Part shown: piece after piece, positions 1 to 64,000 of the stretch
Numbering within the stretch: the first letter of the stretch is position 1
Layout of the letters: the number at the start of each line of letters is the position of its first letter
DNA from: a virus
Lineage: Duplodnaviria; Caudoviricetes
DNA length: 64,000 bases
Virus record (IMG/VR): IMGVR_UViG_3300028591_000118
Span: 1-64,000 of that record
Reading direction: 5' to 3' (one strand)
Notes under the pieces: generated by a model
Database searches by the model: none
What the model was told of the DNA's origin: nothing
What the model saw: the letters and a program-made list of their open reading frames with translations, nothing else
Made by a program: the position numbers and the translations under genes

Positions 1-89
1 TCTCTATGGAAATTATTATCAAGAGTATATCCTGTAGTTCCATTATTTCTATTTCTAACTTGTATTAAATCATTATCCTTAATAGCCAT
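1..89 (-). CDS. Partial gene after the major capsid gene (MAIKDNDLIQVRNRNNG...), probably a virion/head-associated protein
   Basis: ATG at 89-87 behind an AGGAG RBS; runs off the window edge. Confidence 0.6.
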   Translation of the reverse strand, partial: MAIKDNDLIQVRNRNNGTTGYTLDNNFHR

Positions 90-119
90 AATTATTCTCC
101 TTTTATCTCCTAATACAGA

Positions 120-154
120 AATATGGGGGAAGATTTTACAATCCTCCCCATATT
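120..154 (-). terminator. Intrinsic terminator-like hairpin after the major capsid gene
   Basis: atatggggga...ctccccatat inverted repeat just downstream of the capsid stop. Confidence 0.55.
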
Positions 155-171
155 TCATATATCTAAAAAAC

Positions 172-1197
172 TTATCTCGTTAATGAAGTATTTTCATAAA
201 CGCAGATTGCATTAGAGAAGATAGCTCTTACGCCGACCTTCTTATAGATCTGAACTTCTCTTGAACGGTCGTAGTTAGTGTACTCATCAACGATTGTCTG
301 ACCTTCAAATGCGATCTTAACAGGCTTCTCAGCACCTACAGGGATGATATAAGCATATGCAGGATTGATAACCTTAATAAGGTTCTGTTCATCCTCGTAA
401 GACTGAGGAAGAACAATTACCTGGTGACCCTTGTAGTTAGCAATGTAACCATTGTTCCATCTCTGATTTCTCATTTCATCAGAAACCCAACCAGTTGCAG
501 GAACCATAGTAGCTGCAAATTCATAAGTACAATAGATTGCAGACTTACCATAAGAATCAGCAACGCTGATTAACTTATCCATCTTAGCTTCTACAAAAGC
601 GTTATCCGTAGCAAAGTTACCAGGCTGGATATTTGTAATAGCACCAAGTAACTGCTTCTCAATTTCAACATAAATGCACTCGTCAAGACCTTCAAGAACT
701 ATGTCAAGTACTTCTGCGAAATCAACTCTACCATCAAGCCACTCTTCGAAACCGATCTGAGCAGCACCGCCAATAGCGTTGGTTGTTACTTCATAGCTCT
801 GTCCATCGAGCTTAAATACTTCGTAAAGACCAGCAAGTCCGACCTTACCGATGAACTGCTTAGCACGTCTCTTAGAAGCATTTGTAATCTTCTGTGTAAA
901 TATAGGTTTGTCACCCTGTGCGAAGGTCTTAATATCAGCGAACTGTGAATACTGTTCCATAACCTTCTGAGGAAGAACATCGTCTATAGTCTGCTCTAAA
1001 AGAGCAAATACTGTATTCTTATTTTCTCTATAAAGTGAATAAGTACCAGCTATCTCCTTAAACTCTTCACGAAGAGTATCTTGGAGTTCGTCATAGCTAA
1101 ACTTCTTCTCGCCATAGCTGTAAGCAGTAGGAGCAGAAGGATTAGCTTTTGCGACAGTCTTAGCTAAAGTAAGCATATCTTTAAATTCTAAAGCCAT
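172..1197 (-). CDS. Major capsid protein
   Basis: 341 aa, GGAGG RBS, last large gene in the order terminase-portal-protease/scaffold-decoration; codon usage looks like a highly expressed gene. Confidence 0.75.
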   Translation of the reverse strand: MALEFKDMLTLAKTVAKANPSAPTAYSYGEKKFSYDELQDTLREEFKEIAGTYSLYRENKNTVFALLEQTIDDVLPQKVMEQYSQFADIKTFAQGDKPIFTQKITNASKRRAKQFIGKVGLAGLYEVFKLDGQSYEVTTNAIGGAAQIGFEEWLDGRVDFAEVLDIVLEGLDECIYVEIEKQLLGAITNIQPGNFATDNAFVEAKMDKLISVADSYGKSAIYCTYEFAATMVPATGWVSDEMRNQRWNNGYIANYKGHQVIVLPQSYEDEQNLIKVINPAYAYIIPVGAEKPVKIAFEGQTIVDEYTNYDRSREVQIYKKVGVRAIFSNAICVYENTSLTR

Positions 1198-1214
1198 TCT
1201 TTTTTCCTCCTATC

Positions 1215-1916
1215 TTACTGTACTCTCTGGATCTTAAGTCCAGGCTGTCCATCAGGCATTGAATACTCCTTAACAACAACCCAAATCATACCAGTTGTAG
1301 CGTTGTTATCAATATCAAGAACAAGTGTATTTGTATTAACGTCCTTAACAGGAACTAACTTATCACCAACTTTATAAGAAGTACCACCCTGAGCGATTGT
1401 TACCATGTTTGTTGTATAAATATCGCCTACATTTGTCTTAAACAGACGAGGTGCCATACCATCCATGTGATATGGATACTCTGTATGACCAGTAGTATTA
1501 GCGGCACTAGGCGGATTTGTTGTACTAGGAACAACGCCTATATTATCAGCACCATCACCATAACCAGCAGTAGCTAGCTTAGATGTTACATAATTCTCAC
1601 CCTTTATAACTGTAGGCGGTGTTGTAGAGTTATCAATATGATTAACTCTAATCATTGCGAAATCCTTATATGAAGTTCTCCAGAAAGGCTCGTAAAGCTT
1701 TATCTCATTAAATACAAGCATCGGCTCAGCAACACCTGTTGAGTCATCAGCAGAAACCTTACCAGTGGCATAATCATAATACATGAATTCACCATTCTGG
1801 AGTACATCTACAGCAGTATCAAGGGGAAGGCTAGCATAAATCTGACCAGTCTTCTGAGCTGAAAGCTGATTAGGCTCTACCTGACCATAGCCATTTCTTG
1901 TCATTGTAATAGCCAT
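1215..1916 (-). CDS. Capsid-associated (decoration/cement-like) structural protein
   Basis: Lies between scaffold and capsid; GYGQVEPN N-terminus and MPDGQPGLKIQ C-terminus resemble proteins at this position in large Firmicute phages. Confidence 0.55.
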   Translation of the reverse strand: MAITMTRNGYGQVEPNQLSAQKTGQIYASLPLDTAVDVLQNGEFMYYDYATGKVSADDSTGVAEPMLVFNEIKLYEPFWRTSYKDFAMIRVNHIDNSTTPPTVIKGENYVTSKLATAGYGDGADNIGVVPSTTNPPSAANTTGHTEYPYHMDGMAPRLFKTNVGDIYTTNMVTIAQGGTSYKVGDKLVPVKDVNTNTLVLDIDNNATTGMIWVVVKEYSMPDGQPGLKIQRVQ

Positions 1917-1937
1917 TTATTTTTTCCTCCTTCAATA

Positions 1938-3311
1938 TTAGTCCTTATTCTTTCTCTCTTCCACTGCTTTTAACCAAGCGGGAACCACTTCAACATCGGG
2001 CTGAAGATTATAAAGATTAGGAACTTCTTCTTTTACTTCATCATCGAGATTGAAATTTACTTTCTTTCTCACACAAATAACAGATAACTTACTCTCTATA
2101 TCTTCTAAAGAGTACTCTGCTTTATGCTCTATTACATCTGCCTTATCTTCATCAGACAGCATATAGAAAGAATTTATAAGAGCGTCTTTTTCTTTAGCTT
2201 CAACATTGAACTTAAATTCCTTTAATTCAGCATTCTCTTTTTCAAGTAATGAATACTTTTCCTTTAATTCGTTTAACTCATTTTCAACTAAAGAAAAATT
2301 TTCTTCAAGAGTATTCTTTGACTTTGCTTTCTTTTCATCATCATCTGTCTCGTCATCAGATTCTGAATCTTCTTTAGCATCATCAGAGTCATCCTTCTTC
2401 TCTTCATCATTCTTTTTATATTCTTCTATACTATTTTGATTTTCAGAGTTATTCTCTTCATCTGTATTGCCCATGTCATCTAAAATTTTTTCTTCTTCTG
2501 CCGCAGGTGCCTCTTCAACGACATTTTCCGCACCTTCTACAACAGGATCGACATTTTCTTCAACAACAGGCTCTACTACTTGAGTATTCTCTTCCATTGT
2601 TTGTCCTCCTTTATTTTGACATAAAGTAAGCTCTTTTAAATCTTTCATCATAGAATACAATGTCTTCGTAAAGTTTTCATCTTTACTGAAAGTAGAACTT
2701 ACATCAGGAGCAGTTACTGAAGCACCTTCAAAGCAAGGTTCTACATCCTCTCCTAAAATACATAGTTTAGAAAAAATTGCGTCATTTATTATAAAAAAGT
2801 CAATACCCTTATTATTATCGGTTGACCAATGACCCTTTAAAGTTTTCGTATCAAGTTCCATTGATTGCGGACGACCTTCATTTAAAACCTTCAAAGCTTC
2901 TTCATATTGCTCTGTCCAAAGGTATCCTTCTGTCATAAGATATGTACGAACTACAGTATTTCCAAATTCATCAGTATCTTCAAAATCTTGAAACCAAATC
3001 TTAGTATCAGGAGCGACAAATCCATAAGGAGTGGTTAAACATTTAAATTTAACTCCGTCTCCGTCTATAATCATTTGATCTCCATGATCTCTAAAATCTT
3101 CTTGCGTTTCACTATAATAACCAACAATAGGAGTTCCTGGTAAGGTTTGTGCCATCTGAGTAGCTACTTCCTTAGTAATAAAACTCCCATTGCGGTTCCC
3201 GCCTAAATATAAAACCTTAATTTCACATTTAGAAGCAAATGGACTTATTCCTTCAATATTAATGAATTCTGGAGAAGATATCGTAGCAACACTTAATCTA
3301 TTAGTAGCCAT
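1938..3311 (-). CDS. Prohead protease/scaffold fusion
   Basis: N-terminal protease-like motifs (NRNGSFI, GYLW, QSMEL, LCILGEDVEPCFEGA) followed by an acidic coiled-coil scaffold; an internal RBS+ATG (MEENTQ...) suggests a nested scaffold. Confidence 0.75.
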   Translation of the reverse strand: MATNRLSVATISSPEFINIEGISPFASKCEIKVLYLGGNRNGSFITKEVATQMAQTLPGTPIVGYYSETQEDFRDHGDQMIIDGDGVKFKCLTTPYGFVAPDTKIWFQDFEDTDEFGNTVVRTYLMTEGYLWTEQYEEALKVLNEGRPQSMELDTKTLKGHWSTDNNKGIDFFIINDAIFSKLCILGEDVEPCFEGASVTAPDVSSTFSKDENFTKTLYSMMKDLKELTLCQNKGGQTMEENTQVVEPVVEENVDPVVEGAENVVEEAPAAEEEKILDDMGNTDEENNSENQNSIEEYKKNDEEKKDDSDDAKEDSESDDETDDDEKKAKSKNTLEENFSLVENELNELKEKYSLLEKENAELKEFKFNVEAKEKDALINSFYMLSDEDKADVIEHKAEYSLEDIESKLSVICVRKKVNFNLDDEVKEEVPNLYNLQPDVEVVPAWLKAVEERKNKD

Positions 3312-3320
3312 AATTCCTCC

Positions 3321-4952
3321 TTAACCCATTGATTCCAAATTTTTAATTGTTTTTTCTGATTTTTGGTCATCAGCTAATTCCTTGCGGCCAGCACCTTCTG
3401 AAGATTCTCCAGGCTTGCCATTCCCGCCTTGGGACTGGCTTCCCGCACCTTTTACTCTATTAAGAATATTCTCATTCATAGTAGAACTCATTAAAGGAGG
3501 AATAAATACATTAACCAAATCAAGTATGTCATTTTCAAAGTAAGCATTTGCTAAAATACAACTTTGAGTTTGACCCAATGCAATTTGAGGTAACATCTTT
3601 GAGAAACCTACTTGCATTTGTTCTTTATATAATTTAGATAAATCTTTATAATTATAAATTGTTGTAGTTAATAATTGAACTTTATATTCTACCTTTTTTG
3701 GATTTTTATTTAAAGGTTTTAATAATTCATTTAAAAATTCTTCAAATTGAAGTAACATATTATACATTGTTGCTTCATCATTAAGAATCGACTTTTCTAA
3801 TGCTATATTTCCATCTGTATTAAACTGATTTTGCGATACGCCACCTTCATTATAAACTTGACGTTCAACTCTAGCTAAATCATCTGTTTGAGCCGCTGCC
3901 TGATTCTCAACCATACTCTCTACAGATACATCTGCAAATGTAGTTAATACATCAACACCAATAGCACGACTTAACATTTGAACTGCATTATTATGAAGTT
4001 GTTGTGCTTCATCTATATCAAATATTAATTCGCCATTTTTATCCAATGGCATTTGCTGAACCACAATTTTCATCAATCTCTGTAATGTCTTTTTCTTATC
4101 TAATTCTCTAGCTTCATCTAGATCAATAAGTAAAGGAATTATAGAGATAAATGCAGGATATTCTTTTCCATTAGCAGTAAATCTTACTGTCATTTCAGGA
4201 TCTAATAAATACCAACCGCCGGTATCTCCAGAATACTCTGGAGGTAGCTTTCCTTGCTTATATAAAGCATAACCTTTTCTAAATTCATCTGGAAACAGTT
4301 TTAGCACTCTCATTCTTTGAATAGTATCTCTAAACTGTTCATCAAAATACTTCATATTAAATTCTACAGCAGGCTTTTTGCCTTTAAAGAATCTAGTTCT
4401 ACAATAGTTAACTGGCAATTCTTGTAGAACAGTAGAAGTATCGTTATTATTTATTGGAACTTTATATCCATAGTAAGCTCCATAAGTTAATATCTCAAGT
4501 GCAATTTCTCCAAAAGTCTTTTTAACATCAAAATCATCTAATACTTTTAAACTTTTATGAAAACCATCCATTAATTTTTCTTTTTTAATAGATTCATCAT
4601 TTACAAAAGGAGTAACCATCCAATCGTAACGATACATAAAAGCTAAATATCTTAAAATACGAGAATAAATACCACTTATTTCATACCAGAATTCAGATAT
4701 TTCTCGCATTGCAATTAAATCTCGATTTTTAATTGACATTAAAACATGATGTTTATCACATAATCTCGGATTAACTTTCTTTAAATCGCCTAACTTAAGA
4801 ATTGCATCATCAAGAGTTTTAGCTCCAACTTTTATATTATTAAAATCTGAAGCTGGAGCTCCTTGATAACCTGTAAAGGCGGGAACGGTATTTACCTTTG
4901 GTACATTTATATTAAAGCCTTTTGCTTTAATTTCTTCAACTCTATTACGCAA
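3321..4952 (-). CDS. Portal protein
   Basis: 543 aa between terminase and protease; low-complexity C-terminal tail (GAGRKELADDQKSEKT). Confidence 0.7.
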   Translation of the reverse strand: MRNRVEEIKAKGFNINVPKVNTVPAFTGYQGAPASDFNNIKVGAKTLDDAILKLGDLKKVNPRLCDKHHVLMSIKNRDLIAMREISEFWYEISGIYSRILRYLAFMYRYDWMVTPFVNDESIKKEKLMDGFHKSLKVLDDFDVKKTFGEIALEILTYGAYYGYKVPINNNDTSTVLQELPVNYCRTRFFKGKKPAVEFNMKYFDEQFRDTIQRMRVLKLFPDEFRKGYALYKQGKLPPEYSGDTGGWYLLDPEMTVRFTANGKEYPAFISIIPLLIDLDEARELDKKKTLQRLMKIVVQQMPLDKNGELIFDIDEAQQLHNNAVQMLSRAIGVDVLTTFADVSVESMVENQAAAQTDDLARVERQVYNEGGVSQNQFNTDGNIALEKSILNDEATMYNMLLQFEEFLNELLKPLNKNPKKVEYKVQLLTTTIYNYKDLSKLYKEQMQVGFSKMLPQIALGQTQSCILANAYFENDILDLVNVFIPPLMSSTMNENILNRVKGAGSQSQGGNGKPGESSEGAGRKELADDQKSEKTIKNLESMG

Positions 4953-5037
4953 AGGGATACCTCCTTAAAATCTCTATTTTAATTATAGCATAAATTTTTT
5001 TAAAAATCAAGTAATATAAATCTACTTATTTTTAAAA

Positions 5038-5394
5038 TTAATAACCAGCAGCTTTCATAATATAATCATAATCAACAAATGTTTCATCCCAATAAGGAAT
5101 AATCACTAATGTGTAACCATGAGTTGCACAATAACTTCTTTTTTGAGCATCATTATATTTTTGTCTATATAAACCTTTTGCACCGCCAAACTTTGATTTT
5201 GCTTCATAATGCTGTTCACCTTGAAACTCAATTAAAAAATCAAGATCTCCATCATCATCAAATACAGCAAAATCAAATCTAAGTGGTCTTCCGCTACTAG
5301 ACACTAAATCAGGAAAACTATATTCTTCTTGGAAATTTAATCCAGCTGCTTGTAAAATTTCTTCTATTTTAATTTCTCCTCTAGAAGCTCGCAT
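5038..5394 (-). CDS. Vsr/DUF559-like PD-(D/E)XK endonuclease
   Basis: SRGE..I, LRFDFAV, LIEFQGEQHY and IPYW motifs. Confidence 0.7.
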   Translation of the reverse strand: MRASRGEIKIEEILQAAGLNFQEEYSFPDLVSSSGRPLRFDFAVFDDDGDLDFLIEFQGEQHYEAKSKFGGAKGLYRQKYNDAQKRSYCATHGYTLVIIPYWDETFVDYDYIMKAAGY

Positions 5395-5458
5395 ATTTCC
5401 ATCCTTTACTTAAATATATTTTTTAAAGTAATTTATTTATCTTGTGTTGCCCAACTTT

Positions 5459-7237
5459 TTAACTAAAAAATAACATTTTTGATATATCCCTCTTCCGCCT
5501 TTTCCTAGCTAAATCTTCTTCCTTTTTAATATAATACAAACCATAAATAAAAGCAGAAAATTTATCCTTCTTAATACCTTTATTACTTTGTTTAAGAATA
5601 ATATTAATACCTTCATTTTCTTCTGTAAGGTTTAACAGCTGTTCTCTTAAAATAGAAGTTAAAACAAAAGGCTGTAAATATTCATTTCTTTGATCTGAAT
5701 TATAAGTTTGTCCTTTTTTAGTGGAAAGCAATTTAGCTTTAGCCTGTTGTTCATCAATCAAGAATTTCACCTTCCCGCTTGACATTTGCGTTTGAGTATA
5801 AGAATAAGCTTCTGTATTAATTGGGGCATTCGCTTTTATTAAATACATTGCATTTTCTTCTACTCCAGGCCCTTTAATCTTTTTATAAAGATTAACAGTA
5901 TCTTCTGCAGTCCCATCTTCAACACCAAATGGCGGCAATTCATCTCCTGTTTCCGGATCAATTTGTGCTTTTGTCATAAAGTCAATCAATCCAACACCAA
6001 GACCATTTGCATCAATAGCAAGAATTCTTGCTTTATATTTATAATATAATCTTTTTAAATTAATAGCTTGTGTTTCAAAATCTTCCGCCTCATAAGTATA
6101 AATATTAACAAGTGTTTTTAAATGAGATCCCTGAGGTTGCGGAGTTGCTTTAAATATACATGCCTCTGTTGTACATCCAATACGCCCAACGTCCACTCCA
6201 ATAACATAATAAGCTGATTGAGACGATCTCCCGCTATATTCATACTCAGGTTGTAATAAAACTCTATGTTTATCAAATTTTTCAGCAGAATAAAAAGCAT
6301 TTTCTACTGAACCAGACCAGATAGATCTATATTCACGATCAAATGATTCATCATTGTAGGTTCCTTGAATTTTTAATTGATCTACAAAATCTTCATCAAG
6401 TAAACCTTCTGTAACAGGAGTTTCATAAGTTCCTCCAATTACCATTACTTCTTTTGGATTTATTACACTTTGAACTAAAAGTTCTACAAGCTTATCATAA
6501 GCAAATGAATTTTTCCATCCTGCTGTAGTAATATAAATCTGACTCTTATTTACATTCTCTTCTTTATGGCGGGAGCCATCTGGTAGAAGTCTATCGACGT
6601 TAGTCGTAGGAATAATAACTTCATTTAAAATATCACCATCAATTAGTACACATTCCTCCATAAGTCCGCCTGTCCGCCTTTGACCTCTGGAAGATTGCCT
6701 TGCCGCCAATATGTCTATACTAGAACCATTTTTAAAAACATATTTAACATCATCTTTAGATTTCTTTGAAACACCACGATCCCAATTTATTTCATTATTA
6801 AGTGCGGGAATCAGCTTACATATTTCCTCTATCTTAGCTATTGTGATACTTGCGGCTTGCTCCTTCCCGCCAGTCGTAACAAATAATTGACTATTTGGAT
6901 AAAGAATGCATCTAAGCATTAAAACCATCATAGATAAAAATGATTTTGAATATGCTCTAGGGAAAGTGGCATATACATACCTATGACGCATTACAACTCT
7001 TAAAAATATCCTTTGATAAAAATAAAAATGAAAATTATTTGGATTATGTGGATTGCTTTCTCCATTCTGATAATCATTATTTTTAAGCATTGCATCAACA
7101 AGATAATCAGGATATTCTCTATAAAAAGAAATTAAATTTCTTAAATGCGGAAGTTGTTCTCTAAGTCTTTCTTCAGATAAACCTTGTTTTAAACTATTCC
7201 TAGATTCGGAAATATCTAATAAATTCTTTAAACTCAT
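5459..7237 (-). CDS. terL: Terminase large subunit
   Basis: Walker A-like PRAYSKS, Walker B-like LMEE, motif III ITTAG, RNase H-like nuclease motifs GVDVGR and KDKFSA. Confidence 0.9.
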   Translation of the reverse strand: MSLKNLLDISESRNSLKQGLSEERLREQLPHLRNLISFYREYPDYLVDAMLKNNDYQNGESNPHNPNNFHFYFYQRIFLRVVMRHRYVYATFPRAYSKSFLSMMVLMLRCILYPNSQLFVTTGGKEQAASITIAKIEEICKLIPALNNEINWDRGVSKKSKDDVKYVFKNGSSIDILAARQSSRGQRRTGGLMEECVLIDGDILNEVIIPTTNVDRLLPDGSRHKEENVNKSQIYITTAGWKNSFAYDKLVELLVQSVINPKEVMVIGGTYETPVTEGLLDEDFVDQLKIQGTYNDESFDREYRSIWSGSVENAFYSAEKFDKHRVLLQPEYEYSGRSSQSAYYVIGVDVGRIGCTTEACIFKATPQPQGSHLKTLVNIYTYEAEDFETQAINLKRLYYKYKARILAIDANGLGVGLIDFMTKAQIDPETGDELPPFGVEDGTAEDTVNLYKKIKGPGVEENAMYLIKANAPINTEAYSYTQTQMSSGKVKFLIDEQQAKAKLLSTKKGQTYNSDQRNEYLQPFVLTSILREQLLNLTEENEGINIILKQSNKGIKKDKFSAFIYGLYYIKKEEDLARKRRKRDISKMLFFS

Positions 7238-7239
7238 TA

Positions 7240-8469
7240 TTATTCCTCCTCTTCTATTTCCTCATTTTGAAGAAGTAGATCTTTCTCACGGTCTTCCGCC
7301 ATTGCTTTTTCAAATTCCAAAAAATCTTTATCTTCTAATTCTACTTGATCAAGACCTTTAGCTCTAGCTTCTTCCCTATCTCGACGCATACTTTCCGCAT
7401 TTTCTTTATTCTTTAAGTATAATTCAATCTCTTCCGCTAATGACTTATCTTCATATATTAAAGTTTTATTATATAATTTTAAATCATCTATTATTTTATC
7501 AATAATATCATAAGGAACTTTTATTTCATATTTAGGTATCTGTCCACCTTCTTTTTCACAGTAAGCAACCATTTCACCAATAGAATCAAGGAAGTCTCCT
7601 TTTTCGGCTTTATTTTGTGCTTCTGTAAATTTAGCAGATTTCATCATTGCATCATAAACTCTAGATAATTTTTGATAAGAATCTACATCTCCGCAGTCTA
7701 TTGCTTGATTCATTTTTAAACTTGTCTTACATATCATTTTAAGAGTATCTTCACGTGCCGCACCTTGAATATCAAAACTATTCATAAAATCATTATATTT
7801 CTGTTCAAGTGTAACCCATTCATCTGCTCTATATAATCTTCCCCATTTCATAGCAAGATAAATTTTATCTTCTTGAGTTAATTGAGCTCCAACGTCTTCT
7901 AATTCAACTTGCTCGAATCCCGCACCTTGAGGATAATGAAAACCATCATTACCATCTTCCGCCTCATCAATTACTTCAGGTGTAGGAGGAACATAAACCG
8001 GCGGAGGCGCTGTTATTTCTTCATATGTTTTAAATTGAGCTTCGGATATTTCTCCTCGTTCCATCGCCTGCCGCATTTCTTCTATCTTGGCTTCCGCAGA
8101 ATCAAAGTCATATCCTTTTAATTTAGCTTTTTCTTCTTCTTCTAATTTTAATCTTTCAGTATCCGCCCAAGTAAAATTTTTCCATTGTTTTAATTTCATC
8201 TTACTAAGATATTTACCAACAATAGAGCAACCAGTAACTTTATGCGGATCTTTAGCATAGGCGCGATCTCTTAAAACATTCCATTCCCGCTCAATATAAG
8301 GAACATCAAATTTTTCTAATATCCATAAATATGTATCTGGTTCAAAATTATTAACATGAAGAGTTAAACAGTTTTTACATAACTCTTCTTTGCTTCCATC
8401 TTTATGAGTATAGAAATTGGTGTCCGCCATAGTCTTTCTACATTTAGGGCAAAAAAGTTGTTCTGGCAT
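7240..8469 (-). CDS. Zn-finger protein, candidate terminase small subunit
   Basis: CPKC...CKNC N-terminus; directly upstream of and closely coupled to terL. Confidence 0.45.
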   Translation of the reverse strand: MPEQLFCPKCRKTMADTNFYTHKDGSKEELCKNCLTLHVNNFEPDTYLWILEKFDVPYIEREWNVLRDRAYAKDPHKVTGCSIVGKYLSKMKLKQWKNFTWADTERLKLEEEEKAKLKGYDFDSAEAKIEEMRQAMERGEISEAQFKTYEEITAPPPVYVPPTPEVIDEAEDGNDGFHYPQGAGFEQVELEDVGAQLTQEDKIYLAMKWGRLYRADEWVTLEQKYNDFMNSFDIQGAAREDTLKMICKTSLKMNQAIDCGDVDSYQKLSRVYDAMMKSAKFTEAQNKAEKGDFLDSIGEMVAYCEKEGGQIPKYEIKVPYDIIDKIIDDLKLYNKTLIYEDKSLAEEIELYLKNKENAESMRRDREEARAKGLDQVELEDKDFLEFEKAMAEDREKDLLLQNEEIEEEE

Positions 8470-8471
8470 AA

Positions 8472-9563
8472 TTAATCATTCACCGCCTTTTTCTTATTTC
8501 TACATTCTTTACATATACTATACCAACCATCTTTGCTGGTACTATTCTTTGAAAAAAAGTGGTTATGTGCTAATTTAATTTGACCACACCTACTACATTT
8601 TTTATATTTACCTTTTTCTTCTTGTAAGAAATGCCAATCTAACCAATTATTAGCAGCTCTTTCCGCCAATAATTTAGGTATTTTATTTCTCCATAAAGAT
8701 GAAAGATATTCAGGCGAATGCCGCACACCATAATCTATTTCAATTAATTCTTGTATTTTAGCATTAGATAATCCATCTATTTTATATATTAATAAATCAT
8801 AATAAAGAGGATAGGCTTCCCGCAATGTTTCTTCAATAAGATTATCTAAATCTTCCATCATCCATTTAATATCGCTACTAAAACGATCCCAATTATCTTC
8901 TTTTATTTTTGCATAGTTACATAAGAGAAGTGATATATGTGTTGGATTATATAAATTAATAATACCATTACTATGAACTTCACCATTCGCATCTATTGTT
9001 ATTTTTTCGCTCAAGTCCATGCGGGAGAGGCTCTTTATGGTGTTACTTGATCCTATTGTTTGTTTATATGCGGTACGGAGGATGTATTGATCATAACGCA
9101 TTTCTATTAATTGCTTGCGGAGGAGGTATGCTCTTTGTCCGCGGGCGGCGGCGCATTCCGCCTCAATCTTAGCTATGTTTTCCTGCATCTCCAGCATTCC
9201 AGGGATAGTTTCTATTTCTTCTTTTGTTATTGGGTTTTTTGGGGCAAAAATAATATTTTTATCATTGGCTATCATATTATAGATACCATCTTCCCCATTT
9301 TCTAATTTACCAATTAAACCTTCAAATGATAGCTCTCTCTTTTTAACTGTTACCATATGATTGTTTGTTAAAATATAATTTTTCTTTCTTTCTTTCTTTT
9401 CTATTGGTACTACGATATATTCTGCTAATTTATCTAAATAATATGGAGTTAATCGTTCTGAAGGAGTATTAGCTATTATTTCTTTTACTTTGATGACACG
9501 CTCTTCTGGTGTTTCTAATGAGTAATCCATTTTGATATACTCAAAATCTTTTTTCTGTTCCAT
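8472..9563 (-). CDS. HTH + Zn-ribbon protein, candidate transcription regulator/sigma-like factor
   Basis: Sigma-region-4-like segment DGLSNAKIQELI...SPEYLSSLW; C-terminal CSRC...CKEC; SigA promoter (TTGACA...TGATATAAT) on the minus strand at ~9588-9617. Confidence 0.45.
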   Translation of the reverse strand: MEQKKDFEYIKMDYSLETPEERVIKVKEIIANTPSERLTPYYLDKLAEYIVVPIEKKERKKNYILTNNHMVTVKKRELSFEGLIGKLENGEDGIYNMIANDKNIIFAPKNPITKEEIETIPGMLEMQENIAKIEAECAAARGQRAYLLRKQLIEMRYDQYILRTAYKQTIGSSNTIKSLSRMDLSEKITIDANGEVHSNGIINLYNPTHISLLLCNYAKIKEDNWDRFSSDIKWMMEDLDNLIEETLREAYPLYYDLLIYKIDGLSNAKIQELIEIDYGVRHSPEYLSSLWRNKIPKLLAERAANNWLDWHFLQEEKGKYKKCSRCGQIKLAHNHFFSKNSTSKDGWYSICKECRNKKKAVND

Positions 9564-10161
9564 TGTAATCTAATCTCCTTTCTACATTATTATATCAAAA
9601 ATTTTTCAAAATGTCAACTAGTAAGCCTTCGGCTTACTAGGTCATTGTCGTTTTAATATGTAGGAATTGCGTATGTATATTTTTAAATCGTATTTTATAA
9701 AAATGATTTTTTTATCGTATTCCCAATTTGAAAAAATATTTGGAGAGGGGACCGTGTTTTAATTTTGAAAAATTATTTGGAGAGAGTTTGGTCGAGCCCA
9801 AACCCAATTTCACTTTTTTCTAAATAAAAATCCCGAAATACACCCCCCGGAATGTTGTGTAGGAACGCTGTGTAGTCACGCATCCAGAAAAAAAGCAACC
9901 CTCCTAACAAACCCCGTCAAAATAAGACTGCTGCCAAGATAAGAGAGTAAGATACAACAAGAGAGTGAATGAGTGAGTTGATGAGACAAACAACATAACA
10001 AGAGAGAAAGATAAAGGAAAGAGATAGAATATATAAATAAATAATCAACAAGAGAAGAAAGATAATATTAATTGATGACAGATACTAATTGTGCGGGAAG
10101 TCGTTAGGTGCATCGAGCCGTTGCCGAATGGTGCAACTTCGCGCAACGGCCGGATTCGCCC

Positions 10162-10281
10162 ACCCGCATAATATCAGGGTTTTTTCATTCCACAAACCCG
10201 GTGTTTATCAGCGTTTCACGGATCCCGCAAAGAAACCCAGTATTTATGCGGGCTCGCGGATCCAGTATTTATGCGGGTTTC
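10162..10281. repeat. Four imperfect copies of AAACCCAGTATTTATGCGGGTTT (first one inverted)
   Basis: acccgcataatatcagggttt (10162), aaacccggtgtttatcagcgtttc (10194), aaacccagtatttatgcggg (10234), ccagtatttatgcgggtttc (10262). Confidence 0.75.
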
Positions 10282-10475
10282 AGCCGGTGAGTTTGTTTCT
10301 TGTAGGTGTGTATTTTTTAGGATTCTATCGAAAAAGATATATTTCTGTATTAGTGTTACATCAAAATAAAAGCAAAATCTTTTTATTTTTTTATCAAAAT
10401 AGTTGTAGACAAACGTGTTAGAATGTGATATATTATAATCAAGGAAAGGGAAATACAGAAAGAGAGGTAAAGGAT

Positions 10476-10625
10476 ATGACAAACACAAAGACTTACAGAA
10501 AAGAGTTTCAGTACAGAGGACAACAGATAAATTACTTCAACAAGGTTCGTGCCAATGCTAATGTAAAGAACGCAACAATGTACATCACAGCTGATGGTAG
10601 AAAAGTTGTAGAATACAACTACTAA
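10476..10625 (+). CDS. Small hypothetical protein
   Basis: Promoter, GAGAGG RBS and ATG at 10476. Confidence 0.65.
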   Translation: MTNTKTYRKEFQYRGQQINYFNKVRANANVKNATMYITADGRKVVEYNY

Positions 10626-10982
10626 AAAAATAAGGAGGTTAATAAAATGAAAAAATATATAGTAAGTATTTTTGATGGCTCATCTACAACAAAGTACATC
10701 ACCGAAGATGTAGATATCTACAGAGCTGAGAATAAGATAGTAAAGTATCACACAGGACTAAAAAGAGATATAATAAAAGTTGAAACGACAGAGATAAGAG
10801 GTTGAAAAATCTCTTATCTTGCGCGCGTCGCAGGCGAATCCACAGCATTCGCCAAGACGCGAATTTTGCGCTTTTGTGCAATATTGCTAAAAAATGGATC
10901 ACAATTTTGTTTATTTTGCTACTTGCATTTTATCCCGTTATGGTGTATAGTATAATCAGAAAGAGGAAAGGAGGACTTGCAA

Positions 10983-11415
10983 ATGACTAAGATGATAAAC
11001 TTCGATATGGATGGAACATTAGCAAACTTCTATGGTGTTTGAAGGTTGGTTAGAAGATTTAATGAATAAAAATGCTAAACCCTACGCACAGGCAACACCG
11101 CTTTTCAACTTCTCTTCTCTTGCAAGAGTGCTTAACAGACTTCAGAGAGAAGGTTACGAAATCTGCATTATTTCTTGGTTAGCAAAGAATTCAACAGAAA
11201 CTTTTGATAAAGAAGTTACAGAAGTTAAAAAGGCTTGGCTTGCAAAGCATCTTCCTAGTGTTAAATGGGATAGAATTACAATTGTTCCTTATGGAACACC
11301 TAAAAGCACTTGCGGTTGCGGGATCCTCTTTGATGATGAAGAACCTAATAGAAAAGAATGGGGTGAAGGTGCTTACAATGTAGAAAACATCTTAGAAATA
11401 TTGAAAAAACTTTGA
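10983..11415 (+). pseudogene. HAD-family 5'-nucleotidase-like gene split by a +1 frameshift
   Basis: MTKMINFDMDGTLANFYGV stops at TGA 11040-11042; the +1 frame continues EGWLEDL..., colinear with intact paralogue 18786-19250. Confidence 0.8.
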
Positions 11416-11484
11416 AAAAATAGTTGACAAACGTGCAAAAAAGGAATATAGTATAATTAAAGAAAGGAAAGAGAGGTAATTAAA

Positions 11485-11721
11485 ATGGCAAACAAATTTA
11501 ATGATGAATATAATGTTTTTGTAGAGCAAAAATGGCATAAAAGAAAAACTTTTTCAGAAGATGAAATTAAACTCATCAAGTCAGCAAAAAATTATCTTGA
11601 TAATTTAGTTGAAAAAATAGATAATGGAGATTATTCTATTAGCAACTGTACCTACAGTTATGAAATAACTTTTCATTTAATTGATATAGAAGAACACCCT
11701 TATTGGAAAAAAACAAATTAA
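11485..11721 (+). CDS. Hypothetical protein
   Basis: Own promoter and GAGAGG RBS. Confidence 0.7.
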   Translation: MANKFNDEYNVFVEQKWHKRKTFSEDEIKLIKSAKNYLDNLVEKIDNGDYSISNCTYSYEITFHLIDIEEHPYWKKTN

Positions 11722-11968
11722 AAGAGAGGTAACTAAAATGTGCGGGAACCACTTTCCGCACATTTGTTATGCGGCGGGCCGCTGGCGCGTTGCTTTTACA
11801 CGCCAGCGGCCGAATTTCCATTATACCACACCCAAGCACATTTTGTCAATAGTAAAAATAAATAAAAAACTAACTAAAATGATCCCAAAATTTGTGCAAT
11901 ATTTTTCTTAAAAAGGCTTGCAAAAGTCAAAAGGGTATGGTATATTATAATTACAGAGAGGGACAACG

Positions 11969-12080
11969 GAATGGCGGATACCCAATCGGTGAGATAGTTG
12001 CCAATACTTACAAAAGTAAGGGGTTATCAATACTAGGGGTTGTTAATTCTTGAAAGTAAGCACACAACGGAAACCATTCC
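11969..12080 (+). ncRNA. Putative structured small RNA or 5' leader
   Basis: Starts just after a promoter; closed by GGAATGG/CCATTCC with internal hairpins; no ORF. Confidence 0.4.
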
Positions 12081-12648
12081 TAAACTAAACAAGAGAGGTA
12101 ATTAAAATGAAGAATTATGAGGTTGCTATTTATACAGATTTATTAGAAGTTATAATTTATGTTGTTAAAGATTGTGTTAATGAAGAAAATGCTTGTCGCA
12201 GGGCATTTTCTCAATGGTATCATGGTTATGGTATTGGAAATGTTAGAGATATAGTTGTAACAGCATTATGATTACAATACTACCTTTTAATACACTTCTA
12301 CCTCCTATTGCGGCGGGCGTTGGTGTAGAATCCGACGCCCAAGACCGCAAAAAACAAGAGAAGAAGAAAAAAGAAAATGCAGAAGATATTTTTGAAAGAA
12401 TATTAGAAACTGAAATAATAAAAATATGCGGGAAGGCGTAAGTCTTCCCCTTTTTTGAGCTCGCCGCAGACCATCCGGCGCGGCGAGTTTTTCGCATTTA
12501 CCTGGATCCCGCACCTTTTTATAATCAACTTTGCAAACCAAAAAAAATTAAAAAAAATCCTAAAAAAGTGTTGACATTTATCCACGGGTGTAGTATTATA
12601 TAATCAAGGAAAGGGAAAACACCTAAAATAGAAAGAGAGGTAACTAAA

Positions 12649-12846
12649 ATGATGACACAGGCTGAAATGATTAAGTACGATATGATGGTTGATATGGGTA
12701 TCTGCACCGCAGATGAACTCAATCTTGCTTTTAACCTTATAGGAAATTGGACAGAAACAATTAATAAGATAATCTACTTCCGCACAGGTTACAGAGATTA
12801 TGAGCAATACATCCAATCTGAAATGGAAGGAGATGAGGAAGATTAA
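12649..12846 (+). CDS. Hypothetical protein
   Basis: Promoter, RBS and a terminator at 12849-12875. Confidence 0.7.
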   Translation: MMTQAEMIKYDMMVDMGICTADELNLAFNLIGNWTETINKIIYFRTGYRDYEQYIQSEMEGDEED

Positions 12847-13197
12847 AATTAGGCGGGAAGGCATTCCCGCCTATTTCTTATTTTCTATAATTTGAAAAAA
12901 TTAAAAAAATTTGATATAATATATATAGAAAATAAAAAATAAATAAAAATTAAATTCCTATAATCCTTTTCTTTTTGGCGGCACGAGTGCGGCTCCTTTT
13001 AGTCGTGCAAGTGCCGAATTTTCATTATACCACAGTTTTGCACATTTTGTCAACTGGCAATTTGCACAAAGATTTAGATCCGTGGATCCCGCAATTTGTG
13101 CAATATTTTTTATCTAAACCCTTGCAATTTTCTGTCCGTAGTGGTATTATTATTACAGAGTTAAGGAACACCACCAAGTGAAAGAGAGGTAGTTAAA

Positions 13198-13407
13198 ATG
13201 ACATTTACAAAAACAATTTCTGTAGATAATGAACATATTAAAAATTTTATTGAAGATACTGTTGATAATATGATTGAGAGTCTCTATATTTGGTTAGACG
13301 ATGGTTATAATATAAGTCCTGAAGATATTAAAAATGATGAATATCTTTATCTTCTAGAAAAACTTAGAGATGAAATAGAAATAAGAAGAAAAAAAATACT
13401 TCAGTGA
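13198..13407 (+). CDS. Hypothetical acidic protein
   Basis: GAGAGG RBS. Confidence 0.65.
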   Translation: MTFTKTISVDNEHIKNFIEDTVDNMIESLYIWLDDGYNISPEDIKNDEYLYLLEKLRDEIEIRRKKILQ

Positions 13408-13427
13408 TAGAAAGAGAGGTAGTTAAA

Positions 13428-13625
13428 ATGACAAAGGTTATAGAGTACGCTTCAGTTTCACCCGCAGTTCTTGATAGTATAGTTAGTGCTCTTGGTGTAT
13501 TTTGCACGTGGTCTGAAGTAGACGAAGATAGATTTGAATTTACTGTCTGCTCTTATGGTCAGGGGGCACCTTACCCCATGACAAAAATTCAAGAAATATT
13601 AAATAGGTATCCTGCATGTGCATAA
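13428..13625 (+). CDS. Hypothetical protein
   Basis: GAGAGG RBS before MTKVIEY. Confidence 0.6.
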   Translation: MTKVIEYASVSPAVLDSIVSALGVFCTWSEVDEDRFEFTVCSYGQGAPYPMTKIQEILNRYPACA

Positions 13626-14011
13626 CATGCAGGTCAACAAAAGGAGAATAAAATGAGTACAACGGAAATGCTTAATATCTCAGTAGCCTTAAATATACTT
13701 TGGCCTATTGTGGCAATAATTACATATTTATTTTGTTAGGCGGGAAGCGCTTATATTGATTTAGCGGGAAAAATAATTCCCGCTATTTTTGACGGCCCGC
13801 ATGCGCATCACACACCTCGCGCAAGGGCCGCATTTTGCGTATAGGCTGGTTTTTAAGTTTTTTAGATCCACATTGCGTATTGTATATATTGCATAAAAAA
13901 TCCCATTTCTTTTTGTGCAACTTTTTATTAAAAAATCCTTGCAATATATACACGGGTATGGTAACATATAATCAAGGAAAGGGAAACACCCTAGGAAGTG
14001 AGGTAATTAAG

Positions 14012-14464
14012 ATGACAAAGGAAACAATGATTAGAAATTACAGAAAATTCAGTGCGGCGGATGCTTATATCCTTGGCTTTATATATGGCGGTCAGGTCTA
14101 TATGGTTGAGGTTAAGGACATAGCGCCTCGCTATATGAAAGTTGAGCGTTGTTCTTCAAGGAATGGCGGATATAGGAAACTTCAGTTCAGACTTAATAAC
14201 GCTTATAAGGAAGAACTTATACGCAAGGGGGCAAGGGTTATAGGCACACCCGATATACTTGATGGACAGTATAACAAGGGCGTTGAGTTTGAAAGAGTTG
14301 TCTATAACGAGTTTGGTCAGACATATCGTGGCAAGGATAGCGTAGGCTTTTGGGTATCAGGTGACATAACGGTAGATAACAAGGAACTTCAGGTCAAGTT
14401 CGAGGGTGCACAGATAGTAGTAGAAAACACACTTGAGAATCTCAAGAAAAGGGTAAGGGGTTAA
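14012..14464 (+). CDS. Hypothetical protein, possible PD-(D/E)XK-like nuclease fold
   Basis: Likely start MTKETMIR behind GAGG; KGVEFE...GDI...ELQVK motif. Confidence 0.5.
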   Translation: MTKETMIRNYRKFSAADAYILGFIYGGQVYMVEVKDIAPRYMKVERCSSRNGGYRKLQFRLNNAYKEELIRKGARVIGTPDILDGQYNKGVEFERVVYNEFGQTYRGKDSVGFWVSGDITVDNKELQVKFEGAQIVVENTLENLKKRVRG

Positions 14465-14720
14465 AGCCCCCTGCCCACATAGGAGGCATAATATGAATGT
14501 AATTGAGTATATCAGAAACAGATCAGGAAGCACATACGGCAAGCGCATAAGAATTCTTGATAACTACACCCACCACAGTTTAGGACCGTGGACCTGTAAT
14601 GCGGATAGGGACATCATGGATATAAAAGTAACTGAAAAAATAATTTTTATTTTTGTAAAATAAGTGTTGACATAGCAAACATAATATGGTATAGTATTTA
14701 TAGAAAGAGAGGTAATCATT

Positions 14721-15038
14721 ATGATAAGCATAACAAGAGAAGATATGAACAAGGCAGTAGAAAATCTTCAGACAGAGCGCGGAAGGGCTTCAGTGGTAGA
14801 TTTCTTAACTGTCCTCTATGGAATTATTAGCGGAGATTATATGGTTTTAGCAGAAGAAGACCGCATCCGCATAATAAATGAATTTACAGATAGGTATGAT
14901 GAAGCCTATTGGCAGGGTTATAATGAAGCCCGAGAAGCCTATGATGGCACCTCTGATGATGATTATGAGGAGCCTGAAGATATAGATGATGATTTTGGAT
15001 ATGATGCTTATATGGGTTGTTATACATATGATTGTTAA
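14721..15038 (+). CDS. Highly acidic small protein
   Basis: D/E/Y-rich C-terminal half; own promoter. Confidence 0.7.
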   Translation: MISITREDMNKAVENLQTERGRASVVDFLTVLYGIISGDYMVLAEEDRIRIINEFTDRYDEAYWQGYNEAREAYDGTSDDDYEEPEDIDDDFGYDAYMGCYTYDC

Positions 15039-15060
15039 TTAAGAAAGGAGAATATTTTTT

Positions 15061-15336
15061 ATGTATATTAAAATTACTTGCTCAAATGGTTTTTGCGGTT
15101 GCGAAGAAGATTTTTATGAAGAAGTAAAAAATGAAGGTGAAGCAGATGACCTTACATATAATATATTAAATAATGATTATGCTTTTGCCGAGCCTGATGG
15201 AAGATTTCTTCCTGGCGCTTCCAGTTTTGATGATACTGATTATGAAGATTATGAGGAAGAATATGATGATTATGTTAATAATTTAGAAGGTTGGTGGGAA
15301 GAAATTACAGAAGAAGAATTTGAGGATAATAAATAG
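15061..15336 (+). CDS. Highly acidic small protein
   Basis: CSNGFCGC followed by a D/E-rich sequence; terminator at 15336-15366. Confidence 0.7.
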   Translation: MYIKITCSNGFCGCEEDFYEEVKNEGEADDLTYNILNNDYAFAEPDGRFLPGASSFDDTDYEDYEEEYDDYVNNLEGWWEEITEEEFEDNK

Positions 15337-15521
15337 AAGAAGGGGGTAACACCCCTTCTTTTTTTTGTGTCGGGGCGCGCACGATTGCTTTTCAACCATG
15401 CGCGCCCCTATTTTCCTGTCAAGATACAATTTGCACAATTTTTCATCTGATTTTTTATGCAATCTGCCTATTGTAATTATCCTATAATCTGATATAATTA
15501 GTATTAGAAAGAGAGGTAAGC

Positions 15522-15767
15522 ATGAAGAAATTTTTTAGAATTGAAGAGCCTTATAAGTTTGAAATGAACGATTTGCGTGCAGTAATTCAGATAATAAATG
15601 TAGTCCTAATTATGATTTTTGGTCTGTCTGTTTCATGGTTTGGACTAGCCCTTGCAATTTGTGGATTGATTAAGGATTTCACAAAAGACCGCCATATAAA
15701 TGGAATTTTAATGCACCTTGCATCCGCAATATTAAATATTTATTTTTTAACACTTCTTTACAAATAA
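15522..15767 (+). CDS. Small membrane protein
   Basis: Two to three hydrophobic segments; RBS. Confidence 0.65.
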   Translation: MKKFFRIEEPYKFEMNDLRAVIQIINVVLIMIFGLSVSWFGLALAICGLIKDFTKDRHINGILMHLASAILNIYFLTLLYK

Positions 15768-15848
15768 GTGTTGACAAATTAAAAAAATTATGTTATTATA
15801 AATATAGAAAGAAACAAAAAAGGTTTCCAAGAAAGAGAGGTATTTACA

Positions 15849-16031
15849 ATGACAAAATTGACTTATGACATTATTACTAGAACAGGTATCACCTACAATG
15901 CAGATACTTACGCTATGGCTCAGAGAATAAAGGGTGATAACCCTGGCTCTATTATCAAAAGGTGCTATTCGCCCATCCCCGAAAAGTCTAATCTCTTTGA
16001 TAAGATAAAGAGAGTAAAGACTGGAAAGTAA
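15849..16031 (+). CDS. Hypothetical protein
   Basis: Promoter, RBS and terminator. Confidence 0.6.
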   Translation: MTKLTYDIITRTGITYNADTYAMAQRIKGDNPGSIIKRCYSPIPEKSNLFDKIKRVKTGK

Positions 16032-16195
16032 TCAAAAGGTGCGGGTTTGTCCCGCACCTCTCTTTTATTTTTAAGATCGAACATCTGTTTGGTTGCACGT
16101 GCCCCCGAACAAACTTTCGATAATTATTTTTGAAAAAAGTGTTGACTTTTATAATTAGATATGTTAATATAATTACAGAAAGAGAGGTAATTAAA

Positions 16196-16387
16196 ATGGA
16201 ATACATAATTAGTACTATAGTTGAATTTGATGTAGAAGATTTAGCAGAAAAAATGTTTTATTATCTTGATGATGTAATGGATGATACTGGAAATGGTGAA
16301 AATTACAGAGATTTAACTAATGAACAGAGAAAAGATTTAGACTGTGCAATCTTAAAAAAGGCTTTAGAATTAGCAGAAAGAGAGTGA
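16196..16387 (+). CDS. Hypothetical acidic protein
   Basis: RBS before MEYIIS. Confidence 0.6.
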   Translation: MEYIISTIVEFDVEDLAEKMFYYLDDVMDDTGNGENYRDLTNEQRKDLDCAILKKALELAERE

Positions 16388-16653
16388 TTAAAATGTCTAC
16401 TAGATTTTATGTACCTTGGATACAAAGAAATGATTGGGATTCAATTCCTTATGACCTTGGTGTTTTTTCTTCTATTGAAAGAGCAGAAGAGGCTATTATT
16501 GAAGTATTAAGAAATTTTTGTCAAGAAGTATTAACTTTAGAAATTTATCAAAGTATGACAGAAGAGCCTGAATATCTCTTTGGAATACATGAATGCAACT
16601 TAAATGAATTAGGTATTTATCATGAACTTTATTCAAAACCTATGGGAGTTTAA
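16384..16653 (+). CDS. Hypothetical protein
   Basis: Coupled to the previous gene (alternative start MSTRF); terminator follows. Confidence 0.6.
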   Translation: MIKMSTRFYVPWIQRNDWDSIPYDLGVFSSIERAEEAIIEVLRNFCQEVLTLEIYQSMTEEPEYLFGIHECNLNELGIYHELYSKPMGV

Positions 16654-17001
16654 GAGGAGCCTTGGCTCCTCTTTTTATGTAAACCGACACGTGCGACACG
16701 CAATGCGTATACGCGCTCCCGCAAAATCATTTAACCAAAACCGCAAAATCTTTTTATTGCAAAATTAAAAAAAATATATTATAATAAATACATAAGATAA
16801 AGAAATAAAGAAAGCGACTTAAAAAAGAGTGGACAACCTACCTAGTCGACAAAGGAAAACCGCCCTAGTCAATTTCAAAAGTTTGAAAACTTTTTAAAAA
16901 AATTCAAAAAAAACTATTGACAATTAAATAATAAAATGATATAATAAATATATCAAATGAAACAAGTAAACAATATTTCAAAAAAGAAAGAGGTGCTTAT
17001 T

Positions 17002-17403
17002 ATGGCAAACACAGAGAACAAGGTAACTTATGTATCAGCAGTTGATTTCGCTCTTAACTACTTTGAGGGCAAGGAAGATGTACCTGCTGACATTGTAGAA
17101 AAGATGGGTGCGCTCAAGGAGAGCCTTGAAAAGAGAGCAAACGCAAAGCGTTCAAATAAGAAAGTCGAGGAGAATGACGCTCTGCGTGATGCACTTCTTG
17201 GTGCTCTTGGTACAAAGGGTGTTAGAGTTGCTGACATTATGAAGATGGATGGCTTCACAGAGTTTTCTTCACAGAAGATTTCAGCCCTCCTTTCACCTAT
17301 GGTTAAGGATGGTAGAGTAGTAAAGACCATCGACAAGAAAGTCGCTTATTTCTCACTTCCTACAGAAGTAGAGGTAGAAGTAGCGGTTGAGGTTGAGGAG
17401 TAA
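17002..17403 (+). CDS. Winged-helix-like DNA-binding protein (paralogue of 22477 and 37708)
   Basis: FSSQKISALLSPMVKDGRVVKTIDKKVAYFSL helix-wing motif. Confidence 0.65.
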   Translation: MANTENKVTYVSAVDFALNYFEGKEDVPADIVEKMGALKESLEKRANAKRSNKKVEENDALRDALLGALGTKGVRVADIMKMDGFTEFSSQKISALLSPMVKDGRVVKTIDKKVAYFSLPTEVEVEVAVEVEE

Positions 17404-17622
17404 TCCTCAACCCCTCTAAAAGAATAAAATGACGCAAGGCGAGGTATGTAAGACCTCGCCTTTTTGGCGCCGCGCTTGCGGGTTGCACCTTTTCGCAAGC
17501 GCGGCGAATTTCGCATCAGCCACCCTCCCGCACAAAATAAAAATCGAAAAAATTTTCAAAAAACCTCTTGACAATATCCCAAAATGGTAGTATAATTAAA
17601 CTATCGAAAGGAGATAAGGGGT

Positions 17623-17952
17623 ATGACAAAGGACAAATTAATTGAAAAGATTATGAAAGAAGCCGAACTTGATGGTGAGCCTTTAACAAGAGAAGAAGCA
17701 GAAGAAGTTGCGGAAATGGAAATTAAAGCCAAAGGTATCAAGGTTTATGAACAGTCAGAGAAGAAAGACCGCAAAAAGCGGGAAGTCAAGCCTGATGAAG
17801 AAAAGGTCAAGTTAATAAATCTTATTTCTGAAACTCTTTCTACTGTTGGCTTGAATACTTCCATTCTCAATCCACAGAGAGAGATAACCTTTTCTGTCAA
17901 TGGTGCGGAATACTCTTTAACTCTAATTAAGCACAGACCGCCTAAGAAATAG
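17623..17952 (+). CDS. Hypothetical protein (distant paralogue of 20915)
   Basis: Shared DEEK/SDEK helix and C-terminal beta strands. Confidence 0.65.
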   Translation: MTKDKLIEKIMKEAELDGEPLTREEAEEVAEMEIKAKGIKVYEQSEKKDRKKREVKPDEEKVKLINLISETLSTVGLNTSILNPQREITFSVNGAEYSLTLIKHRPPKK

Positions 17953-17966
17953 GCGGAAGGTGCTAG

Positions 17967-18039
17967 GTGCGGCTAGCTCAGTAGGTAGAGCACTAGACTT
18001 TTAATCTAGTTGTCATGGGTTCGAACCCCATGCCGCACA
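17967..18039 (+). tRNA. tRNA-Lys(TTT)
   Basis: Full cloverleaf; anticodon arm CTAGA-CTTTTAA-TCTAG; GGTTCGAAC T-loop. Confidence 0.92.
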
Positions 18040-18289
18040 TTTACTACCTTTAATTACCTCTTACCTTACCTCAATGGGTGACGCACGCAATGCGTCATCC
18101 GCACGTGCAACGGCAATGCGTATAAAAAAAATTTTTAATTTTTTGAAAAATATATTGACTTTATTTTTTTAATGTGATATACTTAATTTACCAAATGAAA
18201 GAGAGGAAAATTAAAAATGAAATATTTATTAGTAGATGCAGGAAATGGCTTTTGTGGTTGTAATGAAGAAAATTATGAGGTAAGATAAA

Positions 18290-18475
18290 ATGACTAACGC
18301 AGAGAAATTTCAAGAAATTTTTAATCTTCCAATAAGTGAAATGCCTAGTGACCCTTGTGATATAATAGATGAAAATATTTGTATCAATGCTGATGGATGT
18401 GAAAACTGTCCTCTCTATCATTTTTGGGAAAAAGAATTTCAAAAGTACAAAGTATCTCGCTCGTCAAGAAAATAA
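18290..18475 (+). CDS. Small Cys-rich protein
   Basis: MTNAEKF...C..C...C..C pattern. Confidence 0.6.
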   Translation: MTNAEKFQEIFNLPISEMPSDPCDIIDENICINADGCENCPLYHFWEKEFQKYKVSRSSRK

Positions 18476-18785
18476 AAAAATTTCAAAAAAATGCTTGACA
18501 ACTATTAAAAAGTATGGTATTATAATTACAGAAAGAGAGGTAATAAAAATGTTTCAACCCTATAAAATTATTTTCAAAAGTGATACAGATGAAAAAGAAT
18601 ATTTACAATATTGCTTTACTTATAATATGCCAAAAGCTATTGAAGAGATAATAGAAAAATACACAGGAGGTATAGTAATGATTATACCTTTATGTCACTC
18701 AATAAAAATTTGGAAAAAATGTAAAAACTTATTGACAATAGAAAGATAATATATTATACTATTATTAGAAAGAGAGGTAAAGCAA

Positions 18786-19250
18786 ATGGAAAATAAAACA
18801 CTTGTTTTTGATATGGATGGTACAATCGCAGACCTTTATGGTGTAGAGAATTGGCTTGAGGACTTAAGAGCCGAAAATCCTAGACCTTATGAGGTAGCTA
18901 GACCGCTTTATGATATGAATGCACTCAATGCGTTACTTGACATCTTCAAGTTACAGGGTTGGAAAATTGTAGTGACAACTTGGTTGTCAAAAGGTAGTAG
19001 CAAGGAATATGACAGACTTGTCAGAGAAGCAAAACTTGCATGGCTTGAAAAGTATAACTTCCCTTGTGATGAGGTACACCTTATAAAGTATGGAACTACA
19101 AAGGCTAATTGCACAAGAAGAAAAGGCGGTTTTCAAGTTCTTATTGATGATAATGAAATGGTCAGAAAAGGTTGGAACTTGGGTGCGGTGATTGACGCTA
19201 ATGAAAACATTATTGAAAAGTTGACAGACCTTTTAGAGCAGGTGGCTTAA
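18786..19250 (+). CDS. HAD-superfamily 5'(3')-nucleotidase-like protein
   Basis: VFDMDGT and LIDD motifs. Confidence 0.8.
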   Translation: MENKTLVFDMDGTIADLYGVENWLEDLRAENPRPYEVARPLYDMNALNALLDIFKLQGWKIVVTTWLSKGSSKEYDRLVREAKLAWLEKYNFPCDEVHLIKYGTTKANCTRRKGGFQVLIDDNEMVRKGWNLGAVIDANENIIEKLTDLLEQVA

Positions 19251-19388
19251 GCCACCCGCTCTGTGTATCGCACGTGCCGCCGGCAATGCGTATGATCAAA
19301 TTTTTTTAATTTTTTTCAAAAAATATGTTGACTTTATTTTTTTAATGTGATATACTTAATGTATCAAATGAAAGAGAGGTAATAATCC

Positions 19389-20126
19389 TTGAGTAGAAGA
19401 AAAAAATTTTTAGTAGTAGACACAGAAACCGCAAACACCATTGAGCAACCTTTACCTTATGATATAGGTTGGGCAATATGTGACAAGAATGGACATATCT
19501 ACGCAGAGCGTTCTTATGTAGTAGCAGAAGTTTTTTGTGACATGAAAGATACAATGAAAAGTGCCTATTATGCCGAGAAAATTCCTCAATATTGGGATGA
19601 TATAAAGGCAGGTAAAAGAGTGCTTGCGCCTATGTGGACTATATATAAGGCTATGAGAGCTGATATAAAAAATTATAAAGTCAAGAGTGTAGGCGCATAC
19701 AATATGGCTTTTGATAAAAGAGCATTAAATAACTTGATTAGATATGTGTCAAAATCATGGTGTAGATGGTGGTTCCCTATAGGTGTTGAGTTTTTCTGTA
19801 TCTGGAATATGGCTTGCAGTGCGGTTTTGAATAGGTCAAGTTACATTGATTTTGCTTATAAGAATGGCTTGATAAGTGAATCAGATAACATTCAGACTAG
19901 CGCAGAGTGTGCATACAAATATCTAATGAAAAATAGCGATTTTGTTGAAAATCACACAGGGTTAGAGGATGTCAAAATTGAAGTTGAGATAATGGCTTAC
20001 TGTTTCAGACAGAAAAAGAAACTTGACAAAGAAATAAATAGTGCTTGTTGGCGCAAGGTACAAAAGAAAAGAAAAGAACTTGACTTGCGGAAGGTGTTCG
20101 CTCAGGCGGACACCCTCTGCGTATGA
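19389..20126 (+). CDS. DEDDh 3'-5' exonuclease
   Basis: ExoI VVDTET, ExoII AYNMAFD, ExoIII HTGLED. Confidence 0.85.
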   Translation: MSRRKKFLVVDTETANTIEQPLPYDIGWAICDKNGHIYAERSYVVAEVFCDMKDTMKSAYYAEKIPQYWDDIKAGKRVLAPMWTIYKAMRADIKNYKVKSVGAYNMAFDKRALNNLIRYVSKSWCRWWFPIGVEFFCIWNMACSAVLNRSSYIDFAYKNGLISESDNIQTSAECAYKYLMKNSDFVENHTGLEDVKIEVEIMAYCFRQKKKLDKEINSACWRKVQKKRKELDLRKVFAQADTLCV

Positions 20127-20252
20127 CCGGAGCGCACGTGCGGGGATACGCAATGCGTACAACCGCACTTTTTTAATTTTTTGTAATCTTTCTATTGACA
20201 TTTATAAAAAAATATAATATAATAATATTAAAGAAAGAGAGGTAATCTAGTT

Positions 20253-20774
20253 ATGGCAAAAGTAAAAGGTATTAAAAAGTTAAACAAGGCTATTCTTGAA
20301 CAGTTTGCACAGTTTGGTATTGAAAAGACAGTAGTCACAGATGAATTTTCTTATATCTATGCTAAAAATAAAATTACTTACAAAATAACAGAGGATGACC
20401 TTGAAGATAAGTTATTCTGCGAACATGTTAAAGAGCGTTTTGGGTATGAGGTCAAGTATCCTTTTATCATGTTTATGTTGCATGAAGTAGGTCATCATTT
20501 GAATAATGATTGTATTGATGATACATTAGAAGATTTTTGCGCTAGAGAAAAAGAGCGCATTGAAGAAGAAATGATTGAAGCATTAGCCACAGATGAAGTT
20601 AAAAAGTTAGAATGGCAGTATTTCACCTTGCCTGATGAAATCATGGCAACCGCATGGGCAGTGGATTGGGCTAGAGAACACCCCACAGAGATTGAAGAAA
20701 TGTGGAACGCAATCGAAAAGGCTTTTCATAAGTTTTACGCAAAAAATCTTGATATGGCAAGTCTTATAAACTAG
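20253..20774 (+). CDS. HEXXH zinc-metallopeptidase-like protein
   Basis: LHEVGHH followed by a downstream E..A..WA motif. Confidence 0.65.
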   Translation: MAKVKGIKKLNKAILEQFAQFGIEKTVVTDEFSYIYAKNKITYKITEDDLEDKLFCEHVKERFGYEVKYPFIMFMLHEVGHHLNNDCIDDTLEDFCAREKERIEEEMIEALATDEVKKLEWQYFTLPDEIMATAWAVDWAREHPTEIEEMWNAIEKAFHKFYAKNLDMASLIN

Positions 20775-20914
20775 GCGGAAGGCGAACATCGAACAGGTGT
20801 TCGCCGCACGTGGCGCCCGCTCGCGTATAAAAATATTTTTGAATTTCTAAAATAAAAGTGTTGACAAGTTACTATTTATGTGATAATATTAGTATAGAAA
20901 GAGAGGTAGTTAAA

Positions 20915-21331
20915 ATGCTAGTTAAAACAAAGAATGGCTCATCAGTGGCTATCCCCGATAATGAAATAGATAGACTAGTTGAAAGTCTTGACATTTCTAT
21001 TGCTGATGCTATTGACCTTTACCTTGAAGACCATGGTATGCAGAAAAATGAAGAACAGGAAGAGTTAGACAAGAAAGCCAAGAAAGAAGGTTTTAAGTTG
21101 ACTAACTCAAGTGCAGACACAGACAAGCGCAAAAAAGGCGCACCTAGAACTGTTAATGTTTCAGATGAAAAAAAGGAACTTTTTGATAGTATTTTGTCAA
21201 ATTTGACTAGATGTGTGCCAGTTGAGGCTGAAAATATCACAGTTTTGAAAGAAAATAAACTAATTGAGGTCAAAATTGGTGAAAAAACTTTCAAAATTGA
21301 TGTCATTGAAAGCAGAAATAAAAAGAAATGA
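20915..21331 (+). CDS. Hypothetical protein (paralogue of 17623)
   Basis: RBS before MLVKTK. Confidence 0.65.
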   Translation: MLVKTKNGSSVAIPDNEIDRLVESLDISIADAIDLYLEDHGMQKNEEQEELDKKAKKEGFKLTNSSADTDKRKKGAPRTVNVSDEKKELFDSILSNLTRCVPVEAENITVLKENKLIEVKIGEKTFKIDVIESRNKKK

Positions 21332-21492
21332 TAATTTTTGTGCGAATTTTCACATTTTTTGTGAATTTTCGCACAATTTAACCCGCACGTGACATCCGCA
21401 CCGCGTATTTTATTAAAAAATTAAAAAAAATTTTCAAAAACTATTGACTTTCATTCATTCTTTTGTTATAATTATATACAGAAAGAGAGGTA

Positions 21493-21681
21493 ATGAAGAT
21501 GCCAACAGAACAAGAGATAAGAGAAAGAATAAATGATTTATCTGAAAAGTGGTATGATATAATCACAGAGTTATGTGCAAAAGCCTATGTAGATGGCTTT
21601 TCAGAGGGAGTTAAAAATGGACAAGAGGACAATGACCAAGAAAGCTTGGGTAGAATTGCAGAAAAGTCACAGAGTGACTAA
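21493..21681 (+). CDS. Hypothetical protein
   Basis: Promoter and RBS. Confidence 0.55.
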   Translation: MKMPTEQEIRERINDLSEKWYDIITELCAKAYVDGFSEGVKNGQEDNDQESLGRIAEKSQSD

Positions 21682-21761
21682 TCAAATGAATACAGGAACT
21701 AGGACAATGAAGTCCGCAAAATATCCTACAAGACAAGAGAGAAAGAAAGAGGCGGCAAATT

Positions 21762-22010
21762 ATGAATGAAAAGAAAATGCTTGAAATGAATATTGCAGGT
21801 GGGATGGATGCTTATGTGCGGGAAGTGATAGGTGATGATGACATCACTGACTATTGGAATATGTGCGGTGTACCGGATGCGTGTGATGAAGAGATGCTAG
21901 AAGAAATAATTGAAACACCTCTTTGTTTCAGAAATATCTGCGCCGCTTTTGCAAGGTGTTTAGATCTTGAAATAGAAAATGAATATTATGAAGATGATGG
22001 TAATTATTAA
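21762..22010 (+). CDS. Hypothetical acidic protein
   Basis: RBS; D/E-rich. Confidence 0.6.
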   Translation: MNEKKMLEMNIAGGMDAYVREVIGDDDITDYWNMCGVPDACDEEMLEEIIETPLCFRNICAAFARCLDLEIENEYYEDDGNY

Positions 22011-22476
22011 AGGCGGGACCCGCAATGCGGGTCTTGCACGTGGCACGCAATGCGTACACCGACGCCCGCGCAAAATTGTGCTATTAAAAATCAAAATGTT
22101 TTTATTGATTTTTATAAAAATATATATTATAATATATACATAAGATAAAGGAAATGAAAAACAGTTTGAGCAAATGGCGCTTTTCCTTGAACAGCCCGAA
22201 ATCGTATGTTTGGTTCAACAAATAAAAAATAAAAAAAGTTGTTGACATTTTCAAAATCTTATGATATAATAAATATAAAGTTAAGGGATTTGAGTTTGAC
22301 AAGGGGATTGGCAGAAACAGATCCTAGGCAGGAAACAGACACACTCTTATCCGCTCGAAATTGAAAAAAGTTGCAAATTTTTTCAAAAATCCCTTGACTT
22401 TATAAAAAAGAAATGATATAATAAATATATCAAAGGTAACCAATAAAAATTTTATTTAAAGAAAGAGGTGCTTATT

Positions 22477-22851
22477 ATGGCAGACGCAACAGTTAAGATG
22501 ACACAGAAGGATTTTTTCAATGAGATTATCGCACTCGCTACAGAGAATGGTAGAGAGGACATTGTAGAGTTCGCAAAGGGTAGAATTGCTATTCTTGAGA
22601 AGAAGAAGAGTTCTAGCAAGCCTAGTGCAAAGCAGGAAGAGAATGAGGTTATCAAGGCAGACATTATTGAGTGGCTTGCCGATAATGGTGGCGTAACTGT
22701 ATCTGATATGCTTAAGGTCGAGAAGTTTGCAGACTACTCTTCACAGAAGATGTCAGCACTCCTTAAGCAGTTGGTTGACGCTGGCAAGGTTGTTAAGACT
22801 ATGGACAAGAAGAGAGCACTCTTCTCAGTCGCCGAGGTAGTGGAAGAGTAA
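22477..22851 (+). CDS. Winged-helix-like DNA-binding protein (paralogue of 17002)
   Basis: YSSQKMSALLKQLVDAGKVVKTMDKKRALFS; same RBS context and related terminator as 17002. Confidence 0.65.
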   Translation: MADATVKMTQKDFFNEIIALATENGREDIVEFAKGRIAILEKKKSSSKPSAKQEENEVIKADIIEWLADNGGVTVSDMLKVEKFADYSSQKMSALLKQLVDAGKVVKTMDKKRALFSVAEVVEE

Positions 22852-23033
22852 TCTTCCACACCTAGTTCAAAGGGCAAGGTATGAAGACCTTGCCCTAATT
22901 TGTACCTTTCACTATACGCAATGCGTGTCACACGTGTAAATACGCAATGCGTATTCTCGCTAAAAAAATAAAAAAAGTGTTGACAAATAAAAATGAATAT
23001 GATATATTATATATAGAAAGAGAGGTAAATAAA

Positions 23034-23270
23034 ATGTTTAATGATTATGATGTGATTGAAATTAAGGTAAAGGATTTTGTTAATGAAGAATTAAGTGACG
23101 CATTAAAGTATAATACCCTTGAGGATGCTCGCAAGTGTCGCGCAATTGCGTATGGTGCGGTGCAGTTTGCAATCAATAATCTTTTTCCTTGTTATAATGA
23201 TGACCTTGCTAATTGGTGGGAAGATGAAGCATACCCTAAATTTACAGAAAAATTTGGAATGAGGTTTTAA
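23034..23270 (+). CDS. Hypothetical protein
   Basis: RBS before MFNDYD. Confidence 0.6.
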   Translation: MFNDYDVIEIKVKDFVNEELSDALKYNTLEDARKCRAIAYGAVQFAINNLFPCYNDDLANWWEDEAYPKFTEKFGMRF

Positions 23271-23272
23271 TT

Positions 23273-23500
23273 ATGATAAATGTATATATGAAAGATGATG
23301 ACTATATTTGCGAACTTTGGGGTGCAAGCACCAAGCACCCTGATAGTGTTTTCAAAATGTCACATTTCAAAATAAATGAATATGTAGATAAAAAGTATCA
23401 AGTATTTCAGTGGTTGCTTGAGTGTGCTAGTAAATTAAGTTGGCCATTCCACGCAAAAGAACTAACTGAATATGCTCTTAAACATTGGTATAATTGGTAA
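23273..23500 (+). CDS. Hypothetical protein
   Basis: GAGG RBS; operonic. Confidence 0.55.
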   Translation: MINVYMKDDDYICELWGASTKHPDSVFKMSHFKINEYVDKKYQVFQWLLECASKLSWPFHAKELTEYALKHWYNW

Positions 23501-23516
23501 AAGAAAGGAGAATAAT

Positions 23517-23729
23517 ATGTTTAAACATGAAATTGCAGTAGATAATTTTGCAGATGCTGAAACTTTGTTAGAAGTACTTATCAATAATGGTTATGTAGTA
23601 TTATTGAGCAAGGAAGAAAAATTATGGATAATAAATTATATCTGGTCAGAAAATAATGCTGATCGGAATGATGTTGTCTTTATGAGTAGGGAGGAATATG
23701 AAGATGAAATTTTCCGCGGGGATGAATAA
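23517..23729 (+). CDS. Hypothetical protein
   Basis: AGGAG RBS before MFKHEI. Confidence 0.6.
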   Translation: MFKHEIAVDNFADAETLLEVLINNGYVVLLSKEEKLWIINYIWSENNADRNDVVFMSREEYEDEIFRGDE

Positions 23730-23760
23730 TCTCCGCATTTTTTATGTGGGAATGGGTGAT

Positions 23761-23809
23761 GTTATGTAAACCGGCACGTAGGTTTACATAACTCTATGTT
23801 ATGTAAACC
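23761..23809. repeat. Three copies of GTTATGTAAACC (direct, inverted, direct)
   Basis: 23761-23772, 23781-23792 (inverted), 23798-23809. Confidence 0.8.
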
Positions 23810-24264
23810 TTTTTGGCGGCGCGCAGGCGAGCCAGGTCTCGCCGAGGAAAGCCGAATTCCACTCCCAACACACCATACGGCTTTTTTTGCTGGTTGTTTG
23901 ATCTTCGTCTCATAGCGCCCCGGATCCCGAAATGTTTGATCATAGGGCGGTGCGTATAGCGGCAGCAGGCCAGGTTAATTATCTCCGGAGAGCCTTTAGG
24001 CTTCCTGCCCTTGACTTTTAAAAAATTTTATGTTATAATATAAAAAAAACCTAAAATTCTTCCGCATCCTTCAAATTTAAGATCTTTTCTTCCAAATGAT
24101 AAAATATTCGTCCGACTATTTTTGATTGAACAAGAGAGGACAAGAAAGCTCTTCTCGTGGATGAAAATCAGTCTTTCCGCCACTCAATTTCCGCAGGCTT
24201 GAAAATTATAAAATTTTATGATATAATATATATATAAAATAAAGAAAGGAGAATATTTTTATAT

Positions 24265-24540
24265 ATGCCAACAAAAGAGAAGATGAGAGCCCTTAACAAG
24301 GCGCTGGACCAGCTCCTGGCTGACGGTTTTACTGTTAAGGACATAGCGGACGCCGCTGAGAAGCGCGACGGCCTTATTAAAGTTATGCTTGAGCAGAAGC
24401 GCAAGTCAGTAATAGATGCAGTAATAGAATACTTCAAGATAATTATGCCTAATCTGGATATAGAGCGGGAACCTGTCGCTAAGGAAGTAGAAGAGCAGCT
24501 AAAGTCATTCGAGGCTGCTATACGAGAATTTTTAGAATAG
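24265..24540 (+). CDS. Hypothetical protein
   Basis: Promoter and RBS. Confidence 0.6.
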   Translation: MPTKEKMRALNKALDQLLADGFTVKDIADAAEKRDGLIKVMLEQKRKSVIDAVIEYFKIIMPNLDIEREPVAKEVEEQLKSFEAAIREFLE

Positions 24541-24665
24541 TCAACAATAGAGAGAATAGAGGTGCGGGAAGTACCTCTATTTTAATATATAATTATATAA
24601 CGGGTGCGGGAAGGATAAGGATAAAATATAAGGGAAGATGGGATTGGTCCAGGTGCACCACAACT

Positions 24666-24714
24666 CACCCATTTACCCATTTACCTATTTACCTATTTAG
24701 CTCATTCACCCATT
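24666..24714 (+). repeat. Tandem 8-mer repeat (Y)ACC(Y)ATT
   Basis: cacccatt tacccatt tacctatt tacctatt tagctcatt cacccatt. Confidence 0.75.
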
Positions 24715-24803
24715 CCTCTGCCTACTATTTCTATCTCCTATTCATCCTAACCTACTTCTTTTATTATTCCATTCTCTAGCTTACTAATAAACCTAATAAT
24801 TTA

Positions 24804-25328
24804 TTATTTATTATCCCCCATTCCCGCATAATCCTTATATTTCATTAAATATATAGCTCTAACATCATTTAATTCTATTATCTTCTCATCAAATGCATTA
24901 TAAGTATAATATATATTTCCAATACAAATTCTAAATACATTATCTTCAATCTTCATAATTAAACTATTACTTCGTAAATCTCTATCTAATACCTCAACTC
25001 CAAGATCTTTTTTAATAGGCATATTCTTAAACATTTCTTCTTTTTGATAAAAATTTGCTTTACTAAAATCTCTTAACCAAGAAACAACATCAACAAAAGA
25101 AAGAGTAGCTAACTTATCTCTTATATCTTGCGGAAGACTGTTATACACACTTAATATATCATCATTATTATCTATTATAGATAAAAAATCAATAACATCT
25201 GCGGCAGAGGGGTTCTTTTCCATGTATTTATTTAATAATGCTTCTTTCATATTTATTTTTGACCTCCAAAAAAGAATTCTTTTTTCAAATCGAATTTCAA
25301 CATTTCTACCGAAACCTACCATCCCCAA
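24804..25328 (-). CDS. Hypothetical protein (start probably MKEALL at ~25250)
   Basis: GGAGG RBS upstream of the internal ATG. Confidence 0.55.
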   Translation of the reverse strand: MGMVGFGRNVEIRFEKRILFWRSKINMKEALLNKYMEKNPSAADVIDFLSIIDNNDDILSVYNSLPQDIRDKLATLSFVDVVSWLRDFSKANFYQKEEMFKNMPIKKDLGVEVLDRDLRSNSLIMKIEDNVFRICIGNIYYTYNAFDEKIIELNDVRAIYLMKYKDYAGMGDNK

Positions 25329-25388
25329 TTAACTTCATTATCCGGGGCCCCAATAAGGAGTACAGAGCGAAGCTCTGTGCTCCGCAAG

Positions 25389-25745
25389 TCTGTATATGAT
25401 TCTGTACTTTGTACAGAATCTGTACAGACAGATTTACTATTATATTAGTATCTGTCTGTATCTGTCTGTCTGTATTTCTGTACAGATCTGTATTTCTGTA
25501 TTTTTCTGTCTGTTTTTTCTATCTAAATCTGTACAGATTTTATTATTTTCTGTATAAAATCTTAAAATTCGAATATAGCTCCTTCTATTTTTTTCTGTAT
25601 AGATTCTGTCTTTAAATCTTTATCTTTCTGTATTTTCTGTACAGAATCTGTATTTTTCTGTACCTTCTGTACAGATTTTTCTTTTTTTTGTATAATATTT
25701 TCTGTACAGATTTGTACAGATTCTGTATTTTCTGTATTTTTCTGT
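25389..25745. repeat. Iteron-like TCTGTA/TCTGTACAGA repeat field, candidate replication origin
   Basis: Perfect palindrome TCTGTACAGA at 25419, 25477, 25528, 25636, 25666 and 25701 plus many TCTGTA/TCTGTC half-sites; overlaps the 3' end of 25562-26140. Confidence 0.75.
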
Positions 25746-26140
25746 TTAAGAATTTTACTTGCTTCAATCCATCCTTTATTAGAACTAAGACTTTTTGCTT
25801 TTTCAACTGGATAACCTAATATTTCACAAATTTCTTTTGCAGTATGCCCTTCTAGTCTTAAATCTCTAATTTGTTCAGCATCATACTTAATATTAGCCTG
25901 ACTTTCTTCTTTCTTGAAATTGCTTACTCTATCTATTTGTCCATATATATTAGCCATAGATCTATTTAAAGAAGTATATTCATTACCAAATACCTCTCCT
26001 ATATTTGTCATTTGACCAGTCCACCAATATTGACAAGCAGCATATAATATACATCCAACTTCAAGAGGACTTGTTTCCACATAAGGATCATCTATTATTT
26101 TATCAATCCAGTCTTTCATTATAATTGCTTTATCTGCCAT
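25562..26140 (-). CDS. HTH protein, candidate replication initiator/replisome organiser
   Basis: Helical N-domain, HTH (EGHTAKEICEILG) and a C-terminus encoded by the repeat field. Confidence 0.5.
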   Translation of the reverse strand: MADKAIIMKDWIDKIIDDPYVETSPLEVGCILYAACQYWWTGQMTNIGEVFGNEYTSLNRSMANIYGQIDRVSNFKKEESQANIKYDAEQIRDLRLEGHTAKEICEILGYPVEKAKSLSSNKGWIEASKILKQKNTENTESVQICTENIIQKKEKSVQKVQKNTDSVQKIQKDKDLKTESIQKKIEGAIFEF

Positions 26141-26363
26141 TTTTACTGCCCTCCATTAATCTCTGTAAGTCAGTTAAAAATGACTCAGTTTCTACAAAAT
26201 ACCAACAATACAACCAAGGCTTTTGCGGGTTCCGCTTATTAAAAGCTTCTATATGCCCCATTTCTTTTAATTTCATAGCAAAATCAAGCCTATAAACTAC
26301 ATGTAACTTAACATCATCTTTGAACTTTGAACTTGGAACTTCATTTTTAGTAATATTAGTCAT
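26130..26363 (-). CDS. Small hypothetical protein
   Basis: GGAGG RBS before MTNITK; operonic with the RHH and initiator-like genes. Confidence 0.6.
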   Translation of the reverse strand: MTNITKNEVPSSKFKDDVKLHVVYRLDFAMKLKEMGHIEAFNKRNPQKPWLYCWYFVETESFLTDLQRLMEGSKNGR

Positions 26364-26370
26364 AATCTTT

Positions 26371-26526
26371 TTAGTCCTCCTCTTTTTCACACTTTTCTAT
26401 ACAAGTGTCAAGATAATATTCAATCGCCTTCTTAATAATATAAGACAAAGATCTATCATCTTTTTTAGCAATTTCTTCTAACTTCTCTCTTATTTCATCT
26501 GAAAGTCTAAGTGAAAGCTGTGCCAT
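26371..26526 (-). CDS. Ribbon-helix-helix (CopG-like) regulator, not in the ORF track
   Basis: MAQLSLRLSDEIREKLEEIAKKDDRSLSYIIKKAIEYYL; GGAGG RBS. Confidence 0.8.
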   Translation of the reverse strand: MAQLSLRLSDEIREKLEEIAKKDDRSLSYIIKKAIEYYLDTCIEKCEKEED

Positions 26527-27033
26527 ATTACATTACCCTCCTTTGCATTTTATTTCTTTGCATTACATATTTAATATAAAAAATATAACACCTAAATTAT
26601 TAAGTGTTGACCAAAAAATTTTAAAAGGTGCGGGAAGGCTTGCTTTGAAGCGCCTCAATACCAGCTTTCCGCATATCTATATAAAGTCCAACAATAGGAC
26701 ATAATAAAATTAAAATCCCCTATATAAATATTATATCAAAAATTTTAATTCTTTTCGATCATATTCCGCTTTATCTTTCGCTTTTTTCGCGGGAATCCGC
26801 ATTTTTCGACAAATCAAAGAACCTTAAAAAACTGTCATTTTAACCCATTCCCGCACATTTTAATATCTTTATTGAATTTTATAAAAAATTATGATATAAT
26901 ATTACTATAAAGAAAGGAAAATAATTATGATTATGGAAGTATTAAGTGATATAAGTATTATCTTACTTATTGCCACAGTAATTATAGAAACTATTATGAA
27001 TGATAAAACAAATAAAATAATGGAGGGTATTAA

Positions 27034-30000
27034 ATGACTGATAATTGTAAAAATGACTTTGTTTTCGTAATAATATGGGCTATAATTATTATTATTCTAT
27101 TAGGTTGTTATGATAATAGAAAAAAAGAAAAAGAATTAAAATATACACAAGAATATTTAGAACAGAGTGAGTATAGCTGTTATCCATATTATGAAAAAAT
27201 ATATAAAGGAGAAGCTAAATGAGTATGTACGGTGATGATAAAAATGGTGGTGAGAAGAATGGCATGTATGATGAAATAAAATGGTTTCTTGAAAATCATT
27301 CTATATCTGAATTATTGGAAATAGTTGCAGATGTAATTAGATATGAGAGAGAATAAGGAGAAGTGGAATGTTAAAAATAAATAATCAATGTTATTGTGAA
27401 CGAGGAGGAGTATTACTTTCAAGTGTATTTGAATTTGAAACTATGGCAATTAATGCATTTAACAAATTAGACAAAATTAATACCATAATACACAATACGC
27501 AAGGAATACAAGAAGATGTTATCAGATATCAAATGATATGCGAGGTTATGAAGGATGACTAATCAAGAAGCAAAGGAAATACTAATAGACGAAAAGAATA
27601 ACTTAAAAGAAAATCCCAATGTAATAGTAGAACAATGCCTATATGACACTTTAGATACGTCGATTCGAGCTCTATTAGCATTAGACAAAGTAATAATCTA
27701 CTGTAAGCAATCATCAAGCGCAATATTACCCGAAGATATTTTAAGTCTTATAAGAGGCGAGAATGTTGAGATTGAAACAGATTATGAGTATAAGAAGTTT
27801 GAGCCTTGCTCCGATGCGATAAGTCGGCAAGCAGTGCTTAACCAAACATATCTTTGGAGTAAAGACGAGTTTTTAAGGATTACAAATCCATTTGATTATT
27901 TGCGTAAAAGAATCAATGATTTACCACCCGTCAATCCGCAAGAGCCAAAGACAGTGCTATATAGCGGGGACGGATATGCAGACGGATATATGGTCTATGA
28001 TATGGCAGAATGTCCAAATTGCGGTTATAAGTACGAAGATGGTGATAAGGATTGGGGATTGCCGTTCTGCCCAAATTGCGGTCAGAAATTGAATTGGGAA
28101 GGAGAAGCGGAATGAATAAGATAAAGCAGATAATGGAAGAGATAAATATAATATCAGACAAGCTTGCACCTTGTTCAATAATTGATTGTGCAACAGATGA
28201 AGAATGTTTAGTGATACCAGAAGAAAGTTTAAAGATAATTTTGGAAAAATACCTAAAAGAAGAAATCGAATGAGATGTAAATGTGGAGTAACAATGATAT
28301 GGAATAGCGATTATGTCAATGGGATTTTCATAAGTTGGTATAGTTGTCCTATGTGTGGGTATGATACACGAAATCAGCAATATATATGGAGTAATAAAAC
28401 ATTTGTGGAAGGAGAAACGGAATGACTAATGGAGATAAATTTTTAGAAGTATATCACAATCTATATGTATGTGTACTGTATCTTGACTTTAACTACATAC
28501 ACGTAAGGGATAGGAATGTCGAATATGATATAGACGATAATAAAACTTGTATGAAAATGCCGATAGATTGGTGGAATGCAGAATACGAGGCACTAGAGCA
28601 AGATTCAAAGACAGATACTTGGAGTATTAAAGATGTTGCTGATACTTTAGCAAAACACGGACTAATAGTTGAAAGTGAGGAAGCATGAAAGAACAATGGA
28701 TTGTCGAAGCTGAATAAAACGCAAAAGACTTGGCAGAGATACTATATGAGTAGATTATCGATGAAGCAGATGATATGTGTGTTGATAGACAGTGGTACTT
28801 TGAAAAAGTCCTTCAATATATGAGGGCAGAAAGTGAGGAATAATATGGAAGTCATTTGTGATAATACAGGTGTTCCTGGTGGATCTGAAACATGTAAATT
28901 ATGTGTATCACATGGTTGTGAAGGATATAAACAAGCAACAAAACAGGACATACATAAAAAAGATAAACATAAATCGTTGATAACAAGCATAAAACAGAAA
29001 AGCGAGGGATGAATGACAGTAAAACAGTTGATGCGGAAATTGAAATCCGTACCCGAAGATTATGAAGTAACAATATTCAATACAGATTCCCTTGTTAATG
29101 GCACATACAAGGTAGATGTAATAGAAATTGATGAGTTTGATAAACAAGTTGAAATATCATCGGAAAACAAATACTTATGGAATTGGGAAAAACAAAAGTG
29201 GGAAAAATAAAGCAGAAAGTGAGGATAAGTAAATTATGTTAATTAAATTTACTAAAGATTTCGCTAATAATTGGAAAGCAGGAGATATTGTAAAAGCTAA
29301 ATATCTCAAAAAAGGTGAACTAATTGTTGATGAGGTAGCTCAGGTTGATATCAAATTGTTATTAAAACATTGTAAAATCATTTCAGAAAGTGAGGAATGA
29401 ATGGAAGGATATAAACCTTTGACACCAAGTTTTAGAACAGAAATTGATGATGCTTTAGAACGACAAGTAGAGGAATTAAAGACCTGTGAGCCTAATGTGT
29501 TGGTCATGGTACAAATAAACGCATTGCAAGCATATAAGAGAATAATACACGAATTACCAGATGGCTACCCTATACCCATCAGAAAGAGAGGATAAGGAAT
29601 GATACAAATAGTAATCGGTAATATATCTTTTTATGCTGACTGATATATTACAAATCTAAAAGAGAAATCAATCCAGTTCTATCGAAAAAAGTCTGATTTA
29701 GATTATATTCCACCGATTAAGATTAAAGATAATATGTTATCGGACTTTGGAAAAGAGTTACTATTGGGAAAGAAGGAGGCAAGCAGGAATGAAATATATA
29801 GCAATTATTGATACAGATGATTATAAAGATTTTGAATTCTTTGAAGACGGTAATGGAAAATATATGGCTGTAAAGGATGCTGGTGCTACGGCAAATGGTG
29901 GATGGATACCACTATATTTTAAGGTACTAGAGCAAGAGCTAATACTTGATAAGCCACATATAAAAGGTGATTACTATGATGGTTTTAAGAATGGATTGAG

Positions 30001-32410
30001 GACAGCCGAGTGGAGATATGACAAGATAAGAACCGAGATAGAGCAGACAGCAGATGAAAAACAGAAACATGACGAAAAATGGGCATTGGGTTTGCGATAT
30101 GCGGTTAAGATTATCGACAAGTACAAGGCAGAAAGTGAGATTATAGAAATGGTGTGTAAAGCTATTGACAAATATAAAGTAAAAAGTGAGGAATAAAAAG
30201 AATGACACGATTTAGTATGTTTACTGATGAAGAATTAGATGCTATGGAGTCAGCATTTTGTAACGAGGGATTAGGATATCTTGTTGATGAAATTCGCAGA
30301 GAAAGAAGATACAGAGAAAACAGATAAGGAGAAAGAGGAAATATGAAAAAGATACGTCTATTCTCTGCTAAAGCGATAAAAGACATCGAGGGAGAAGAAG
30401 TCGAACTATACGTCAATTTCTACTTAGTATTGAACAGGAACTATGTTTTCACGTTTTTGATAGACACTCCGATTTTGGTGTGCGGTGACCGGAATCCTAT
30501 TAAATTATGGAAACGGTTTCTGATAATGCTTGAAGAAGCAACTGTTAAATATATGCATAGATATGAAACTTATATTTCGGCAAAATGAAATAAAAGGAGG
30601 AGTAATGAATGAAAGTAACATCAGACACATTGACAGTTACATTTGATGGTAGTTTAGATGATGCAGCAGGAATATGCGTTTCAAGAGTAGTCAATGGAAA
30701 CGTTGTTATCTTGAAAATGGAATTGGGAGAGCAAGCCGATATTTTATATCGTCTTTTAACCGAGCAAATGACAAAGGCTGAGATTAAAGTAGAAAGTGAG
30801 AACATATGACAGATTATAAAGCCTTACTAAAAGGCTATCCAATTTATATAGCCACTAAAGAAATTCAGCGAAAAAAACACCACAAAAAACGTATTAACAA
30901 GAAGTGGCGAAAGAGATATGGAATGATTGAAATCAATTATATGCCACATGGAGAAGTAATAATATTAGAAGAAGATTATCCTGTTATAAGCATGACAAAG
31001 AAAACATACCGAGAATTGATAGGCAGAAAGACTCCTGAAGTCTGTGAAAAAATAGAAAATAAATTTGAAACAAATAGATAAAGCAATTATAGCTCTTGCA
31101 AAATTAGACCTTGTTAACACTACAATTTATTGCACACAAGGAATACAAGAAGATGTTATCAAATATAAAATGATATGTAAGGTAATGAAAAATGATTAAT
31201 AATTATAATTGTAAAACTTGTAATAAATGGTCTAAATGTGAATGTGGAGAAAAAGGATATAAAAATAATACTTCAATAAGATATTTAGTTGGAGTATGTA
31301 AAAATTATGTTCTTAATGAATTACCAAATATTAATTCTCAAAAAATTGGATATTGGAAAGTAAATAGTAACAAAAATATTATTATATGCTGTAATTGTGA
31401 AACATGGTTTAATAATGATCGCTTACAGCTTATGCGGCATTGTCCATATTGTGGAATAGAAATGCGAGGTGCATATGAAACTATTAATTGATATACCTAA
31501 TAATGACTATAAACATATAAAAGAATATTATGAAAAAAACGATATTGTTGAAGCTACATATAGTTATATTTATTATGGTATACCTCAAAAAGTTGGACAT
31601 TGGATAAAATTAAAAAGTAAAAATGGAATATATGTTAAACCGGCAGAATGTTCTATATGTGGTATGCAATTTTTTAATGATGGCAAAGATAATTATTGTC
31701 GAAGTTGTGGAGCGAAAATGGAGAGCGAAAAATGAAATTTCATGATTGTGAAATATACAAATGGAAACAACGAATAAATATATTGCCAACAATAGTTTTA
31801 TTTTGGAATTCCGCAGTATATTTGAAACATAATTTTATAATAGAATTTGATTGGTTATGGTTTCATGGGGAGTTTATATGGACAGAGGATGGTAAAGAAT
31901 AACAGATATAAAACTATCAGTAAATGAAATTGCAAATATATATATAATATTATTATTAATAAATATAATGAATTTACAAATAGACCAAAATAATGTCTTA
32001 TTATTAAAAAATAGGAGGAATAACAAATGTTATTTTGTAGTGGAGAATTAGTTGCACAATTTAAAGATAATGATGATGAAGGTACGTCATCATTTTATCA
32101 AATAGTTAAAATTCTTGAATATAAACCAGAAGGTATGCGTGATAAATATTTAGTAGAAGATTATTATGGAAATAAATTTGAAGAATATAGTTCTAATCTT
32201 ACTAGAAATACTATGCATATAGATAATTGGGATGCTATTGAATATCATTGGGAACATAAATCATTGGATAAAATTAAAAATTATTAATAAATATAAAGAG
32301 GAAAATAAATAATGATATTATCAATTCTTTCATCAATAGTGATATTTTTAATGGGTAGTATATTTGGTTTTCTAATGTGTGCATTATTAAGTGCTAATAA
32401 TTACAAATAA
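27034..32410 (+). other. Mosaic run of short, tightly coupled hypothetical genes, several with Zn-ribbon CxxC pairs
   Basis: ORFs at 27034, 27368, 27555, 28422, 29013, 29401, 29789, 30343, 30609, 30806, 31192, 31475 and 32027; overlapping stop/start junctions; remnants between them. Confidence 0.7.
27555..28115 (+). CDS. Composite protein with a C-terminal Zn ribbon
   Basis: DAISRQAV segment, then CPNC...CPNC. Confidence 0.65.
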   Translation: MTNQEAKEILIDEKNNLKENPNVIVEQCLYDTLDTSIRALLALDKVIIYCKQSSSAILPEDILSLIRGENVEIETDYEYKKFEPCSDAISRQAVLNQTYLWSKDEFLRITNPFDYLRKRINDLPPVNPQEPKTVLYSGDGYADGYMVYDMAECPNCGYKYEDGDKDWGLPFCPNCGQKLNWEGEAE

Positions 32411-32494
32411 ATAATTTAAAATAAACCTCTTTTCTTTATTTTTATAAAAAAATATGATATAATATTTATAGAAAATAAAGAAAAGAGGTTTATT

Positions 32495-33166
32495 ATGTTT
32501 CAGATACCAAAAGAAATCTTAAATCTTTATATCCCATATGAATTTGGACAGGACGTAGAAACTGCAGATGAAACAGACGCTATGATTGAAGTTGAAATGC
32601 AACTTCCCGCAGAATGGACTTATACTTGGGGTGCAACTCAATTTGTTATAATGTCTAAAGAATGGGATTATGTGTTCAAAATTCCTTTTAATGGAGAATG
32701 GCTTTTTGATTATAATAATGATGAGTCTTATTTCAAAGAATTTGATCACAATTATGGTGAAAGAGCATTAGAAAGATATAAACAGGCGGAAGATGCGGGA
32801 ATCGCTTTCCTCTTTGCCCCTACTACAATAGCTTGTTATAGTAAAAATGGTTATCCTATTTATATTCAGCCTAAAATAGAAACATTTAGAGAAACTTGTG
32901 CTAAACATTATCAAGAAAAAACAAAAGAAGAGAAGGACAGCATTAAAGATTTTCTTATGGAGAATTATAATAGTCCAACAAATAGACTTGCTATTGATTG
33001 GCAATATGATGTTATTAAATATTATGGAAAACAAGTTCTTAAAAATCTTCTTGACTTTATTTATGATTATGCAACACAAGTAACAGATCTTCATTACGAT
33101 AATATTGGTTACAATAAAGAAGGTAAACCAGTTATACTTGACTATAGTGATTATTTAGAAGATTAG
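32495..33166 (+). CDS. Protein kinase-like fold protein
   Basis: GATQFV..YVFKIP, catalytic DLHYDNIG and ILDYS motifs. Confidence 0.7.
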   Translation: MFQIPKEILNLYIPYEFGQDVETADETDAMIEVEMQLPAEWTYTWGATQFVIMSKEWDYVFKIPFNGEWLFDYNNDESYFKEFDHNYGERALERYKQAEDAGIAFLFAPTTIACYSKNGYPIYIQPKIETFRETCAKHYQEKTKEEKDSIKDFLMENYNSPTNRLAIDWQYDVIKYYGKQVLKNLLDFIYDYATQVTDLHYDNIGYNKEGKPVILDYSDYLED

Positions 33167-33178
33167 GAGATAATAAAT

Positions 33179-33472
33179 ATGAAATTAAGAGACCTTTTTG
33201 AATACATGGATCCATTAACAGATGTTATAATATGGTATAAAGAAAATCTTGATTTATATGAAAATGATAAAGAAGGAGAACCTGATTATCATGGTTGTAT
33301 TATGGACACTCCTTATTGGCTTACAGAACTTTATATTATAAAGCCTAACAAAGATTTTGGTGGAATGTGGATTACTCCTTGTGCGGGAAGTGATGATGAA
33401 AGTAAAGAAAAATATGGAGATAAGCCATATCTTATTATAACAGTAGAAGAGAGGGAGGATAATGTAAAATGA
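33179..33472 (+). CDS. Hypothetical protein
   Basis: AGGAG RBS. Confidence 0.6.
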   Translation: MKLRDLFEYMDPLTDVIIWYKENLDLYENDKEGEPDYHGCIMDTPYWLTELYIIKPNKDFGGMWITPCAGSDDESKEKYGDKPYLIITVEEREDNVK

Positions 33473-33714
33473 TGTCACCAATGAAAATAGAAACTCTTAA
33501 AAATATTGCAAAAGCAATGTCTGAGGAAGAAAAAGAATTAGTTTTAGCTTACTTTCCTACTAAAATGATAAAGAATGAAATAGCAAGGCGGGAAGTATCT
33601 ATTACAAGAAAAGTAGATGAAGTAAGTATGATTGTGCGGGAATCACTTAATAAAGATAGTACTCTTGAAAATAAAGAAAAGTGTATTAAAGTATTAAAAA
33701 ATGTTCTTGCTTAA
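33469..33714 (+). CDS. Hypothetical protein
   Basis: GGAGG RBS; terminator follows. Confidence 0.6.
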   Translation: MMSPMKIETLKNIAKAMSEEEKELVLAYFPTKMIKNEIARREVSITRKVDEVSMIVRESLNKDSTLENKEKCIKVLKNVLA

Positions 33715-33956
33715 TATTAAAAGAGGAAGATAAATAATCTTCCTCTTTATTTTTATAAAAAAATATGATATAATATTATTAGAAAGATAGAAAAGAGGTG
33801 TTTATTTATGTTTACTTATTATTTCTTTTTAAAAGACCTTAAAACAAAAGAAGAGATAATAATAGCCAATATTGATTTTCTTGGAGAAATAGGCGACAAA
33901 ATAATTTATAATGGCAAGAAATATATAGTATTAGATTATGCATGGGAATATGAATA

Positions 33957-34553
33957 ATGAATAAACAAGAGAAAGAGATAAGCGCGGAAGGCGCTGCTAA
34001 AAAACTTCAATGGCTAGAGTTAAGAGGGTTTTCTCCTGAAGGTATTGGTTATCATATTAATGGAGAAACTTATTCAATTAAAGATATGCTAAAAGAAGAT
34101 GGATTTAAATATCATCCTATTCTGGGTTGGATAAGATCTTATTCTGATGGATACGAAGATAAAGTATCTAAAGTAAATATTAATGATGTTGCGGAATTCG
34201 ATATATTTGGGGAAGTTCATTTTTATCTAAACGCTAAAGAAATATTAGATGCGGCGGACCAGTCGAAAACCGTTTTACACCTGGAACCCGCAGATTTTTA
34301 TGGCATGATTGGGGATAAAATTAAAAATCTTATGATTACTTTTATTGACCGAAAATCATTTATGGGTAAATGGGGACTAACTAATATTTATTCATTTGTT
34401 GACTCAGATGGTCATTTATTTGTATGGTTTACATCTAAAACAATATATAAGGAAATAAATGATGTATTTCCAATTCAAGGAACTATAAAAGGGTTTGATA
34501 CTTTTAATGGAAATAAGCAGACTATAATAACTAGAGTGTCTATTATGGGATAG
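33957..34553 (+). CDS. Hypothetical protein with a C-terminal OB-fold-like domain
   Basis: FVWFTS...IQGTIK...KQTIITRV beta pattern. Confidence 0.55.
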   Translation: MNKQEKEISAEGAAKKLQWLELRGFSPEGIGYHINGETYSIKDMLKEDGFKYHPILGWIRSYSDGYEDKVSKVNINDVAEFDIFGEVHFYLNAKEILDAADQSKTVLHLEPADFYGMIGDKIKNLMITFIDRKSFMGKWGLTNIYSFVDSDGHLFVWFTSKTIYKEINDVFPIQGTIKGFDTFNGNKQTIITRVSIMG

Positions 34554-34803
34554 TATGGATATTAAGACTAAACAAGAAGATTATTTAATAACTCTTATAG
34601 AGCAATTAAAGAGAGAGAATAATAATCTTCGTATAGAAAATATAAAACTACAGAAAAAGTATGATGATCTATTAGAGAAGTTCCGAAAAGTCGGTGCAGC
34701 CGCCTTTAAATCGGTATATAATTAACTATTGAATTTTATAAAAAAATTTGATATAATATAATTGTAAAGAAAAAGAGATAGTAAAAAGAAAGAAGGTGTA
34801 ATT

Positions 34804-35292
34804 ATGGGTGTAGATATTCATATGCAGGTATTTAAAGACAATAAAATATACGCAGAAGAGATTTTTGATGGTCGTAATTCTGATTGGTTTGCTAATCTTG
34901 CAGGTAATGGTTGGGATAAGGAATATGATTATCTTCCCACTGAGTGGGGAGTTCCTGAAAATTGTCCTGATAAATACAAAGAGATTTATACTAATGCTAA
35001 AGAAAATTGTTACTATGACTTTAGATACTTTAGAGTTAAAGATTTTGTAGATTGGTTTGAAAAATATAAACCTAATCTGAAAGCGGGATGGGCTTCTGTT
35101 TATGAAGAGTGGGCATATAAAACCAAAGGAATATGTCCTGAGGAACTTCCCCAAACAAAACCTGATGATAATGACGTATATGTATTCATAGAATATGAAA
35201 ATAAATGGGATTGTTCTAAATGGCTTTATGTTTATATAAAAGAAAATAATCTTTCTGATGAAGATATAATTTTCTTTTACTTTGATTGTTAA
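34804..35292 (+). CDS. Hypothetical protein
   Basis: MGVDIH...GRNSDWF...FYFDC; own promoter. Confidence 0.7.
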   Translation: MGVDIHMQVFKDNKIYAEEIFDGRNSDWFANLAGNGWDKEYDYLPTEWGVPENCPDKYKEIYTNAKENCYYDFRYFRVKDFVDWFEKYKPNLKAGWASVYEEWAYKTKGICPEELPQTKPDDNDVYVFIEYENKWDCSKWLYVYIKENNLSDEDIIFFYFDC

Positions 35293-35385
35293 TAAAAAGG
35301 CGGGATGCGTATCTCCCGCCATTTTTGATTTTTATAAAAAAATATGATATAATATTTATAGAAAATAAGAAAAGAGGTAAATATT

Positions 35386-35637
35386 ATGTTTGATGTAAGA
35401 CATATTGATTTAGCGGATGGCGCTTACACCGGTTCCCGCATAAATGGTGCGGAATGTGCCATAATGACTCATATGGAAGCACTTGATAATATAATAAATG
35501 AATTTAAAAGATTATATAATCCAGATGAAGATATTCCAGAAGAGTTATTAAATAATATAATATTTAATTATGGTATGGATATAACTCAAACAGATGCAAA
35601 TTATATTTCAGCAAAATTGAATTATTATTATTGTTAA
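35386..35637 (+). CDS. Hypothetical protein
   Basis: Promoter and RBS. Confidence 0.6.
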   Translation: MFDVRHIDLADGAYTGSRINGAECAIMTHMEALDNIINEFKRLYNPDEDIPEELLNNIIFNYGMDITQTDANYISAKLNYYYC

Positions 35638-35653
35638 GGAAAAAGGAGTTAAT

Positions 35654-37615
35654 ATGTCAAAGTATATAAATCTTATAGATAAATTATCAGATTTAGATAA
35701 GAAAAGAATAGAAAATTATATTTATACATATGGAGCTAATGAAGATAATTTCATAGGCTTAGAAAATTGGCTTCAAAATTGGTCACATAGTAATCAAAAA
35801 TTATATAAGTTGCTTGGTAATAAACTTATATATTCTGAACCTTTTGAATATGATAGACCTTCCGCAGATTTGAACTTTGAAGCAAAGGAACTTTTATATA
35901 ATGCTAAATTTAAGGAAAGTTATCATAGATTTTACCATGATATAATAGTTCCTAGGTTTAAAGCTGGTTCAGATGAAAGAATATTTTTTAATAGTTTATT
36001 AGATGTAGATAATCTTGTAGAAAATAAAGTTTATGATAGTATAAAGTATAAAAAAGATGAAAATAGTAATTTATTACAGATTTCTAAAGGTACTAAATTA
36101 ATAAGAGCTTGTCAGAAAGTAATAAATTACTTTAAAAATGAATGGACTTTTGAAGGTTTTGAAGAGTTTAGACTTGCTCATTCTATGCTTTTAAATAATA
36201 AAAAGAATAAGGGTGAATTATGCTTTTCCATACATCCTCTTGACTTTATGACAATGAGTGATAATGCTTCTTCATGGTCTTCTTGTATGACTTGGGTTGA
36301 AGACGGATGTTATCATATTGGTACAGTTGAAATGATGAATTCTAACTGTGTTCTTTGTTGTTATATTAAATCAAATGATACCGATTTTAATTTTTCTAAG
36401 GATAAAGAAGACTCTGAAAATTGGATTTGGAATAATAAGAAATGGCGGCAGTTGGCTTATGTGACTAAAGATATAATTATGAGCGGGAAGGCATATCCTT
36501 ATCAGAATAATGCTTTCTCTACTATTGTTATAACCAAAATTAAAGAGTTGGCTAAAGCAAATCTTAATTGGGATTATGAATTTGGACCTGAATCTTATCG
36601 AGATATGATCCATTTATTTGAAACATATTCCATAAATAGAGCTAGAGATTATATGAAGTATAATCCTAGAAAGCATAACATTATATGGGATACCCGCGGA
36701 ATGTATAATGATATGATTAATGATCATATCACTAATTATATGTGCTATAGAAATAAAGTTAAGCATACCAAAATTATAAATGTAAGCGGGAAGGCTCCTT
36801 GTCTTTGTTGTGGAAATCAGGTCATTGAAGAAAATGATTATGACAGTAATCTTTATAATGAGAGATATCGTAATGTTGGCTCTGTTGTTTGTCCAGAATG
36901 CTATAATAATACTCCTTATTGTGAATTAGGAGATCATACGATGGGGCCTCTTAAAAAACCTTTAGATATTACTTTTGAAAGTGGAACTTCTATTGTTTCT
37001 TGTCCAACCTGTTTTCATGACTCTTTAAGAATTTGTGATTGCTGTGGAAAAGTAATATCTATTAATTATAGTAATTCAAATTTTGCTTTTTATATAGCTG
37101 AAAAATTAAATAGAATAACAGATGGAAAAAATATTGAAATGACTCCCTCTGAACATTTTAAATATTATAATAGTGATTCTCCTTCTATATATATAACTAA
37201 TAGAATTTCATTAACAGACGAAGATTATCAAAAAGATAGAGCACTTTTAAGAAAAATAACTTTTTGTCAGGATTGCTTTGAAAAGGCTAGAAAAGAGCAT
37301 AAAGTAAATTGTATTCTAATAGATAATTATTGGAATTCTCCTACTTTTTACTTTATTATAGATAGTGACAAATATCCTGAATATAAAAAGATACTTAAAA
37401 ATCCTATACCGCATGATGATTCAATGAAAATTATAAATGATTACTTAGATACAAAAAATGTAGAAGGTTATAATAATGTTCCTACTTTTATTAAACCTAA
37501 TTATTTTACAAGACTTAATGTATTTTATGATAAGTATTCATTGGAACAGAGGATAGAATTTTTTAAAGAATATCCTTGTCATGAAGTATGTAATATTAAT
37601 TACAAAGAAAAATAA
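35654..37615 (+). CDS. Large phage protein with multiple CxxC motifs
   Basis: 653 aa; SIHPLDFMTMS...WSSCM motif and several Zn-binding pairs. Confidence 0.75.
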   Translation: MSKYINLIDKLSDLDKKRIENYIYTYGANEDNFIGLENWLQNWSHSNQKLYKLLGNKLIYSEPFEYDRPSADLNFEAKELLYNAKFKESYHRFYHDIIVPRFKAGSDERIFFNSLLDVDNLVENKVYDSIKYKKDENSNLLQISKGTKLIRACQKVINYFKNEWTFEGFEEFRLAHSMLLNNKKNKGELCFSIHPLDFMTMSDNASSWSSCMTWVEDGCYHIGTVEMMNSNCVLCCYIKSNDTDFNFSKDKEDSENWIWNNKKWRQLAYVTKDIIMSGKAYPYQNNAFSTIVITKIKELAKANLNWDYEFGPESYRDMIHLFETYSINRARDYMKYNPRKHNIIWDTRGMYNDMINDHITNYMCYRNKVKHTKIINVSGKAPCLCCGNQVIEENDYDSNLYNERYRNVGSVVCPECYNNTPYCELGDHTMGPLKKPLDITFESGTSIVSCPTCFHDSLRICDCCGKVISINYSNSNFAFYIAEKLNRITDGKNIEMTPSEHFKYYNSDSPSIYITNRISLTDEDYQKDRALLRKITFCQDCFEKARKEHKVNCILIDNYWNSPTFYFIIDSDKYPEYKKILKNPIPHDDSMKIINDYLDTKNVEGYNNVPTFIKPNYFTRLNVFYDKYSLEQRIEFFKEYPCHEVCNINYKEK

Positions 37616-37707
37616 AAAATAATTTGATTTCTATAAAAATTTTTGATATAATATAATTAAAGAAAAGGAAATAAAAAATACATTTTTGAAAGGAAAGGAA
37701 TTTAATT

Positions 37708-38106
37708 ATGGAAAAGAAGATGACAAAGAAAATCGTTGTAACTGCTATCGCTAAGGTTGCTGAGGGTGCTACTCTTCCTGTTGAGGTTGAGGGTTTCACT
37801 GTTACGGCAGAGGATGTTCTCAATTATGCTAATAGAACAATCGAGCTGCTTGACTCTAAGGCTGCTAAGGCTAAGGAAAAGGCTGCTGAGAAGAAGGAGG
37901 CGGGAGACGCATTGCGTACTGCTATAAAGGAAGTTCTCACAAATGAGCCTGCTTATATTGCTGATATTGTAGCAAAGCTTGAGGATGAAGATGCAACTAA
38001 CGCAAAGGTTGTAACCAGACTTTCTCAGCTTGTTAAGGCTGGTGAGGTTATAAAGGCTCCTGAGAAGGTTGATGGTCGCACTCTTATGACCTATAGACTT
38101 GCATAA
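37708..38106 (+). CDS. Winged-helix-like DNA-binding protein (third paralogue)
   Basis: TNAKVVTRLSQLVKAGEVIK; terminator related to those of 17002 and 22477. Confidence 0.6.
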   Translation: MEKKMTKKIVVTAIAKVAEGATLPVEVEGFTVTAEDVLNYANRTIELLDSKAAKAKEKAAEKKEAGDALRTAIKEVLTNEPAYIADIVAKLEDEDATNAKVVTRLSQLVKAGEVIKAPEKVDGRTLMTYRLA

Positions 38107-38214
38107 TATAAAACTAAATATAATAGCGAGGTACATAAGTACCTCGCTTTTTTATTGACTTTTATAAAAATTTTTGTTATAATATAATTAAGATAGAATG
38201 AATAGAGGTGTTTT

Positions 38215-39081
38215 ATGAAATACGCAATTAGTTATAATCCAAAAATAAAAGATTATAGCCAAGCAGATGAAATCATATTAGCATATCAAAATCATATAAT
38301 TGATATAGTTAATAAATATATCAAGCCAGAACAGAAAGTTATTATAAATATTCCTGAATATGGTGAAGATAAACTTGAAGATTTGCTTGTTATAAAAGAA
38401 AAATATAATAATTTACTTGTTCAATTCTCCATAAATGATAATGAAGAATGGATACAGTATATGAAAGATGCGGGAATCCCCTTCATGTTTTCTGATTTTG
38501 CTAGAACAAGAGCAGAAATAGATTGTATGTGTAAGGCGGGAGCCGCTGAAGTTTATGTTGTTGAAGACCTTGGTTTTGCATTAAAAGAACTCCAGTTTTA
38601 TAGAAAGAAGTATAATGTAAAATTTAGAGTATTCCCTGATATAGCACAATATCCAAAAGGAATGAGTAAATACGTTCCCGCAATATTAAAATTCTTTATC
38701 AGACCAGAAGATACTGATTTATATGAAGAATATGTGGATACATTTGAGATTTTTAGAAATGATGATAGAGCTTCTGTTGTTTTAAGTATATATAAACAAA
38801 AGCAGTGGTTAGGAAATCTTAATATGTTAATCATTGGTTTTAAAGATGAATTAGATAATACAACGATAGCTCCTCATTTTGGACAGATAAGATTAAATTG
38901 TAATAAAATGTGCCTTGAAGATAAGTGTTTTATATGTCCAGAGATAACTAAATTAGCGGAAGGTTTTAAGAAAGCAAATTTAGAGATAGTAAGAAAAAGA
39001 TATAAGTCATTAAATGATATGACAGAAGAAGAAAAAGAAAAGATAATGAGTTTGTTAGATAAAGAAGATAAAGAGGTATAA
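38215..39081 (+). CDS. Hypothetical protein, U32-peptidase-like/Fe-S candidate
   Basis: FFIRPED...YVDTFEI and C-terminal C..C...C..C. Confidence 0.45.
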   Translation: MKYAISYNPKIKDYSQADEIILAYQNHIIDIVNKYIKPEQKVIINIPEYGEDKLEDLLVIKEKYNNLLVQFSINDNEEWIQYMKDAGIPFMFSDFARTRAEIDCMCKAGAAEVYVVEDLGFALKELQFYRKKYNVKFRVFPDIAQYPKGMSKYVPAILKFFIRPEDTDLYEEYVDTFEIFRNDDRASVVLSIYKQKQWLGNLNMLIIGFKDELDNTTIAPHFGQIRLNCNKMCLEDKCFICPEITKLAEGFKKANLEIVRKRYKSLNDMTEEEKEKIMSLLDKEDKEV

Positions 39082-39993
39082 ATGAATTTATCATTAATAA
39101 AAAAATTATGTGTTGTTAAGAAGATAGAATTATATAATGTACTTTTTAAATACTTAAAAAAGTATGGTTATAAAAATATAATAGCAAAACCTAAATATAT
39201 AATGGCGGAAGGTGATCTTCCAATTTGTTTAATTGCTCATATGGATACTGTATTTTCATATGAACCTTATATGGATGATTTCTTTTATGATGCTCATAAA
39301 AAAGTATTATGGAACCCAGGCGGATCTGGTTTTGATGATAGGGCGGGAATTTATATTATACTTAATCTATTAAATGAAGGATTTAGACCGCATATTATCT
39401 TTACAGATGAAGAAGAAATGGGCGGGATTGGTGCTCATGAATTAATTGGTGATTTTTCAGAATGTCCATTTGAAGATTGTAGAGCATTAGTGCAATTAGA
39501 CAGGGCTAATAGAAACGATTGTGTGTTTTACTTTTGTGATAATAAAAATTTTGAAAAGTATATTTTTAGTTTCGGGTTTAAGTTTGATATAGGTACTTTT
39601 ACAGATATTAGTATTATAGCGCCAGCTTGGAAAATTGCTGCGGTAAATCTTTCTGTTGGATACGAAGATGAACATACTTCCTGTGAAAGATTGCATTGTA
39701 ATTGGTGTGATGAAACTTTAAATAAAGTTAGAAGAATGTTAACTTTAAGTCCTAATATGAAAAAGTATATTTATATATCTAAACAACGTACTTATTCAAA
39801 ATTAAGACCGTGGAATTGTTCACCAAAAGAAGATGATTATGGATTTTTGAATGAAATATTTGATTATGGGAATACTTGTTTAATATGCGGGAAGGACTTA
39901 TCTAAAGAAGAGCATACTACCGTTGTAGATAATGAGTATAATTATAGAGTCTGTGATGACTGTTGGAATAAATATTATAGTGATATTAATTGA
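39082..39993 (+). CDS. M20/M28-clan zinc peptidase
   Basis: AHMDTV, GFDDRAG, DEEMG and EHT metal ligands. Confidence 0.8.
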   Translation: MNLSLIKKLCVVKKIELYNVLFKYLKKYGYKNIIAKPKYIMAEGDLPICLIAHMDTVFSYEPYMDDFFYDAHKKVLWNPGGSGFDDRAGIYIILNLLNEGFRPHIIFTDEEEMGGIGAHELIGDFSECPFEDCRALVQLDRANRNDCVFYFCDNKNFEKYIFSFGFKFDIGTFTDISIIAPAWKIAAVNLSVGYEDEHTSCERLHCNWCDETLNKVRRMLTLSPNMKKYIYISKQRTYSKLRPWNCSPKEDDYGFLNEIFDYGNTCLICGKDLSKEEHTTVVDNEYNYRVCDDCWNKYYSDIN

Positions 39994-40018
39994 TTTTTAT
40001 AAAAAAATATGATATAAT
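39990..40018 (+). promoter_or_regulatory. Representative of a near-identical SigA promoter TTGATTTTTATAAAAAAATATGATATAAT recurring in the middle region
   Basis: Close copies near 26872, 34729, 35326, 37625, 38155, 41678, 58756 and 60447. Confidence 0.75.
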
Positions 40019-40049
40019 ATTTTTATAAGATAAAGAAAGGAAAAAATTT

Positions 40050-40325
40050 ATGGCAAAGGGTTCTATTGCAAAAGATGTTATAACAAAGAAGATACTTGAA
40101 ACTTTTGATGGTGCTTTTACTTATGACAAGGAAATAAGAATTCCGATACTAGAGAATGGTGAAACTGTCCAGATCAAGGTTGCATTAACCTGTGCTAAGG
40201 TTAATGTTGAGAATGGTGCGGGAGGTGCTGTTGAAACATCAGTTGGGACTAGTCCCACCGCCGCAACTATAACAGAAGAGGAAAAGAAAGAAGTAGATAA
40301 TTTAATAGAAAAGTTGGGATTATAA
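40050..40325 (+). CDS. Hypothetical protein
   Basis: Promoter and RBS. Confidence 0.7.
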   Translation: MAKGSIAKDVITKKILETFDGAFTYDKEIRIPILENGETVQIKVALTCAKVNVENGAGGAVETSVGTSPTAATITEEEKKEVDNLIEKLGL

Positions 40326-40326
40326 A

Positions 40327-40608
40327 ATGTTGTGGAAAGCGGAAGAATGGAAACAAAATGGTAAATGGTATTGTAATTGTGTTAGCAATCTAGGAAAAGA
40401 CTCTGGATTATGGTATCATCCAGCTAGAATATTAGGAATTTCACCCGCCGCATTTCTGGAACTGCTTATAACAAAATATAAGCCTGATAATTTCTATTAT
40501 AATAAGAAATCTGGTTTCTGCTCTTGGTCATGGAGTTCTCAAAAACAGATGAGAACCTTTAAAAATTGGATAAATGCGGAAGCAAGAAAGAAAAATTATC
40601 AAATTTAG
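40327..40608 (+). CDS. Hypothetical protein
   Basis: Operonic; W-rich. Confidence 0.6.
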   Translation: MLWKAEEWKQNGKWYCNCVSNLGKDSGLWYHPARILGISPAAFLELLITKYKPDNFYYNKKSGFCSWSWSSQKQMRTFKNWINAEARKKNYQI

Positions 40609-41024
40609 GGCAAAAATATCTTATTCTATTAATTAAAAATTAAAATATAATAAGATTTTATGTAAAAGAGGTGGATGTGATGCTCATCCTCAAAGTAGTA
40701 TATAATGATAAAGCAGGGTACTGCGAACCCCCATTTTCATTTAGCAACCTACGCCGTTATAATAAGTCCCCTTCAGCGGGAGGGGCTTAATAAATATCCC
40801 GCTTTTATATACTGAATAGGGCAGAATGATATAAAATATATCATCCTATTGTTATAAATCGTGGAAGTTGGATGGAGCAGAGTAGCTGAAACTCCGCAAC
40901 TTATGAGCTATAACCTACTTAAGGGTGGAAGACCTTATTGAAGTTCATTACTTCGAGTAGGTTTTTACTATTATAAAACTGTCATTTTTCTCTTGTATAG
41001 GCTTAGGCAGTAAGGAGAGGATAA

Positions 41025-41666
41025 ATGAAAAATATAATAATAATTAAATTTATGTTATTATTATTAGGTTTATTATTATGTTGTAATATAATTTTAATTT
41101 ACATTTATAATAATTTAACTGAAAAAGATAATAATAATATAGAAAAACCACAAATAATTCAAGTTACAGAATTAAATCCATCTATATCTAAATATGATGA
41201 TATTTATAAAGAACAATTAGAAATTATAAATCAAAAAAGAATTCAACAACAGAAAGAAATAAAAGAGGAAATAGAAGAAGAGGTTAGTTACAACGATGAT
41301 GATTTGAAGTATATGTCTTGTATTATCTATTGCGAGGCAGGAAATCAATCTATCGCGGGAAAACAGGCAGTTGGAATAGTAGTTGTAAACAGAGTTAATA
41401 ATAAAAAATTTAAAAATAGTATTAAAGAAGTAATACATGAGCCAGGTCAGTTTAGGGCGGAAGATGATGAGTTATTAAATAAGGCATTTAAAATGTATGA
41501 TAATAATGAAATTCCTCAAGAATGTATTGAAGCGGCTAAATATGCTTTGGATGGAAATACAGTTATTATTTATGAAGATCAAGAAATTGATATGAGTGAA
41601 TATTTATATTTTGCTAGATATTGGAAAGATGCAAAAATAACGATCCAAGATCATGATTTTAAATAA
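41025..41666 (+). CDS. SleB/Hydrolase_2-family cell wall hydrolase with N-terminal membrane anchor
   Basis: IYCEAGNQ...VVVNRV...VIHEPGQF, YLYF and HDF motifs. Confidence 0.85.
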   Translation: MKNIIIIKFMLLLLGLLLCCNIILIYIYNNLTEKDNNNIEKPQIIQVTELNPSISKYDDIYKEQLEIINQKRIQQQKEIKEEIEEEVSYNDDDLKYMSCIIYCEAGNQSIAGKQAVGIVVVNRVNNKKFKNSIKEVIHEPGQFRAEDDELLNKAFKMYDNNEIPQECIEAAKYALDGNTVIIYEDQEIDMSEYLYFARYWKDAKITIQDHDFK

Positions 41667-41744
41667 AAAATCTTTATTTGATTTTTATAAAAAAATTTGA
41701 TATAATATATATATAAGATAAAGGAAAAACATTATAAAAGAAAT

Positions 41745-41879
41745 AATGTGGTGGCGGAATAGGTAGACGCTATGCTTATAGATGCGTAAGTAAATAGTGC
41801 AGGTGATTGTGGTTTGAGTCCACATATGCATTGGATAAAGAACCTGCTTATTGTAAGGTGCGAATCCTTACCCACATTT
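41745..41879 (+). ncRNA. tRNA-like RNA 1 (class II scaffold, degenerate anticodon arm, very long variable arm)
   Basis: Acceptor AATGTGG/CCACATT, D-arm GGCGGAATAGGTAGACGC, T-arm GTAAGG-TGCGAAT-CCTTAC. Confidence 0.7.
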
Positions 41880-41995
41880 TATAGGAGAAATATGATGGGC
41901 TTTGATTTTAATCGCTCATATTCCTTTTCAACGAAACAAAACCGTGAGAGATTTTGGACGGAAGCGGTATCTATATCAATTCCGTATTTGTTTCA

Positions 41996-42093
41996 AGTAT
42001 GGTGGCGGAATAGGTAGACGCATCGAAATCATGATATGGAATACTATTACAAAAACAATGGTATATGTAAGGTGCGAATCCTTACCCATACTT
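41996..42093 (+). ncRNA. tRNA-like RNA 2 (same D and T arms, different middle)
   Basis: Acceptor AGTATGG/CCATACT; D and T arms identical to 41745. Confidence 0.7.
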
Positions 42094-42711
42094 TACCCGT
42101 GTTTGATGTTGGAGTTTTGGGGTTACAAAAACATACCAATAACCACCCTAGGGTTTATGAATAGGGCGTAAGGGAGCTGGCGGAGCATTGCTAATCTTCA
42201 CCCACCAACGAGAATGGCAAAAAGATTTCTTAGAAATGCCAGTAGGGTTTAAGCACTCCTGTTTCCCCTGTTGCTGTCACTGAGAAGCAACTTAATGAAA
42301 AGGAAGGGTAGTTTGCAAACGAGTGAATTTGATTGATGTTCACTTAAATTTAAAATATCAATAAGTCTTCTCCAGAAAATAGTCTGTGAGTTGACTAGGC
42401 GGAAGATGCGGCTAACGCAATAGTTCACAGTTCCTAGGACTTTGATTACTATGGGCGGTCTTGAGAGAGCAAGGTAGAGCATTCGCTGAAAACTCTCAAT
42501 TTATAAGAAGGACAACTTTAAACCCGCTAGAAGGAAAACTGTCGCGTTAATAAACCTATTGCATGGGCTGGGGTAGCAGAAATCAGTTTGCCAAAGGCAA
42601 ACTGACAGTAACTATGCTCATAGAGGTCCCACCACCTGTTATCAGTTAAAATCAAAAGACGGGGAACTCCAGTAGGTGTCCTACTGCCAGCAGAGGTTGG
42701 GCTCTGCATTT

Positions 42712-42784
42712 GGGGATATAGCTCAGTTGGTAGAGCGACTGGCTGTTAACCAGTTTGTCCTAGGTTCAAGTCCTAGTATCCCCG
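42712..42784 (+). tRNA. tRNA-Asn(GTT)
   Basis: Cloverleaf; ACTGG-CTGTTAA-CCAGT. Confidence 0.92.
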
Positions 42785-42897
42785 TTCCTTTTACTGCTGA
42801 GGGGAAATCAGCGGCGCAAAGCCTCGATAGCGATATATCAAGGCAAGGTAAAGAATTTTTATTTGATTTTCTTAAAAATTTTTGTTATAATATATAT

Positions 42898-43065
42898 ATG
42901 ATGAAAAAAGAAATAATAATATTTATTATTATTTTTATATTAAGTATTGTTTTTACACAAAAATTATTTAAAGAAACAGAATGGGAACATCCTATTTGCC
43001 CACAATGTCATTATAATGATTATATGACAGATTTTTGTCCTCATTGTGGGTATAAAATTGAATAA
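42898..43065 (+). CDS. Small membrane-anchored Zn-ribbon protein
   Basis: Hydrophobic N-terminus, CPQC...CPHC; own promoter. Confidence 0.45.
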   Translation: MMKKEIIIFIIIFILSIVFTQKLFKETEWEHPICPQCHYNDYMTDFCPHCGYKIE

Positions 43066-43183
43066 CTGCCTTCCCTAGTGAGGTTGTTATATATCGACCA
43101 ACAGAGTAGAGTGCAACTGTTCGAAGTCGTTAAAAGCAAACGAAACCTCCCTTCGGCTATCAGGGGTTTTTAGATAGCCATTT

Positions 43184-43255
43184 CGTCGGGTAGTCTAGTG
43201 GCTAGGACATCGCCCTTTCACGGCGGTAATGCCAGTTCAAATCTGGTCCCGATGA
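43184..43255 (+). tRNA. tRNA-Glu(TTC)
   Basis: Cloverleaf; TCGCC-CTTTCAC-GGCGG. Confidence 0.85.
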
Positions 43256-43500
43256 TTTCAAATTATATTATTGATGGTGACACGACTACCGCTATCGAAT
43301 AAAGTAATTCAACTAGCAAGACCTAGGAAATGAAGATTAACGATCTTATAGCGAGACGCATATCAATTCTATAATTTGACTTTTTAAAAAATTTATGATA
43401 TAATATTTATAGAAAGTTAAGAAATAAAAAAGAAATTAAAAAAAATTTCTTGACATTTTAAAAAAATTATGTTATAATATTTATAGAACATTGAAAATAA

Positions 43501-44144
43501 AATATTGTTAGTAAAATAGTGTATGTATGATACCTCGGTGCAGATGGTCTAATCAACTTGCCGAGATACTTACTAGGCGGCTGTAGGATAAGTCCTCCGA
43601 AAACAAAAGAAAGAGTAGAAAGGATACTTTTTACAAATTCAATTTTCTTGATTATGAATGATAGAAAGTGACTCAACAGAGTTCATTGTTGCGTAAGTAG
43701 TACAACATTATATGATGTTAGTATAGTCTGCTTATGGCTAACGAAATAGACGCTCCCCGCAAAGGAGAAAAATCCTGCACACTGTGGGCTGGTAACCCAT
43801 ATGTTACTGTAGGAAACACCAACCAAGTTAGTTTGTCGTGATACTACAGAAATGTAGAGTATAACATAAGCAGGAACTGCCAGTAGCTCAAGACAAAAAG
43901 AAGATTTTAAAGAAGAATAGGTCAAGTAAGTTATTTTACTGTTAAAATTGCTGAACGATGGGTGATGGCTGCGGGTACCAGTCCCGCATAGGTTTTGGCT
44001 CTTTCTTATGAAAGAGTGGCATGAGAAGCGTAGTCTAGCTAACTATTGCTCAGCCTTATGTCCCTATTAGTACGATAAACAGTAGTATAATGAAGTATGC
44101 TGAATAAAAGGCAATTATATATATGCTATTTTGCTAATAATATT
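43501..44144 (+). ncRNA. Large structured RNA, ROOL-like
   Basis: ~640 nt with no credible ORF; 31-bp terminal stem whose deviations are all G-U compatible; own SigA promoter (TTGACA at 43450); embedded among tRNAs. Confidence 0.65.
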
Positions 44145-44341
44145 TTATGCTCGTTGATTTAGCGAGTAGTCACAAAACTAAATCCTCGACTAGAGTGATG
44201 AGTCGGTTAAATGTGACATAGTGGAACATTACGTTTGCTAGTTGCGGAACACTAGCCCACTAAACAGGTGATAAAGTTGAGATTAAAAACACTGGCTAAT
44301 GATTCCCGAGCCATAGAGTTGACATCCACAGGGCATCATAA

Positions 44342-44415
44342 GGCGGATTCGTCTAGAGGTTTAGGATATCTGGTTCTCAGCCAGATGACGCGCGGTTCGA
44401 ATCCAGCATCCGTCA
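44342..44415 (+). tRNA. tRNA-Glu(CTC), irregular T-stem
   Basis: TCTGG-TTCTCAG-CCAGA; acceptor GGCGGAT/ATCCGTC. Confidence 0.75.
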
Positions 44416-44487
44416 TTTTTTACCTAGATTGTCTGATTACTACCTCTTTTCTTTGGTTTATAGCGTTCCAATAAAAAACGCTAATGA

Positions 44488-44563
44488 CGCAGAGTAGACT
44501 GGAGTTTGGTTCCAGCTCTGGCTCATAACCAGATCTACGCAGGTTCGAATCCTGCCTCTGCTA
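44488..44563 (+). tRNA. tRNA-Met(CAT), unpaired 1:72 position (initiator-like)
   Basis: TCTGG-CTCATAA-CCAGA; GGTTCGAATCC. Confidence 0.8.
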
Positions 44564-44688
44564 TTCATTTTGATAGTCCCTCTTAATCCTCTTCCCTTTC
44601 GAGCAATACTATGACGGGAGGGAAGAGCCCCCTAAAAATAATTAAAATTAAAATATATTAAAACAAAAGAAAGAAAGGAAGTAGTGAA

Positions 44689-44823
44689 ATGACGAAGGAA
44701 GATGTATTAAGAGCAAAGGAAGAGAGATTGCACAGATTAGAGAATTCTTCTAAGAACATTAAAAGTCAGGGAGTGAAAAAGAAATTGATTAGACAGATTC
44801 GTTCATTGGGCGGGAATGCTTAA
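44689..44823 (+). CDS. Small basic protein
   Basis: MTKEDVLRAKEERLHRLE...; RBS; terminator at 44851-44888. Confidence 0.5.
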   Translation: MTKEDVLRAKEERLHRLENSSKNIKSQGVKKKLIRQIRSLGGNA

Positions 44824-45008
44824 TTAATTTTAAATAAGTGATTATTTATTAAGGCTAAGATATTAATTAATATCTTAGCCTTTTTTTATTGCTCTTCTCT
44901 GGTCAGAAGTATGAAATAGAAATACATAAAAACTAAAATATAAAGATAAGATGAAATATATTTATAGTAATATTTTTACTATAATTACAATAAAAGGAGG
45001 TTAATATA

Positions 45009-45191
45009 ATGGCTGCTAACGTTTATAAAAATGGCGATACTACACAATCTGCGGTTGTAGAAATTGTAGCTGAAAGCGCATCAGATATTAACTCATTAGA
45101 TACCTCTTATGGTCCAGGAAGTACATGCTTAGTAACTGATGATTCTACAGTTTATATGCTTGGTCCTGATAAAGTTTGGCATGAATTATAA
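45009..45191 (+). CDS. Small virion-associated protein
   Basis: GGAGG RBS; first gene of the fibre cluster. Confidence 0.55.
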   Translation: MAANVYKNGDTTQSAVVEIVAESASDINSLDTSYGPGSTCLVTDDSTVYMLGPDKVWHEL

Positions 45192-45203
45192 GGAGGGGTA
45201 ATT

Positions 45204-46589
45204 ATGGGTTTATCTGCTGTAACATATGCCCTTAGTAAAAAATATACAGATGAAACCGCTATTCAATTTGGTGGTTTAAAAGGAGCTCCTTGTAAAGTTC
45301 AATCTGTTGTAAAAACTGATGGCAGATCAGTTGTTACTTTAGAATGGAAGAACGATGCGGGAGATACTAGAACATCTGAAGTATATGTAAATGATGGTGT
45401 TAGCACTTGGATTAGCGGAAGAAGCTATATAATAAATGATGTAGTTGTCAATGATGATAAATTATACATTTGTAAAGTAGCTAATTCAGATGTGACATTT
45501 GATGAAAATAAATGGGCATTAGTAAGTGGCGGTGTGGAAGGTGGAGATTTCCATGTTATTGATACTTTAGCACAACGCCCTAGTGATTTAACTGCGTCAG
45601 ATAGAAAAATGTATTACTGTATTGCAGACAGTAATTATTATGTTTGGGATGGTACTCAATGGAGTATCGCTAACGCAGGAATTAAAATTAGAGAATTAAC
45701 AAAAGAACAATATGAAGCACTTACCCCCGCAGAACAGATGGATGGCACAATCTATTTTGTTACAGACGAGGCGGGAGGCGGTGGAGGTTCTGCAGAATTA
45801 ACTGATGATTTAACAGTTGTTAAAGCAGTTGGTGGTATTGCTGTGGGAACTCAATATGCAGCAGGAACTTCTTTAGAGGACATTTTACGAGAAATGTTAT
45901 CTCCTGTATTATATCCTACATTTACGAATCCTAGTGCAACAATTTTCGCAACTGGTGCTAAATTACTTGAAACAGGTTCTAGTCTTAATACTACAATGAC
46001 TATTACATTTAATAGAGGAACTATCAGTCCCGCATATGGCACAAGCGGAAAGCGTGCCGGTGCTGCAACTGGATATTCTCTTAATGGAGGTACTACTCAA
46101 GCAGGCAACACATTTAGTGTTACAGTTACTTCTGCACAATTAACATATAGAGGAACAGTTGATTATGCGGCAGGTGAACAGCCTAAAGATAGTATAGGGC
46201 GAGATTATTCTACACCCCTTCCCGCAGGTAGTGTAAATTCTAATAGTATTACATATGAATTTGTAGATGCTATGTATGCAAATACATCTTCTGCAGGAAC
46301 TATGACTAAACAAGCTCTTATTAGTAAAAGTACTGGAACAAAACAGTTTGACCTTCCCGCAACAACAGCCACAGATCCTGAACAGATTGATGTCCCTGGA
46401 TCATGGACAGTTTCAAAGATTGAAGTTTTAAATACTTTATCTGGTAAATGGGAAGATGCGACAAGTCAATTTACAAAGACTACTACAACGCATGATGATG
46501 CGGCAGGTGTAGTAGTTAGTTATAATAGATACACGTGTAACTTAGGTATGGCTCTTGGCGCTCGTAGCGTTAGAGTACTTTGGAGTTAA
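45204..46589 (+). CDS. Fibre/adhesin-like structural protein
   Basis: T/G/S-rich beta sequence; C-terminal ~260 aa paralogous to the C-terminus of 46603. Confidence 0.65.
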   Translation: MGLSAVTYALSKKYTDETAIQFGGLKGAPCKVQSVVKTDGRSVVTLEWKNDAGDTRTSEVYVNDGVSTWISGRSYIINDVVVNDDKLYICKVANSDVTFDENKWALVSGGVEGGDFHVIDTLAQRPSDLTASDRKMYYCIADSNYYVWDGTQWSIANAGIKIRELTKEQYEALTPAEQMDGTIYFVTDEAGGGGGSAELTDDLTVVKAVGGIAVGTQYAAGTSLEDILREMLSPVLYPTFTNPSATIFATGAKLLETGSSLNTTMTITFNRGTISPAYGTSGKRAGAATGYSLNGGTTQAGNTFSVTVTSAQLTYRGTVDYAAGEQPKDSIGRDYSTPLPAGSVNSNSITYEFVDAMYANTSSAGTMTKQALISKSTGTKQFDLPATTATDPEQIDVPGSWTVSKIEVLNTLSGKWEDATSQFTKTTTTHDDAAGVVVSYNRYTCNLGMALGARSVRVLWS

Positions 46590-46602
46590 GGAGGATTAAA
46601 AA

Positions 46603-48543
46603 ATGGCAAGACAAACTGGTGCTAATAATTTTGCCGGAACTCTTGAGCCTTTGGCAGGCGGTCCTCTTGATGCGAGAGTGATAGTGCCTACTAAAGCCGA
46701 TTTAACTTTGAGCAGTAATTTTCCGTACCCCTATATCGGTATGATTGTTTCTGTTCAAGCAGAAGGTAAAGCATATATATTAACTGCGGCAGATTTTACT
46801 GTTGCAGATAATTGGAAAGAACTTGGAAGCGGCGGCGAGGGATCCGATAATGTAGTAGAAGGTTACTTCAATCCCGCAGATAATTTATTCTATGAAGAAG
46901 ATACATATACAACTCCTATTAGTGGAGAAACTAATGTTATTTATGTATCTCTTGATATTAATAAATCTTATAGATACGATAGATTAAATACAATATTTGT
47001 AAGATTAGATAAAGATTTTGAAAACCCTCAGCAAGATAGTTTACCAGCAGCAAGTGTTGATGAACTTGGTAATATTTATCAATATACAGGCACAACTACT
47101 GTTGATTATACAAATGGATATTTTTATGTTTGTGTAGAAGATAGTAATAACCCAGGAACTTACATTTGGGTTCAAAAAAATGTGCAACCTGATCAAGATA
47201 CTGTCATTCAATATACAACAATGCCTGCGGCGACCCTTGCTTTGAATGGGAATGTGGTTCAGTTTATTGGTGCTACAACTGCAGACTATATTCATGGTTT
47301 CTTCTATGAGTGTAAAGAAGATGCAGATAATCCTGGTACTTATATTTGGGATCAAGTCGATACTCAACCAGATGAAGACACAACGATCCAGGTTGAGGTT
47401 ATACCGACCGCCGCAGCCTCAATAGAAGGTAAAGTGGTTCAGTATGTTGGAACTACTGATGTAAATTATACTAATGGATATTTCTATGAATGTATAAAAG
47501 ATCCTGATAACGCGGGAGTTTATATTTGGGTTCAAAAGAATACTCAGCCTGATGCAGATACAAAGATTCAAGTTGAATCAATGCCTACCGCAACTTCAAC
47601 AATAGAAGGAGAGATAGTACAGTATATTGGTACTACAACCGCGGATTATATTAACGCATATTTCTATAAATGTGTTGAAGATAGTGAGAACCCTGGCACA
47701 TATAAATGGGAAGCAGTTAGTGTTCAGGCGGGAGGTAGTGGATCCGGTTCTCTTCAGAAAGCAATTACTGCTTCTATTGATGTAGGTGGAATTAAAATAG
47801 GTGATGCATATGCGGTAGGTACTAACTACGATGATATGTGGCAAGATTTACTTGATCCTATTAAATATCCTACACTTACAGCTCCTTCAGCAAGTATTGC
47901 GGGAGGTACTACATTACTTGAGACTGGTTCTAGTGTAAGCAAAACTATTACAGTTACATTTAATAGAGGTTCTATTAATCCTGCTTATGGAACTAGTGGA
48001 TATAGATCTGGTGCAGCTACTGATTATAGTTTGAATAATGGAACTGCACAAGCTGGAAATACATTCACTGAAATAGTTAGTGAAAGTAATAAGACATTCA
48101 AAGCTAAAGTTAATTATGCAGCTGGTGAACAACCTAAGGATAGTAAGGGCAATAATTACAATACCCCGCTTCCCGCAGGCTATGTAGAAACAAGCACATT
48201 AACTTATAAGTTTGATAATCCTATATGGGCAAATACATCATCTATCTCTACTGTTGCTAAGTTAAGTCTTTTAGACCATACTTCAACAAAACAGAAAGAT
48301 ATGAACTTCCCTGCTCAAACAATCACTAATCCTGAGATATTTGATATCCCGGCTAGTTGGACTGTTACAGCAGTACAAGTTAAGAATGATTTGTCTGGTC
48401 AATATGAAGATTGCTCAAGTGAGTTTACAGTTTCAAATACAACCCATAATGATGCGGGAGGTACTAGTGTGGCTTACAAGAGATACACAGATAACCGTGG
48501 ATATAATGCGGGAGCCCGCACAATCCGCGTAAAATGGAGTTAA
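46603..48543 (+). CDS. Fibre/adhesin-like protein with four tandem ~59-aa repeats
   Basis: Repeats of P.A....G..(V/Y)Q(Y/F).G.T..(D/N)Y...(Y/F)FY.C..D..N.G.Y.W. Confidence 0.7.
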   Translation: MARQTGANNFAGTLEPLAGGPLDARVIVPTKADLTLSSNFPYPYIGMIVSVQAEGKAYILTAADFTVADNWKELGSGGEGSDNVVEGYFNPADNLFYEEDTYTTPISGETNVIYVSLDINKSYRYDRLNTIFVRLDKDFENPQQDSLPAASVDELGNIYQYTGTTTVDYTNGYFYVCVEDSNNPGTYIWVQKNVQPDQDTVIQYTTMPAATLALNGNVVQFIGATTADYIHGFFYECKEDADNPGTYIWDQVDTQPDEDTTIQVEVIPTAAASIEGKVVQYVGTTDVNYTNGYFYECIKDPDNAGVYIWVQKNTQPDADTKIQVESMPTATSTIEGEIVQYIGTTTADYINAYFYKCVEDSENPGTYKWEAVSVQAGGSGSGSLQKAITASIDVGGIKIGDAYAVGTNYDDMWQDLLDPIKYPTLTAPSASIAGGTTLLETGSSVSKTITVTFNRGSINPAYGTSGYRSGAATDYSLNNGTAQAGNTFTEIVSESNKTFKAKVNYAAGEQPKDSKGNNYNTPLPAGYVETSTLTYKFDNPIWANTSSISTVAKLSLLDHTSTKQKDMNFPAQTITNPEIFDIPASWTVTAVQVKNDLSGQYEDCSSEFTVSNTTHNDAGGTSVAYKRYTDNRGYNAGARTIRVKWS

Positions 48544-48558
48544 GGGAGGAGAAAATAA

Positions 48559-49794
48559 ATGGCTGCAAGACAAAAAGGTTCATTTAGTCTCGGCGGTACG
48601 CTTGAAATATTAGCAGATGCTCCTGCCGACGCTAGATTATGTGTAAAAACAAAAAGTGAATTAACGGATGCAAATAGCTATCCATATAAATATGTAGGTA
48701 TGATAGTTTCTGTAGCGGATGAGGGTAAAGCATATATCCTCACCGCTGCTGATACCACTATTGCTTCTAACTGGAAAGAGTTAGGTGAAGGCGGCGGAGG
48801 TGGTGGCGGAACAGCTGGTTCTGTTTATACTGGTACTCTCCTTGCAAGCGGTTGGAACTCTACAACCAAACAGCAGACACTTACATTTACAAGTTATGAT
48901 GCTAGCTATCATGGAGTTATAGGTCTCCCCGCGGATGCAACTGCCGCACAGATGGAAGAATATAGAAATTGTTTAATAAGAACAGTATCACAATCTGGTG
49001 CTACTGTTACTTTTAAATGTGAAGAAATTCCTACTATAAATCTTCCTGTTGAAATATATTGCGGCGGCGGGTCTGGTTCTGCAGAATTCCCTAGTGGAGG
49101 AACCACAGGTCAGGCTCTTGTTAAGAAATCTAATGCTGATAATGATGTTGAATGGGGAACTATTAATAGCATTCCAGATGGCGGTACTGAAGGTCAAGTT
49201 CTTGCAAAACATTCTGCTACAGATAAAGATGTCGAATGGGTAGATCAAATAGACACTCAAAAAGAAATTAAAAATAATGGAACGGCAGTAACAGATAGAG
49301 ATACAATTAATTTTACTGATTTTGATATATCAGATGATTCAACAAATGAAGAAACTGATATTAAACCACACAAAATTACAAGTGGTGAATGGGCTGATAT
49401 TATATCTACATTACCGGGTACTCCAGTGCAAACAAGAATTTACTCTCCTGTTGAGCATGTAATTGGCGAATGGCACGAAGAAGTTGATGGAGTATTAAAA
49501 AAGAAACCTCTTTATGAAAAAACAATGACTACTACGATTTCAGCCGTACAAACAATATCTGCTATGACACCATCAAGCGATGCTTTTATTAAAAATTTTG
49601 ATGTAAAATGTTATTACAACGGAGAGATGACAGTTCCTAATGCTTTCTCTAACGATAATTGGGGAGTTACAGTATGGGTGGCTTCTAATAATAAAGATTT
49701 AGGATGTAGAGCTAATAAAGCCGAATATGTAGGGCAAAATGTTCGGGCTATTATTCAATATGTTAAGACAACAGATTCTTGGGAAACCGTATAA
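48559..49794 (+). CDS. Fibre-like protein
   Basis: N-terminus paralogous to 46603; PSGGTTGQALVK repeats; C-terminal W...KPLY.K...QY.K domain. Confidence 0.65.
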   Translation: MAARQKGSFSLGGTLEILADAPADARLCVKTKSELTDANSYPYKYVGMIVSVADEGKAYILTAADTTIASNWKELGEGGGGGGGTAGSVYTGTLLASGWNSTTKQQTLTFTSYDASYHGVIGLPADATAAQMEEYRNCLIRTVSQSGATVTFKCEEIPTINLPVEIYCGGGSGSAEFPSGGTTGQALVKKSNADNDVEWGTINSIPDGGTEGQVLAKHSATDKDVEWVDQIDTQKEIKNNGTAVTDRDTINFTDFDISDDSTNEETDIKPHKITSGEWADIISTLPGTPVQTRIYSPVEHVIGEWHEEVDGVLKKKPLYEKTMTTTISAVQTISAMTPSSDAFIKNFDVKCYYNGEMTVPNAFSNDNWGVTVWVASNNKDLGCRANKAEYVGQNVRAIIQYVKTTDSWETV

Positions 49795-49809
49795 GAAGGG
49801 AGGTAGTTT

Positions 49810-50598
49810 ATGAGTTTAACAAATGATCAAATTACCGCCCAAAATTTTAAAGACTTTTACGGTCAAATAAGACCTTACCTTAATGGCAATGTTCCTACAT
49901 TTGCAAACACTTTTAATAAATCCGATCTCTATTCTACCGATGAAACTCTCATCGGTAGATGGATTGACGGAAAACCGCTGTACCAAAAAGTAGTTACTAT
50001 TACAACCGCTTCTTCTGTCACAGGAGATTGGCAAAATGGTCTTGATTTATCTGCTTTAGATATTGAATATTTTACTGTTATAAATAGCACCACTCCTCAT
50101 AATGGAGATCCACTGTTGGTTGATACATATGTGCAGTATAAATATAATAAGACAACAAAATATTTTCAATATGCTTCAGAAAATCCCTGGATGAAAGATC
50201 ATGTAATTAAATGTATTATTCAATATACCAAAGTTAATGATACTCAAATGTCTATTACAGATGGTAATGAATATTCATTAGATGAACAAGTGGTTGGCAA
50301 GTGGATTGATAATAAACCAATATATCAAAAGACTGTGAGTTGCGGAACATTAGCAACTGGAATAAGTAATCTTCCTCACAATATTGCAAACATTGATACT
50401 GTAATTGATTTTGTTGGCGAAGCAAAGAGATCAGATGGATATCGCTTTGTATTTCCTATTCTTCATAGTGACGAAACATGGAATTGTTATATTCATGGAG
50501 TTAATGCAACAGACATTGTTTTTATTATTGGGACAAAGGCGACTGGAACATATGCGTTAACAGACACTTACGTGACTATTCGTTATACAAAAATTTAA
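49810..50598 (+). CDS. Fibre-tip/receptor-binding-like protein with two GxWID(G/N)KPxYQK domains
   Basis: Repeated domain; N-terminus shared with 50616. Confidence 0.6.
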   Translation: MSLTNDQITAQNFKDFYGQIRPYLNGNVPTFANTFNKSDLYSTDETLIGRWIDGKPLYQKVVTITTASSVTGDWQNGLDLSALDIEYFTVINSTTPHNGDPLLVDTYVQYKYNKTTKYFQYASENPWMKDHVIKCIIQYTKVNDTQMSITDGNEYSLDEQVVGKWIDNKPIYQKTVSCGTLATGISNLPHNIANIDTVIDFVGEAKRSDGYRFVFPILHSDETWNCYIHGVNATDIVFIIGTKATGTYALTDTYVTIRYTKI

Positions 50599-50615
50599 GA
50601 AAGGAGGCAATCTAA

Positions 50616-51596
50616 ATGGCTTTAACAAGTGATCAAATCACAGCTTTAAATTTTAAAGATTTTTATGGACAGATTCGCCCCTATCTTAATGGCACTGCTC
50701 ATGGCGGATTTACACCAATAGGTACAGTTATATCTGTTATGGGTAATCATGCTCCATTAAATTATTTAATTTGTGATGGAACAGTATATAATATTGCGGA
50801 CTATTCTGAATTAGCAAGTTATTTTAATCAGGAATTTGGTAGTATTAATTTCTTTGGCGGGAATGGAACAACAACATTTGCTGTTCCCGACCTTAGAGGA
50901 GAGTTCTTAAGAGGTACGGGTACAAACAGCCATGCACATGGTGGTACTGGTCTTGCAGTAGGCGTTCATCAACAAGCAACATTATATCCTTATATTGGAA
51001 TAAATACACAACAGACGAAAACTGTATGGACAAATTCTACAGGTACATCTGATGAAAGTGGAAATGGTATTTATCCATTAAATATTGATACTCAAATAAT
51101 TGGTCATGGTGGTAACAATAAAGGTATGGATAAACCAAATGGTTTAGACGGTACTTGGGCTGGAGCAACGAATGTTACTAACTATACCGGCAGACCTACC
51201 AACACATCAGTTCTTTATTGTATAGCAACAAAGAATATTTTTATGGACGCTGGGAACAATTTTTCTTCTGACGAATTAGTTGTTGGTACTTGGGTAAATG
51301 GAAAGCCGTTGTATCAAAAGACAATTACTACTACTGCCCCTACTGTTGCTACGGCAGGCACTTATGTAGTTGTAACAGTACCACACAATGTATCTAATGT
51401 GGATACTATTTTTACTCCGTGTGCATTTGTTAAAGATAATAGTAATATTGCAAGAATGATGCCATACACAGTTAATGCTGGATATCAAATAAAAGCAAAT
51501 CCTGGTAGAAGTGGCATACAATTTACATCAGCAATTAAAGACTTTAATGGTTGTACTTGTTATATAACCATACAATATACAAAAACAACAGATTAG
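50616..51596 (+). CDS. Tail fibre protein with a phage tail collar domain
   Basis: PIGTVI...YLICDG...FAVPDLRGEFLRG. Confidence 0.8.
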   Translation: MALTSDQITALNFKDFYGQIRPYLNGTAHGGFTPIGTVISVMGNHAPLNYLICDGTVYNIADYSELASYFNQEFGSINFFGGNGTTTFAVPDLRGEFLRGTGTNSHAHGGTGLAVGVHQQATLYPYIGINTQQTKTVWTNSTGTSDESGNGIYPLNIDTQIIGHGGNNKGMDKPNGLDGTWAGATNVTNYTGRPTNTSVLYCIATKNIFMDAGNNFSSDELVVGTWVNGKPLYQKTITTTAPTVATAGTYVVVTVPHNVSNVDTIFTPCAFVKDNSNIARMMPYTVNAGYQIKANPGRSGIQFTSAIKDFNGCTCYITIQYTKTTD

Positions 51597-51611
51597 GAAA
51601 GGAGATAATAT

Positions 51612-51908
51612 ATGAGTTTAGTACAAACTTTTCCAAGCGGGAAGGGCGGAGGATCTACCTCTGAAACTATTACAGGTACGCTCCTTTCTTCTGGTTGGGA
51701 TTCAAATAATCAACAGACATTAACTTTTGCGGGGATCGATAGTTCCACAAACGGAACCATCGGCTGCCCTATAACAGCGACTGCCGCACAAATCGCGGCA
51801 TATGAATCCGCAGGCATCACTGCAGTATCGCAAAGCGATGCTGCCATCACATTTGAAGCTAAAGACGTTCCCGCAATTGATTTACCTGTTGTTCTTATAA
51901 CTGTTTAA
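51612..51908 (+). CDS. Small fibre-associated protein
   Basis: GTLLSSGW..QQTLTF domain shared with 48559. Confidence 0.55.
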   Translation: MSLVQTFPSGKGGGSTSETITGTLLSSGWDSNNQQTLTFAGIDSSTNGTIGCPITATAAQIAAYESAGITAVSQSDAAITFEAKDVPAIDLPVVLITV

Positions 51909-51922
51909 GGGGAGGTAATGAT

Positions 51923-52363
51923 ATGGCTATAGTATCAACCTTCCCCGAAAAACGGGGTTTAAATACAGATGATATAAATGATATTACTAATGGTGAAATT
52001 AATAATGGCTTTGTGCAAAGTCAATTTAATTTTTCAACTGAGGAACAAGTGGTTGGTAAATGGATTGATGGTAAACCAATTTATCAAAGAACTTTTAGTG
52101 TAAATACGGGCAGCGGAGGAGAAGTTGTTTATCCATTAACTGGTTGGAATATTGATACAGTTATTTTCTTTACTGGTGTTATAGAACAAATAGCTAATGG
52201 TAAAAAATATTATCCTTCTATATTTTATCAAGGAGACAATACTTATAAATGCAATGCTTTTTGTGCTTATGAAGGTAGAAATGGATTTGTAATTGCTGTT
52301 GGTTCTGGTTATTATAATTTTAATGCTTATATAACACTTCAATATACTAAAATAACTGATTAA
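51923..52363 (+). CDS. Fibre-tip-like protein (pair with 53269)
   Basis: STFPEKRGLNTDDINDI N-terminus and GKWIDGKPIYQ domain. Confidence 0.6.
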   Translation: MAIVSTFPEKRGLNTDDINDITNGEINNGFVQSQFNFSTEEQVVGKWIDGKPIYQRTFSVNTGSGGEVVYPLTGWNIDTVIFFTGVIEQIANGKKYYPSIFYQGDNTYKCNAFCAYEGRNGFVIAVGSGYYNFNAYITLQYTKITD

Positions 52364-52407
52364 AGAAGGAGGATAGCAGGAGACCAAAGGTCTCCCGCCA
52401 GGATAAT

Positions 52408-53250
52408 ATGGCTATTCAAAGTGATGAAACTTTAGTCACTAAAGGTGATTTAAAAACTTTATATATAGATAAAATCCTTCCTTACTTAGGCGGGAATATG
52501 ATGATGCAGACTGGAGTAAGCGATTACTATTCTACTGATGAAAAAGTAGTTGGTGTTTGGATAGATGGAAAACCATTATATCAAAAAACAATTAATTTTG
52601 GTACTTTACCAAATAATACTAAAAAAGCTGTAGCTCATGGAATTTCTAATATAGAAAAAGTTATATCTATTGATGGTTCTGCTTATGGCACTACAGGTGG
52701 AATATTTTATGCTTTTACCTTTCCTAATGTAGGAACTAATAATCAATATACTTATGATATCGCAATAGATATTACTGGAGCCAATATTGATATTACAACT
52801 CAAACTGATAGAACTTTTTTAACAGGTATTGCAACAATTAAATATACTAAAACCACAGATACAGCATCTTCCGCACTTACTACACCTGGCTGTTATGATC
52901 TCAATAGACCAGATTTGTGGCCCGAGAATAAAGAAATATTTTTTGGAAATGGGTTATATGGACAAAGGTTTACAGGTAAGATAACTGCTGCTGGATCTAC
53001 TTGGATTGGTACTACTCTTCTTTCAGCTGAGACACCCGCAATTCATATTGTAAATTGGGGCGGTAGTTATTGTTATGACACCAATTCGGGCGCAGAAATA
53101 CCTGTTGGATCAACTTGGAGTAATGCTGATAATTACAACAATGGTATTGATAATATGACAATTAATGGAAATGCATTAGTTTTTGGCAGTGTATCTGGAG
53201 GTACAAGAAATAATGCTCCATATAATATTTGGATAACATATACAAAGTAA
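52408..53250 (+). CDS. Fibre-tip-like protein (pair with 53710)
   Basis: MAIQSDETLVTKGDLK N-terminus; TPGCYDLNRPDLWPENKEIFFGNGLYGQ linker. Confidence 0.6.
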   Translation: MAIQSDETLVTKGDLKTLYIDKILPYLGGNMMMQTGVSDYYSTDEKVVGVWIDGKPLYQKTINFGTLPNNTKKAVAHGISNIEKVISIDGSAYGTTGGIFYAFTFPNVGTNNQYTYDIAIDITGANIDITTQTDRTFLTGIATIKYTKTTDTASSALTTPGCYDLNRPDLWPENKEIFFGNGLYGQRFTGKITAAGSTWIGTTLLSAETPAIHIVNWGGSYCYDTNSGAEIPVGSTWSNADNYNNGIDNMTINGNALVFGSVSGGTRNNAPYNIWITYTK

Positions 53251-53268
53251 GGGAAAGGAGAATGAATT

Positions 53269-53697
53269 ATGTCAATAATAAGCACCTTTCCTGAAAAGAG
53301 AGGATTAAATACAGACGACATTAATGATATTGTTTCTGGAGAAATAAGTAATGGATTTGTTCAAAGTCAAACATGCTACAGTACAGAAGAACAGATTGTA
53401 GGTAAATGGATTGATGGTAAACCGCTTTATCAAAAAACCTTTACAGGCACTACGTCAACAACAACAAGTTCTGACTCAGTTGCAGGTACAATAACTAATC
53501 TTGATACATTAGTAAATTCAAACGGTACTATATTTTTAGCAGGTGCTTGGGGTGTAAATCAACATTCATTACCATATAATAATGTTGCAGAATATTATAT
53601 TGATACATCAAATCAAGTGATTATACATAAACAAAATGAAATTGCAAATACTAAACAATATATGGTTACAATTCAATATACAAAAACAACAGATTAA
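53269..53697 (+). CDS. Fibre-tip-like protein (pair with 51923)
   Basis: Same N-terminus as 51923, divergent core. Confidence 0.6.
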   Translation: MSIISTFPEKRGLNTDDINDIVSGEISNGFVQSQTCYSTEEQIVGKWIDGKPLYQKTFTGTTSTTTSSDSVAGTITNLDTLVNSNGTIFLAGAWGVNQHSLPYNNVAEYYIDTSNQVIIHKQNEIANTKQYMVTIQYTKTTD

Positions 53698-53709
53698 GGA
53701 GGAATTTAA

Positions 53710-54573
53710 ATGGCAATTCAAAGTGACGAGACGCTTGTAACCAAAGGTGATCTCAAAGAATTATACCAAGATAAGATTCTTCCTTATCTTGGTGGTAATG
53801 CAATGCTCGCAACTAATGTTGGTGACTATTATAATACTGATGAAAAAATAGTTGGCGTTTGGGTTAATGGAAAGCCCTTATATCAAAAAACAGTATTATG
53901 TCATTTTGCTAACTCTATAACAGAAGGAACAGACATTTATGAGCGCACCCCAATAGGTAATAATAATCTTGATTTTGCATATGTGTATGATTGGTTTTTT
54001 GATATGACCACATGGAAAGTTATAATGAATAATACTGCATGGGGATGTATCATGGATACAGTATCAAACAAAAGCACTGCTTGCAACTGTTGGGCAAGTG
54101 TTATATATAGTAACGATAGTTACGATATAAGACTTGGAACTAATCGTCATGCATTTGAAGGAATGAGTGCTTATGTAACTGTTCGTTATACCAAATCAAC
54201 AGATGCGGCTAATAGTGCGGTGGCTACCCCTGGATGCTACGATCTTAATCGTCCGGATCTCTGGCCCGAGAATAAAGAAATATTCTTTGGTAATGGATTA
54301 TATGGGCAAAAATTTGTAGGAACATTAACGTCTGCTGCATCTACAAGAATATTGTCACATATTTATAATTATCCAATATATCTAGTTAGTTATGGTGGAT
54401 ATGTTACTTATAATCAAAACGGAGATACAATGATGCTTGGTTATCATCAAGATGACACAAATTATGTATGTGGTTTATATGCTCACGCTAATGATGGTTT
54501 ATATTTATTTACAAAAAGTGCAGCTGCTCGTACAAATGCACCATATAATATATGGGTAACTTATACTAAATAA
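53710..54573 (+). CDS. Fibre-tip-like protein (pair with 52408)
   Basis: Same N-terminus, linker and C-terminal end as 52408, divergent cores. Confidence 0.6.
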   Translation: MAIQSDETLVTKGDLKELYQDKILPYLGGNAMLATNVGDYYNTDEKIVGVWVNGKPLYQKTVLCHFANSITEGTDIYERTPIGNNNLDFAYVYDWFFDMTTWKVIMNNTAWGCIMDTVSNKSTACNCWASVIYSNDSYDIRLGTNRHAFEGMSAYVTVRYTKSTDAANSAVATPGCYDLNRPDLWPENKEIFFGNGLYGQKFVGTLTSAASTRILSHIYNYPIYLVSYGGYVTYNQNGDTMMLGYHQDDTNYVCGLYAHANDGLYLFTKSAAARTNAPYNIWVTYTK

Positions 54574-54688
54574 CGGGAACCAGGTCAGGGATCCCTGACC
54601 TGGACCGCCGCACTTTCAAAATATTTTAAGGGCACATGTGTTAAATGTGCTCTTTTTGCTTTTTATATACATGTAGGAGGTAAATAAT

Positions 54689-54931
54689 ATGGGTGTTATT
54701 TATTTACATGGAGTCGCCTATGGTAAAGGCTCTGGCGGCGGTGGAGGCGGTGGAACCTCCGACTACAATGAATTAACTAATAAGCCTCGTATAAATAATG
54801 TAACTTTAAATGGGAATAAAACAACTGAAAACTTAGGTTTGGTTAATGATGTAACAACTTATATGGAATCAGATGGTTCGATTGCAATAGGTATGGTATC
54901 AAATGACCAAATTAATGATTTATTTAACTAA
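54689..54931 (+). CDS. Small structural protein
   Basis: DYNELTNKPRINNVTLNGNKT fibre-type motif. Confidence 0.6.
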   Translation: MGVIYLHGVAYGKGSGGGGGGGTSDYNELTNKPRINNVTLNGNKTTENLGLVNDVTTYMESDGSIAIGMVSNDQINDLFN

Positions 54932-54954
54932 CATAATAAAAGGAGGGTCATATA

Positions 54955-55821
54955 ATGGCAGCAGTTAGTAAAAATTTCTTAGATCTTACAGGTTTGCAAA
55001 CTTATAATAATAAAATTAAAGAGTGGGCAAACAGTGTTAATCAACTTGGTTATAAGAGTGCATTAACTTCAGCAGATGGAAATAATTTATATCTTTATAA
55101 AAAAGCAAGTGCAGTACTTGGTACAGATACTCCTGATGTAACTATTTCACTTGTAGCAGGCGATTCTGCAATTACAGTTGAAGATGCAGCAACTCCTACA
55201 ACAGGTTATCTTAAAACATATAAGATTTGGCAAGGTGACACTTCAGTTCCTGCAAATCTTAAAGGAACAATTGATATTCCTAAGGATTTCCTTGTAAAGA
55301 GTGGCTCTATTGTAGTAAATCCTACAGGTCAACCAGCAGGTACTTATCTTGCACTTGTTATTAATTCAAAAGATGCTTCTGCAACAGATGAAACAATTTA
55401 TATTAATGTAGCAGATCTCTGTGATGTATATACAGCTGCAGCTGGAGCTTCTGAAGTACAACTTGCAATTAGTAATACAAATGAAATTAGTGCATCTGTA
55501 GTTGCTATTGATGGTGCTAAAATTGGTTATAAGGCAGAATCTTCTGCAGGTGCTGGAGATGCTGAATCAGTTAAAGCTGCACTTACTCGTTTAGATGGCG
55601 CTGCTTCAACAACAGGATCAGTTGCAGAGAAAATCTCTACTGCTATTGGAGAACTTGATACTTCTAATGATGTAGCAATAGCTTCTTATGATAGTTCAAC
55701 AAGTTCAATTACTTTAACAAATGGAATTAAAGAGCAAGATGGCGTAATTTCCGCAGGAACTGGTGATGGTATTATAATTAGTCCTATCGCTACTGCAGAC
55801 ATAAACGCTTTATTCTCATAA
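54955..55821 (+). CDS. Structural fibre-like protein
   Basis: FLDLTGLQTY N-terminus; IDIPKDFLVKSG; INALF end. Confidence 0.6.
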   Translation: MAAVSKNFLDLTGLQTYNNKIKEWANSVNQLGYKSALTSADGNNLYLYKKASAVLGTDTPDVTISLVAGDSAITVEDAATPTTGYLKTYKIWQGDTSVPANLKGTIDIPKDFLVKSGSIVVNPTGQPAGTYLALVINSKDASATDETIYINVADLCDVYTAAAGASEVQLAISNTNEISASVVAIDGAKIGYKAESSAGAGDAESVKAALTRLDGAASTTGSVAEKISTAIGELDTSNDVAIASYDSSTSSITLTNGIKEQDGVISAGTGDGIIISPIATADINALFS

Positions 55822-55843
55822 TTAAATAATAAGGAGGCATATT

Positions 55844-56017
55844 ATGGCTGCACAAGAACAACATTATCTTGACCTCCAAGGATTAACAACTTATGATGCT
55901 AAAATTAAAGCAGAAATACCCGATCCAGATGAAAGCACAATCATTACTGACTCTAATGGAAAATTAAAAGTAAAAAAAGCTCCTTCTTTTTCTGGTACTG
56001 CATTAATATTTTCATAA
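55844..56017 (+). CDS. Small protein sharing the N-terminal YLDLQGLTTY..KIK motif with 54955
   Basis: GGAGG RBS; below the ORF-track size cutoff. Confidence 0.6.
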   Translation: MAAQEQHYLDLQGLTTYDAKIKAEIPDPDESTIITDSNGKLKVKKAPSFSGTALIFS

Positions 56018-56035
56018 AAATAATAGGAGGAGTAG

Positions 56036-56401
56036 ATGAATAACTTAAAACAAATAACAAATTTTGATGTTTTAGATGCTCCTTCTATTGTAGAAGAGAT
56101 AATAATTGGCGGAGAAACAATAAACTATAATTATAAACAAATAACTTTAATAGGCAATATAACAAAATTAGGATATTGTTGTGAAGTTAAAGGTATTGGA
56201 TATCCAATCTTTTTAACATTTAATAATACCTCCAAAAAAAAATTTGAAATTGGTAAAACTGGAATGTTTGAATTTCAAGAAGAACAATGGAAAAATATAA
56301 ATGATATAGAAAGTGAAGAGCAAACTGCAATAGTTTATTGTATTGAAGTAGAAGTTCCAGAAGGAATTAAATTTACTTTAGATTATTTTGATAAGCAATA
56401 G
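56036..56401 (+). CDS. Hypothetical (probably structural) protein
   Basis: GGAGG RBS; EIGKTGMFE motif. Confidence 0.6.
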   Translation: MNNLKQITNFDVLDAPSIVEEIIIGGETINYNYKQITLIGNITKLGYCCEVKGIGYPIFLTFNNTSKKKFEIGKTGMFEFQEEQWKNINDIESEEQTAIVYCIEVEVPEGIKFTLDYFDKQ

Positions 56402-56412
56402 GAGGATTAGTT

Positions 56413-56613
56413 ATGACATTGGGTGATTTTTTAGGTGCTGCTAAAGTAGGTGATAAATCAATTACAGTTAATCTTTATGATAAAGATGATTTATTACTTA
56501 TTACTTTTAATTTACCTGGTTATCCTAATCTTGATGACTCTCTTGAAGGAAGTCTTGTAAGATTATGGTCAATGACAAATTTATATACAATAAATGTATA
56601 TTTAGCAGACTAA
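56413..56613 (+). CDS. Hypothetical protein
   Basis: GGAGG RBS; terminator at 56620-56655. Confidence 0.6.
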   Translation: MTLGDFLGAAKVGDKSITVNLYDKDDLLLITFNLPGYPNLDDSLEGSLVRLWSMTNLYTINVYLAD

Positions 56614-56918
56614 TAAATGGCGGGAATGAGTTTATACTCATTCCCGTTTTTTTATTGACTTTTTTGAAAATTTTTGATATAATATATATAGAAAGTTAAA
56701 AATAAAACTTTTCATTTCCTTTGCTTTAGTTTAAAATAAACTAAAGGAAATAAATTATCATAGCTTAAAATATGATAATGATATTCATGGTATTTTTGAT
56801 AGAAGCGGTGGACAGTGTTTTCAATTAGTCAGGTTCTTCTTTTTAAGAAGAAGTAAATCGTGTGATCTTAGATCCCCATACCGCTGCTGAAAAAAATCTG
56901 GCTAAGAAAACATATCTT

Positions 56919-56990
56919 TGGGGTGTCGCCAAGCGGTAAGGCCCAGGACTTTGACTCCTGTATCCAGTGGTTCGAATCCACTTACCCCAG
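56919..56990 (+). tRNA. tRNA-Gln(TTG)
   Basis: Cloverleaf; CAGGA-CTTTGAC-TCCTG. Confidence 0.92.
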
Positions 56991-57174
56991 TTAACTTGGA
57001 ACTTACTTTAATAGTTTTTAGAAAACAAGCTATCATATAAGATAGGCAAATCATTATGGAATAAAGTATTTTCCAAGAGGTAGAGAAATTAGAAGTAATT
57101 TCTTGAATTTTTCCTCCGAGAGCAAATGTGGGAGGTTTAAATGGATGAGCAGTAGGAAGTGACTTTAAACTCAT

Positions 57175-57218
57175 AAAAAAAATAAGGCTCGATACAATTA
57201 AGTATCGAGCCTTTTCTT
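57175..57218. terminator. Bidirectional intrinsic terminator between the tRNA-Gln unit and fliD
   Basis: AAGGCTCGATAC...GTATCGAGCCTT flanked by A and T tracts. Confidence 0.8.
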
Positions 57219-58606
57219 TATACTGTCATTCCAAATAAACCTGCTAATGAATTAGTTTGATTTTGCATTTTTGATAATGCAGTTTCCATTCTAGCAAATT
57301 TTTCATAGTATTTATCTTCCATTTCAGTTATCTTTTTATCCCATTTTTCAATCTTCTTAGTGAAATCATCATAATTAGATTTCATTTCTTTATCATGGAA
57401 TATTGTATAAGCACTATTATAGCTAGTTGATCTCATTCTATCATTTAAATCATTATACATTTTAGATGATAATTGAGTTATAAAACCTATAACTCCATTA
57501 GGATCATCAGCAATAGCTTGCTTTAATTGCTTTTCGTCTATATTATATACACCACGCTCATTTTGTTCTGTAGTAAAATAATTTCCTGTAGTAATTCCAA
57601 TTTTAGCAAGACTATATTTTTCTCCATTAATCATATATGATTGCATCATGTTATTCTTAAATAATCTACTTATATCACCAAGTAAACTATCTTTACTTAA
57701 TATACTATCTTTAATAAGTTTTTCCCATTCATCTGCTTGCTTATCGCTAATAGCATATCGTTCATCATCTGTCAATGGTTCATAATTTGATTTCTTTGCA
57801 TTATAAGCAGTATCAATCTTTCTAATAACATTATTATATTTTTCAATAAAATCTTTTACTATATCAAATATTTTATTATTAGATTGCTTATTAATTGTAG
57901 TGCTTCCCGCCTTAAATACATTTATATTCAAATCATTAATTTGAAAAGTATTTTCTTCAGATTGGAATTCCGCACCATTTAATTCAATAATAGCATCTTG
58001 ACCAACTTGTTTTGCGGCGCCCTCGCCTAGCCCTAAAGCTTCTAAGATCTCATCATTACCTTCAATAGAAAAGTTACTTTTAAGACCTGTTTTGCGAGAA
58101 GCTAAAAACAATCTACCATTACGTTCATCAAAATTTGCTTTTAAACCAACTTCACTAAGTTTCTTTGCAACATCACTCATTGACATATCTGATGTAATAC
58201 TTATATGCTTTTCCATTCCCGCATATTTTACAGTAATATCATCATTAATTCCAATAGGATAAGATTGCTTTACCTTAGCACCTGTTAAATAAGTATTAGT
58301 TGCAACTTGCTTAACAGTTAAATTTTGAATTCCGCTAAAGCTAGATCCTGAGACACTTGCTATCTGTTCATCCGCAATTTTAACATCATCTTGAACAAAA
58401 GAAGTCTCTAGTCTAGTATTAGACAAAGTATTTGTAAAGAATGAATTAATTTCTTTATTCATATCTTTCCAAGCATCTTGTTTATACTCTAATGTCTTCT
58501 GTTGTTTCCAGATCTTATCTCTACGCGCGGTATATGCAGTAGTCATCTGTTTTATGATACTCTCTGTATCAAAACCAGAAATCATTCCAGAAATTCTCAT
58601 AGCCAT
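57218..58606 (-). CDS. fliD: Flagellar filament capping protein (HAP2) homologue
   Basis: N-terminal RISGMISGFDTESIIKQM...QDAWKDMN; V.QVAT; GQDAIIELNG...EENTF; YEPLTDDE...WE; C-terminal EDKYYEKFARMETALSKMQNQ. Confidence 0.9.
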   Translation of the reverse strand: MAMRISGMISGFDTESIIKQMTTAYTARRDKIWKQQKTLEYKQDAWKDMNKEINSFFTNTLSNTRLETSFVQDDVKIADEQIASVSGSSFSGIQNLTVKQVATNTYLTGAKVKQSYPIGINDDITVKYAGMEKHISITSDMSMSDVAKKLSEVGLKANFDERNGRLFLASRKTGLKSNFSIEGNDEILEALGLGEGAAKQVGQDAIIELNGAEFQSEENTFQINDLNINVFKAGSTTINKQSNNKIFDIVKDFIEKYNNVIRKIDTAYNAKKSNYEPLTDDERYAISDKQADEWEKLIKDSILSKDSLLGDISRLFKNNMMQSYMINGEKYSLAKIGITTGNYFTTEQNERGVYNIDEKQLKQAIADDPNGVIGFITQLSSKMYNDLNDRMRSTSYNSAYTIFHDKEMKSNYDDFTKKIEKWDKKITEMEDKYYEKFARMETALSKMQNQTNSLAGLFGMTV

Positions 58607-58814
58607 ATTTTATTAACCTCCTTGTCTGCTATATTTATAAAGAAATCCATTTCTTTATAGTCTATTAAATATTAAAATTATAAAGATATAATTATCCATT
58701 TTTGCTTAATCTTATTATAACATAATTTTTTTATTTTGTCAATAAATACTTTATATTGATTTTTAAAAAAAATTATGATATAATTATTATATAATAAAAA
58801 GGAGAATTAATATT

Positions 58815-59081
58815 ATGCAATTTATTATTTTTCAATCTAATTTAAATCGTTATTTTACAAATAAAGGAAAAGTAATTGTTTTTAATGATGAATCAGAAGC
58901 TATTAATTTTGCAAATATATTTTATAATGGCTTTGCAATAGCTCAAGCTATGGCTATGGTGTTTGAAGATCCTAGCATTATTCAATTAGTAGGAGAGTCT
59001 GCTAAAAGATGGAAGGTAGAAACTTTACCTGAGAAATATGAATACCAGATAATCAATTTTGAAGAATTAAAAAAGAGGTGA
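58815..59081 (+). CDS. Hypothetical protein
   Basis: Promoter and RBS. Confidence 0.6.
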   Translation: MQFIIFQSNLNRYFTNKGKVIVFNDESEAINFANIFYNGFAIAQAMAMVFEDPSIIQLVGESAKRWKVETLPEKYEYQIINFEELKKR

Positions 59082-59086
59082 TATAA

Positions 59087-59896
59087 ATGAGTGTATATGC
59101 AAGTGCAGATTGGCATGGCGTTGGAGATCTTGCAAATCAAATATTAAATTATCTTAAATCAGATGATACTTTGTACTTTTTAGGAGACGCAATAGACAGA
59201 GCACCAGATGGTGTTGAAATAATGAAGAAGCTTCTTGCAGATCCTAGAATAATTTATATAAGAGGAAATCATGAAGAACTTATGGAGGAGTGTCTTCCAT
59301 ATGTATTAAAAGAAATCAATGATATAAATTATTATGGTGGTAATAATTATTATAGTTGGTATGGTAATGGAGGACAAAAAACTGCAGAAGTATTTTTTGA
59401 ACATCCAGAATGGGGCCCTCCGCTTCTAGAAGCAATTAGGAAAATGCCAACAGAACAAATATATCATTCTCCTCTTGGTCATGATGTTATTCTAGAACAT
59501 GCTGGATATACTCCTTTTGATATTCCTCATCGATCTCATATACCAACTTGGGATAGAGAACATTTTTATGATGAATGGAATAGAGGATTTACAAAAGAAG
59601 GATGTCCTAATCCTGATAAAACTTTTATTGTTCATGGTCATACTCCTGTTCAGTATCTGAAATATGATTTTGGATATAAGGGGCAAGATTCATTAACAAA
59701 AGAAGAAATGGAGGATAGGCGAAAATGGCTTTGTGGTGATTATTATAATTGTAAATCTTCATTTGTTTTAACATATTGTGATGGGCATAAAATTGATATT
59801 GATTTATGTTCTGTGGCAAGCGGGAAGGCGGTTCTTCTTAATCTTGATACATTTGAAGAAATATATTTTCAAACTAAAGTAAATAAGGAGTGGTAA
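59087..59896 (+). CDS. Calcineurin-like metallophosphoesterase (Ser/Thr phosphatase-like)
   Basis: DWHG, GDAIDR, GNHE, HAG and HGHTP motifs. Confidence 0.9.
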   Translation: MSVYASADWHGVGDLANQILNYLKSDDTLYFLGDAIDRAPDGVEIMKKLLADPRIIYIRGNHEELMEECLPYVLKEINDINYYGGNNYYSWYGNGGQKTAEVFFEHPEWGPPLLEAIRKMPTEQIYHSPLGHDVILEHAGYTPFDIPHRSHIPTWDREHFYDEWNRGFTKEGCPNPDKTFIVHGHTPVQYLKYDFGYKGQDSLTKEEMEDRRKWLCGDYYNCKSSFVLTYCDGHKIDIDLCSVASGKAVLLNLDTFEEIYFQTKVNKEW

Positions 59897-60168
59897 AAAT
59901 GATTAGATTATATAATATTAAATGGCATCTCGCAAAGGAAGAAAGGTGCGGGAAGGCCTCGGTAGATCGTACTACAATGGTTAAACTTACAGATGCTAGG
60001 GGAGAAGTTGCAGTAGATGCTAAAAGAGCATTGAATGTATTTATTAAATCTTGTGGCAATTTAAAAAAGAATGTTGTTACTGAGATTATAGAAATGGATG
60101 AAGATGGTAATCAGATTGGAGAAAAGATAACACCAACTGGAGATTCAATTATACCTATGGGGAGATAA
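59890..60168 (+). CDS. Hypothetical protein
   Basis: Operonic; start may be MIRLY at 59899. Confidence 0.6.
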   Translation: MVKMIRLYNIKWHLAKEERCGKASVDRTTMVKLTDARGEVAVDAKRALNVFIKSCGNLKKNVVTEIIEMDEDGNQIGEKITPTGDSIIPMGR

Positions 60169-60170
60169 AA

Positions 60171-60392
60171 ATGGATTATAGTTCAGAAGTAGCTTTAGCT
60201 TATACTTTTTTAAATAAGAATAATGATGATAAAAATTTAAGAGGATTGATAAATCAGTTAAAGTACTCACCTGGAATGTTACATAGTGATAAATGGAGTG
60301 TAATCTACGACTACCTCTATGATCATTATATCAATGATATTAATGTAGATGGTCTTGTGACAGGATTAAGTTATATTGCAGAAGGTTATTGA
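60171..60392 (+). CDS. Hypothetical protein
   Basis: Operonic; terminator at 60397-60445. Confidence 0.6.
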   Translation: MDYSSEVALAYTFLNKNNDDKNLRGLINQLKYSPGMLHSDKWSVIYDYLYDHYINDINVDGLVTGLSYIAEGY

Positions 60393-60666
60393 TAAATGCG
60401 GGAACCAGGTGTTGAGTGTAGCATCGACTGGATTCCCGCATTTTATTTGATTTTTATTAAAAAATATAATATAATATTATTATAGAAAAGGAAATATTAT
60501 ATGAGTAAAAATAACCTACACAAAAAAATAACTTATGAAGATAAATTTGATAGGCATTATGCTTGTTGGGTTAAAAATAATCGAAAAGCTTGGCACTTTT
60601 GGAAACATAAAACTAGAAGAGATTTCCGAAGAAAAATAAAAAAACTATTAAAAGAGGTAATTTGAA

Positions 60667-60702
60667 ATGTTGAACAAAAATTCAGAAAGAGAACTTGCAT
60701 AA
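60667..60702 (+). pseudogene. Orphaned original 5' end of the RNA ligase gene (MLNKNSERELA*)
   Basis: Has its own GAGG RBS and aligns with MLDKSGIRQLC, the start of 61776. Confidence 0.6.
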
Positions 60703-60783
60703 AATTTTTGGTCAGTCCTCGTTTATTATCTTTCTTTAACTTTTATATATTTATGAAAGATAAAATGAAAGGAACAAAATATT

Positions 60784-61773
60784 ATGGCAAAAGCTATTGA
60801 TTTAACAGGTCAAAAATTTAATCATTTAACAGTAATAGAACGAGATTTTGAAATTCAAAAAGAACATCCAAATGAACGACAAGCTTGGTGGAAAGTTTAT
60901 TGCGATGTTTGTGGACAAACAAAAAGTTTAAGAGCTAGTATTATTAAAAAAGCTCAAACTTGTGGTTGTAAAGGAAATAATGATAAAAATCCTCGGAAAC
61001 CAATTCAAATAAAACCAAAAAATATAGAAAATTTTAGAGGAATTAATTTAGAAGGACAACGATTTACAAGATTAGTTGTTTTAGAATATGCAGATGAACA
61101 ACATCAAATATTTTATAATAAAGTTCATCAAAATACTTGGAAATGTCAATGTGATTGTGGAAATATATATTATGCAACTACAGAATGTTTAAAAAGGGGT
61201 GACACTCCTTCTTGTGGTTGTATTACAAAAGAAAATAGACGAGCTCAATTAAAAGATTTATCAGGACAACGATTTGGACATTTAACTGTATTAAAATTTT
61301 TAGGAACTGTTAATCGTAATTCTAAATATTTAGTTAAATGTGATTGTGGTAAAGAATATGAAATTTATGCTCAAAATTTAACTCAAGGAAATACTATTAG
61401 TTGTGGTTGTACTAAAGAATCTCATGGAGAACAAAAAATTAGAGAAATTTTAACTTTAAATAATATTCAATTTGAAAATCAAAAAAGTTTTTCAAATTTT
61501 TATTATTCTGATACTAATGGTAAACCAAAATATGATTTTTATTTACCTAAATATAATATTTTAATTGAATATGATGGTGAACAACATTTTAAACCAATTT
61601 TTACTTGGGATAATGAAGATAGATTTAAACAAAGACAATTACACGATAAAATAAAAAATGATTATGCAATAAAACATAATTTTATTTTAATTAGAATACC
61701 ATATACACATTATAATAATTTATGTTTAAAAGATTTATTAAAAGAAAGTGATTTTATAGTAAAAGGAGAATAA
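60784..61773 (+). mobile_element. Free-standing homing-endonuclease-like gene
   Basis: Three (D/N)LxGQ(K/R)FxxLxV...C(x)CG repeats and a C-terminal Vsr/DUF559-like nuclease (KYDFYLP..ILIEYDGEQHF...IPY); very AT-rich. Confidence 0.8.
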
Positions 61774-61775
61774 TT

Positions 61776-63023
61776 ATGTTAGATAAATCAGGCATTCGAC
61801 AATTATGTTATGTAGTTAATGTTGATGAGATAAAACCAATTCCCGGTCGTGATAGAGTAGAATGTGCTAGAATTGGCGGTTGGACTTGTATGGTTCCTAA
61901 GGGGGCTTTTCAGCCAGGAGACCCCGGTATATATTTTGAGATAGATAGTCAGGTACCTCTTGATAATCCAGTATTTGAGTTTTGTGCGAAATATAAAGGA
62001 CATATCAAGACACAGAAGTTTAAGACTCCTGAGGGACAGTTCTGGTCACAGGGGCTCCTGATGCCTGCCGCAGATTTTGGTTGGTTTGTAGCCTATACTG
62101 ATGAATATAATTATATCTATGATAAAGAAGGTAACTCTTATCAGCCTGGGACTGATTCTGCTTTTCTTACTGAAAAACTTGGTGTAACTTATTATGAGGT
62201 AGAAGATAATAAGAGAAAAGCAAAAGTAAATCCTGACGCTAAGATAAATGCTGCTTTAGCTAGACATCCTAAATTAGCAAAGAAATATGGTAAATTTATT
62301 AAAAAGTATAAGTGGGCAAAAGCTATATTCTTATTTATCTTTGGAAGAAAGAAACCTTCTAGCTGGCCTGCTGAAGTAAAAAAGACTGATGAAGAAAGAA
62401 TAGAAAATAGACTCTTTACTCTTGAAGCTAGAGATTTGAAATGGATAGCTACTGAAAAGATAGATGGATCTAGCTCAACTTATCATCTTCGTAGAGGTAA
62501 TAAGTTTAAGAAACCCGAATATTTTGTATGTAGCAGAAATGTTGTTTTTGATACTCCTGAAAAAGCTAAAAAGAATTATTATGCTGATACAATAGGAAGT
62601 AATATTTGGATTGAAATGTCTGAAAAATATGACATAAAGAATAAACTTCAGCAGTTGCTTGATGAAAGACCTAGTGCTAATTGGGTTACCCTTCAGGGAG
62701 AAACTTTTGGGGCAGGCGTTCAGAAGCGTGATTATGGTATGAAGGATCGTGACTTTAGAGCATTTAATCTTATATATTCAGATTGTGGTAGAGTTGATAC
62801 TCTTACTATGAAAAATATACTGGACAAAGTGGGAATACCTTCTGTTCCTATCATAGCAAAAATTCAACTTCCTGTAACAATAGATCGGTTAAGAGATTAT
62901 GTTCATAAGCAGAAGTCTGAAATAGATGGCGGGATGCGAGAAGGCATAGTCTTCCGTAGCCTTGATGGAACTGACAGTTTTAAGTGTGTAGATCCAGAGT
63001 ATTTAATGAAATATCATGGATAA
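61776..63023 (+). CDS. RNA ligase (DRB0094/Rnl2-like)
   Basis: IYFEIDS N-domain, motif I TEKIDGSS, LQGE, REGIV and SFK. Confidence 0.88.
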   Translation: MLDKSGIRQLCYVVNVDEIKPIPGRDRVECARIGGWTCMVPKGAFQPGDPGIYFEIDSQVPLDNPVFEFCAKYKGHIKTQKFKTPEGQFWSQGLLMPAADFGWFVAYTDEYNYIYDKEGNSYQPGTDSAFLTEKLGVTYYEVEDNKRKAKVNPDAKINAALARHPKLAKKYGKFIKKYKWAKAIFLFIFGRKKPSSWPAEVKKTDEERIENRLFTLEARDLKWIATEKIDGSSSTYHLRRGNKFKKPEYFVCSRNVVFDTPEKAKKNYYADTIGSNIWIEMSEKYDIKNKLQQLLDERPSANWVTLQGETFGAGVQKRDYGMKDRDFRAFNLIYSDCGRVDTLTMKNILDKVGIPSVPIIAKIQLPVTIDRLRDYVHKQKSEIDGGMREGIVFRSLDGTDSFKCVDPEYLMKYHG

Positions 63024-63097
63024 TTGCAAGCGGGAGGGATCTCCTTCCCGCTTGACAAAATAAAAAATTTTTGTTATAATATAATAAAGATAATAAT

Positions 63098-63343
63098 ATG
63101 AATATAAATTTAGAGATTAATGATTTAAAAACAACTATAGATGGATTAAATAATGCTATTATTGCTTATAGTGATATTAGAAGGGCTATTTGGTTAATGG
63201 GCGGAGTTCCTGAAGGAATGAATCCAAAATGGAATAAAGTTATTAATAAAGAAGCAAATTCTTTTGACGATTTAGTATCAAAATTTGATGAAAGAATAAA
63301 AGCATTAAAAGAAATTTATAATCAATTAATAAAAATGGAATAA
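63098..63343 (+). CDS. Hypothetical protein
   Basis: SigA promoter; weak RBS. Confidence 0.55.
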   Translation: MNINLEINDLKTTIDGLNNAIIAYSDIRRAIWLMGGVPEGMNPKWNKVINKEANSFDDLVSKFDERIKALKEIYNQLIKME

Positions 63344-63350
63344 TAATATT

Positions 63351-63422
63351 GCCGTCGTGGCTCAATGGCAGAGCAACGCACCTGTAATGCGTAGGTTGTG
63401 GGTTCGACTCCCTCCGGCGGCT
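63351..63422 (+). tRNA. tRNA-Thr(TGT), C at position 33
   Basis: ACGCA-CCTGTAA-TGCGT; acceptor GCCGTCG/CGGCGGC. Confidence 0.8.
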
Positions 63423-63430
63423 TTAAATAA

Positions 63431-63469
63431 TGGGGTGTGGCTCAGTTTGGCAGAGCGCTAGATTTGGGT
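63431..63469 (+). tRNA. 5' half of tRNA-Pro(TGG), interrupted at the end of the anticodon loop
   Basis: TGGGGTGTGGCTCAGTTTGGCAGAGCGCTAGATTTGGGT is followed by unrelated sequence; no 3' half in the window. Confidence 0.75.
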
Positions 63470-63501
63470 GAAAAACTTTAATATAAATTAGTTATTTCTC
63501 T

Positions 63502-64000
63502 ATGGATGAAACATTAATCCGAGGAGATGTGAATGAACTCCAATGTATTTTAGATTTTCAAAAAAGAGGTTTTTATTGTAGTATTCCCTTTAGTGGATCT
63601 TGTCGTTATGATTTAGTAGTAGATATAAATAATAATTTATATCGTATTCAATGTAAATCTTCTGTTTATCATCAAGAAGATGGTACATTAAGAATGTCTA
63701 CTACGCGACAAACTACTAATACACAAAAAACTACAAAATATTCTTATTCTAAAGAAGAAATTGATTATTTTTATACTTCTTGGAAAGAGTACAGTTTTTT
63801 AATTCCTGTTGAAGAAGCTTCTACAGAAAAATATTTAAGAGTAGAACCTCCAAAAAATGGAATTCAAGCAACAATGTCTATTGCTCATGATTATTTATTA
63901 GATAATGTAATAGAATCAATTAAAAATAACAAACCTATATCTAAATATATAAATAATCGTTTTATTTCTTATTCTGAAAATGAGCCAGAAAAATTATGGA
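63502..64000 (+). CDS. Group-I-intron-type PD-(D/E)XK homing endonuclease (I-Ssp6803I-like), partial
   Basis: RGDVNE...SIPF...RYDLVVD...RIQCKSS...IDYF; open to the window end. Confidence 0.8.
   Translation, partial: MDETLIRGDVNELQCILDFQKRGFYCSIPFSGSCRYDLVVDINNNLYRIQCKSSVYHQEDGTLRMSTTRQTTNTQKTTKYSYSKEEIDYFYTSWKEYSFLIPVEEASTEKYLRVEPPKNGIQATMSIAHDYLLDNVIESIKNNKPISKYINNRFISYSENEPEKLW

Follow-up and report, generated by a model that had tools for sequence, protein, structure and literature searches.

Sites and structures in the window

The window analysed here comprises 64,000 nucleotides of a phage record (G000) of 122,314 bp that is 78% complete and carries about 170 predicted genes by our count; the genome is 68% A+T. 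An exact search of the window returns 90 copies of GCGGGA/TCCCGC (54 on the + strand, 36 on the − strand), which fall into three classes by our own gene calls: (i) 46 coding-sense, (ii) 14 coding-antisense, and (iii) 30 intergenic sites. The field of sites and its characteristic members are as follows.

1978..63051 (both strands): field of the 90 exact GCGGGA/TCCCGC sites
3422..3446 (−): two direct copies 19 nt apart, within the portal gene
5773..6870: large terminase gene, with five sites (5773−, 6229−, 6569+, 6804+, 6865−)
12850..12873 (+): terminator hairpin GGCGGGAAGG-CATT-CCCGCC, convergent pair; −18.3 kcal/mol, z −4.9
13762..13785 (+): terminator hairpin, convergent pair, with an extra copy at 13740; −14.3 kcal/mol
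16037..16059 (+): one-armed terminator hairpin with stem GGTGCGGG/CCCGCACC; word on the − strand at 16050
26855..32604: longest word-free stretch, 5.7 kb of small genes, within the range of random placement
35299..35320 (+): −15 kcal/mol hairpin where two genes converge, formed by a convergent pair
40775..40803 (+): weakly folding convergent pair, long loop; z −0.75
43982..43987 (−): sole copy inside the ROOL RNA gene (43510-44132)
45771..45776 (+): typical in-frame site, GCG-GGA (Ala-Gly), in gene 45204-46589
46028..46033 (−): typical antisense site within the + strand gene 45204-46589, whose coding strand reads TCCCGC
56619..56648 (+): terminator hairpin with an exact arm GCGGGA and an imperfect arm TCCCGT; −20.7 kcal/mol
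63024..63058 (+): −24.7 kcal/mol terminator hairpin formed by a convergent pair, z −7.6

Convergent GCGGGA..TCCCGC pairs number six in the window and 11 in the genome. The seven window hairpins that were folded (five convergent pairs and two one-armed stems) reach −11 to −25 kcal/mol, in keeping with a preliminary description that saw the word built into terminator stems. Intrinsic-terminator features, namely a GC-rich stem and a downstream T run where genes end, are confined to some of the intergenic sites, and 60 of the 90 sites lie inside genes and show no extra folding. Each of the five terminase sites arises by synonymous or tolerated changes at residues that are conserved in relatives. 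A link to tRNA-Gly acceptor stems was discarded, as the window holds no tRNA-Gly or tRNA-Ala gene.

Abundance and codon usage

GCGGGA is confirmed to lie about 15-19 times above chance in this AT-rich rumen phage. Dinucleotide-preserving shuffles of the window yield 6.33 ± 2.42 sites with a maximum of 12, and the whole record holds 168 (97 on +, 71 on −) versus 8.8 expected from base composition; the backwards control word occurs 20 times in the record. The resulting density is one site per 0.73 kb, with a mean spacing per strand of 1.26 kb (97 sites) and 1.72 kb (71 sites). Coding sequence carries 60 of the window sites, compared with 10.2 ± 2.6 (maximum 18) in 300 synonymous-codon shuffles, and shuffles of the same type give 11.8 ± 3.0 genome-wide for the 84 sense sites and 5.1 ± 1.9 for the 38 antisense sites. 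The excess noted in the preliminary description, within genes, between genes, and in both orientations, is therefore real and persists under the codon- and dinucleotide-preserving null models that it had proposed as a refutation test. Its count of about 80 was slightly low, and its example coordinates are correct except for 63029, which is truly 63030.

The word is produced by rare codon pairs in all frames and on both strands, and many sites require two or three simultaneous changes away from preferred codons. Ala-Gly is written GCG-GGA in 45 of 148 pairs genome-wide (3.9% expected), and Ser-Arg is written TCC-CGC in 11 of 65. Of the peptide contexts in which the word could be encoded, about 19% contain it, with an occupancy of 84/451 in sense and 38/189 in antisense. 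Both strands carry the word to the same degree, wherever it is compatible with the encoded protein or the spacer. Other GC-rich words of equal composition are not enriched, and single-transition neighbours of GCGGGA are not depleted.

Could terminator or RNA structure, or a compositional bias in codons, codon pairs, or CpG, have produced the excess as a by-product? Such an origin would suit the 30 intergenic sites, many of them in terminator stems, the many coding sites in Ala-Gly codon pairs, and the otherwise depleted CpG of the phage. It is extremely improbable and, as a sole cause, refuted: the excess stands more than 15 standard deviations above both the synonymous-codon and the dinucleotide shuffles, antisense occupancy equals sense occupancy, coding sites lack extra folding, equally GC-rich words are at ordinary levels, and phages SPbeta and Enterococcus phage H1, of similar composition, have no GCGGGA excess.

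The word acts at the level of DNA rather than protein or RNA, because sense and antisense occupancy are equal, no segment of the genome has strand polarity, and local folding of coding sites equals that of GC-matched controls. RNA structure within genes and strand or position polarity along the genome were thus both rejected as explanations. Since unusual codons write the word on both strands and relatives over-use other words, something appears to read the DNA itself. The earlier proposal of a sequence-specific DNA cis-signal is borne out by the rare codon pairs in all frames and on both strands and by the lineage and phage specificity of the word. The functions it had listed are candidates for what this signal does.

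Anatomy of the word and dialects of relatives

The six letters GCGGGA form the core of a longer, polar DNA word, T-GCGGGA-R-SSSS-T, which spans about 11 nt. The block consists of T(−1), a head of specific sequence on the 5′ side, and an unspecific GC-rich tail, free of sequence preference, that ends sharply at +5 and is followed by T(+6). Each of the three site classes has the same block, and so do three relatives. The preliminary description had seen neither this block, nor the clade-wide GCGG core, nor the other words of relatives.

Comparison of genomes shows that the word is one dialect of a clade-wide habit: most relatives have a GCGG/CCGC core, some a GCGC core, and the extensions of these cores vary by lineage. 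One relatives' word, GCGGCCGC, has 36 sites versus 0.1 expected, and further dialects are GGCGCC, TGCSGCA, and CGCGGC. GCGGCCGC, GGCGCC, and TGCSGCA are palindromic, and some of the relatives' words are 8-bp palindromes in more than 300-fold excess. Dialect can change between close relatives: locus L001 is as close to the phage as L002 across the portal, TerL, and neighbouring genes, and has 0.07 sites per kb versus 1.4 in L002.

No gene was found to co-vary with dialect in the assembled data. Per-gene identities of L001 versus L002 contain no dialect-linked outlier, no gene is exclusive to GCGGGA-type loci, and the alignment of the primase zinc-binding domain has no clear correlation with dialect. 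Donor mapping of motif-free patches in relative G014 was abandoned, this relative being too diverged at the nucleotide level. A literature search found no published report of such words in phages.

Candidate hosts and the Chi hypothesis

The check for host enrichment suggested earlier was carried out on candidate hosts, which are known from binning only. GCGGGA is not in excess in five MAG bins containing contigs of related phages, nor in 151 order genomes and 16 genus genomes of one bin with a GCGGGA-type contig, and candidate host genomes carry it at a frequency >5 to 100 times below that of the phage. A host-wide word is thereby rejected for these binning candidates. Because of this rarity, the word may mark phage DNA as own.

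The Chi words known from Firmicutes include a GCGG or GCGC stretch. A Chi-like word would attenuate host AddAB/RecBCD, protect linear phage DNA, and promote recombination-dependent replication, and host-specific dialects would be expected of it. Chi-rich phages do exist and carry a Chi site roughly every 1.9 kb (Zheng et al. 2025, PMC12315714), and phages LLS and P1 resemble the present phage in carrying a short word far above chance (PMC12315714). The Chi reading is nevertheless disfavoured and very unlikely. Chi in LLS and P1 is co-oriented (20/23 sites in LLS) and abundant in the host, and these phages lack recombination modules (PMC12315714); in the present phage, orientation bias is absent everywhere, the 151 + 16 candidate-host genomes, known from binning, have no excess, and the phage has Sak4-like (AAA_24), RecJ-like, and RecD-like genes. 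Relatives, moreover, use palindromes. The earlier argument against a classic Chi site, made from the absence of polarity, is upheld and is joined by the candidate hosts without excess and the phage's own recombination genes.

Spacing, turnover, and a possible molecular drive

Regular spacing was rejected: the coefficient of variation (CV) of site spacing is 1.27 in this phage (0.8 to 1.1 in relatives), i.e., random to clustered. The spacing and strand check proposed in the preliminary description thus yields irregular spacing and equal occupancy of the strands. Sites have no detected link to promoters or genome ends. Among relatives sharing the word, the probability of a site given a G000 site is 0.27 versus 0.09 otherwise, an odds ratio of 3.7 compared with 4.9 to 12 for ordinary codon pairs. 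Sites are accordingly conserved no more than neutral codon pairs. Density is kept and position is not, the sites turning over at the pace of neutral synonymous positions. Copies of the word are scarce in blocks that carry homing endonucleases and flagellin. Strain variants within sites are absent among the 40 listed, which come from assembled contigs and have no power.

The main rival to a functional word is a drive like that suspected for the highly iterated palindromes (HIPs) of cyanobacteria, in which sequence-specific mismatch repair or gene-conversion bias turns near-cognate sequence into the word, which itself needs no function; Elhai put forward a methyl-cytosine-dependent repair model for cyanobacterial HIPs (PMC4390886). 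Turnover at a neutral rate with maintained density, the equal effect on all frames, both strands, and spacers, and the paucity of sites in recently mobile genes are what it would produce. The relatives' GGCGCC and GCSGC are also alternate HIPs tied to cognate methyltransferases (PMC4390886), and many of the words are classical restriction-type specificities. We nonetheless consider this drive rather unlikely. DNA methyltransferases of four known families (PF00145, PF01555, PF02384, PF02086) and Vsr (PF03852) were not found in the 78%-complete G000 or in the relatives searched, which include two 100%-complete genomes, so that a phage-encoded methylase or VSP repair was rejected. In addition, single-transition neighbours are undepleted, many sites need several simultaneous changes, and a bias from host enzymes should enrich the candidate hosts, which are not enriched.

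Candidate readers of the word

In the best reading, GCGGGA is a private self word whose density is maintained by ongoing pressure and whose reader is a phage factor. That its density is upheld by selection through a phage-encoded reader is plausible, at a little below an even chance. Against selection, sites are not conserved beyond neutral, and a non-selective drive gives the same result; no reader has been identified, and the lack of a dialect-co-varying gene in the assembled data counts against selection and the primase reading below.

The most concrete candidate, though an unlikely one, is the SPbeta-type replication module, with its primase, DnaB, and zinc-finger proteins. The phage encodes a DnaG-type primase (genome 87838-88968; phrog_47 match, E 2e-32) whose zinc-binding C-H-C-C motif is kept in the alignment, its own DnaB replicative helicase, and fast-evolving zinc-finger proteins at 85264-85791 and 87382-87801. 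For the two zinc-finger proteins, structure prediction run without alignments gave a mean pLDDT of 41 and is unusable, and PDB sequence searches were empty. The word would serve as a preferred start site for lagging-strand primers: the template TCCCGC-A would give a primer starting pppGCGG, and the GC-rich tail, itself unspecific, would lend stability to an RNA-DNA hybrid about 11 nt long in a 68% A+T genome.

The polar word, its fixed 5′ start, and the Okazaki-size spacing per strand favour such a role. Like sites of the DnaG/T7 gp4-type primases, the word is polar, occurs on either strand, and is spaced per strand in the Okazaki range, which as quoted takes in both 1.26 and 1.72 kb; the purine start and the preferred base just 3′ on the template resemble the cryptic nucleotide, and in T7, GC-rich flanks favour longer primers (PMC8599759). 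Known primase sites, however, are tri- to pentanucleotides rather than 6 to 8 nt and are not reported as hyper-abundant, lineage-private words (PMC8599759). The random to clustered spacing counts against priming, and the relatives' 8-bp palindromes look more like targets of dimeric dsDNA binders or of restriction-modification-type enzymes. SPbeta, which has the same type of replication module and no word excess, counts against the module as reader.

Alternatively, a dsDNA protein outside replication may bind or modify the word for coating, protection, packaging, or as a hypermodification mark, its density again being selected. Strand symmetry, phage exclusivity, the palindromic 8-mers of relatives, which suit dimeric binders, and a footprint of about 11 bp, one helical turn, are in line with this possibility. 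We regard it as unlikely, given that neither a candidate gene nor a methyltransferase was found, that a GC-rich tail devoid of sequence preference is unusual for base-specific contacts, and that sites are unlinked to promoters or genome ends. Of the functions named in the preliminary description, a self-modification site finds no support in gene content, and the word could be linked to no chromatin or packaging protein.

Returning to the replication module, a more speculative and quite doubtful extension is that each lineage of the rumen/gut clade owns a private self word read by a fast-evolving protein of this module, for which the candidates are the zinc-binding domain of the primase and the zinc-finger proteins, YorH-like and neighbouring. 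Reading of the word would start or load replication on phage DNA only. If true, genome and replication enzyme would co-evolve a code that neither the AT-rich host chromosome nor competing phages could use.

Relation to other genome-wide words

Few signals are read on bulk DNA across a whole genome; hyper-abundant short words belong to them, HIP1 above all and, to a smaller extent, DUS and Chi. HIP1 has had no known function for some 30 years. The DUS of Neisseria and the USS of Pasteurellaceae are words of cellular genomes, driven by biased DNA uptake in competent bacteria. As with DUS/USS, the phage word occurs about once per kb in both orientations and inside genes, its inverted pairs are re-used as terminators, dialects differ between lineages, and density rather than position is kept; in contrast to them, it appears confined to the phage, with hosts being binning candidates. 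Chi at about one per 1.9 kb is sparser than GCGGGA at one per 0.73 kb (PMC12315714).

The cyanobacterial HIPs, HIP1 (GCGATCGC) and its alternates GGCGCC, GCsGC, and rCCGGy (Elhai 2015, PMC4390886; PMC5861425), are the closest in several respects. Both are short GC-rich words in 15- to 300-fold excess in all reading frames and spacers, the phage word being at least 15-fold enriched in three frames, on both strands, and in spacers (168 vs 8.8). Both have replacement words by lineage, with phage relatives using GGCGCC and GCSGC. Unlike HIPs, the phage word belongs to a phage and not a cell, is asymmetric rather than palindromic, has no cognate methyltransferase gene of the four families searched in the 78%-complete genome, and is missing from the candidate host; its sites are conserved no more than neutral, where Xu, Lawrence and Durand 2018 (PMC5861425) found conservation.

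The phages offer a small system, with genomes of 120-145 kb, no methyltransferase found, and a candidate host without the word. Close relatives differ in their word, some having asymmetric 6-mers and others 8-bp palindromes, which supplies natural specificity swaps for comparative mapping. These features narrow the possible readers to roughly 170 genes, the predicted gene count of the 78%-complete record. The words are also a strong compositional marker, by which contigs can be assigned to phage lineages and recently exchanged modules detected.

Abundance of GCGGGA

GCGGGA/TCCCGC is the top over-represented hexamer of the phage genome. The window contains 90 sites, where dinucleotide-preserving shuffles give 6.3 ± 2.4; the 122,314-bp record contains 168, with 8.8 expected from base composition. 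The record is linear, about 78% complete, and 32% G+C, the window being its first 64 kb, which is present in full in a run from a sheep gut metagenome, its possible source; gene calling in this analysis yields 177 genes over the whole record, which is 85% coding. The sites of the record comprise 84 sense, 38 antisense, and 46 intergenic occurrences. When synonymous codons are shuffled gene by gene, 11.8 ± 3.0 sense and 5.1 ± 1.9 antisense sites are expected in the record, and 10.2 ± 2.6 coding sites in the window, where 60 are present. The excess noted in the preliminary description is thereby borne out and, because it outlives the codon shuffle, it also passes the test on which that description had staked it, namely disappearance under a codon- and dinucleotide-preserving null model. 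The remaining words made only of G and C are far less enriched: CCGC reaches 3.7-fold and CCCGC 8.7-fold, and GGCC and CCGG stand at 0.5 of expectation.

CpG is depleted overall (0.62) and is strongly avoided in A/T context throughout the genome (ACGT 0.21, TCGA 0.33, and ACGTT with AACGT 0.16 of expectation). Together with GGCC and CCGG, these avoided words look like ordinary restriction avoidance beside the enriched GCGGGA.

Pressure on DNA

Occupancy, defined as the share of peptide windows able to encode GCGGGA synonymously that actually use it, is 84 of 451 (18.6%) for sense and 38 of 189 (20.1%) for antisense contexts, and the two strands are similar in each genome segment, leftward-transcribed blocks included. 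The seeming sense-strand bias of the sites is opportunity bias alone. Ala-Gly pairs are written GCG-GGA in 45 of 148 cases (3.9% predicted from codon usage), Ser-Arg pairs TCC-CGC in 11 of 65 (about 0.3% predicted), and x-Pro-Ala contexts xxT-CCC-GCx in 16 of 62. Folding at coding sites (−10.0 and −10.6 kcal/mol) is no stronger than at GC-matched control positions (−10.1 kcal/mol). Intergenic sites fall in strong hairpins (−16.2 kcal/mol); six of the seven intergenic hairpins folded in the window are terminator-like, and the one at 40775-40803 is weak (z −0.75). The pressure targets DNA.

Flank information around the word is one-sided. The word is preceded by T (52%) or G (27%) and followed by a purine (82%); positions +2 to +5 reach 58-71% G+C without favouring any 4-mer, and position +6 is at background level again and mostly T. 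This profile recurs in the sense, antisense, and intergenic classes. Among one-letter neighbours, only those changed at position 5 or 6 are still enriched (e.g., GCGGAA 4.8-fold, GCGGCA 4.3-fold), which makes GCGG the hard core. The transition neighbours of GCGGGA show no depletion. A comparable block (GCGG, three bases, SSSS) surrounds the favoured words of three relatives (G012, G007, and G006).

Turnover of sites

A codon alignment of the terminase shows sites created by synonymous changes at conserved residues, as in the peptide TTGGKE, where this phage has GGC-GGG-AAG and the relative locus L001 has GGT-GGT-AAA. Some sites arise through tolerated amino-acid changes, and locations vary among relatives. 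Across orthologous word-compatible positions of all alignable genes, relatives that share the word carry it with a probability of 0.27 where this phage has a site and 0.09 where it does not (odds ratio 3.7); ordinary codon pairs are more inert (odds ratio 4.9 to 12). Relatives with other words have GCGGGA at 2.4-3% of positions, with or without a site in this phage. Sites favour slightly less conserved peptide positions, and their spacing is random to slightly clustered. The density of GCGGGA is maintained, its location is not. Occupancy is roughly even genome-wide and low in the homing endonuclease, RNA ligase, and flagellin blocks, as expected if these were incoming DNA still unconverted. 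Besides the methylase and Chi readings discussed below, the possibilities are (i) a phage-encoded reader, with selection acting on site density, and (ii) a repair or conversion bias; a repair drive is judged unlikely.

Dialects among relatives

At least 141 relatives are present in IMG/VR, at 64-88% identity and for the most part as fragments; the large terminase shares 43% identity with Enterococcus phages H1 and EF1 and Geobacillus phage E3. GCGGGA as a favoured word is shared by about 18 of the 80 relative loci fetched and not by the rest. Two loci that are equally close to this phage (portal, TerL, and two adjoining genes) have 0.07 (L001) and 1.4 (L002) sites per kb.

Other lineages prefer other GC-rich words. 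G013 uses GCGGCCGC (36 sites versus 0.1 expected), which spells 20 of its 49 Ala-Ala-Ala tripeptides. G011 favours GGCGCC (81 sites), GCGCGC (71), and GGCGCGCC (11), G012 and G010 TGCSGCA (about 50 sites per genome), G006 CGCCGC and GCCGCA, and G007 CGCGGC. CCGC is enriched 2.7- to 5.4-fold in every relative except G011. The partial genome G014 (C1:1-60000) is rich in GCGGGA at 0.7-14.8 kb and 29.4-35.2 kb but devoid of it across the intervening 14.6 kb, which suggests mosaic exchange between lineages of different dialects.

No excess of GC-rich words was found in one 50-kb stretch each of the distant cultured kin H1 and SPbeta, where GCGG occurs 44 times versus 60 expected and 62 versus 84, respectively; these phages thus serve as a control against compositional artefact. 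That the word is a by-product is scarcely credible.

In G006, nine copies of GCCCGGGC (0.05 expected) lie within 10 kb (C1:62152-72254), mostly beside A/T runs in apparent spacers, and may form a separate repeated regulatory element. In-frame TAG codons occur in L012 (seven in the terminase, L012:4866-6608), G006, G010, and G011. The first two in the L012 terminase align to conserved Glu, so these four relatives use a recoded TAG; the standard code lowers their coding density to 63-75%.

Candidate hosts and known systems

The metagenomic bins in which terminase relatives occur carry the labels Erysipelotrichaceae, Bacilli, Eubacteriales, and Clostridium, host assignment being by binning alone. 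These bins are poor in GCGGGA, one having 16 sites in 1.5 Mb. Counts of the word in each of 151 genomes from the order of a bin with a GCGGGA-type phage contig run from 3 to 200, never above 0.25 per kb, and are about 1- to 3-fold those of a control word. The 8-mer GCGGGAAG is found 0 to 4 times in each of 16 genomes of the bin's genus, 12 times in the bin itself (partly on the phage contig), and 46 times in this phage.

The nearest known phenomenon is the HIP (highly iterated palindrome) family of cyanobacteria, whose alternates include GGCGCC and GCsGC. The likeness lies in the size of the excess, its independence of reading frame, and the replacement of words between lineages. Unlike HIPs, the present word is asymmetric, its genome is viral, and the candidate host lacks it; its sites are not conserved above neutral, whereas HIP conservation was found by Xu et al. 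(PMC5861425). A phage methylase or Vsr, a repair enzyme, would fit the Elhai model of HIPs (PMC4390886). A further difference is that no cognate methylase was found, the search covering four methyltransferase families and Vsr in this phage and its relatives, two complete genomes included.

Known Chi-rich phages lack recombination genes, have hosts rich in Chi, and have sites that mostly point the same way (20 of 23 in phage LLS) (PMC12315714). Here the sites are not co-oriented, recombination genes are present, and the candidate hosts, assigned by binning, show no excess of GCGGGA; a Chi-like signal is very improbable. The DNA-level cis-signal other than Chi put forward in the preliminary description is supported as a general idea. 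No published accounts of such words in phages were found.

Candidate readers

The record encodes portal and large terminase; a sigma-like factor; gyrase A and B and an NAD-dependent ligase; DnaB, a DnaG-type primase, and Pol III alpha; RecJ-like, RecD-like, and Sak4-like AAA_24 proteins of recombination type; anaerobic NrdD, PhoH, ClpP, and dUTPase; RNA ligase and a kinase/phosphatase; several GIY-YIG and HNH endonucleases; and flagellin and FliD. Its replication module (genome 83020-100647) has the SPbeta order yorF-yorG(Sak4)-yorH-yorI(DnaB)-yorJ(primase)-yorK(RecJ)...yorL(Pol III alpha), with one added zinc-finger gene between helicase and primase. Candidate readers are the primase and three fast-evolving core proteins:

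Genome 87838-88968: primase
Genome 85264-85791: YorH-like zinc-finger protein
Genome 87382-87801: zinc-finger protein, gene between DnaB and primase
Window 32495-33166: core protein

That the phage encodes a reader and selection acts on density has a chance somewhat short of even. Priming start sites are a tentative, rather doubtful case within this reading, and the two estimates overlap because priming is one form of phage-encoded reader. Since the word is polar in shape, the most concrete candidate is the primase and helicase module that the phage itself encodes. Four features point that way: the block of about 11 nt, its specific 5′ head, immediately preceded by a favoured base, its GC-rich tail without sequence specificity, and the per-strand spacing of 1.3 to 1.7 kb. 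DnaG-type primases recognize a short template word whose 3′ base is not copied, GC-rich flanks have influence, and Okazaki starts are 1.5-2 kb apart in E. coli and 1-6 kb apart in T7 (PMC8599759). However, a primase of such long specificity would be without precedent, the primase alignment shows no residues that vary with the dialect, and the relatives' palindromic 8-mers better match dimeric double-stranded DNA binders. Another double-stranded DNA binder or mark is possible, if on the unlikely side.

Other features

Further features of the window and genome are as follows:

Window 43510-44132, + strand: full-length ROOL RNA (Rfam RF03087, 229.8 bits), inside a tRNA island of tRNA-Asn, two tRNA-Glu, and tRNA-Met; the Lys, Gln, and Thr tRNA genes of the window are outside this island
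Window 41745-41833, + strand: 89-nt tRNA-like gene (ARAGORN) with a four-base anticodon (atag), without amino-acid assignment
Window 57218-58606, − strand: flagellar cap protein FliD, full length with both FliD_N and FliD_C
Genome 64757-66031, + strand: flagellin (Flagellin_N and Flagellin_C), in a GCGGGA-poor block
Window 38215-39081, + strand: core protein near the tRNA island, about 30% identical among relatives, with a C-terminal Cys cluster

The predicted fold of this last protein resembles peptidase U32 (TM 0.71), a family that includes oxygen-independent RNA hydroxylases.

Follow-up and report, generated by a model that had tools for sequence, protein, structure and literature searches.

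The window analysed here is the initial 64 kb of an AT-rich phage record of 122 kb, with an estimated completeness of 78%; the phage has many relatives in rumen and gut. A DNA search of cultured phages revealed no relative of the early region, and the portal protein is the sole, distant link to cultured phages (Phass-1 and phages of Enterococcus and Bacillus). Rfam searches over 9.5–25 kb, with E values up to 1, returned only tRNA and chance-level matches. Early-gene content is very unlike among the relatives, and direct alignment of the early region with them recovered promoter and operator pieces only, so that positional orthology could be assessed only for hairpin 5 (in relative L001) and hairpin 9. 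Every early cassette carries a sigma-70-type promoter and an RBS of its own. The cassettes are joined by a unit of about 130 nt, composed of an ordinary terminator, a GC-rich hairpin, a gene-less backward sigma-A promoter, an operator region and the next forward promoter. The combination of stem-loop and early host-type promoter occurs between small early ORFs nine times in 10.1–17.6 kb and at 23.8 kb.

A preliminary description had grouped nine of these stem-loops as one family. GC-rich inverted repeats in intergenic DNA are present at all nine positions, and each copy was compared with 200 shuffled sequences. Eight of the nine fold strongly (-16.8 to -28.2 kcal/mol, z -3.7 to -5.5, with 0–1 of 200 shuffles folding as well), and the ninth is weak (z -1.0, 33 of 200 shuffles as good). 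The observation is confirmed; the ninth copy is a different element, and a tenth hairpin at 12307..12350 (-25 kcal/mol), which is without junction flanks, had been missed. In the whole 122 kb, seven of the ten hairpins with at least nine G:C pairs are clustered in 10.1–17.5 kb, 6% of the genome. The window copies have G+C-rich stems of 8–15 bp, loops or inner parts of 6–16 nt and lengths of 28–44 nt, several are two-tier, and stem sequence and loop vary widely. Most details of the first description were reproduced: the stems are unlike in sequence yet paired, with covariation now shown with relatives, internal loops or bulges occur at 10824, 12979, 13793 and 23817, CGAATT ends five copies (10824, 11777, 12979, 17468 and 23817), a T-rich tail is found in three others (12460, 13793 and 15372), and four or five loops contain the recurrent words TTGC and CTTTT. 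A few copies have loops resembling a Shine-Dalgarno or anti-Shine-Dalgarno sequence, which is not a general feature.

Hairpin 1 (10117..10150; -18.3 kcal/mol, z -3.7) marks the left edge of the early region and has neither an upstream gene nor an intact backward promoter. Hairpin 2 (10824..10861; -18.9 kcal/mol, z -5.4), with a two-tier stem and a CGAATTTT tail, is the sole strong stem-loop after the operon at 10476-10805. Hairpin 3 (11777..11811; -26.6 kcal/mol, z -5.5) is preceded by a two-way ordinary terminator (11738..11763) with a T-run on the plus strand and TTTTAG on the minus strand, and is followed by an intact backward promoter on the minus strand (11820..11849), which matches the consensus at 12/12 positions with a perfect -35, an 18-nt spacer and a TG-extended perfect -10. 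This -10 ends 8 nt from the hairpin, so the expected start is the foot of the stem. The minus strand of 11733-11815 is predicted to give an 83-nt RNA with two hairpins and a terminal T-run (-44.5 kcal/mol, z -6.3). The second intact backward promoter (13024..13053, minus strand, also 12/12 with TG) lies at hairpin 5 (12979..13016), a two-tier structure with three G-T wobbles in its inner stem. Leftward promoters had indeed been noticed at two hairpins, and these are the two, aimed at 11777 and 12979. Hairpin 5 folds at -22.3 kcal/mol (z -4.1) on the plus strand and at -12.6 kcal/mol (z -1.3) on the minus strand, so the three wobbles would restrict full folding to the plus-strand transcript. 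Its ortholog in L001 has Watson-Crick pairs at all three wobble places, and the outer stem shows a compensatory A-T to G-C change.

At several other junctions the backward promoter is lost to differing degrees. It is decayed at hairpin 4 (12460..12487; -16.8 kcal/mol, z -3.7), which is followed by five T, and at hairpin 6 (13793..13830; -18.8 kcal/mol, z -3.9), and only a -35-like remnant follows hairpin 7 (15372..15408; -22.4 kcal/mol, z -5.4). After hairpin 8 (17468..17506; -28.2 kcal/mol, z -5.1) both hexamers of the minus-strand promoter (17507..17540) are destroyed, and the segment still aligns with the intact modules at 11812-11849 and 13017-13053. The flanks of 17468, 12460 and 13793 all align to the intact promoter module but have dead hexamers, and the CGAATT tail corresponds to the segment between the -10 of the backward promoter and the hairpin. 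In the window, two backward promoters are intact and three or more are visibly decayed, and all hairpins are retained. The conserved word ATCCCRAAAT and the operator-like TTGTGCAA (for example at 11882..11900, plus strand) are found about 80 nt past each hairpin, a short way before the next forward promoter, and show the junctions to be homologous units. In the second half of the early region (16–23 kb), two short palindromic, operator-like words take the post-terminator position.

The observation that most hairpins lie downstream of a separate terminator was confirmed. Terminators with a good T-run, called on the plus strand by a terminator-consensus scan, end at most about 10 nt upstream of hairpins 4 (12430..12449, directly before the hairpin), 6 (13762..13785), 7 (15335..15362) and 8 (17436..17462), the one before 11777 has a weaker T-run, and those of 12979 and 23817 are farther upstream. 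The same scan called none of the GC hairpins, whose loops or inner parts of 6–16 nt compare with loops of about 3–8 nt in canonical intrinsic terminators. On the plus strand, at least five T in an 8-nt segment starting 0–2 nt past the stem were found in 4 of 10 copies (12460, 12979, 13793 and 15372) and the remaining tails contain 0–4 T; on the minus strand no tail of the ten passes this rule. These poor U-tracts, in six of ten copies on the plus strand and in all on the minus strand, suggest that most copies alone are probably not canonical terminators in either direction. RNase III processing sites, as in T7 and SP82 early mRNA, were rejected as a candidate: those span about two helical turns inside a polycistronic transcript, and the 8–15 bp stems found here are post-terminator and outside the main transcripts.

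Hairpin 9 (23817..23854) is followed by a run of seven T and a TCCCGAAAT word, and the element is found at the same place in five relatives with a mean column identity of 59%. Judged from this alignment, it is an element distinct from the other copies, and it is conserved where the early region ends on the right.

Comparison with the relatives revealed that the most conserved feature is the link between backward promoter and hairpin. The GC hairpin lies 3–9 nt downstream of a consensus sigma-A promoter that is gene-less and aimed against the early genes, and the -35 is present in 48 of 49 such units. In some relatives a backward promoter adjoins nearly every GC hairpin, in others convergent promoters lie on both sides, and in two a forward promoter also fires into the hairpin. 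Backward promoters are conserved across many lineages, and 207 of the 1232 distinct consensus promoters in the retrieved loci fire straight into a GC hairpin; the backward RNA is mostly without a defined terminator. These data show that the hairpin has the T-run of the upstream terminator at one edge and the -10 of the backward promoter at the other, although the T-run is its immediate neighbour in no more than about one fifth to one third of the relatives' units. As a universal rule, tight terminator-to-promoter spacing was rejected, since the same share of units complies with it.

A pattern scan of IMG/VR, in which the backward promoter and the 5' half-stem were specified and the closing half was left free, returned 58 distinct sites, with an exact closing half in 41. 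The free stem position is the Watson-Crick complement in all 41 closed sites, and the spacing gives a fixed 27-nt hairpin in 35 of them. This 27-nt form (CGGCNCGC, 11 nt, GCGN'GCCG) is common in relatives and absent from the window copies, among which the CGGC...GCCG ends occur only at 12979, 13793 and 23817, around an inserted inner stem. Stem pairing reaches 78–90% in register versus 27–40% with a slid register, and compensatory stem changes were found between close relatives. On the evidence of these comparisons, the GC hairpins are demonstrably selected for base pairing. The earlier suggestion that they are recognised by structure agrees with this compensatory change within and between phages, and with the failure of the hairpins to match a terminator consensus that their upstream neighbours pass. 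The stem pairs comprise 695 Watson-Crick, 17 G-T, 14 A-C and 24 other pairs; being near-perfect symmetric palindromes, the hairpins are clearly able to fold in transcripts of either strand. A strand test, meant to tell which of the two transcripts is the relevant one, revealed no excess of G-U over A-C pairs, and the ordinary terminators used as control showed a mild G-U excess only. An isolate-genome match was tried as a handle on the host and discarded, as it consisted of one Ruminococcus contig in which the hairpin was not closed. At the level of sequence, the GC hairpins are real parts of a junction unit separating early genes in many gut and rumen phages.

We propose, with about even confidence, that the GC hairpins are the stem-loop of a junction unit closing each early transcription unit and would work there as a transcription boundary. 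An RNA polymerase reading through the first terminator would meet a second stop at the hairpin; at an intact backward promoter, a parked or initiating polymerase would collide head-on with the read-through polymerase at a fixed place, and the short backward RNA would carry the hairpin as a cap at its 5' end. In E. coli, converging polymerases together with a nascent stem-loop lead to defined bidirectional termination (10.1101/2022.10.23.513370), and an antisense promoter placed after a terminator tunes expression (PMC4731013). Since most backward promoters have decayed in this phage, its hairpins would mainly be back-up stops. The boundary function is consistent with the junction layout shared by the window and its relatives, with the selected pairing and the symmetry of the stems, with the four tails of ten that pass the T rule and with the hairpins kept without a promoter at 17468, 12460 and 13793. 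Against it, a simple back-up stop needs neither a fixed 27-nt geometry nor perfect two-strand symmetry, a forward promoter directed into the hairpin, as in two relatives, is odd for a terminator, most tails are poor as U-tracts, and a T-run stands beside the hairpin in a minority of the relatives' units. The backward promoter and GC hairpin module is common to large Firmicutes phages of gut and rumen, in dozens of lineages, and we tentatively consider that the promoter and the fixed-geometry hairpin may form a dedicated, undescribed device. This could be a collision 'parking' promoter, a programmed head-on roadblock that would make each early cassette leak-proof, or it could give rise to a new class of short phage RNAs that have a 5' hairpin cap and their own function, for example in early-mRNA shut-off or as decoys.

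The RNA itself could also be the product, as the preliminary description had suggested for its leftward promoters; of its inferences this is the closest to the data, as the promoter-hairpin link is conserved. The backward promoters would then make abundant short hairpin-capped RNAs serving as cis-antisense regulators or decoys, the GC hairpin would protect the 5' end, and the promoterless hairpins of the window would be relics. These RNAs would extend over the 3' end of the early mRNA that precedes them, which could allow cis-antisense control of shut-off or stability. Among the consensus matches of the region the backward promoters rank with the best, their conservation extends to many lineages, the 3–9 nt between -10 and stem place the start at the stem foot, and the 83-nt RNA predicted at hairpin 3 has a terminal T-run. 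However, only two promoters are intact in the window and hairpins persist where the promoter is dead, so an RNA product is not necessarily the purpose; hairpin 5, whose promoter is intact, folds well only on the opposite strand, the variable hairpins and loops offer no evident common trans target, and the backward RNA has no defined terminator in most relatives. We regard an RNA product as possible, though rather doubtful. In many phages the hairpin has a fixed length and its outer stem letters are conserved; together with the operator-like palindromic words in the same post-terminator position at 16–23 kb, this would suit recognition of the hairpin, in nascent RNA or in DNA, by a protein of the phage or the host, for example an antiterminator, pause factor or processing nuclease, or a role in halting DNA entry, with the 27-nt form and its CGGC...GCCG ends as the recognition element. 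We consider this unlikely: a symmetric DNA-binding dimer would not call for the covariation seen at the free stem position, the window copies differ in length (28–44 nt), stem and loop, and a candidate protein was not found. Loops of 9–12 nt also make cruciform extrusion in duplex DNA unlikely. As to staged DNA entry, another of the earlier suggestions, no observation favours it.

That the hairpins are attC- or REP-like sites, used by a site-specific or HUH recombinase for shuffling early cassettes, was another earlier proposal. Variable-sequence, GC-rich extragenic palindromes at cassette boundaries and the great differences in early-gene content among relatives would agree with it, but a recombinase or HUH nuclease was not found in the 122-kb record (about 78% complete), which has no match to PF00589 (tyrosine recombinase; 14 of 14 control genomes positive) or PF01797 (Y1/HUH, RAYT; controls likewise positive). 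The cassettes bring their own promoters, in contrast to the promoterless integron cassettes that depend on one common promoter, conserved end boxes of the attC type are lacking, and the stems are symmetric, with window bulges at non-conserved positions, whereas attC has an asymmetric stem whose extrahelical bases mark the recombined strand. The expectation that gene-replacement breakpoints map to the hairpins was not borne out in the one pair of close relatives compared (G002 and G003), in which three breakpoints fall in an RBS, two in a promoter, one in an ordinary terminator and none in a GC hairpin. At 11722-11763, a terminator to which an orphan RBS is fused resembles the scar of such a homologous exchange. 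The recombination proposal is thus very improbable, and most likely the GC hairpins are not recombination sites.

Phage early regions are a trading ground for host-takeover and anti-defence genes, and, except in T4, T7 and SPO1, little is understood of how such densely packed mini-operons with very strong promoters stay independent of one another. If the junction is a conserved boundary unit, the terminator, covarying hairpin and counter-promoter would be a natural case of insulation based on collision or antisense transcription, and a ready-made synthetic-biology part for Firmicutes. The window adds that the hairpin outlasts the decay of the counter-promoter, so that the two parts are functionally separable.

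Several known systems share some of these features. REP elements and integron attC sites are also extragenic imperfect palindromes in which structure and not sequence is kept; unlike them, the hairpins come without a RAYT or integrase gene and without conserved head or end boxes, the cassettes contain promoters, and breakpoints lie elsewhere. Lambda oop is a short constitutive RNA against the 3' end of an early gene that ends at a hairpin terminator, at a single locus with cII as target. The proposed backward RNA would likewise oppose the 3' end of an early gene, as do other 3'-overlapping cis-antisense RNAs, but here there are many copies with differing sequences and a 5' hairpin cap, and the RNA is predicted. 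The PeSL (promoter-early stem-loop) cassettes of T4-type myoviruses (PMC2839356; PMC4122927) are also short composites of terminator or stem-loop and early host-type promoter, recurring in plastic regions, where they separate small accessory early genes, and close relatives swap genes at such conserved regulatory sequences. PeSL breakpoints lie in the cassettes; those of the G002/G003 pair lie in the junctions but outside the GC hairpin. The phage lineage and host phylum are unrelated, a kinship of kind and not of descent; the two stem-loops here are an ordinary terminator and a very GC-rich hairpin, and a gene-less backward promoter, of a kind not described for PeSLs, starts at the hairpin. 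The E. coli bidirectional terminators between convergent genes (Wang, Watters, Ju, Liu; 10.1101/2022.10.23.513370) resemble the proposed boundary in that converging polymerases and a nascent stem-loop set the end point, which involves real convergent genes there and a gene-less promoter 30–40 nt from the stop point here. The synthetic part of Brophy and Voigt 2016 (PMC4731013) has the same order of a terminator and then a promoter aimed back at the gene, and represses or tunes the upstream gene through colliding polymerases and antisense RNA. It is an engineered part whose antisense transcript starts without a hairpin, whereas the backward transcript of the phage junction opens with a GC hairpin and, in the window, meets a two-way terminator at once.

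The window, with about 33% G+C, covers the opening 64 kb of one virus record of 122,314 bp. Its 0.2-9.6 kb stretch is taken up by leftward head genes (portal, terminase) and by a gene resembling that of a phage sigma factor. About 35 small genes, all rightward, follow between about 10.4 and 24.5 kb, where almost every one or two genes have their own sigma-70-type promoter, strong ribosome-binding site and terminator; this layout is that of a host-takeover early region. A DNA search found no DNA shared with the window among cultured phages. The portal is distant kin of Phass-1 and of large Enterococcus and Bacillus phages, and in IMG/VR a terminase with 65-88% identity is carried by at least 141 contigs, most of them from rumen and gut samples.

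The preliminary description listed nine GC-rich stem-loops, here called hairpins 1 to 9 (10117-10150, 10824-10861, 11777-11811, 12460-12487, 12979-13016, 13793-13830, 15372-15408, 17468-17506 and 23817-23854). The description holds: eight of them fold with -16.8 to -28.2 kcal/mol and z of -3.7 to -5.5, and folding of hairpin 9 is weak (z -1.0). An additional strong hairpin, at 12307-12350, came up when the entire genome was folded in sliding windows. Hairpins with at least nine G:C pairs number 10 in the genome, and seven of the 10 are inside 10.1-17.5 kb. The CGAATT tails, the T-rich tails, the common loop words, the separate terminators upstream of the hairpins and two perfect leftward promoters are all present as described. 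It was also fair to say that the hairpins are not simply the terminators, since a simple terminator scan picks the upstream stem-loops and none of the GC hairpins.

To test the stems for covariation, IMG/VR was scanned with a pattern formed by the backward promoter (a gene-less sigma-A promoter that points against the early genes, toward a GC hairpin) and only the 5' half of the commonest stem, with the fifth position free. The closing half was left unspecified, which makes the scan non-circular. The pattern matched 55 stretches, from contigs of 12 to 402 kb, with 58 distinct sites. The exact closing half lies within 30 nt in 41 of the 58 sites, and the free position is Watson-Crick paired in all 41 (16 G-C, 15 C-G, 9 T-A and 1 A-T); 35 of these closed sites have an 11-nt spacer, giving a 27-nt hairpin. 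With all sites taken gap-free, pairing at each of the eight stem positions is found in 78-90% of sites; shifting the register by 1-3 nt lowers this to 27-40%. In prokaryotic genome assemblies, the pattern matched almost only gut and rumen Clostridia metagenome bins, which are probably binned phage contigs, and 15 of 25 sites were closed exactly. Individual stems show the same behaviour: two large relatives, G002 and G003, differ in one stem by a T-A to A-T double change, and two copies in the relative locus L005 differ by a G-C versus C-G swap. In the ortholog of hairpin 5 from another relative, L001, an outer-stem pair differs by a compensatory change from A-T to G-C, and Watson-Crick pairs stand where the window carries three G-T wobbles. 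The covariation in the scan and the compensatory changes in orthologs thus indicate that pairing is kept rather than sequence, and the earlier claim of conserved structure with variable sequence was right.

Early regions were fetched for five large relatives (G001-G005, loci L081-L085), and other relatives were read via their terminase loci. Their early genes are almost wholly different from those of the window; the junctions are alike. On the window's + strand the order is GC hairpin, short A/T stretch, reverse complement of a TG-extended -10 and then a -35, which is a consensus sigma-A promoter facing backwards, with 3-9 nt from the end of the -10 to the stem. The CGAATTT tail is the segment that separates this -10 from the stem. 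The -35 is present in 48 of the 49 hairpin-backward promoter units of one census, and in G005 a backward promoter is found at nearly all GC hairpins. In G002, G003 and L005 a forward promoter also stops a few nt before the hairpin, so that two consensus promoters converge on it. Across all fetched loci, 207 of 1232 distinct consensus promoters fire directly into a GC hairpin and not into a leader and gene. One junction of G002 (L081 6922-6975) has three perfect DnaA-box-like nonamers in place of the usual operator words.

In the window, the backward promoter is intact only at hairpins 3 and 5 (11820-11849 and 13024-13053, both on the - strand). Alignment of the 95 nt downstream of each hairpin showed that the junctions are homologous: the tail, the promoter-spacer block and the word ATCCCRAAAT, which lies some 80 nt past the hairpin and immediately ahead of the next forward promoter, are common to all but the additional hairpin. 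The -10 and -35 hexamers following hairpins 8, 4 and 6 are destroyed, and only a -35 remnant remains after the stem of hairpin 7. All the hairpins are intact in spite of this decay, indicating that hairpin and promoter are separable and that the hairpin is maintained without the promoter. Hairpin 9 is a different element: in G001-G005 its counterpart in the alignment is a right-boundary element in the corresponding position. After it (23855-23935; L081 14270-14340), seven consecutive T and a TCCCGAAAT word are common to the five relatives, and in G002 and G004 a consensus promoter fires directly into this element. In the later half of the early region, between about 16 and 23 kb (16090-22960), two short palindromic words, CACGTG and a 13-nt palindrome centred on GCAATGC, replace the hairpins at the post-terminator position. 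The use of palindromic words versus GC hairpins suggests that two early zones may be under different regulation.

Other features were detected in and around the early region. A non-coding segment (9715-9848), which separates the early region from the leftward sigma-factor operon, has 70-84% identity in five relatives with otherwise unalignable early genes. The early region is flanked by a purine-rich repetitive tract on the left (9900-10070) and a pyrimidine-rich one on the right (24650-24800), which may delimit a terminal repeat or a module. Each tract is adjoined by a GCGGGAAG word, which occurs 46 times in the whole genome, tracks the direction of transcription by its strand within the first 25 kb and is frequently the 5' arm of an ordinary terminator. 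A HAD-type nucleotidase-like early gene (10984-11415) is interrupted near 11038, where a T-run holds a +1 frameshift: 19 N-terminal codons run to a TGA, and the remainder is in the next frame. There is an intact paralog at 18786-19250. The interruption may reflect an assembly error, a pseudogene or a programmed shift. ORF-less, promoter-driven stretches (11950-12090, 16790-16880 and 22140-22370) are possible small RNAs or leaders, with zero Rfam matches; one forms a 140-nt leader ahead of gene 12107 and the rest make up two or three short units, with 78% similarity between 16688-16813 and 22037-22161. Repeats of the CTGTACAGA type are densely arrayed at 25380-25740, upstream of and within the end of a leftward gene, and look like putative iterons or a candidate origin.

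With 695 Watson-Crick pairs against 17 G-T and 14 A-C, the stems come close to perfect palindromes. Their fold energy shows no strand preference, the promoter-sense RNA being the more stable in 19 units and the opposite one in 20; folding is therefore possible in RNA of either direction. Hairpin 5 departs from this, with good folding only in + strand RNA. Loops of 9-12 nt speak against cruciform extrusion in duplex DNA.

The hairpin is a structure-selected, two-way element, wedged between the T-run of the upstream terminator and a gene-less consensus promoter or the remains of that promoter. With about even confidence, and reading from sequence, we propose that the whole junction may act as a transcription boundary in this phage. 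Polymerase escaping the first terminator would run into another hairpin of very high stability, after which four of 10 copies have a usable T-run; where the backward promoter is alive, the escaping polymerase would also meet one bound or starting 30-40 nt ahead. In E. coli, converging polymerases and a nascent stem-loop fix a bidirectional termination point (10.1101/2022.10.23.513370), and an antisense promoter placed after a terminator represses the upstream gene in proportion to promoter strength (PMC4731013). A plain back-up terminator is disfavoured by the poor quality of the U-tracts, by the constant 27-nt geometry seen in relatives and by the forward promoters that fire into the hairpin in G002 and G003.

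In the main rival reading, the short 5'-capped RNA made from the backward promoter would be the product, and would act like oop as antisense to the 3' end of the preceding message. The predicted transcript from 11820-11849 would have about 83 nt, comprising the GC hairpin, a short linker, the reversed ordinary terminator and a T-run, and that from 13024-13053 would run to a two-way terminator at 12850-12873. However, hairpins persist where the promoters are gone, and hairpin 5 folds well on the + strand only. These two observations make us lean toward the transcription boundary for this phage, with an antisense product as the less likely possibility.

The proposals that the hairpins serve staged DNA entry or recombination were not supported. 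Neither a tyrosine recombinase nor a Y1 HUH transposase was found in the 122,314-bp record. G002 and G003 are about 93% identical and several gene replacements apart, with breakpoints at a ribosome-binding site or start codon (three), within or just before a promoter (two) and at an ordinary terminator (one), and in this one genome pair none falls in a GC hairpin. At 11722-11763 of the window, a terminator hairpin immediately follows a perfect ribosome-binding site and ATG, with the gene absent; this is probably the scar of a cassette deletion through exchange between regulatory sequences. Such exchange appears to be homologous, in conserved regulatory DNA, and not site-specific at a folded site. 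The same breakpoint behaviour is known from PeSLs, the promoter/stem-loop cassettes in which T4-type phages exchange genes (PMC2839356; PMC4122927). Compared with the published literature, the junction is a new variation on known promoter/terminator cassettes.

Follow-up and report, generated by a model that had tools for sequence, protein, structure and literature searches.

A repeated junction unit with a backward-facing promoter in the early region of a large uncultured siphovirus

How two promoters that point away from each other come to look like the arms of a single inverted repeat is the question raised by two sites, at 11820-11946 and 13024-13150, in the early region of an uncultured phage. 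The initial annotation of this DNA described imperfect inverted repeats of ~130 nt that pair a leftward with a rightward promoter, and offered two explanations: a Frpo-like fold, in which promoters form in single-stranded DNA or a cruciform, or promoters placed back to back, of which the leftward one transcribes nothing but the adjacent GC hairpin. The stretch analysed here (64,000 nucleotides, hereafter the window) comes from a virus record of 122 kb, in which a portal, a large terminase and a phage sigma factor are encoded.

The virus and the anatomy of the two sites

The virus is a large uncultured siphovirus with a Gram-positive-type host. The terminase shares 43% identity with its counterparts in Enterococcus Schiekvirus-type phages, in Geobacillus E3 and in the gut phage Phass-1, and ~33% with SPbeta-like YonF. 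Between 10 and 24 kb lies a rightward early region packed with near-consensus promoters, many of which score 11-12/12 in the consensus scan, and with terminators (27 terminator-like sites versus 9.5 +/- 3.0 in shuffles). The early genes are small, and a stereotyped Shine-Dalgarno (SD) sequence, AAAGAGAGGTAAYTAAAATG, precedes 6-7 gene starts. No PHROG family was matched by 8 of the 10 ORFs flanking the two sites, 8 of 15 early ORFs lack homologues in related loci, and blastn of 11400-14000 against phages gave no match to cultured phages. A search of Rfam over 9000-26000 at E <= 1, CRISPR direct-repeat families included, returned nothing at either site; the only match above the gathering score in that interval was a tRNA-Lys. 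The following features were recognized, each given with its strand and basis.

11736-11765, no strand: bidirectional terminator hairpin of the upstream operon (gene 11485-11721); RNA folds and terminator search
11777-11811, no strand: GC-rich palindrome/hairpin, cassette 1; RNA folds
11820-11849, minus: backward sigma-A promoter, cassette 1; consensus scan 12/12 with TG, kept in relatives
11891-11899, plus: TTTGTGCAA box, cassette 1; sequence and relatives
11919-11947, plus: forward promoter, cassette 1; sequence, 9/12
12850-12873, no strand: bidirectional terminator after gene 12649-12846; terminator scan, listed on both strands
12892-12920, plus: extra forward promoter, TTGAAA-17-TATAAT with TG; consensus scan 11/12
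12979-13016, no strand: GC-rich hairpin, cassette 2; RNA folds
13024-13053, minus: backward sigma-A promoter, cassette 2; consensus scan 12/12 with TG
13062-13103, no strand: operator-like inverted repeat TTGCACAAA ... TTTGTGCAA; sequence, recurs in relatives
13122-13150, plus: forward promoter, cassette 2; sequence, 9/12

Both sites are copies of a cassette, a repeated unit of ~155-200 bp, and such cassettes separate small early operons. The parts follow one another in the order bidirectional terminator of the prior operon, GC palindrome, backward promoter, boxes and forward promoter. The backward promoter combines a full-consensus -35, a TRTG element at -16, the -10 and a G-rich discriminator; the 3' portion of the unit comprises the TTGCACAAA/TTTGTGCAA boxes, a weaker forward promoter with TTGCAA as its -35, a strong SD and a small ORFan. 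No sigma-54 boxes were found at the cassettes of the window.

In cassette 1, the backward promoter consists of TTGACA (11849-11844), an 18-nt spacer with TGTG at -16, and TATAAT (11825-11820). Its initial transcribed sequence, GGAAATTCGG, leads directly into the hairpin, which folds well either way (leftward RNA -30.8 kcal/mol, z -6.8; rightward RNA -28.2 kcal/mol, z -5.5). Beyond it, the terminator at 11736-11765 presents on the minus strand a stem followed by UUUUAGUU and is the predicted 3' end of the backward RNA. On the other side, the TTTGTGCAA box lies at -49 relative to the start of the backward -35 and ~20 nt upstream of the forward -35. The forward promoter (TTGCAA-17-TATATT, with TATGG at -16) is the putative promoter of gene 12107-12271, which it would drive through a leader of ~155 nt.

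Cassette 2 repeats this arrangement. Its backward promoter reads TTGACA (13053-13048), an 18-nt spacer with TGTG, and TATAAT (13029-13024); on the plus strand, the same text appears as ATTATACCAC at 13024 and TGTCAA at 13048-13053. The initial transcribed sequence is GAAAATTCGG, and the terminator at 12850-12873 is the predicted end of the backward RNA. The boxes TTGCACAAA (13062-13070) and TTTGTGCAA (13095-13103) enclose a further palindrome, GATCCGTGGATC, at 13077-13088. The forward promoter, TTGCAA (13122-13127)-17-TATTAT with TAGTGG at -16, ends with GTGGTATTAT at 13150 and is the putative promoter of gene 13198-13407. As a rightward RNA, the cassette 2 hairpin folds stably and contains three G-U pairs (-22.3 kcal/mol, z -4.05), but its leftward RNA folds weakly (-12.6 kcal/mol, z -1.27); by comparison of sequences, it looks like a decayed orthologue of a perfect palindrome in the related locus L005. 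The extra promoter at 12892-12920 reads rightward into this hairpin and is therefore convergent with the backward promoter, from whose -10 it lies ~100 bp away; its predicted transcript folds with z -2.66.

The two copies are in register. Both halves of the sites repeat at an equal spacing of 1204 bp, the 41 nt around the leftward promoter are 85% identical between them, and 13013-13127 aligns to 11809-11923 at 71% identity (BLAST). The sites are thus in-register paralogues and not products of chance. In addition, decayed copies are present at ~10824-10960, ~13793-13990 and ~15372-15500, in which the hairpin (10824-10861, 13793-13830 and 15372-15408, respectively) and the boxes are kept and the backward -10 is lost.

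No gene faces the backward promoters: same-direction, SD-bearing ORFs cover 0 nt of the 1.5 kb that flank each window copy on both sides. Two ORFs overlapping cassette 1 were considered and rejected. The minus-strand ORF at 11639-11821 begins inside the -10 and lacks an SD, and the plus-strand ORF at 11738-11911 consists of terminator, hairpin and promoter sequence and belongs to no PHROG family.

Dyad symmetry and the comparison with Frpo/ssi elements

All strings quoted in the initial annotation were recovered at both sites, and the nested dyad symmetry that it described is real as a symmetry of motifs. This symmetry favours a Frpo/ssi-like element, in which the single strand or a cruciform would fold, its arms would pair and a duplex -35/-10 would be rebuilt, permitting transcription from single-stranded phage DNA. 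Frpo is a single-stranded DNA structure on the transferred strand of conjugative leading regions (PMC11541004); the Frpo/ssi elements of conjugative plasmid leading regions were treated by Masai & Arai 1997, as that work is represented in PMC11541004. The cassettes resemble such elements in carrying inverted -35/-10 hexamers within ~130 nt and in lying in a region that is expressed first after DNA entry.

However, the ~130-nt repeat holds for the motifs and not for a stable fold. Folded as single-stranded DNA, 11815-11955 reached -12.7 kcal/mol, its shuffles averaging -9.5 +/- 2.6 (z -1.22; 25 of 200 shuffles were as good), and 13019-13155 reached -12.4, its shuffles averaging -8.4 +/- 2.2 (z -1.80). 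In the folding check proposed with the annotation, neither site could thus be told apart from its shuffles. Across 15 copies from the window phage and its relatives, the mean z was -1.26 with a range from +1.6 to -5.3. A few relatives clearly beat their shuffles (L005, z -5.3; L007, z -3.7), and four of the 15 folded worse than theirs. As these values are weak and inconsistent, the element is not characterized by a long, conserved hairpin.

Compensatory changes, the other trace that pairing arms were expected to leave in relatives, are likewise missing. In the 66 units with both promoters among the matches listed, spacer identity between an arm and its own partner was 5.26/17, compared with 5.43 for partners taken from foreign contigs, and 4452 of 5000 permutations reached the observed value. 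The spacers of the face-to-face promoter pairs of relatives (see below) are also without covariation. Intrastrand pairing is not under selection in the cassettes.

Each arm is instead a complete double-stranded promoter with canonical 17-18 bp spacing. A -16 TRTG region is typical of Gram-positive sigma-A promoters, and both backward sites show the whole set of sigma-A elements (TTGACA, 17 +/- 1 bp, TATAAT and TRTG) as TTGACA-18-TGTGG-TATAAT. The claim that the match between the arms extends beyond the hexamers stands for site 1, where 7 of the 9 nt before the -10 agree, but these are just the -16 TnTG and the G run of the promoter family. T-N-T-G also precedes the -10 of the forward promoters (T in 51, T in 54 and G in 49 of 66 units among the matches listed); in the backward promoters it is fixed by the search pattern. 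The sites look symmetric because two promoters of the same family stand back to back around an inverted-repeat operator.

The context of the sites points the same way. Blastn of 11740-11965 against 72,556 plasmid records revealed no similarity at E <= 0.01, and the element resides in a virus record with terminase and portal, unlike a conjugative leading region. Phages with a terminase and portal of such kind inject double-stranded DNA; thus, this genome is expected to enter the cell in that form and not as the single strand on which Frpo/ssi elements fold. Given the weak folds at both sites and over the 15 copies, the lack of arm covariation and of a plasmid match, and two arms that read as ordinary duplex promoters, the Frpo-like explanation is extremely improbable and was dropped. 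A false lead is thereby removed, in that there is no evidence here for the use of Frpo-type single-stranded promoters by a phage.

It is the second explanation that agrees with the anatomy and with conservation in relatives: the feature consists of back-to-back host-type promoters in a repeated junction unit, one directed forward to genes and the other backward into a GC hairpin.

The cassette and its hairpin in related phages

A 21-nt pattern taken from the backward promoter matched four other viral contigs, all of the same layout. When these were searched with the whole unit (nhmmer), 3-6 cassette copies were detected in each, all parts being in register in the alignment. For wider retrieval, the pattern TTGACAAAA-N8-10-GTGGTATAATG was used, and loci were scanned with the looser TTGAC-N13-15-GTG[GT]TATAATG; both describe the promoter only and leave the downstream sequence free, as a guard against ascertainment bias. 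At least 78 units on dozens of viral contigs, 73 of them unique, continue with an A/T-rich start, G[AG]AAWTTCG, and then a GC-rich hairpin. The other matches of the pattern, at least 85, are cleanly set apart from these units in that they lack this signature, and many of them are followed by an SD and ATG.

In the relatives, boxes, hairpin and prior terminator keep their order unchanged. Among the matches listed, a divergent partner promoter lies within 135 nt in 66 of 78 units, and boxes are again placed at -49 and -16 relative to the backward -35. Many cassette-bearing contigs also carry the early genes of the window, so they belong to one clade.

The number of copies per relative genome (at least five in G003 and four in G002) bears on a further explanation, namely that the backward transcript runs through the palindrome to prime or activate a phage origin, by an R-loop or by transcriptional activation. 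T4 oriF and oriG and the T7 primary origin are examples of origins primed or activated by transcripts. A strong, gene-less promoter adjoining a palindrome and A/T-rich flanks would suit such a function, and T4 itself has multiple origins. Nevertheless, so many copies per genome, their restriction to early-gene junctions, a transcribed palindrome devoid of the G/C skew that would stabilize an R-loop, and a separate, putative replication-like module at 24600-26612 (so read in the initial annotation) make a replication element very improbable.

The hairpin is tied closely to the backward promoter. Its first paired base falls 8-10 nt after TATAAT in 57 of the 73 unique units among the matches listed, which corresponds to about +1 to +4 of the predicted backward RNA. 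In the same 73 units, again among the matches listed, the median stem is 11 bp, 90% of the hairpins have z below -2 versus their own shuffles, and the stem bases comprise 51 distinct 6-nt sequences. In one orthologous subfamily, changes that keep pairing were observed: GGCCCGCT...AGCGGGCC is replaced by GGCCCGCG...CGCGGGCC and by GGGGCGCT...AGCGCCCC. RNAalifold on a MAFFT alignment of 70 units yielded no consensus because the length and register of the hairpin vary; structure statistics were therefore taken per sequence.

The stems show no strand preference. Among the 78 hairpins in the matches listed, backward-sense and forward-sense RNAs are of equal stability (38 versus 37 units; Wilcoxon p 0.63), and G-U pairs number 42/901 in the backward sense versus 55/916 in the forward sense, the stems being almost purely Watson-Crick on both strands. 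The hairpin may thus function in RNA of both directions or at the DNA level. In the backward direction, no U-tract follows it. For 48 of the 73 unique units among the matches listed, a backward terminator-like site is present within 400 nt, and the median predicted backward RNA is ~100 nt; in the window, the predicted lengths are ~78 nt (cassette 1) and ~170 nt (cassette 2). Since only 48 of 73 units have such a site within that distance, some backward RNAs may run antisense into the prior operon.

A subset of units has a second consensus promoter, placed face-to-face with the first across the hairpin. Among the matches listed, this arrangement occurs in 19 of 73 unique units (21/78 before deduplication), and the distance from -10 to -10 is 36-39 bp in 17 of the 19.

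Possible roles and known counterparts

Overall, it is likely that the locus is explained by a repeated, operon-separating unit with a backward sigma-A promoter. Host sigma-A polymerase on double-stranded DNA probably fires backward from this promoter and produces a short non-coding RNA that starts with the hairpin and would stop at the terminator of the prior operon. As to what this achieves, the most likely role, favoured tentatively, is that of a boundary device. Hairpin and counter-transcription would block read-through from the prior operon before the regulated forward promoter, and backward firing would supply negative supercoils to that promoter. A regulator binding the boxes may, in addition, shift polymerase between the two directions.

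Some observations run against this explanation: the hairpin has no U-tract in the backward direction and part of the units have no terminator-like site nearby, hairpins persist in cassettes that have lost the backward promoter, and the cassette 2 hairpin folds well only as a rightward RNA. The face-to-face pairs are the main unexplained feature. Insulation alone does not readily account for such pairs, mostly spaced at 36-39 bp, and they give a hint that what counts is transcription of the palindrome, or the RNA itself.

The second-ranked possibility, unlikely but of some weight, is that the RNA product and not the act of transcription matters. The backward promoter would then be a very strong one devoted to making an abundant small RNA with a GC hairpin at its 5' terminus, either cis-antisense to the 3' end, terminator and read-through of the prior early mRNA or a decoy that engages a host factor for RNA binding or defence. 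In Firmicutes, RNAs with a hairpin at the 5' terminus are shielded from 5'-end-dependent decay, and here the hairpin begins within a few nt of the predicted 5' end. All known strength elements of the promoter are at consensus, the initial transcribed sequence is conserved and A/T-rich, and the cassette 1 backward RNA is fully complementary to the terminator hairpin of the prior operon. Moreover, the face-to-face pairs would double the output of a stem-identical hairpin. Yet almost every copy has a stem of its own, with 51 different stem bases in all, and hence no one sequence-specific target stands out. Neither stability nor G-U counts mark one strand as the functional one, the backward RNA of cassette 2 forms its hairpin weakly, and there is no Rfam match at E <= 1.

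A bolder version, improbable as matters stand, sees in backward promoter and palindrome a dedicated device of uncultured Firmicutes-type phages that make up a large clade. From the first minute of infection, the cell would be flooded with 5'-triphosphate GC-hairpin RNAs, made in about a quarter of related units from both strands by the face-to-face promoters. Host takeover or counter-defence, and not just insulation, would be the purpose of these RNAs or of the loading of polymerase.

Returning to the boundary device and its boxes, a counterpart is offered by Bacillus phage phi29, in which the regulator p4 controls a divergent early/late switch between promoters A2b/A2c and A3. By analogy, the cassettes have back-to-back sigma-A promoters with inverted-repeat protein sites, here candidate sites, between them. 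One box abuts the backward -35, and its partner is found ~60 nt ahead of the start of forward transcription, a placement that suggests a direction-shifting regulator of the p4 kind. In contrast to phi29, the backward promoter of the cassettes is gene-less, the unit is repeated many times per genome, and it has candidate boxes for a putative regulator where the phi29 switch has p4.

Face-to-face promoter pairs are known from IS10 (pIN/pOUT) and from the lysis-lysogeny switches of P2 and 186, and IS10 RNA-OUT is a short hairpin RNA. The 19 related units among the matches listed share with these systems promoters that converge across a hairpin-forming sequence. They differ from the window, where the convergent promoter at 12892-12920 is ~100 bp from the backward -10, and neither promoter of this pair has a gene, unlike those of IS10, P2 and 186.

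The closest described kind of element is the PeSL (promoter-early stem-loop) cassette of T4-like myoviruses (Arbiol et al. 2010, PMC2839356; Comeau et al. 2014, PMC4122927). PeSLs combine a strong sigma-70 early promoter with a stem-loop terminator, end in an SD and start codon, flank ORFans and undergo modular shuffling (PMC2839356, PMC4122927). The cassettes likewise are repeated intergenic units of ~100-200 bp with a stem-loop and a strong host sigma-70-type early promoter, have an SD and start codon at the 3' end, are flanked by small ORFans and lie in a plastic early region. Part by part, the forward promoters at 11919-11947 and 13122-13150 have A/T-rich sequence upstream, stable hairpins precede them (the GC hairpin being followed only by GAATTTYC), and AAAGAGAGGTAAYTAAAATG with small ORFans recurs in repeated copies at 6-7 gene starts.

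The differences are also clear. The phage is a siphovirus with an SPbeta/Schiekvirus/E3-like terminase and not a T4-like myovirus. Besides the canonical terminator, its cassettes contain a second GC-rich palindrome together with operator-like boxes. Above all, a full-consensus promoter is aimed backward into the hairpin, a part absent from the PeSL descriptions (PMC2839356, PMC4122927), and no description of a backward promoter in cassettes was found in the literature searched. Relative to PeSL, the backward promoter is thus a new part with a putative function, and the cassette occurs widely in related phages and has not been described in the papers searched.

Should the backward promoters prove active, large gut and rumen phages of an entire clade would be devoting their strongest promoters to gene-less transcripts at every early-operon boundary. 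This would amount to a new way of fencing and timing units of early transcription, or else to abundant hairpin RNAs of a class new to phages, and it would extend the PeSL idea of a mobile promoter-terminator cassette from Gram-negative T4-like phages to Gram-positive-type siphoviruses. The cassettes are, in addition, compact and portable, and are predicted to be very strong promoter/insulator parts.

PeSLs recombine through mini-circles and indels. In the window, an orphan SD and ATG fused to a terminator at 11721-11740 is at most a hint of comparable recombination.

Minus-strand promoters and facing pairs

The minus strand of the window has a third perfect sigma-A promoter:

9589-9617, minus strand: TTGACA-17-TATAAT promoter with TG

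Immediately downstream of it lie the gene for the phage sigma factor (8472-9563) and the phrog_3314-terminase-portal block, which runs leftward. From the presence of a perfect sigma-A promoter upstream of this gene, we infer that the sigma factor is probably an early product, synthesized by the host polymerase.

The backward promoters of the junction cassettes (minus-strand in the window) have a -35 extended to CTATTGACAAAA and a G-rich spacer segment immediately 5' of the -16 TGTG, as seen in alignment A1 of related loci (viral-contig stretches carrying similar units) and at window 11826-11834. In particular, G occupies each of four spacer positions in 34-43 of 66 backward promoters; the same segment is A/T-rich in forward promoters. 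The G-rich segment may be an extra recognition element.

Pairs of facing consensus promoters, with the GC hairpin between them, occur in 19 related units, for example:

L083:518-570, face-to-face pair
L054:2728-2780, face-to-face pair
L005:6311-6363, face-to-face pair

The distance from -10 to -10 is only 36-39 bp in 17 of these 19 units, and two polymerases could not occupy both promoters of a pair simultaneously. Across the related loci, the apices of many hairpins have short motifs in common, such as GGNCGTG(A/G) or CCGGAC, while their stems differ; the common motifs may reflect homology or a loop recognized by a protein.

Sequences flanking the cassette 1 promoters

A perfect SD+ATG, AAAGAGAGGTAACTAAAATG (11721-11740), is joined directly onto the terminator hairpin. 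The ORF that it opens (11738-11911, 57 aa) matches no PHROG family; its sequence is that of the terminator, followed by the GC hairpin and the backward promoter. This arrangement resembles what remains after a gene has been deleted, an outcome that cassette-mediated recombination would yield.

The forward promoter of cassette 1 is separated from gene 12107-12271 by an unusually long leader (approx. 155 nt; 11953-12106), which contains an 8-codon mini-ORF (ATG 11972) and had no Rfam match in a search of 9000-26000 at E <= 1.

An apparently split deoxyribonucleotidase-like gene

The 5'-3' deoxyribonucleotidase-like (HAD) gene at 10983-11415 appears split into two parts in different frames:

ATG 10983, stop 11040-11042: N-terminal part, encoding the DMDGTL motif
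11032-11415: ORF with the remainder (phrog_2643, E 7e-4)

Intact homologues are present in approx. 39 related loci, and the cause of the split could be a frameshift, recoding or a mistake in the sequencing.

Follow-up and report, generated by a model that had tools for sequence, protein, structure and literature searches.

A flagellar filament cap homologue resident in large phages is paired with a flagellin and carries a flagellin-type leader

We found that a viral DNA record of 122 kb, IMGVR_UViG_3300028591_000118 (G000 hereafter), carries a complete gene, fliD, at 57218-58606 on the minus strand, which encodes a 462-aa homologue of the flagellar filament cap protein FliD (HAP2), and that the same phage carries a complete flagellin gene. 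The window, namely, the whole stretch of DNA that was first annotated, comprises the first 64,000 nt of this record, and the flagellin gene lies past its end. The fliD gene is a genuine, ameliorated, phage-resident gene and is neither a host contaminant nor an assembly chimera. In the explanation that we favour, with moderate confidence, fliD and the flagellin gene constitute a conserved two-gene filament module whose products would be made in the infected cell and would leave it through the host flagellar apparatus.

An initial annotation, made from the letters of the window, had recognised a full-length FliD-like open reading frame (ORF), and the profile search that it proposed bore this out. 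FliD_N (PF02465) matched residues 10-104 at 57.9 bits (cut-off, 24.8), covering profile positions 1-96 of 97, and FliD_C (PF07195) matched residues 202-449 at 93.6 bits (cut-off, 25.4), covering positions 1-236 of 236. An AF2 model with a pLDDT of 85.8 predicted helices at residues 14-64 and 405-457 and beta domains at residues 71-244, that is, terminal coiled-coil helices (D0/D1 legs) together with D2-D3 heads. In Foldseek searches, the model matched 6SIH with a TM of 0.65 and an E value of 1e-19, and further matches to 9GNZ, 9M6H, and 5H5V represented full-length solved caps and cap-filament complexes. Cellular Lachnospiraceae FliD shares both the FliD_N plus FliD_C architecture and the predicted legs and heads; compared with it, the phage protein is 30-250 residues shorter, owing to small loop deletions only, and has gained no new domain. 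No PHROGs family corresponds to it. The N-terminal segment is kept in the phage FliD clade described below, with M1, G7, S10, G11, and T14 being invariant. The GGAGG ribosome-binding site was likewise verified at 58621-58617, 10 nt 5' of the ATG. Taken with synteny and the FliD tree, these profile and model-based results make it reasonably likely that the ORF at 57218-58606 encodes a functional flagellar filament cap.

Several lines of data located fliD in the phage genome. Its GC content of 29.2% and GC3 of 17.5% compare with 31.7 ± 4.3% and 19.4 ± 7.0%, respectively, for phage ORFs of at least 150 aa. The hexamer TCCCGC (GCGGGA signature) occurred 168 times in the 122-kb record versus about 10 times expected, and two copies lie inside fliD, at 57905 and 58217; the AT-rich, phage-like codons and the two signature sites reported initially were thus confirmed by counts. 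The record also encodes a portal, a terminase, a sigma factor, a replisome, and NrdD. The two checks on assembly proposed at the outset, read coverage and syntenic copies in related phages, gave concordant results. Logan contigs were broken at the repeated promoter elements flanking the fliD segment, and depth together with piece-wise agreement was used; in each of three independent samples, the fliD unitig and the adjoining phage DNA had equal depth (about 11, about 4.5, and about 22-25). Furthermore, the synteny of fliD with a phosphatase gene and an RNA ligase gene holds in two related phages, G001 and G002, whose copies are ~50% identical, and the relatives carrying syntenic fliD are phages of 142-146 kb. 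No match to integrase or recombinase families (Phage_integrase and Resolvase) was obtained in G000, G001, the complete genome G002, or a further relative, G004. We consider it fairly probable that the phage is a large lytic-type phage of rumen or gut Lachnospiraceae, from a lineage of roughly 140-150 kb.

The phylogeny against host FliDs, also proposed initially, placed the protein in a deep phage-type clade of 33 members (SH-aLRT 100; stem length, 0.49) nested in the Lachnospiraceae FliDs. In 185,579 species genomes, no full-length cellular match exceeded 38% identity, and no near-identical host gene was detected. This divergence was spread evenly over the domains and was not focused at an interface. 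Two other members, P0016 and P0021, lie on contigs of 139-145 kb, and that size alone would mark them as phage-borne; the FliD of G004 is a 308-aa mini-FliD devoid of most of the head. A metagenome scan with a single FliD protein as the query returned no match, and a scan with a FliD alignment yielded a single additional phage-type locus, L097, from the phage already represented by G001. The FliD records listed in GenBank under "Bacteriophage sp." were rejected as phage genes; they are bacterial fragments, and one of them, MT836129, shares 99% identity with Roseburia faecis DNA. Matches to Listeria "phage" sequences showed 25% identity and were on short, unannotated contigs. Selection was judged from natural variants, as synonymous sites are saturated among G000, G001, and G002 at ~50% protein identity; eight of the nine best-supported variants in fliD were synonymous. 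The fliD gene has thus long been conserved in this phage lineage.

The initial annotation had described FliD as standing alone. Inside the window, no second flagellar gene was found, in agreement with that description; genome-wide it fails, because a complete flagellin gene (Flagellin_N, 147 bits; Flagellin_C, 87 bits) occupies record positions 64757-66031 on the plus strand, 6 kb from fliD. Flagellin and FliD were both present in all three near-complete relatives, G001, G002 (100% complete, with terminal repeats), and G004. The location of the flagellin gene differs between relatives, and so does the size of its product: the G000 protein has 424 aa and includes an outer domain, whereas those of G001 and G002 are minimal, at 270-272 aa. 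The G000 flagellin is host-like, at 70-74% identity, and, with a GC content of 39.5%, is less ameliorated, which suggests repeated exchange.

Searches for rod, hook, and junction families and for CsrA, FliW, FlaG, and FlgM found none in G000, G001, G002, and G004. Similarly, FliS was absent from G000, G001, G002, G003, and G004; in G001 and G002, weak matches to FliS lay inside the FliD ORF, scored below the cut-off, and were rejected. As the searches turned up neither a phage FliS nor another chaperone, export of the phage FliD would depend on host chaperones. The usual context of cellular fliD, a flagellar operon with fliS downstream, is typical rather than defining and does not recur in the phage. 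In cellular Lachnospiraceae, fliD is translationally coupled to an upstream gene ending in ...LVDEKR, in a FlaG-like position, whereas the phage gene is monocistronic.

The fliD unit has its own promoter and terminator, runs opposite to its neighbours as first noted, and is situated among accessory and nucleic-acid genes beside the tail-fibre cluster. Its promoter, at 58742-58714 on the minus strand, is of the sigma-A type and consists of TTGACA, a 17-nt spacer, and TG-n-TATAAT, with an extended -10 and no mismatch to the consensus (12 of 12 positions). This perfect site was overlooked in the first reading, which had instead proposed AAGCA at 58707-58703 as a variant of a late promoter; AAGCA lies just 3' of the -10 element, at the expected transcription start. 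The absence of a SigD-like box 5' of fliD was upheld. Perfect sigma-A sites are confined to eight in 122 kb, and besides the fliD promoter they stand at the start of early cassettes, of the phage sigma-factor gene, and of the unit that faces flagellin. That rightward unit (63052-64000 and beyond the window, plus strand) begins with a perfect site at 63052-63080, and the plus strand showed no terminator-like site between 63263 and the flagellin start. Extended -10 promoters are also kept at the equivalent place in G001 and G002. Judged by promoter class alone, fliD would be expressed early in infection.

At the distal end, a bidirectional intrinsic terminator with a 12-bp stem at 57184-57213, whose minus-strand tail reads ATTTTTTTTA, ends both fliD and a converging unit on the plus strand (56655-56991). 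In the latter, a promoter scan located a promoter at 56655-56683, and ARAGORN and Rfam (tRNA, 58 bits) identified a tRNA-Gln gene at 56918-56991. The shared terminator of the initial annotation accordingly stands as far as the hairpin is concerned, which scores on both strands, with the correction that the converging partner is a tRNA-Gln gene and not a protein gene. A 90-aa ORF at 56902-57174 on the minus strand, considered as a possible chaperone gene, was dismissed as spurious because it overlaps tRNA-Gln.

The 5' untranslated region of fliD contains a hairpin at 58636-58659 (minus strand) with a 10-bp stem and a UGGA loop (58646-58649) ~36-42 nt before the ATG, a candidate first CsrA site. 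A candidate second site is the Shine-Dalgarno sequence CAAGGAGG at 58617-58624 (minus strand), read from the sequence, which overlaps the ribosome-binding site. Flagellin genes of phages and cells alike are preceded by the same element, as ACAAGGAGG or TCAAGGAGG. In G001 and G002, the fliD hairpins retain the GGA loop with changed stem letters. Such leader hairpins occur at only 5 of 167 phage ORFs, fliD and flagellin among them, and the flagellin hairpin has an AAGGAA loop and a folding z of -3.2. GGA-hairpin leaders were found on both fliD and flagellin in three phages and on eight of the nine closest cellular flagellins found; the cellular fliD genes of Lachnospiraceae had no such free leader. 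The B. subtilis hag leader combines a CsrA hairpin site with a Shine-Dalgarno site. Like CsrA-controlled flagellin leaders of Firmicutes, the leaders of phage fliD and flagellin place the loop GGA ~20-25 nt 5' of a GGA Shine-Dalgarno; unlike them, the leader in the phage sits on fliD as well, where CsrA binding is putative. All five candidate host-type genomes carry csrA, and CsrA binds a stem-loop in fliC 5' untranslated regions of gut Clostridia (PMC13418256). Translation of fliD is thus probably subject to the host CsrA/FliW checkpoint, as read from a motif known from three phage examples per gene.

We propose that the phage probably supplies both parts for growing or regrowing the filament of the infected cell. 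Host RNA polymerase would read fliD from the consensus sigma-A promoter, of the class that heads phage early cassettes, and the two-site leader (GGA-loop hairpin plus GGA Shine-Dalgarno) would subject translation to the host CsrA/FliW checkpoint. FliD would then be exported through the host flagellar type III apparatus, cap hook-junction or broken-filament ends, and polymerise phage as well as host flagellin. A cap together with flagellin is the exact set required where a basal body is already in place and a filament is to grow or regrow, so that the flagella of the infected cell may be kept growing, or altered in make-up, once host flagellar gene expression is lost. This scheme assumes that the phage FliD, only ~38% identical to known cellular FliDs, is compatible with host flagellin and junction proteins, and a new filament would benefit a lytic phage only given a long enough latent period. 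A bolder version, to which we would give slightly less than an even chance, is that a private, streamlined cap, rewired onto a flagellin-type CsrA leader and combined with an exchangeable flagellin, allows the phage to seize the distal end of the flagellum, re-capping sheared or nascent filaments and feeding in phage subunits during the silencing of the host flagellar genes. In cyanophages, a phage copy of psbA, which encodes a part that the host machine uses up, keeps that machine running after host shut-off. The logic proposed here would be alike by analogy, applied to a motility organelle and to exported, extracellular products.

A phage-supplied filament protein, expected to be assembled by the host apparatus and so to alter the host flagellum, has likewise been described in FRphi of Enterobacter (Walker et al., Nat Microbiol 2026, PMC13418256; Wiegand et al. 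preprint, PMC10705468). FRphi is temperate and carries a flagellin, fliC^P, together with TldR, a nuclease-dead TnpB that acts as an RNA-guided repressor of host fliC (PMC13418256, PMC10705468). By comparison, the phage studied here infects Firmicutes, is of the lytic type with a genome of roughly 150 kb, and adds a cap protein, no FliD having been reported for FRphi. In a search for TldR/TnpB (PF07282), zinc-ribbon matches reached at most 18.6 bits versus a cut-off of 26.3, and none was in G000. A rumen virome survey has listed viral "auxiliary" fliC and fliD of lytic rumen viruses in a one-sentence entry (Microbiome 2025, PMC11740651). Those viruses share habitat and gene names with ours and are probably the same or related phages; the entry gives no gene-level conservation, pairing, signals, phylogeny, or mechanism.

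The same exported cap and flagellin could serve a different benefit, namely, receptor remodelling by a flagellotropic phage, for superinfection exclusion or anti-trapping. The filament would be changed or re-capped to deny it to competing phages, as the initial annotation had suggested in part, or to keep the phage's own progeny from sticking to it. The strong difference between the flagellins of relatives is what would be expected if the filament surface matters, the host likeness and weaker amelioration of the G000 flagellin hint at repeated exchange, and the tail-fibre cluster adjoins fliD. For the FRphi prophage, too, superinfection exclusion was the hypothesis examined first, yet it was not borne out there (PMC13418256). 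Flagellin joins at the distal tip only, so the surface of an existing filament would persist through a lytic cycle; no repressor of host flagellin (TldR/TnpB, FlgM, or CsrA) was found, and use of a flagellar receptor by these phages is hypothetical. We therefore regard receptor remodelling as unlikely, while sustained or altered filament growth is the preferred reading.

The initial annotation had offered, as one option, that the phage replaces or poisons the host cap to alter the flagellum. As a general action on the host filament, this idea survives in the module proposed here; its lone-cap form is disfavoured. A dominant-negative cap would displace or block the host cap, growth would stop, and flagellin would leak, leaving an immobilised cell or a secretion route. 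The distance of the phage clade from cellular FliDs, the head-domain loop deletions, and the mini-FliD of G004 might be taken in that sense. All cap domains are nevertheless kept, including the flagellin-contacting terminal helices, with full-length Pfam and structure matches, and the divergence is not concentrated at an interface. Flagellin is also retained in every near-complete relative, which would make little sense if polymerisation were blocked and speaks for a constructive module of cap plus subunit. A poisoning cap is accordingly improbable.

More improbable still is the other option of the initial annotation, a virion component, in which case FliD, perhaps with flagellin, would form part of the particle and bind flagellar tips, acting as fibre or docking protein. 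The consensus host-type promoter, the gene's own terminator, the flagellin-type GGA-hairpin leader, and the accessory and nucleic-acid gene surroundings speak against a late virion protein, as do the monocistronic arrangement opposite to the structural genes and the variable position of the partner flagellin among relatives. The fibre cluster does adjoin fliD, at 45-56 kb, and the head domains weakly and partially resemble phage sheath and baseplate proteins (TM of at most 0.2); nevertheless, a viral structure library contained no full-length FliD-like fold, and the protein has no fusion to a tail or fibre domain. An artefact or passenger, that is, a mis-joined host fragment or a recent capture without a role for the phage, is scarcely credible: short-read unitigs do break around the fliD segment, and bacterial fragments do occur among public "phage" FliD records, but relatives that were assembled independently, one of them a complete genome with terminal repeats, share the arrangement, and matched depth, phage-like composition and signature motif, the lack of a close cellular copy, and a deep, intact clade with mostly synonymous variation all oppose it.

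Experimentally shown cases of phage-supplied flagellin have so far been restricted to temperate enterobacterial prophages, which remodel the flagellum of the lysogen. Here, cap and subunit occur together, and without any repressor against the host's own flagellin having been found, in a lytic-type lineage of abundant motile Firmicutes of the rumen and gut. If the proposed filament module is real, motility would join photosynthesis and nucleotide metabolism among the host functions that phages sustain or re-tool, and if the cap takeover holds, the motility or filament surface of the infected cell would be a phage-controlled trait in lytic infection. The compact, diverged phage cap, apparently serving different flagellins, would then be a natural experiment in cap-flagellin compatibility, and the flagellin-type leader on fliD would offer a testable case of a phage gene plugged into the CsrA/FliW checkpoint.

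On the minus strand, the 57218-58606 ORF codes for a 462-residue protein, in which Pfam searches, as proposed in the initial annotation, detected both FliD_N, at residues 10-104 with 57.9 bits, and FliD_C, at residues 202-449 with 93.6 bits, each over the whole profile and well above its curated cut-off. The AlphaFold2 model, based on an alignment of 31 relatives, had a mean pLDDT of 85.8 and comprised long terminal helices (residues 14-64 and 405-457) and beta-rich heads (71-244). Foldseek matched this model to solved full-length caps and cap-filament complexes, namely Campylobacter 6SIH (E 1e-19, TM 0.65), Salmonella 9GNZ, FliD-FliC 9M6H, and the E. coli D1-D2-D3 structure 5H5V. Compared with cellular Lachnospiraceae FliDs, the phage protein differed only by small head loop deletions and the loss of 11 residues after position 357; it carried no extra domain, and divergence was uniform across all regions. 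Therefore, the ORF encodes a complete but streamlined cap protein. Every FliD feature that could be tested was present, and the genomic context differed from the cellular operon. PHROGs contained no family for the protein, and the viral structure library gave no full-length match to its model. The best-covered match among GenBank "phage" records, MT836129.1 (locus L200; "UNVERIFIED: Bacteriophage sp.", human faeces), was rejected as a bacterial fragment filed as phage: its DNA is 99% identical to the Roseburia faecis chromosome across ~7.5 kb, and FliD is the only thing it has in common with the phage.

The composition of fliD (GC 29.2%, GC3 17.5%) resembled that of the longer phage ORFs (31.7 ± 4.3% and 19.4 ± 7.0%, respectively); GC was 42-55% in four of five cellular fliD genes checked and 31.8% in the fifth, from Lachnobacterium bovis. 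The hexamer GCGGGA/TCCCGC occurs 168 times in the 122-kb record versus 9.7 ± 3.4 expected under a first-order Markov model, a 17-fold excess on both strands, and twice within fliD (57905 and 58217), which is the phage-typical density. Contigs from four public runs were compared for depth: the unitig that holds tRNA-Gln and fliD (56671-58741) matched the flanking phage unitigs in each sample (~11 in the possible source sample, ~4.5 and ~22-25 in two independent bovine-gut studies), and unitig breaks fell exclusively at repeated promoter elements. FliDs 52% and 49% identical to the present one are encoded on two related viral contigs, G001 (146 kb) and G002 (142 kb), with fliD likewise divergently arranged beside a NinI-like phosphatase and an RNA ligase. 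Phylogenetically, 31 database proteins (452-463 aa) and two viral copies formed a phage-type clade (SH-aLRT 100; stem 0.49 substitutions per site) nested within Lachnospiraceae FliDs; the three confirmed phage copies were spread over two of the clade's main sub-branches, of which there are three, and the remaining one includes a protein from a contig of phage-like size (139 kb). Among 185,579 species genomes, the closest full-length cellular FliD was only 38% identical, the best matches being from Roseburia faecis, Anaerobium, Lachnobacterium bovis and Agathobacter. Eight of the nine best-supported natural variants of fliD in bovine samples were synonymous third-position changes (the ninth was V230I), about a 1-in-10,000 outcome if roughly a quarter of random changes are synonymous. 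Given this composition, depth, synteny, phylogeny, distance from cells and selection, it is very unlikely that fliD is a contaminant, chimera or passenger, and it is a real, conserved phage feature. The initial annotation's view of an ameliorated, phage-like gene rather than a host contaminant thus held for GC, GC3 and hexamer density, as it did for syntenic copies, phylogeny against Lachnospiraceae FliD and read coverage, by which it had proposed to check the gene.

The same annotation had described fliD as standing alone; beyond base 64000, however, the record encodes a complete flagellin (64757-66031, plus strand; 424 aa; Flagellin_N 147 bits and Flagellin_C 87 bits, both complete). Flagellin and FliD were both present in all three near-complete relatives: G001 (93% complete), G002 (100%, with terminal repeats) and G004 (85%). 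No rod, hook or junction proteins, CsrA, FliW, FlaG, FlgM or FliS were found in the searched phage records, so the flagellar genes carried encode exactly the two distal extracellular filament components. The histories of the two genes differ. The flagellin of the present phage is 70-74% identical to cellular Lachnospiraceae flagellins over its full length, with a GC of 39.5% at the top of the phage's range, and those of G001 and G002 are minimal (270-272 aa); from these observations, the flagellin looks exchangeable, and the cap is a phage gene of long standing. Furthermore, a 28-kb fragment of a relative, G003, encodes a 488-aa FliD (L013:1465-2931) outside the phage clade; its sister is the FliD of a Lachnospiraceae sequence from sheep rumen (support 99). 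This is a separate capture, and related phages thus took up fliD at least twice. In G004, a 308-aa mini-FliD (L016:1210-2136) keeps the terminal regions and lacks most of the head domains, and the flagellin frame (L011) is broken by one in-frame TAG.

Around the flagellin, a 92-aa ORF follows directly (record 66038-66316, or 2038-2316 of L007, a stretch past the window); it scored 32.8 bits against the PTS HPr phosphorylation-site family (cut-off 23) and is kept in G002. Directly upstream of the flagellin lie two tRNA-like elements with a hydrophobic 56-aa ORF between them. The first (64179-64302; L006:917-1040) is 124 nt long and scored 43 bits against the Rfam tRNA model, uncalled by ARAGORN; the second (~64502-64672; L006:1240-1410) combines a T-arm like that of a tRNA with a long insert.

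The fliD mRNA leader can fold into a 10-bp hairpin with a UGGA loop (58636-58659), ~36-42 nt ahead of the ATG, and the Shine-Dalgarno ACAAGGAGG lies ~15 nt past it. Equivalent hairpins precede fliD in G001 and G002, where the stem letters are changed and the GGA loop is retained, and the leaders of the three phage flagellins are built in the same way (loop region CACAAGGATGTG in G002). Folding of the present flagellin leader beat 200 of 200 shuffles (z = -3.2). A hairpin of at least 6 bp with a GGA loop was found in the upstream zone of only 5 of 167 ORFs of the present phage, and that both flagellar genes are among these five has a chance of ~7 in 10,000. Of nine leaders from the nearest cellular flagellins found (56-65% identity, in five genomes of Lachnospiraceae), eight carry the same hairpin followed by TTCAAGGAGGAA. 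All five candidate host-type genomes contain csrA, mostly no more than a few kb from flagellin genes. Cellular fliD has no free leader: in most of 29 loci, no more than ~10-20 nt separate its start from the upstream gene's stop. In Bacillus subtilis, CsrA represses hag mRNA, which has a hairpin-presented GGA and a second GGA in the Shine-Dalgarno; the phage fliD leader resembles such CsrA-repressed flagellin mRNAs in both. In gut Clostridia, CsrA was enriched on a stem-loop in the fliC 5′UTR (PMC13418256). We conclude that the phage flagellin retained a host-type leader and that the phage put fliD under one of like kind, with candidate CsrA sites.

Ahead of fliD stands a TG-extended, perfect TTGACA-17-TATAAT promoter (58742-58714, minus strand), and extended -10 promoters occupy the matching place in G001 and G002. 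Only eight perfect sites exist in 122 kb, each just upstream of a gene or RNA unit: four ahead of small-ORF cassettes (17-22 kb), and one each ahead of the phage sigma-factor gene, an RNA island (43.4 kb), fliD, and a rightward unit reaching flagellin (the site at 63052-63080), with no plus-strand terminator detected from 63263 to the flagellin start. The AAGCA element previously read as a late-promoter variant lies just downstream of the fliD -10, at the expected transcription start, and is not a separate promoter. A terminator hairpin with a 12-bp stem (57184-57213), scoring on both strands, is common to fliD and a converging promoter and tRNA-Gln unit; given that unit, a 90-aa ORF downstream of fliD was dismissed as spurious. 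With its own perfect promoter and terminator, fliD is predicted from the sequence to be a self-contained monocistronic unit for host-type RNA polymerase, and by analogy with large Firmicute phages encoding their own sigma factor it probably belongs to the early class. Repeated promoter elements of ~30-40 nt bound gene cassettes (window 56655-56695, 58713-58790 and 63052-63083); unitigs of the four runs break at them, and many contigs jump between them. These elements may drive cassette shuffling; compare the fliD-flagellin spacing of 4-6 kb in the present phage and G001 with 35 kb in G002.

The IMG/VR record (122,314 bp, estimated 78% complete; the window is its first 64 kb) encodes a portal, large terminase, sigma factor, tail fibre proteins, topoisomerase II, NAD-dependent ligase, DnaB-type helicase, primase, RecJ, Dda, a 1324-aa DNA polymerase, NrdD, several homing endonucleases and an endolysin. 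Searches of it and of three relatives, one of them complete with terminal repeats, turned up neither integrase nor serine recombinase families. This gene content suggests a large phage of lytic type. Around the flagellar genes (window 59087-63023; L007:2806-3847) lie an RNA ligase, an AAA_33 (polynucleotide-kinase-like) protein and two metallophosphatases, a set resembling a repair kit for RNA or tRNA; HNH, GIY-YIG and PD-(D/E)XK endonucleases also occur in this region.

We favor, with some confidence, a route in which cap and flagellin are exported from the infected cell. Both would be expressed during infection, and the host CsrA/FliW checkpoint probably controls their translation, such that products would be made only where the flagellar export apparatus is active; exported through it, the cap would assemble on hook-junction or broken-filament ends and polymerise flagellin. 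Cap and flagellin are exactly the set for filament growth or regrowth on an existing basal body, and nothing beyond it is carried. Within this route, the most economical benefit, tentatively preferred over others, would be that the infected cell's flagella go on growing once the host no longer expresses its flagellar genes, akin to cyanophage psbA; the chief alternative benefit would be an altered filament surface. Receptor remodelling or exclusion, with which the variability of flagellins between relatives agrees, is possible but unlikely, because the filament grows at the tip only and no repressor of host flagellin was found. That the cap poisons host filaments is improbable, as the flagellin gene is retained and the cap architecture intact. 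Still less probable is a virion protein: the gene's promoter class and orientation speak against it, as do its monocistronic layout, its translational leader and the absence of any fusion to tail domains. An artefact or passenger is scarcely credible in view of synteny, depth, composition and selection.

The closest studied case to this cap and flagellin system is FRphi, the Flagellin Remodelling prophage of Enterobacter, which swaps host flagellin through its own flagellin and the RNA-guided repressor TldR (PMC13418256, PMC10705468). Unlike FRphi, the present phages lack TldR and an integration module, infect a different host phylum, and add a cap. In the literature searched, the phrase "phage-encoded flagellin" occurred in TldR papers only, and one sentence of a rumen virome survey (PMC11740651) names "lytic-specific fliC and fliD" as viral auxiliary genes and analyses them no further; such genes are thus catalogued but uncharacterised. 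A filament cap private to a lytic phage and placed under a leader of flagellin type would surprise specialists, and the hypotheses are directly testable. With the function that we infer for them, phage cap and flagellin extend a known theme, phage-driven flagellar remodelling.
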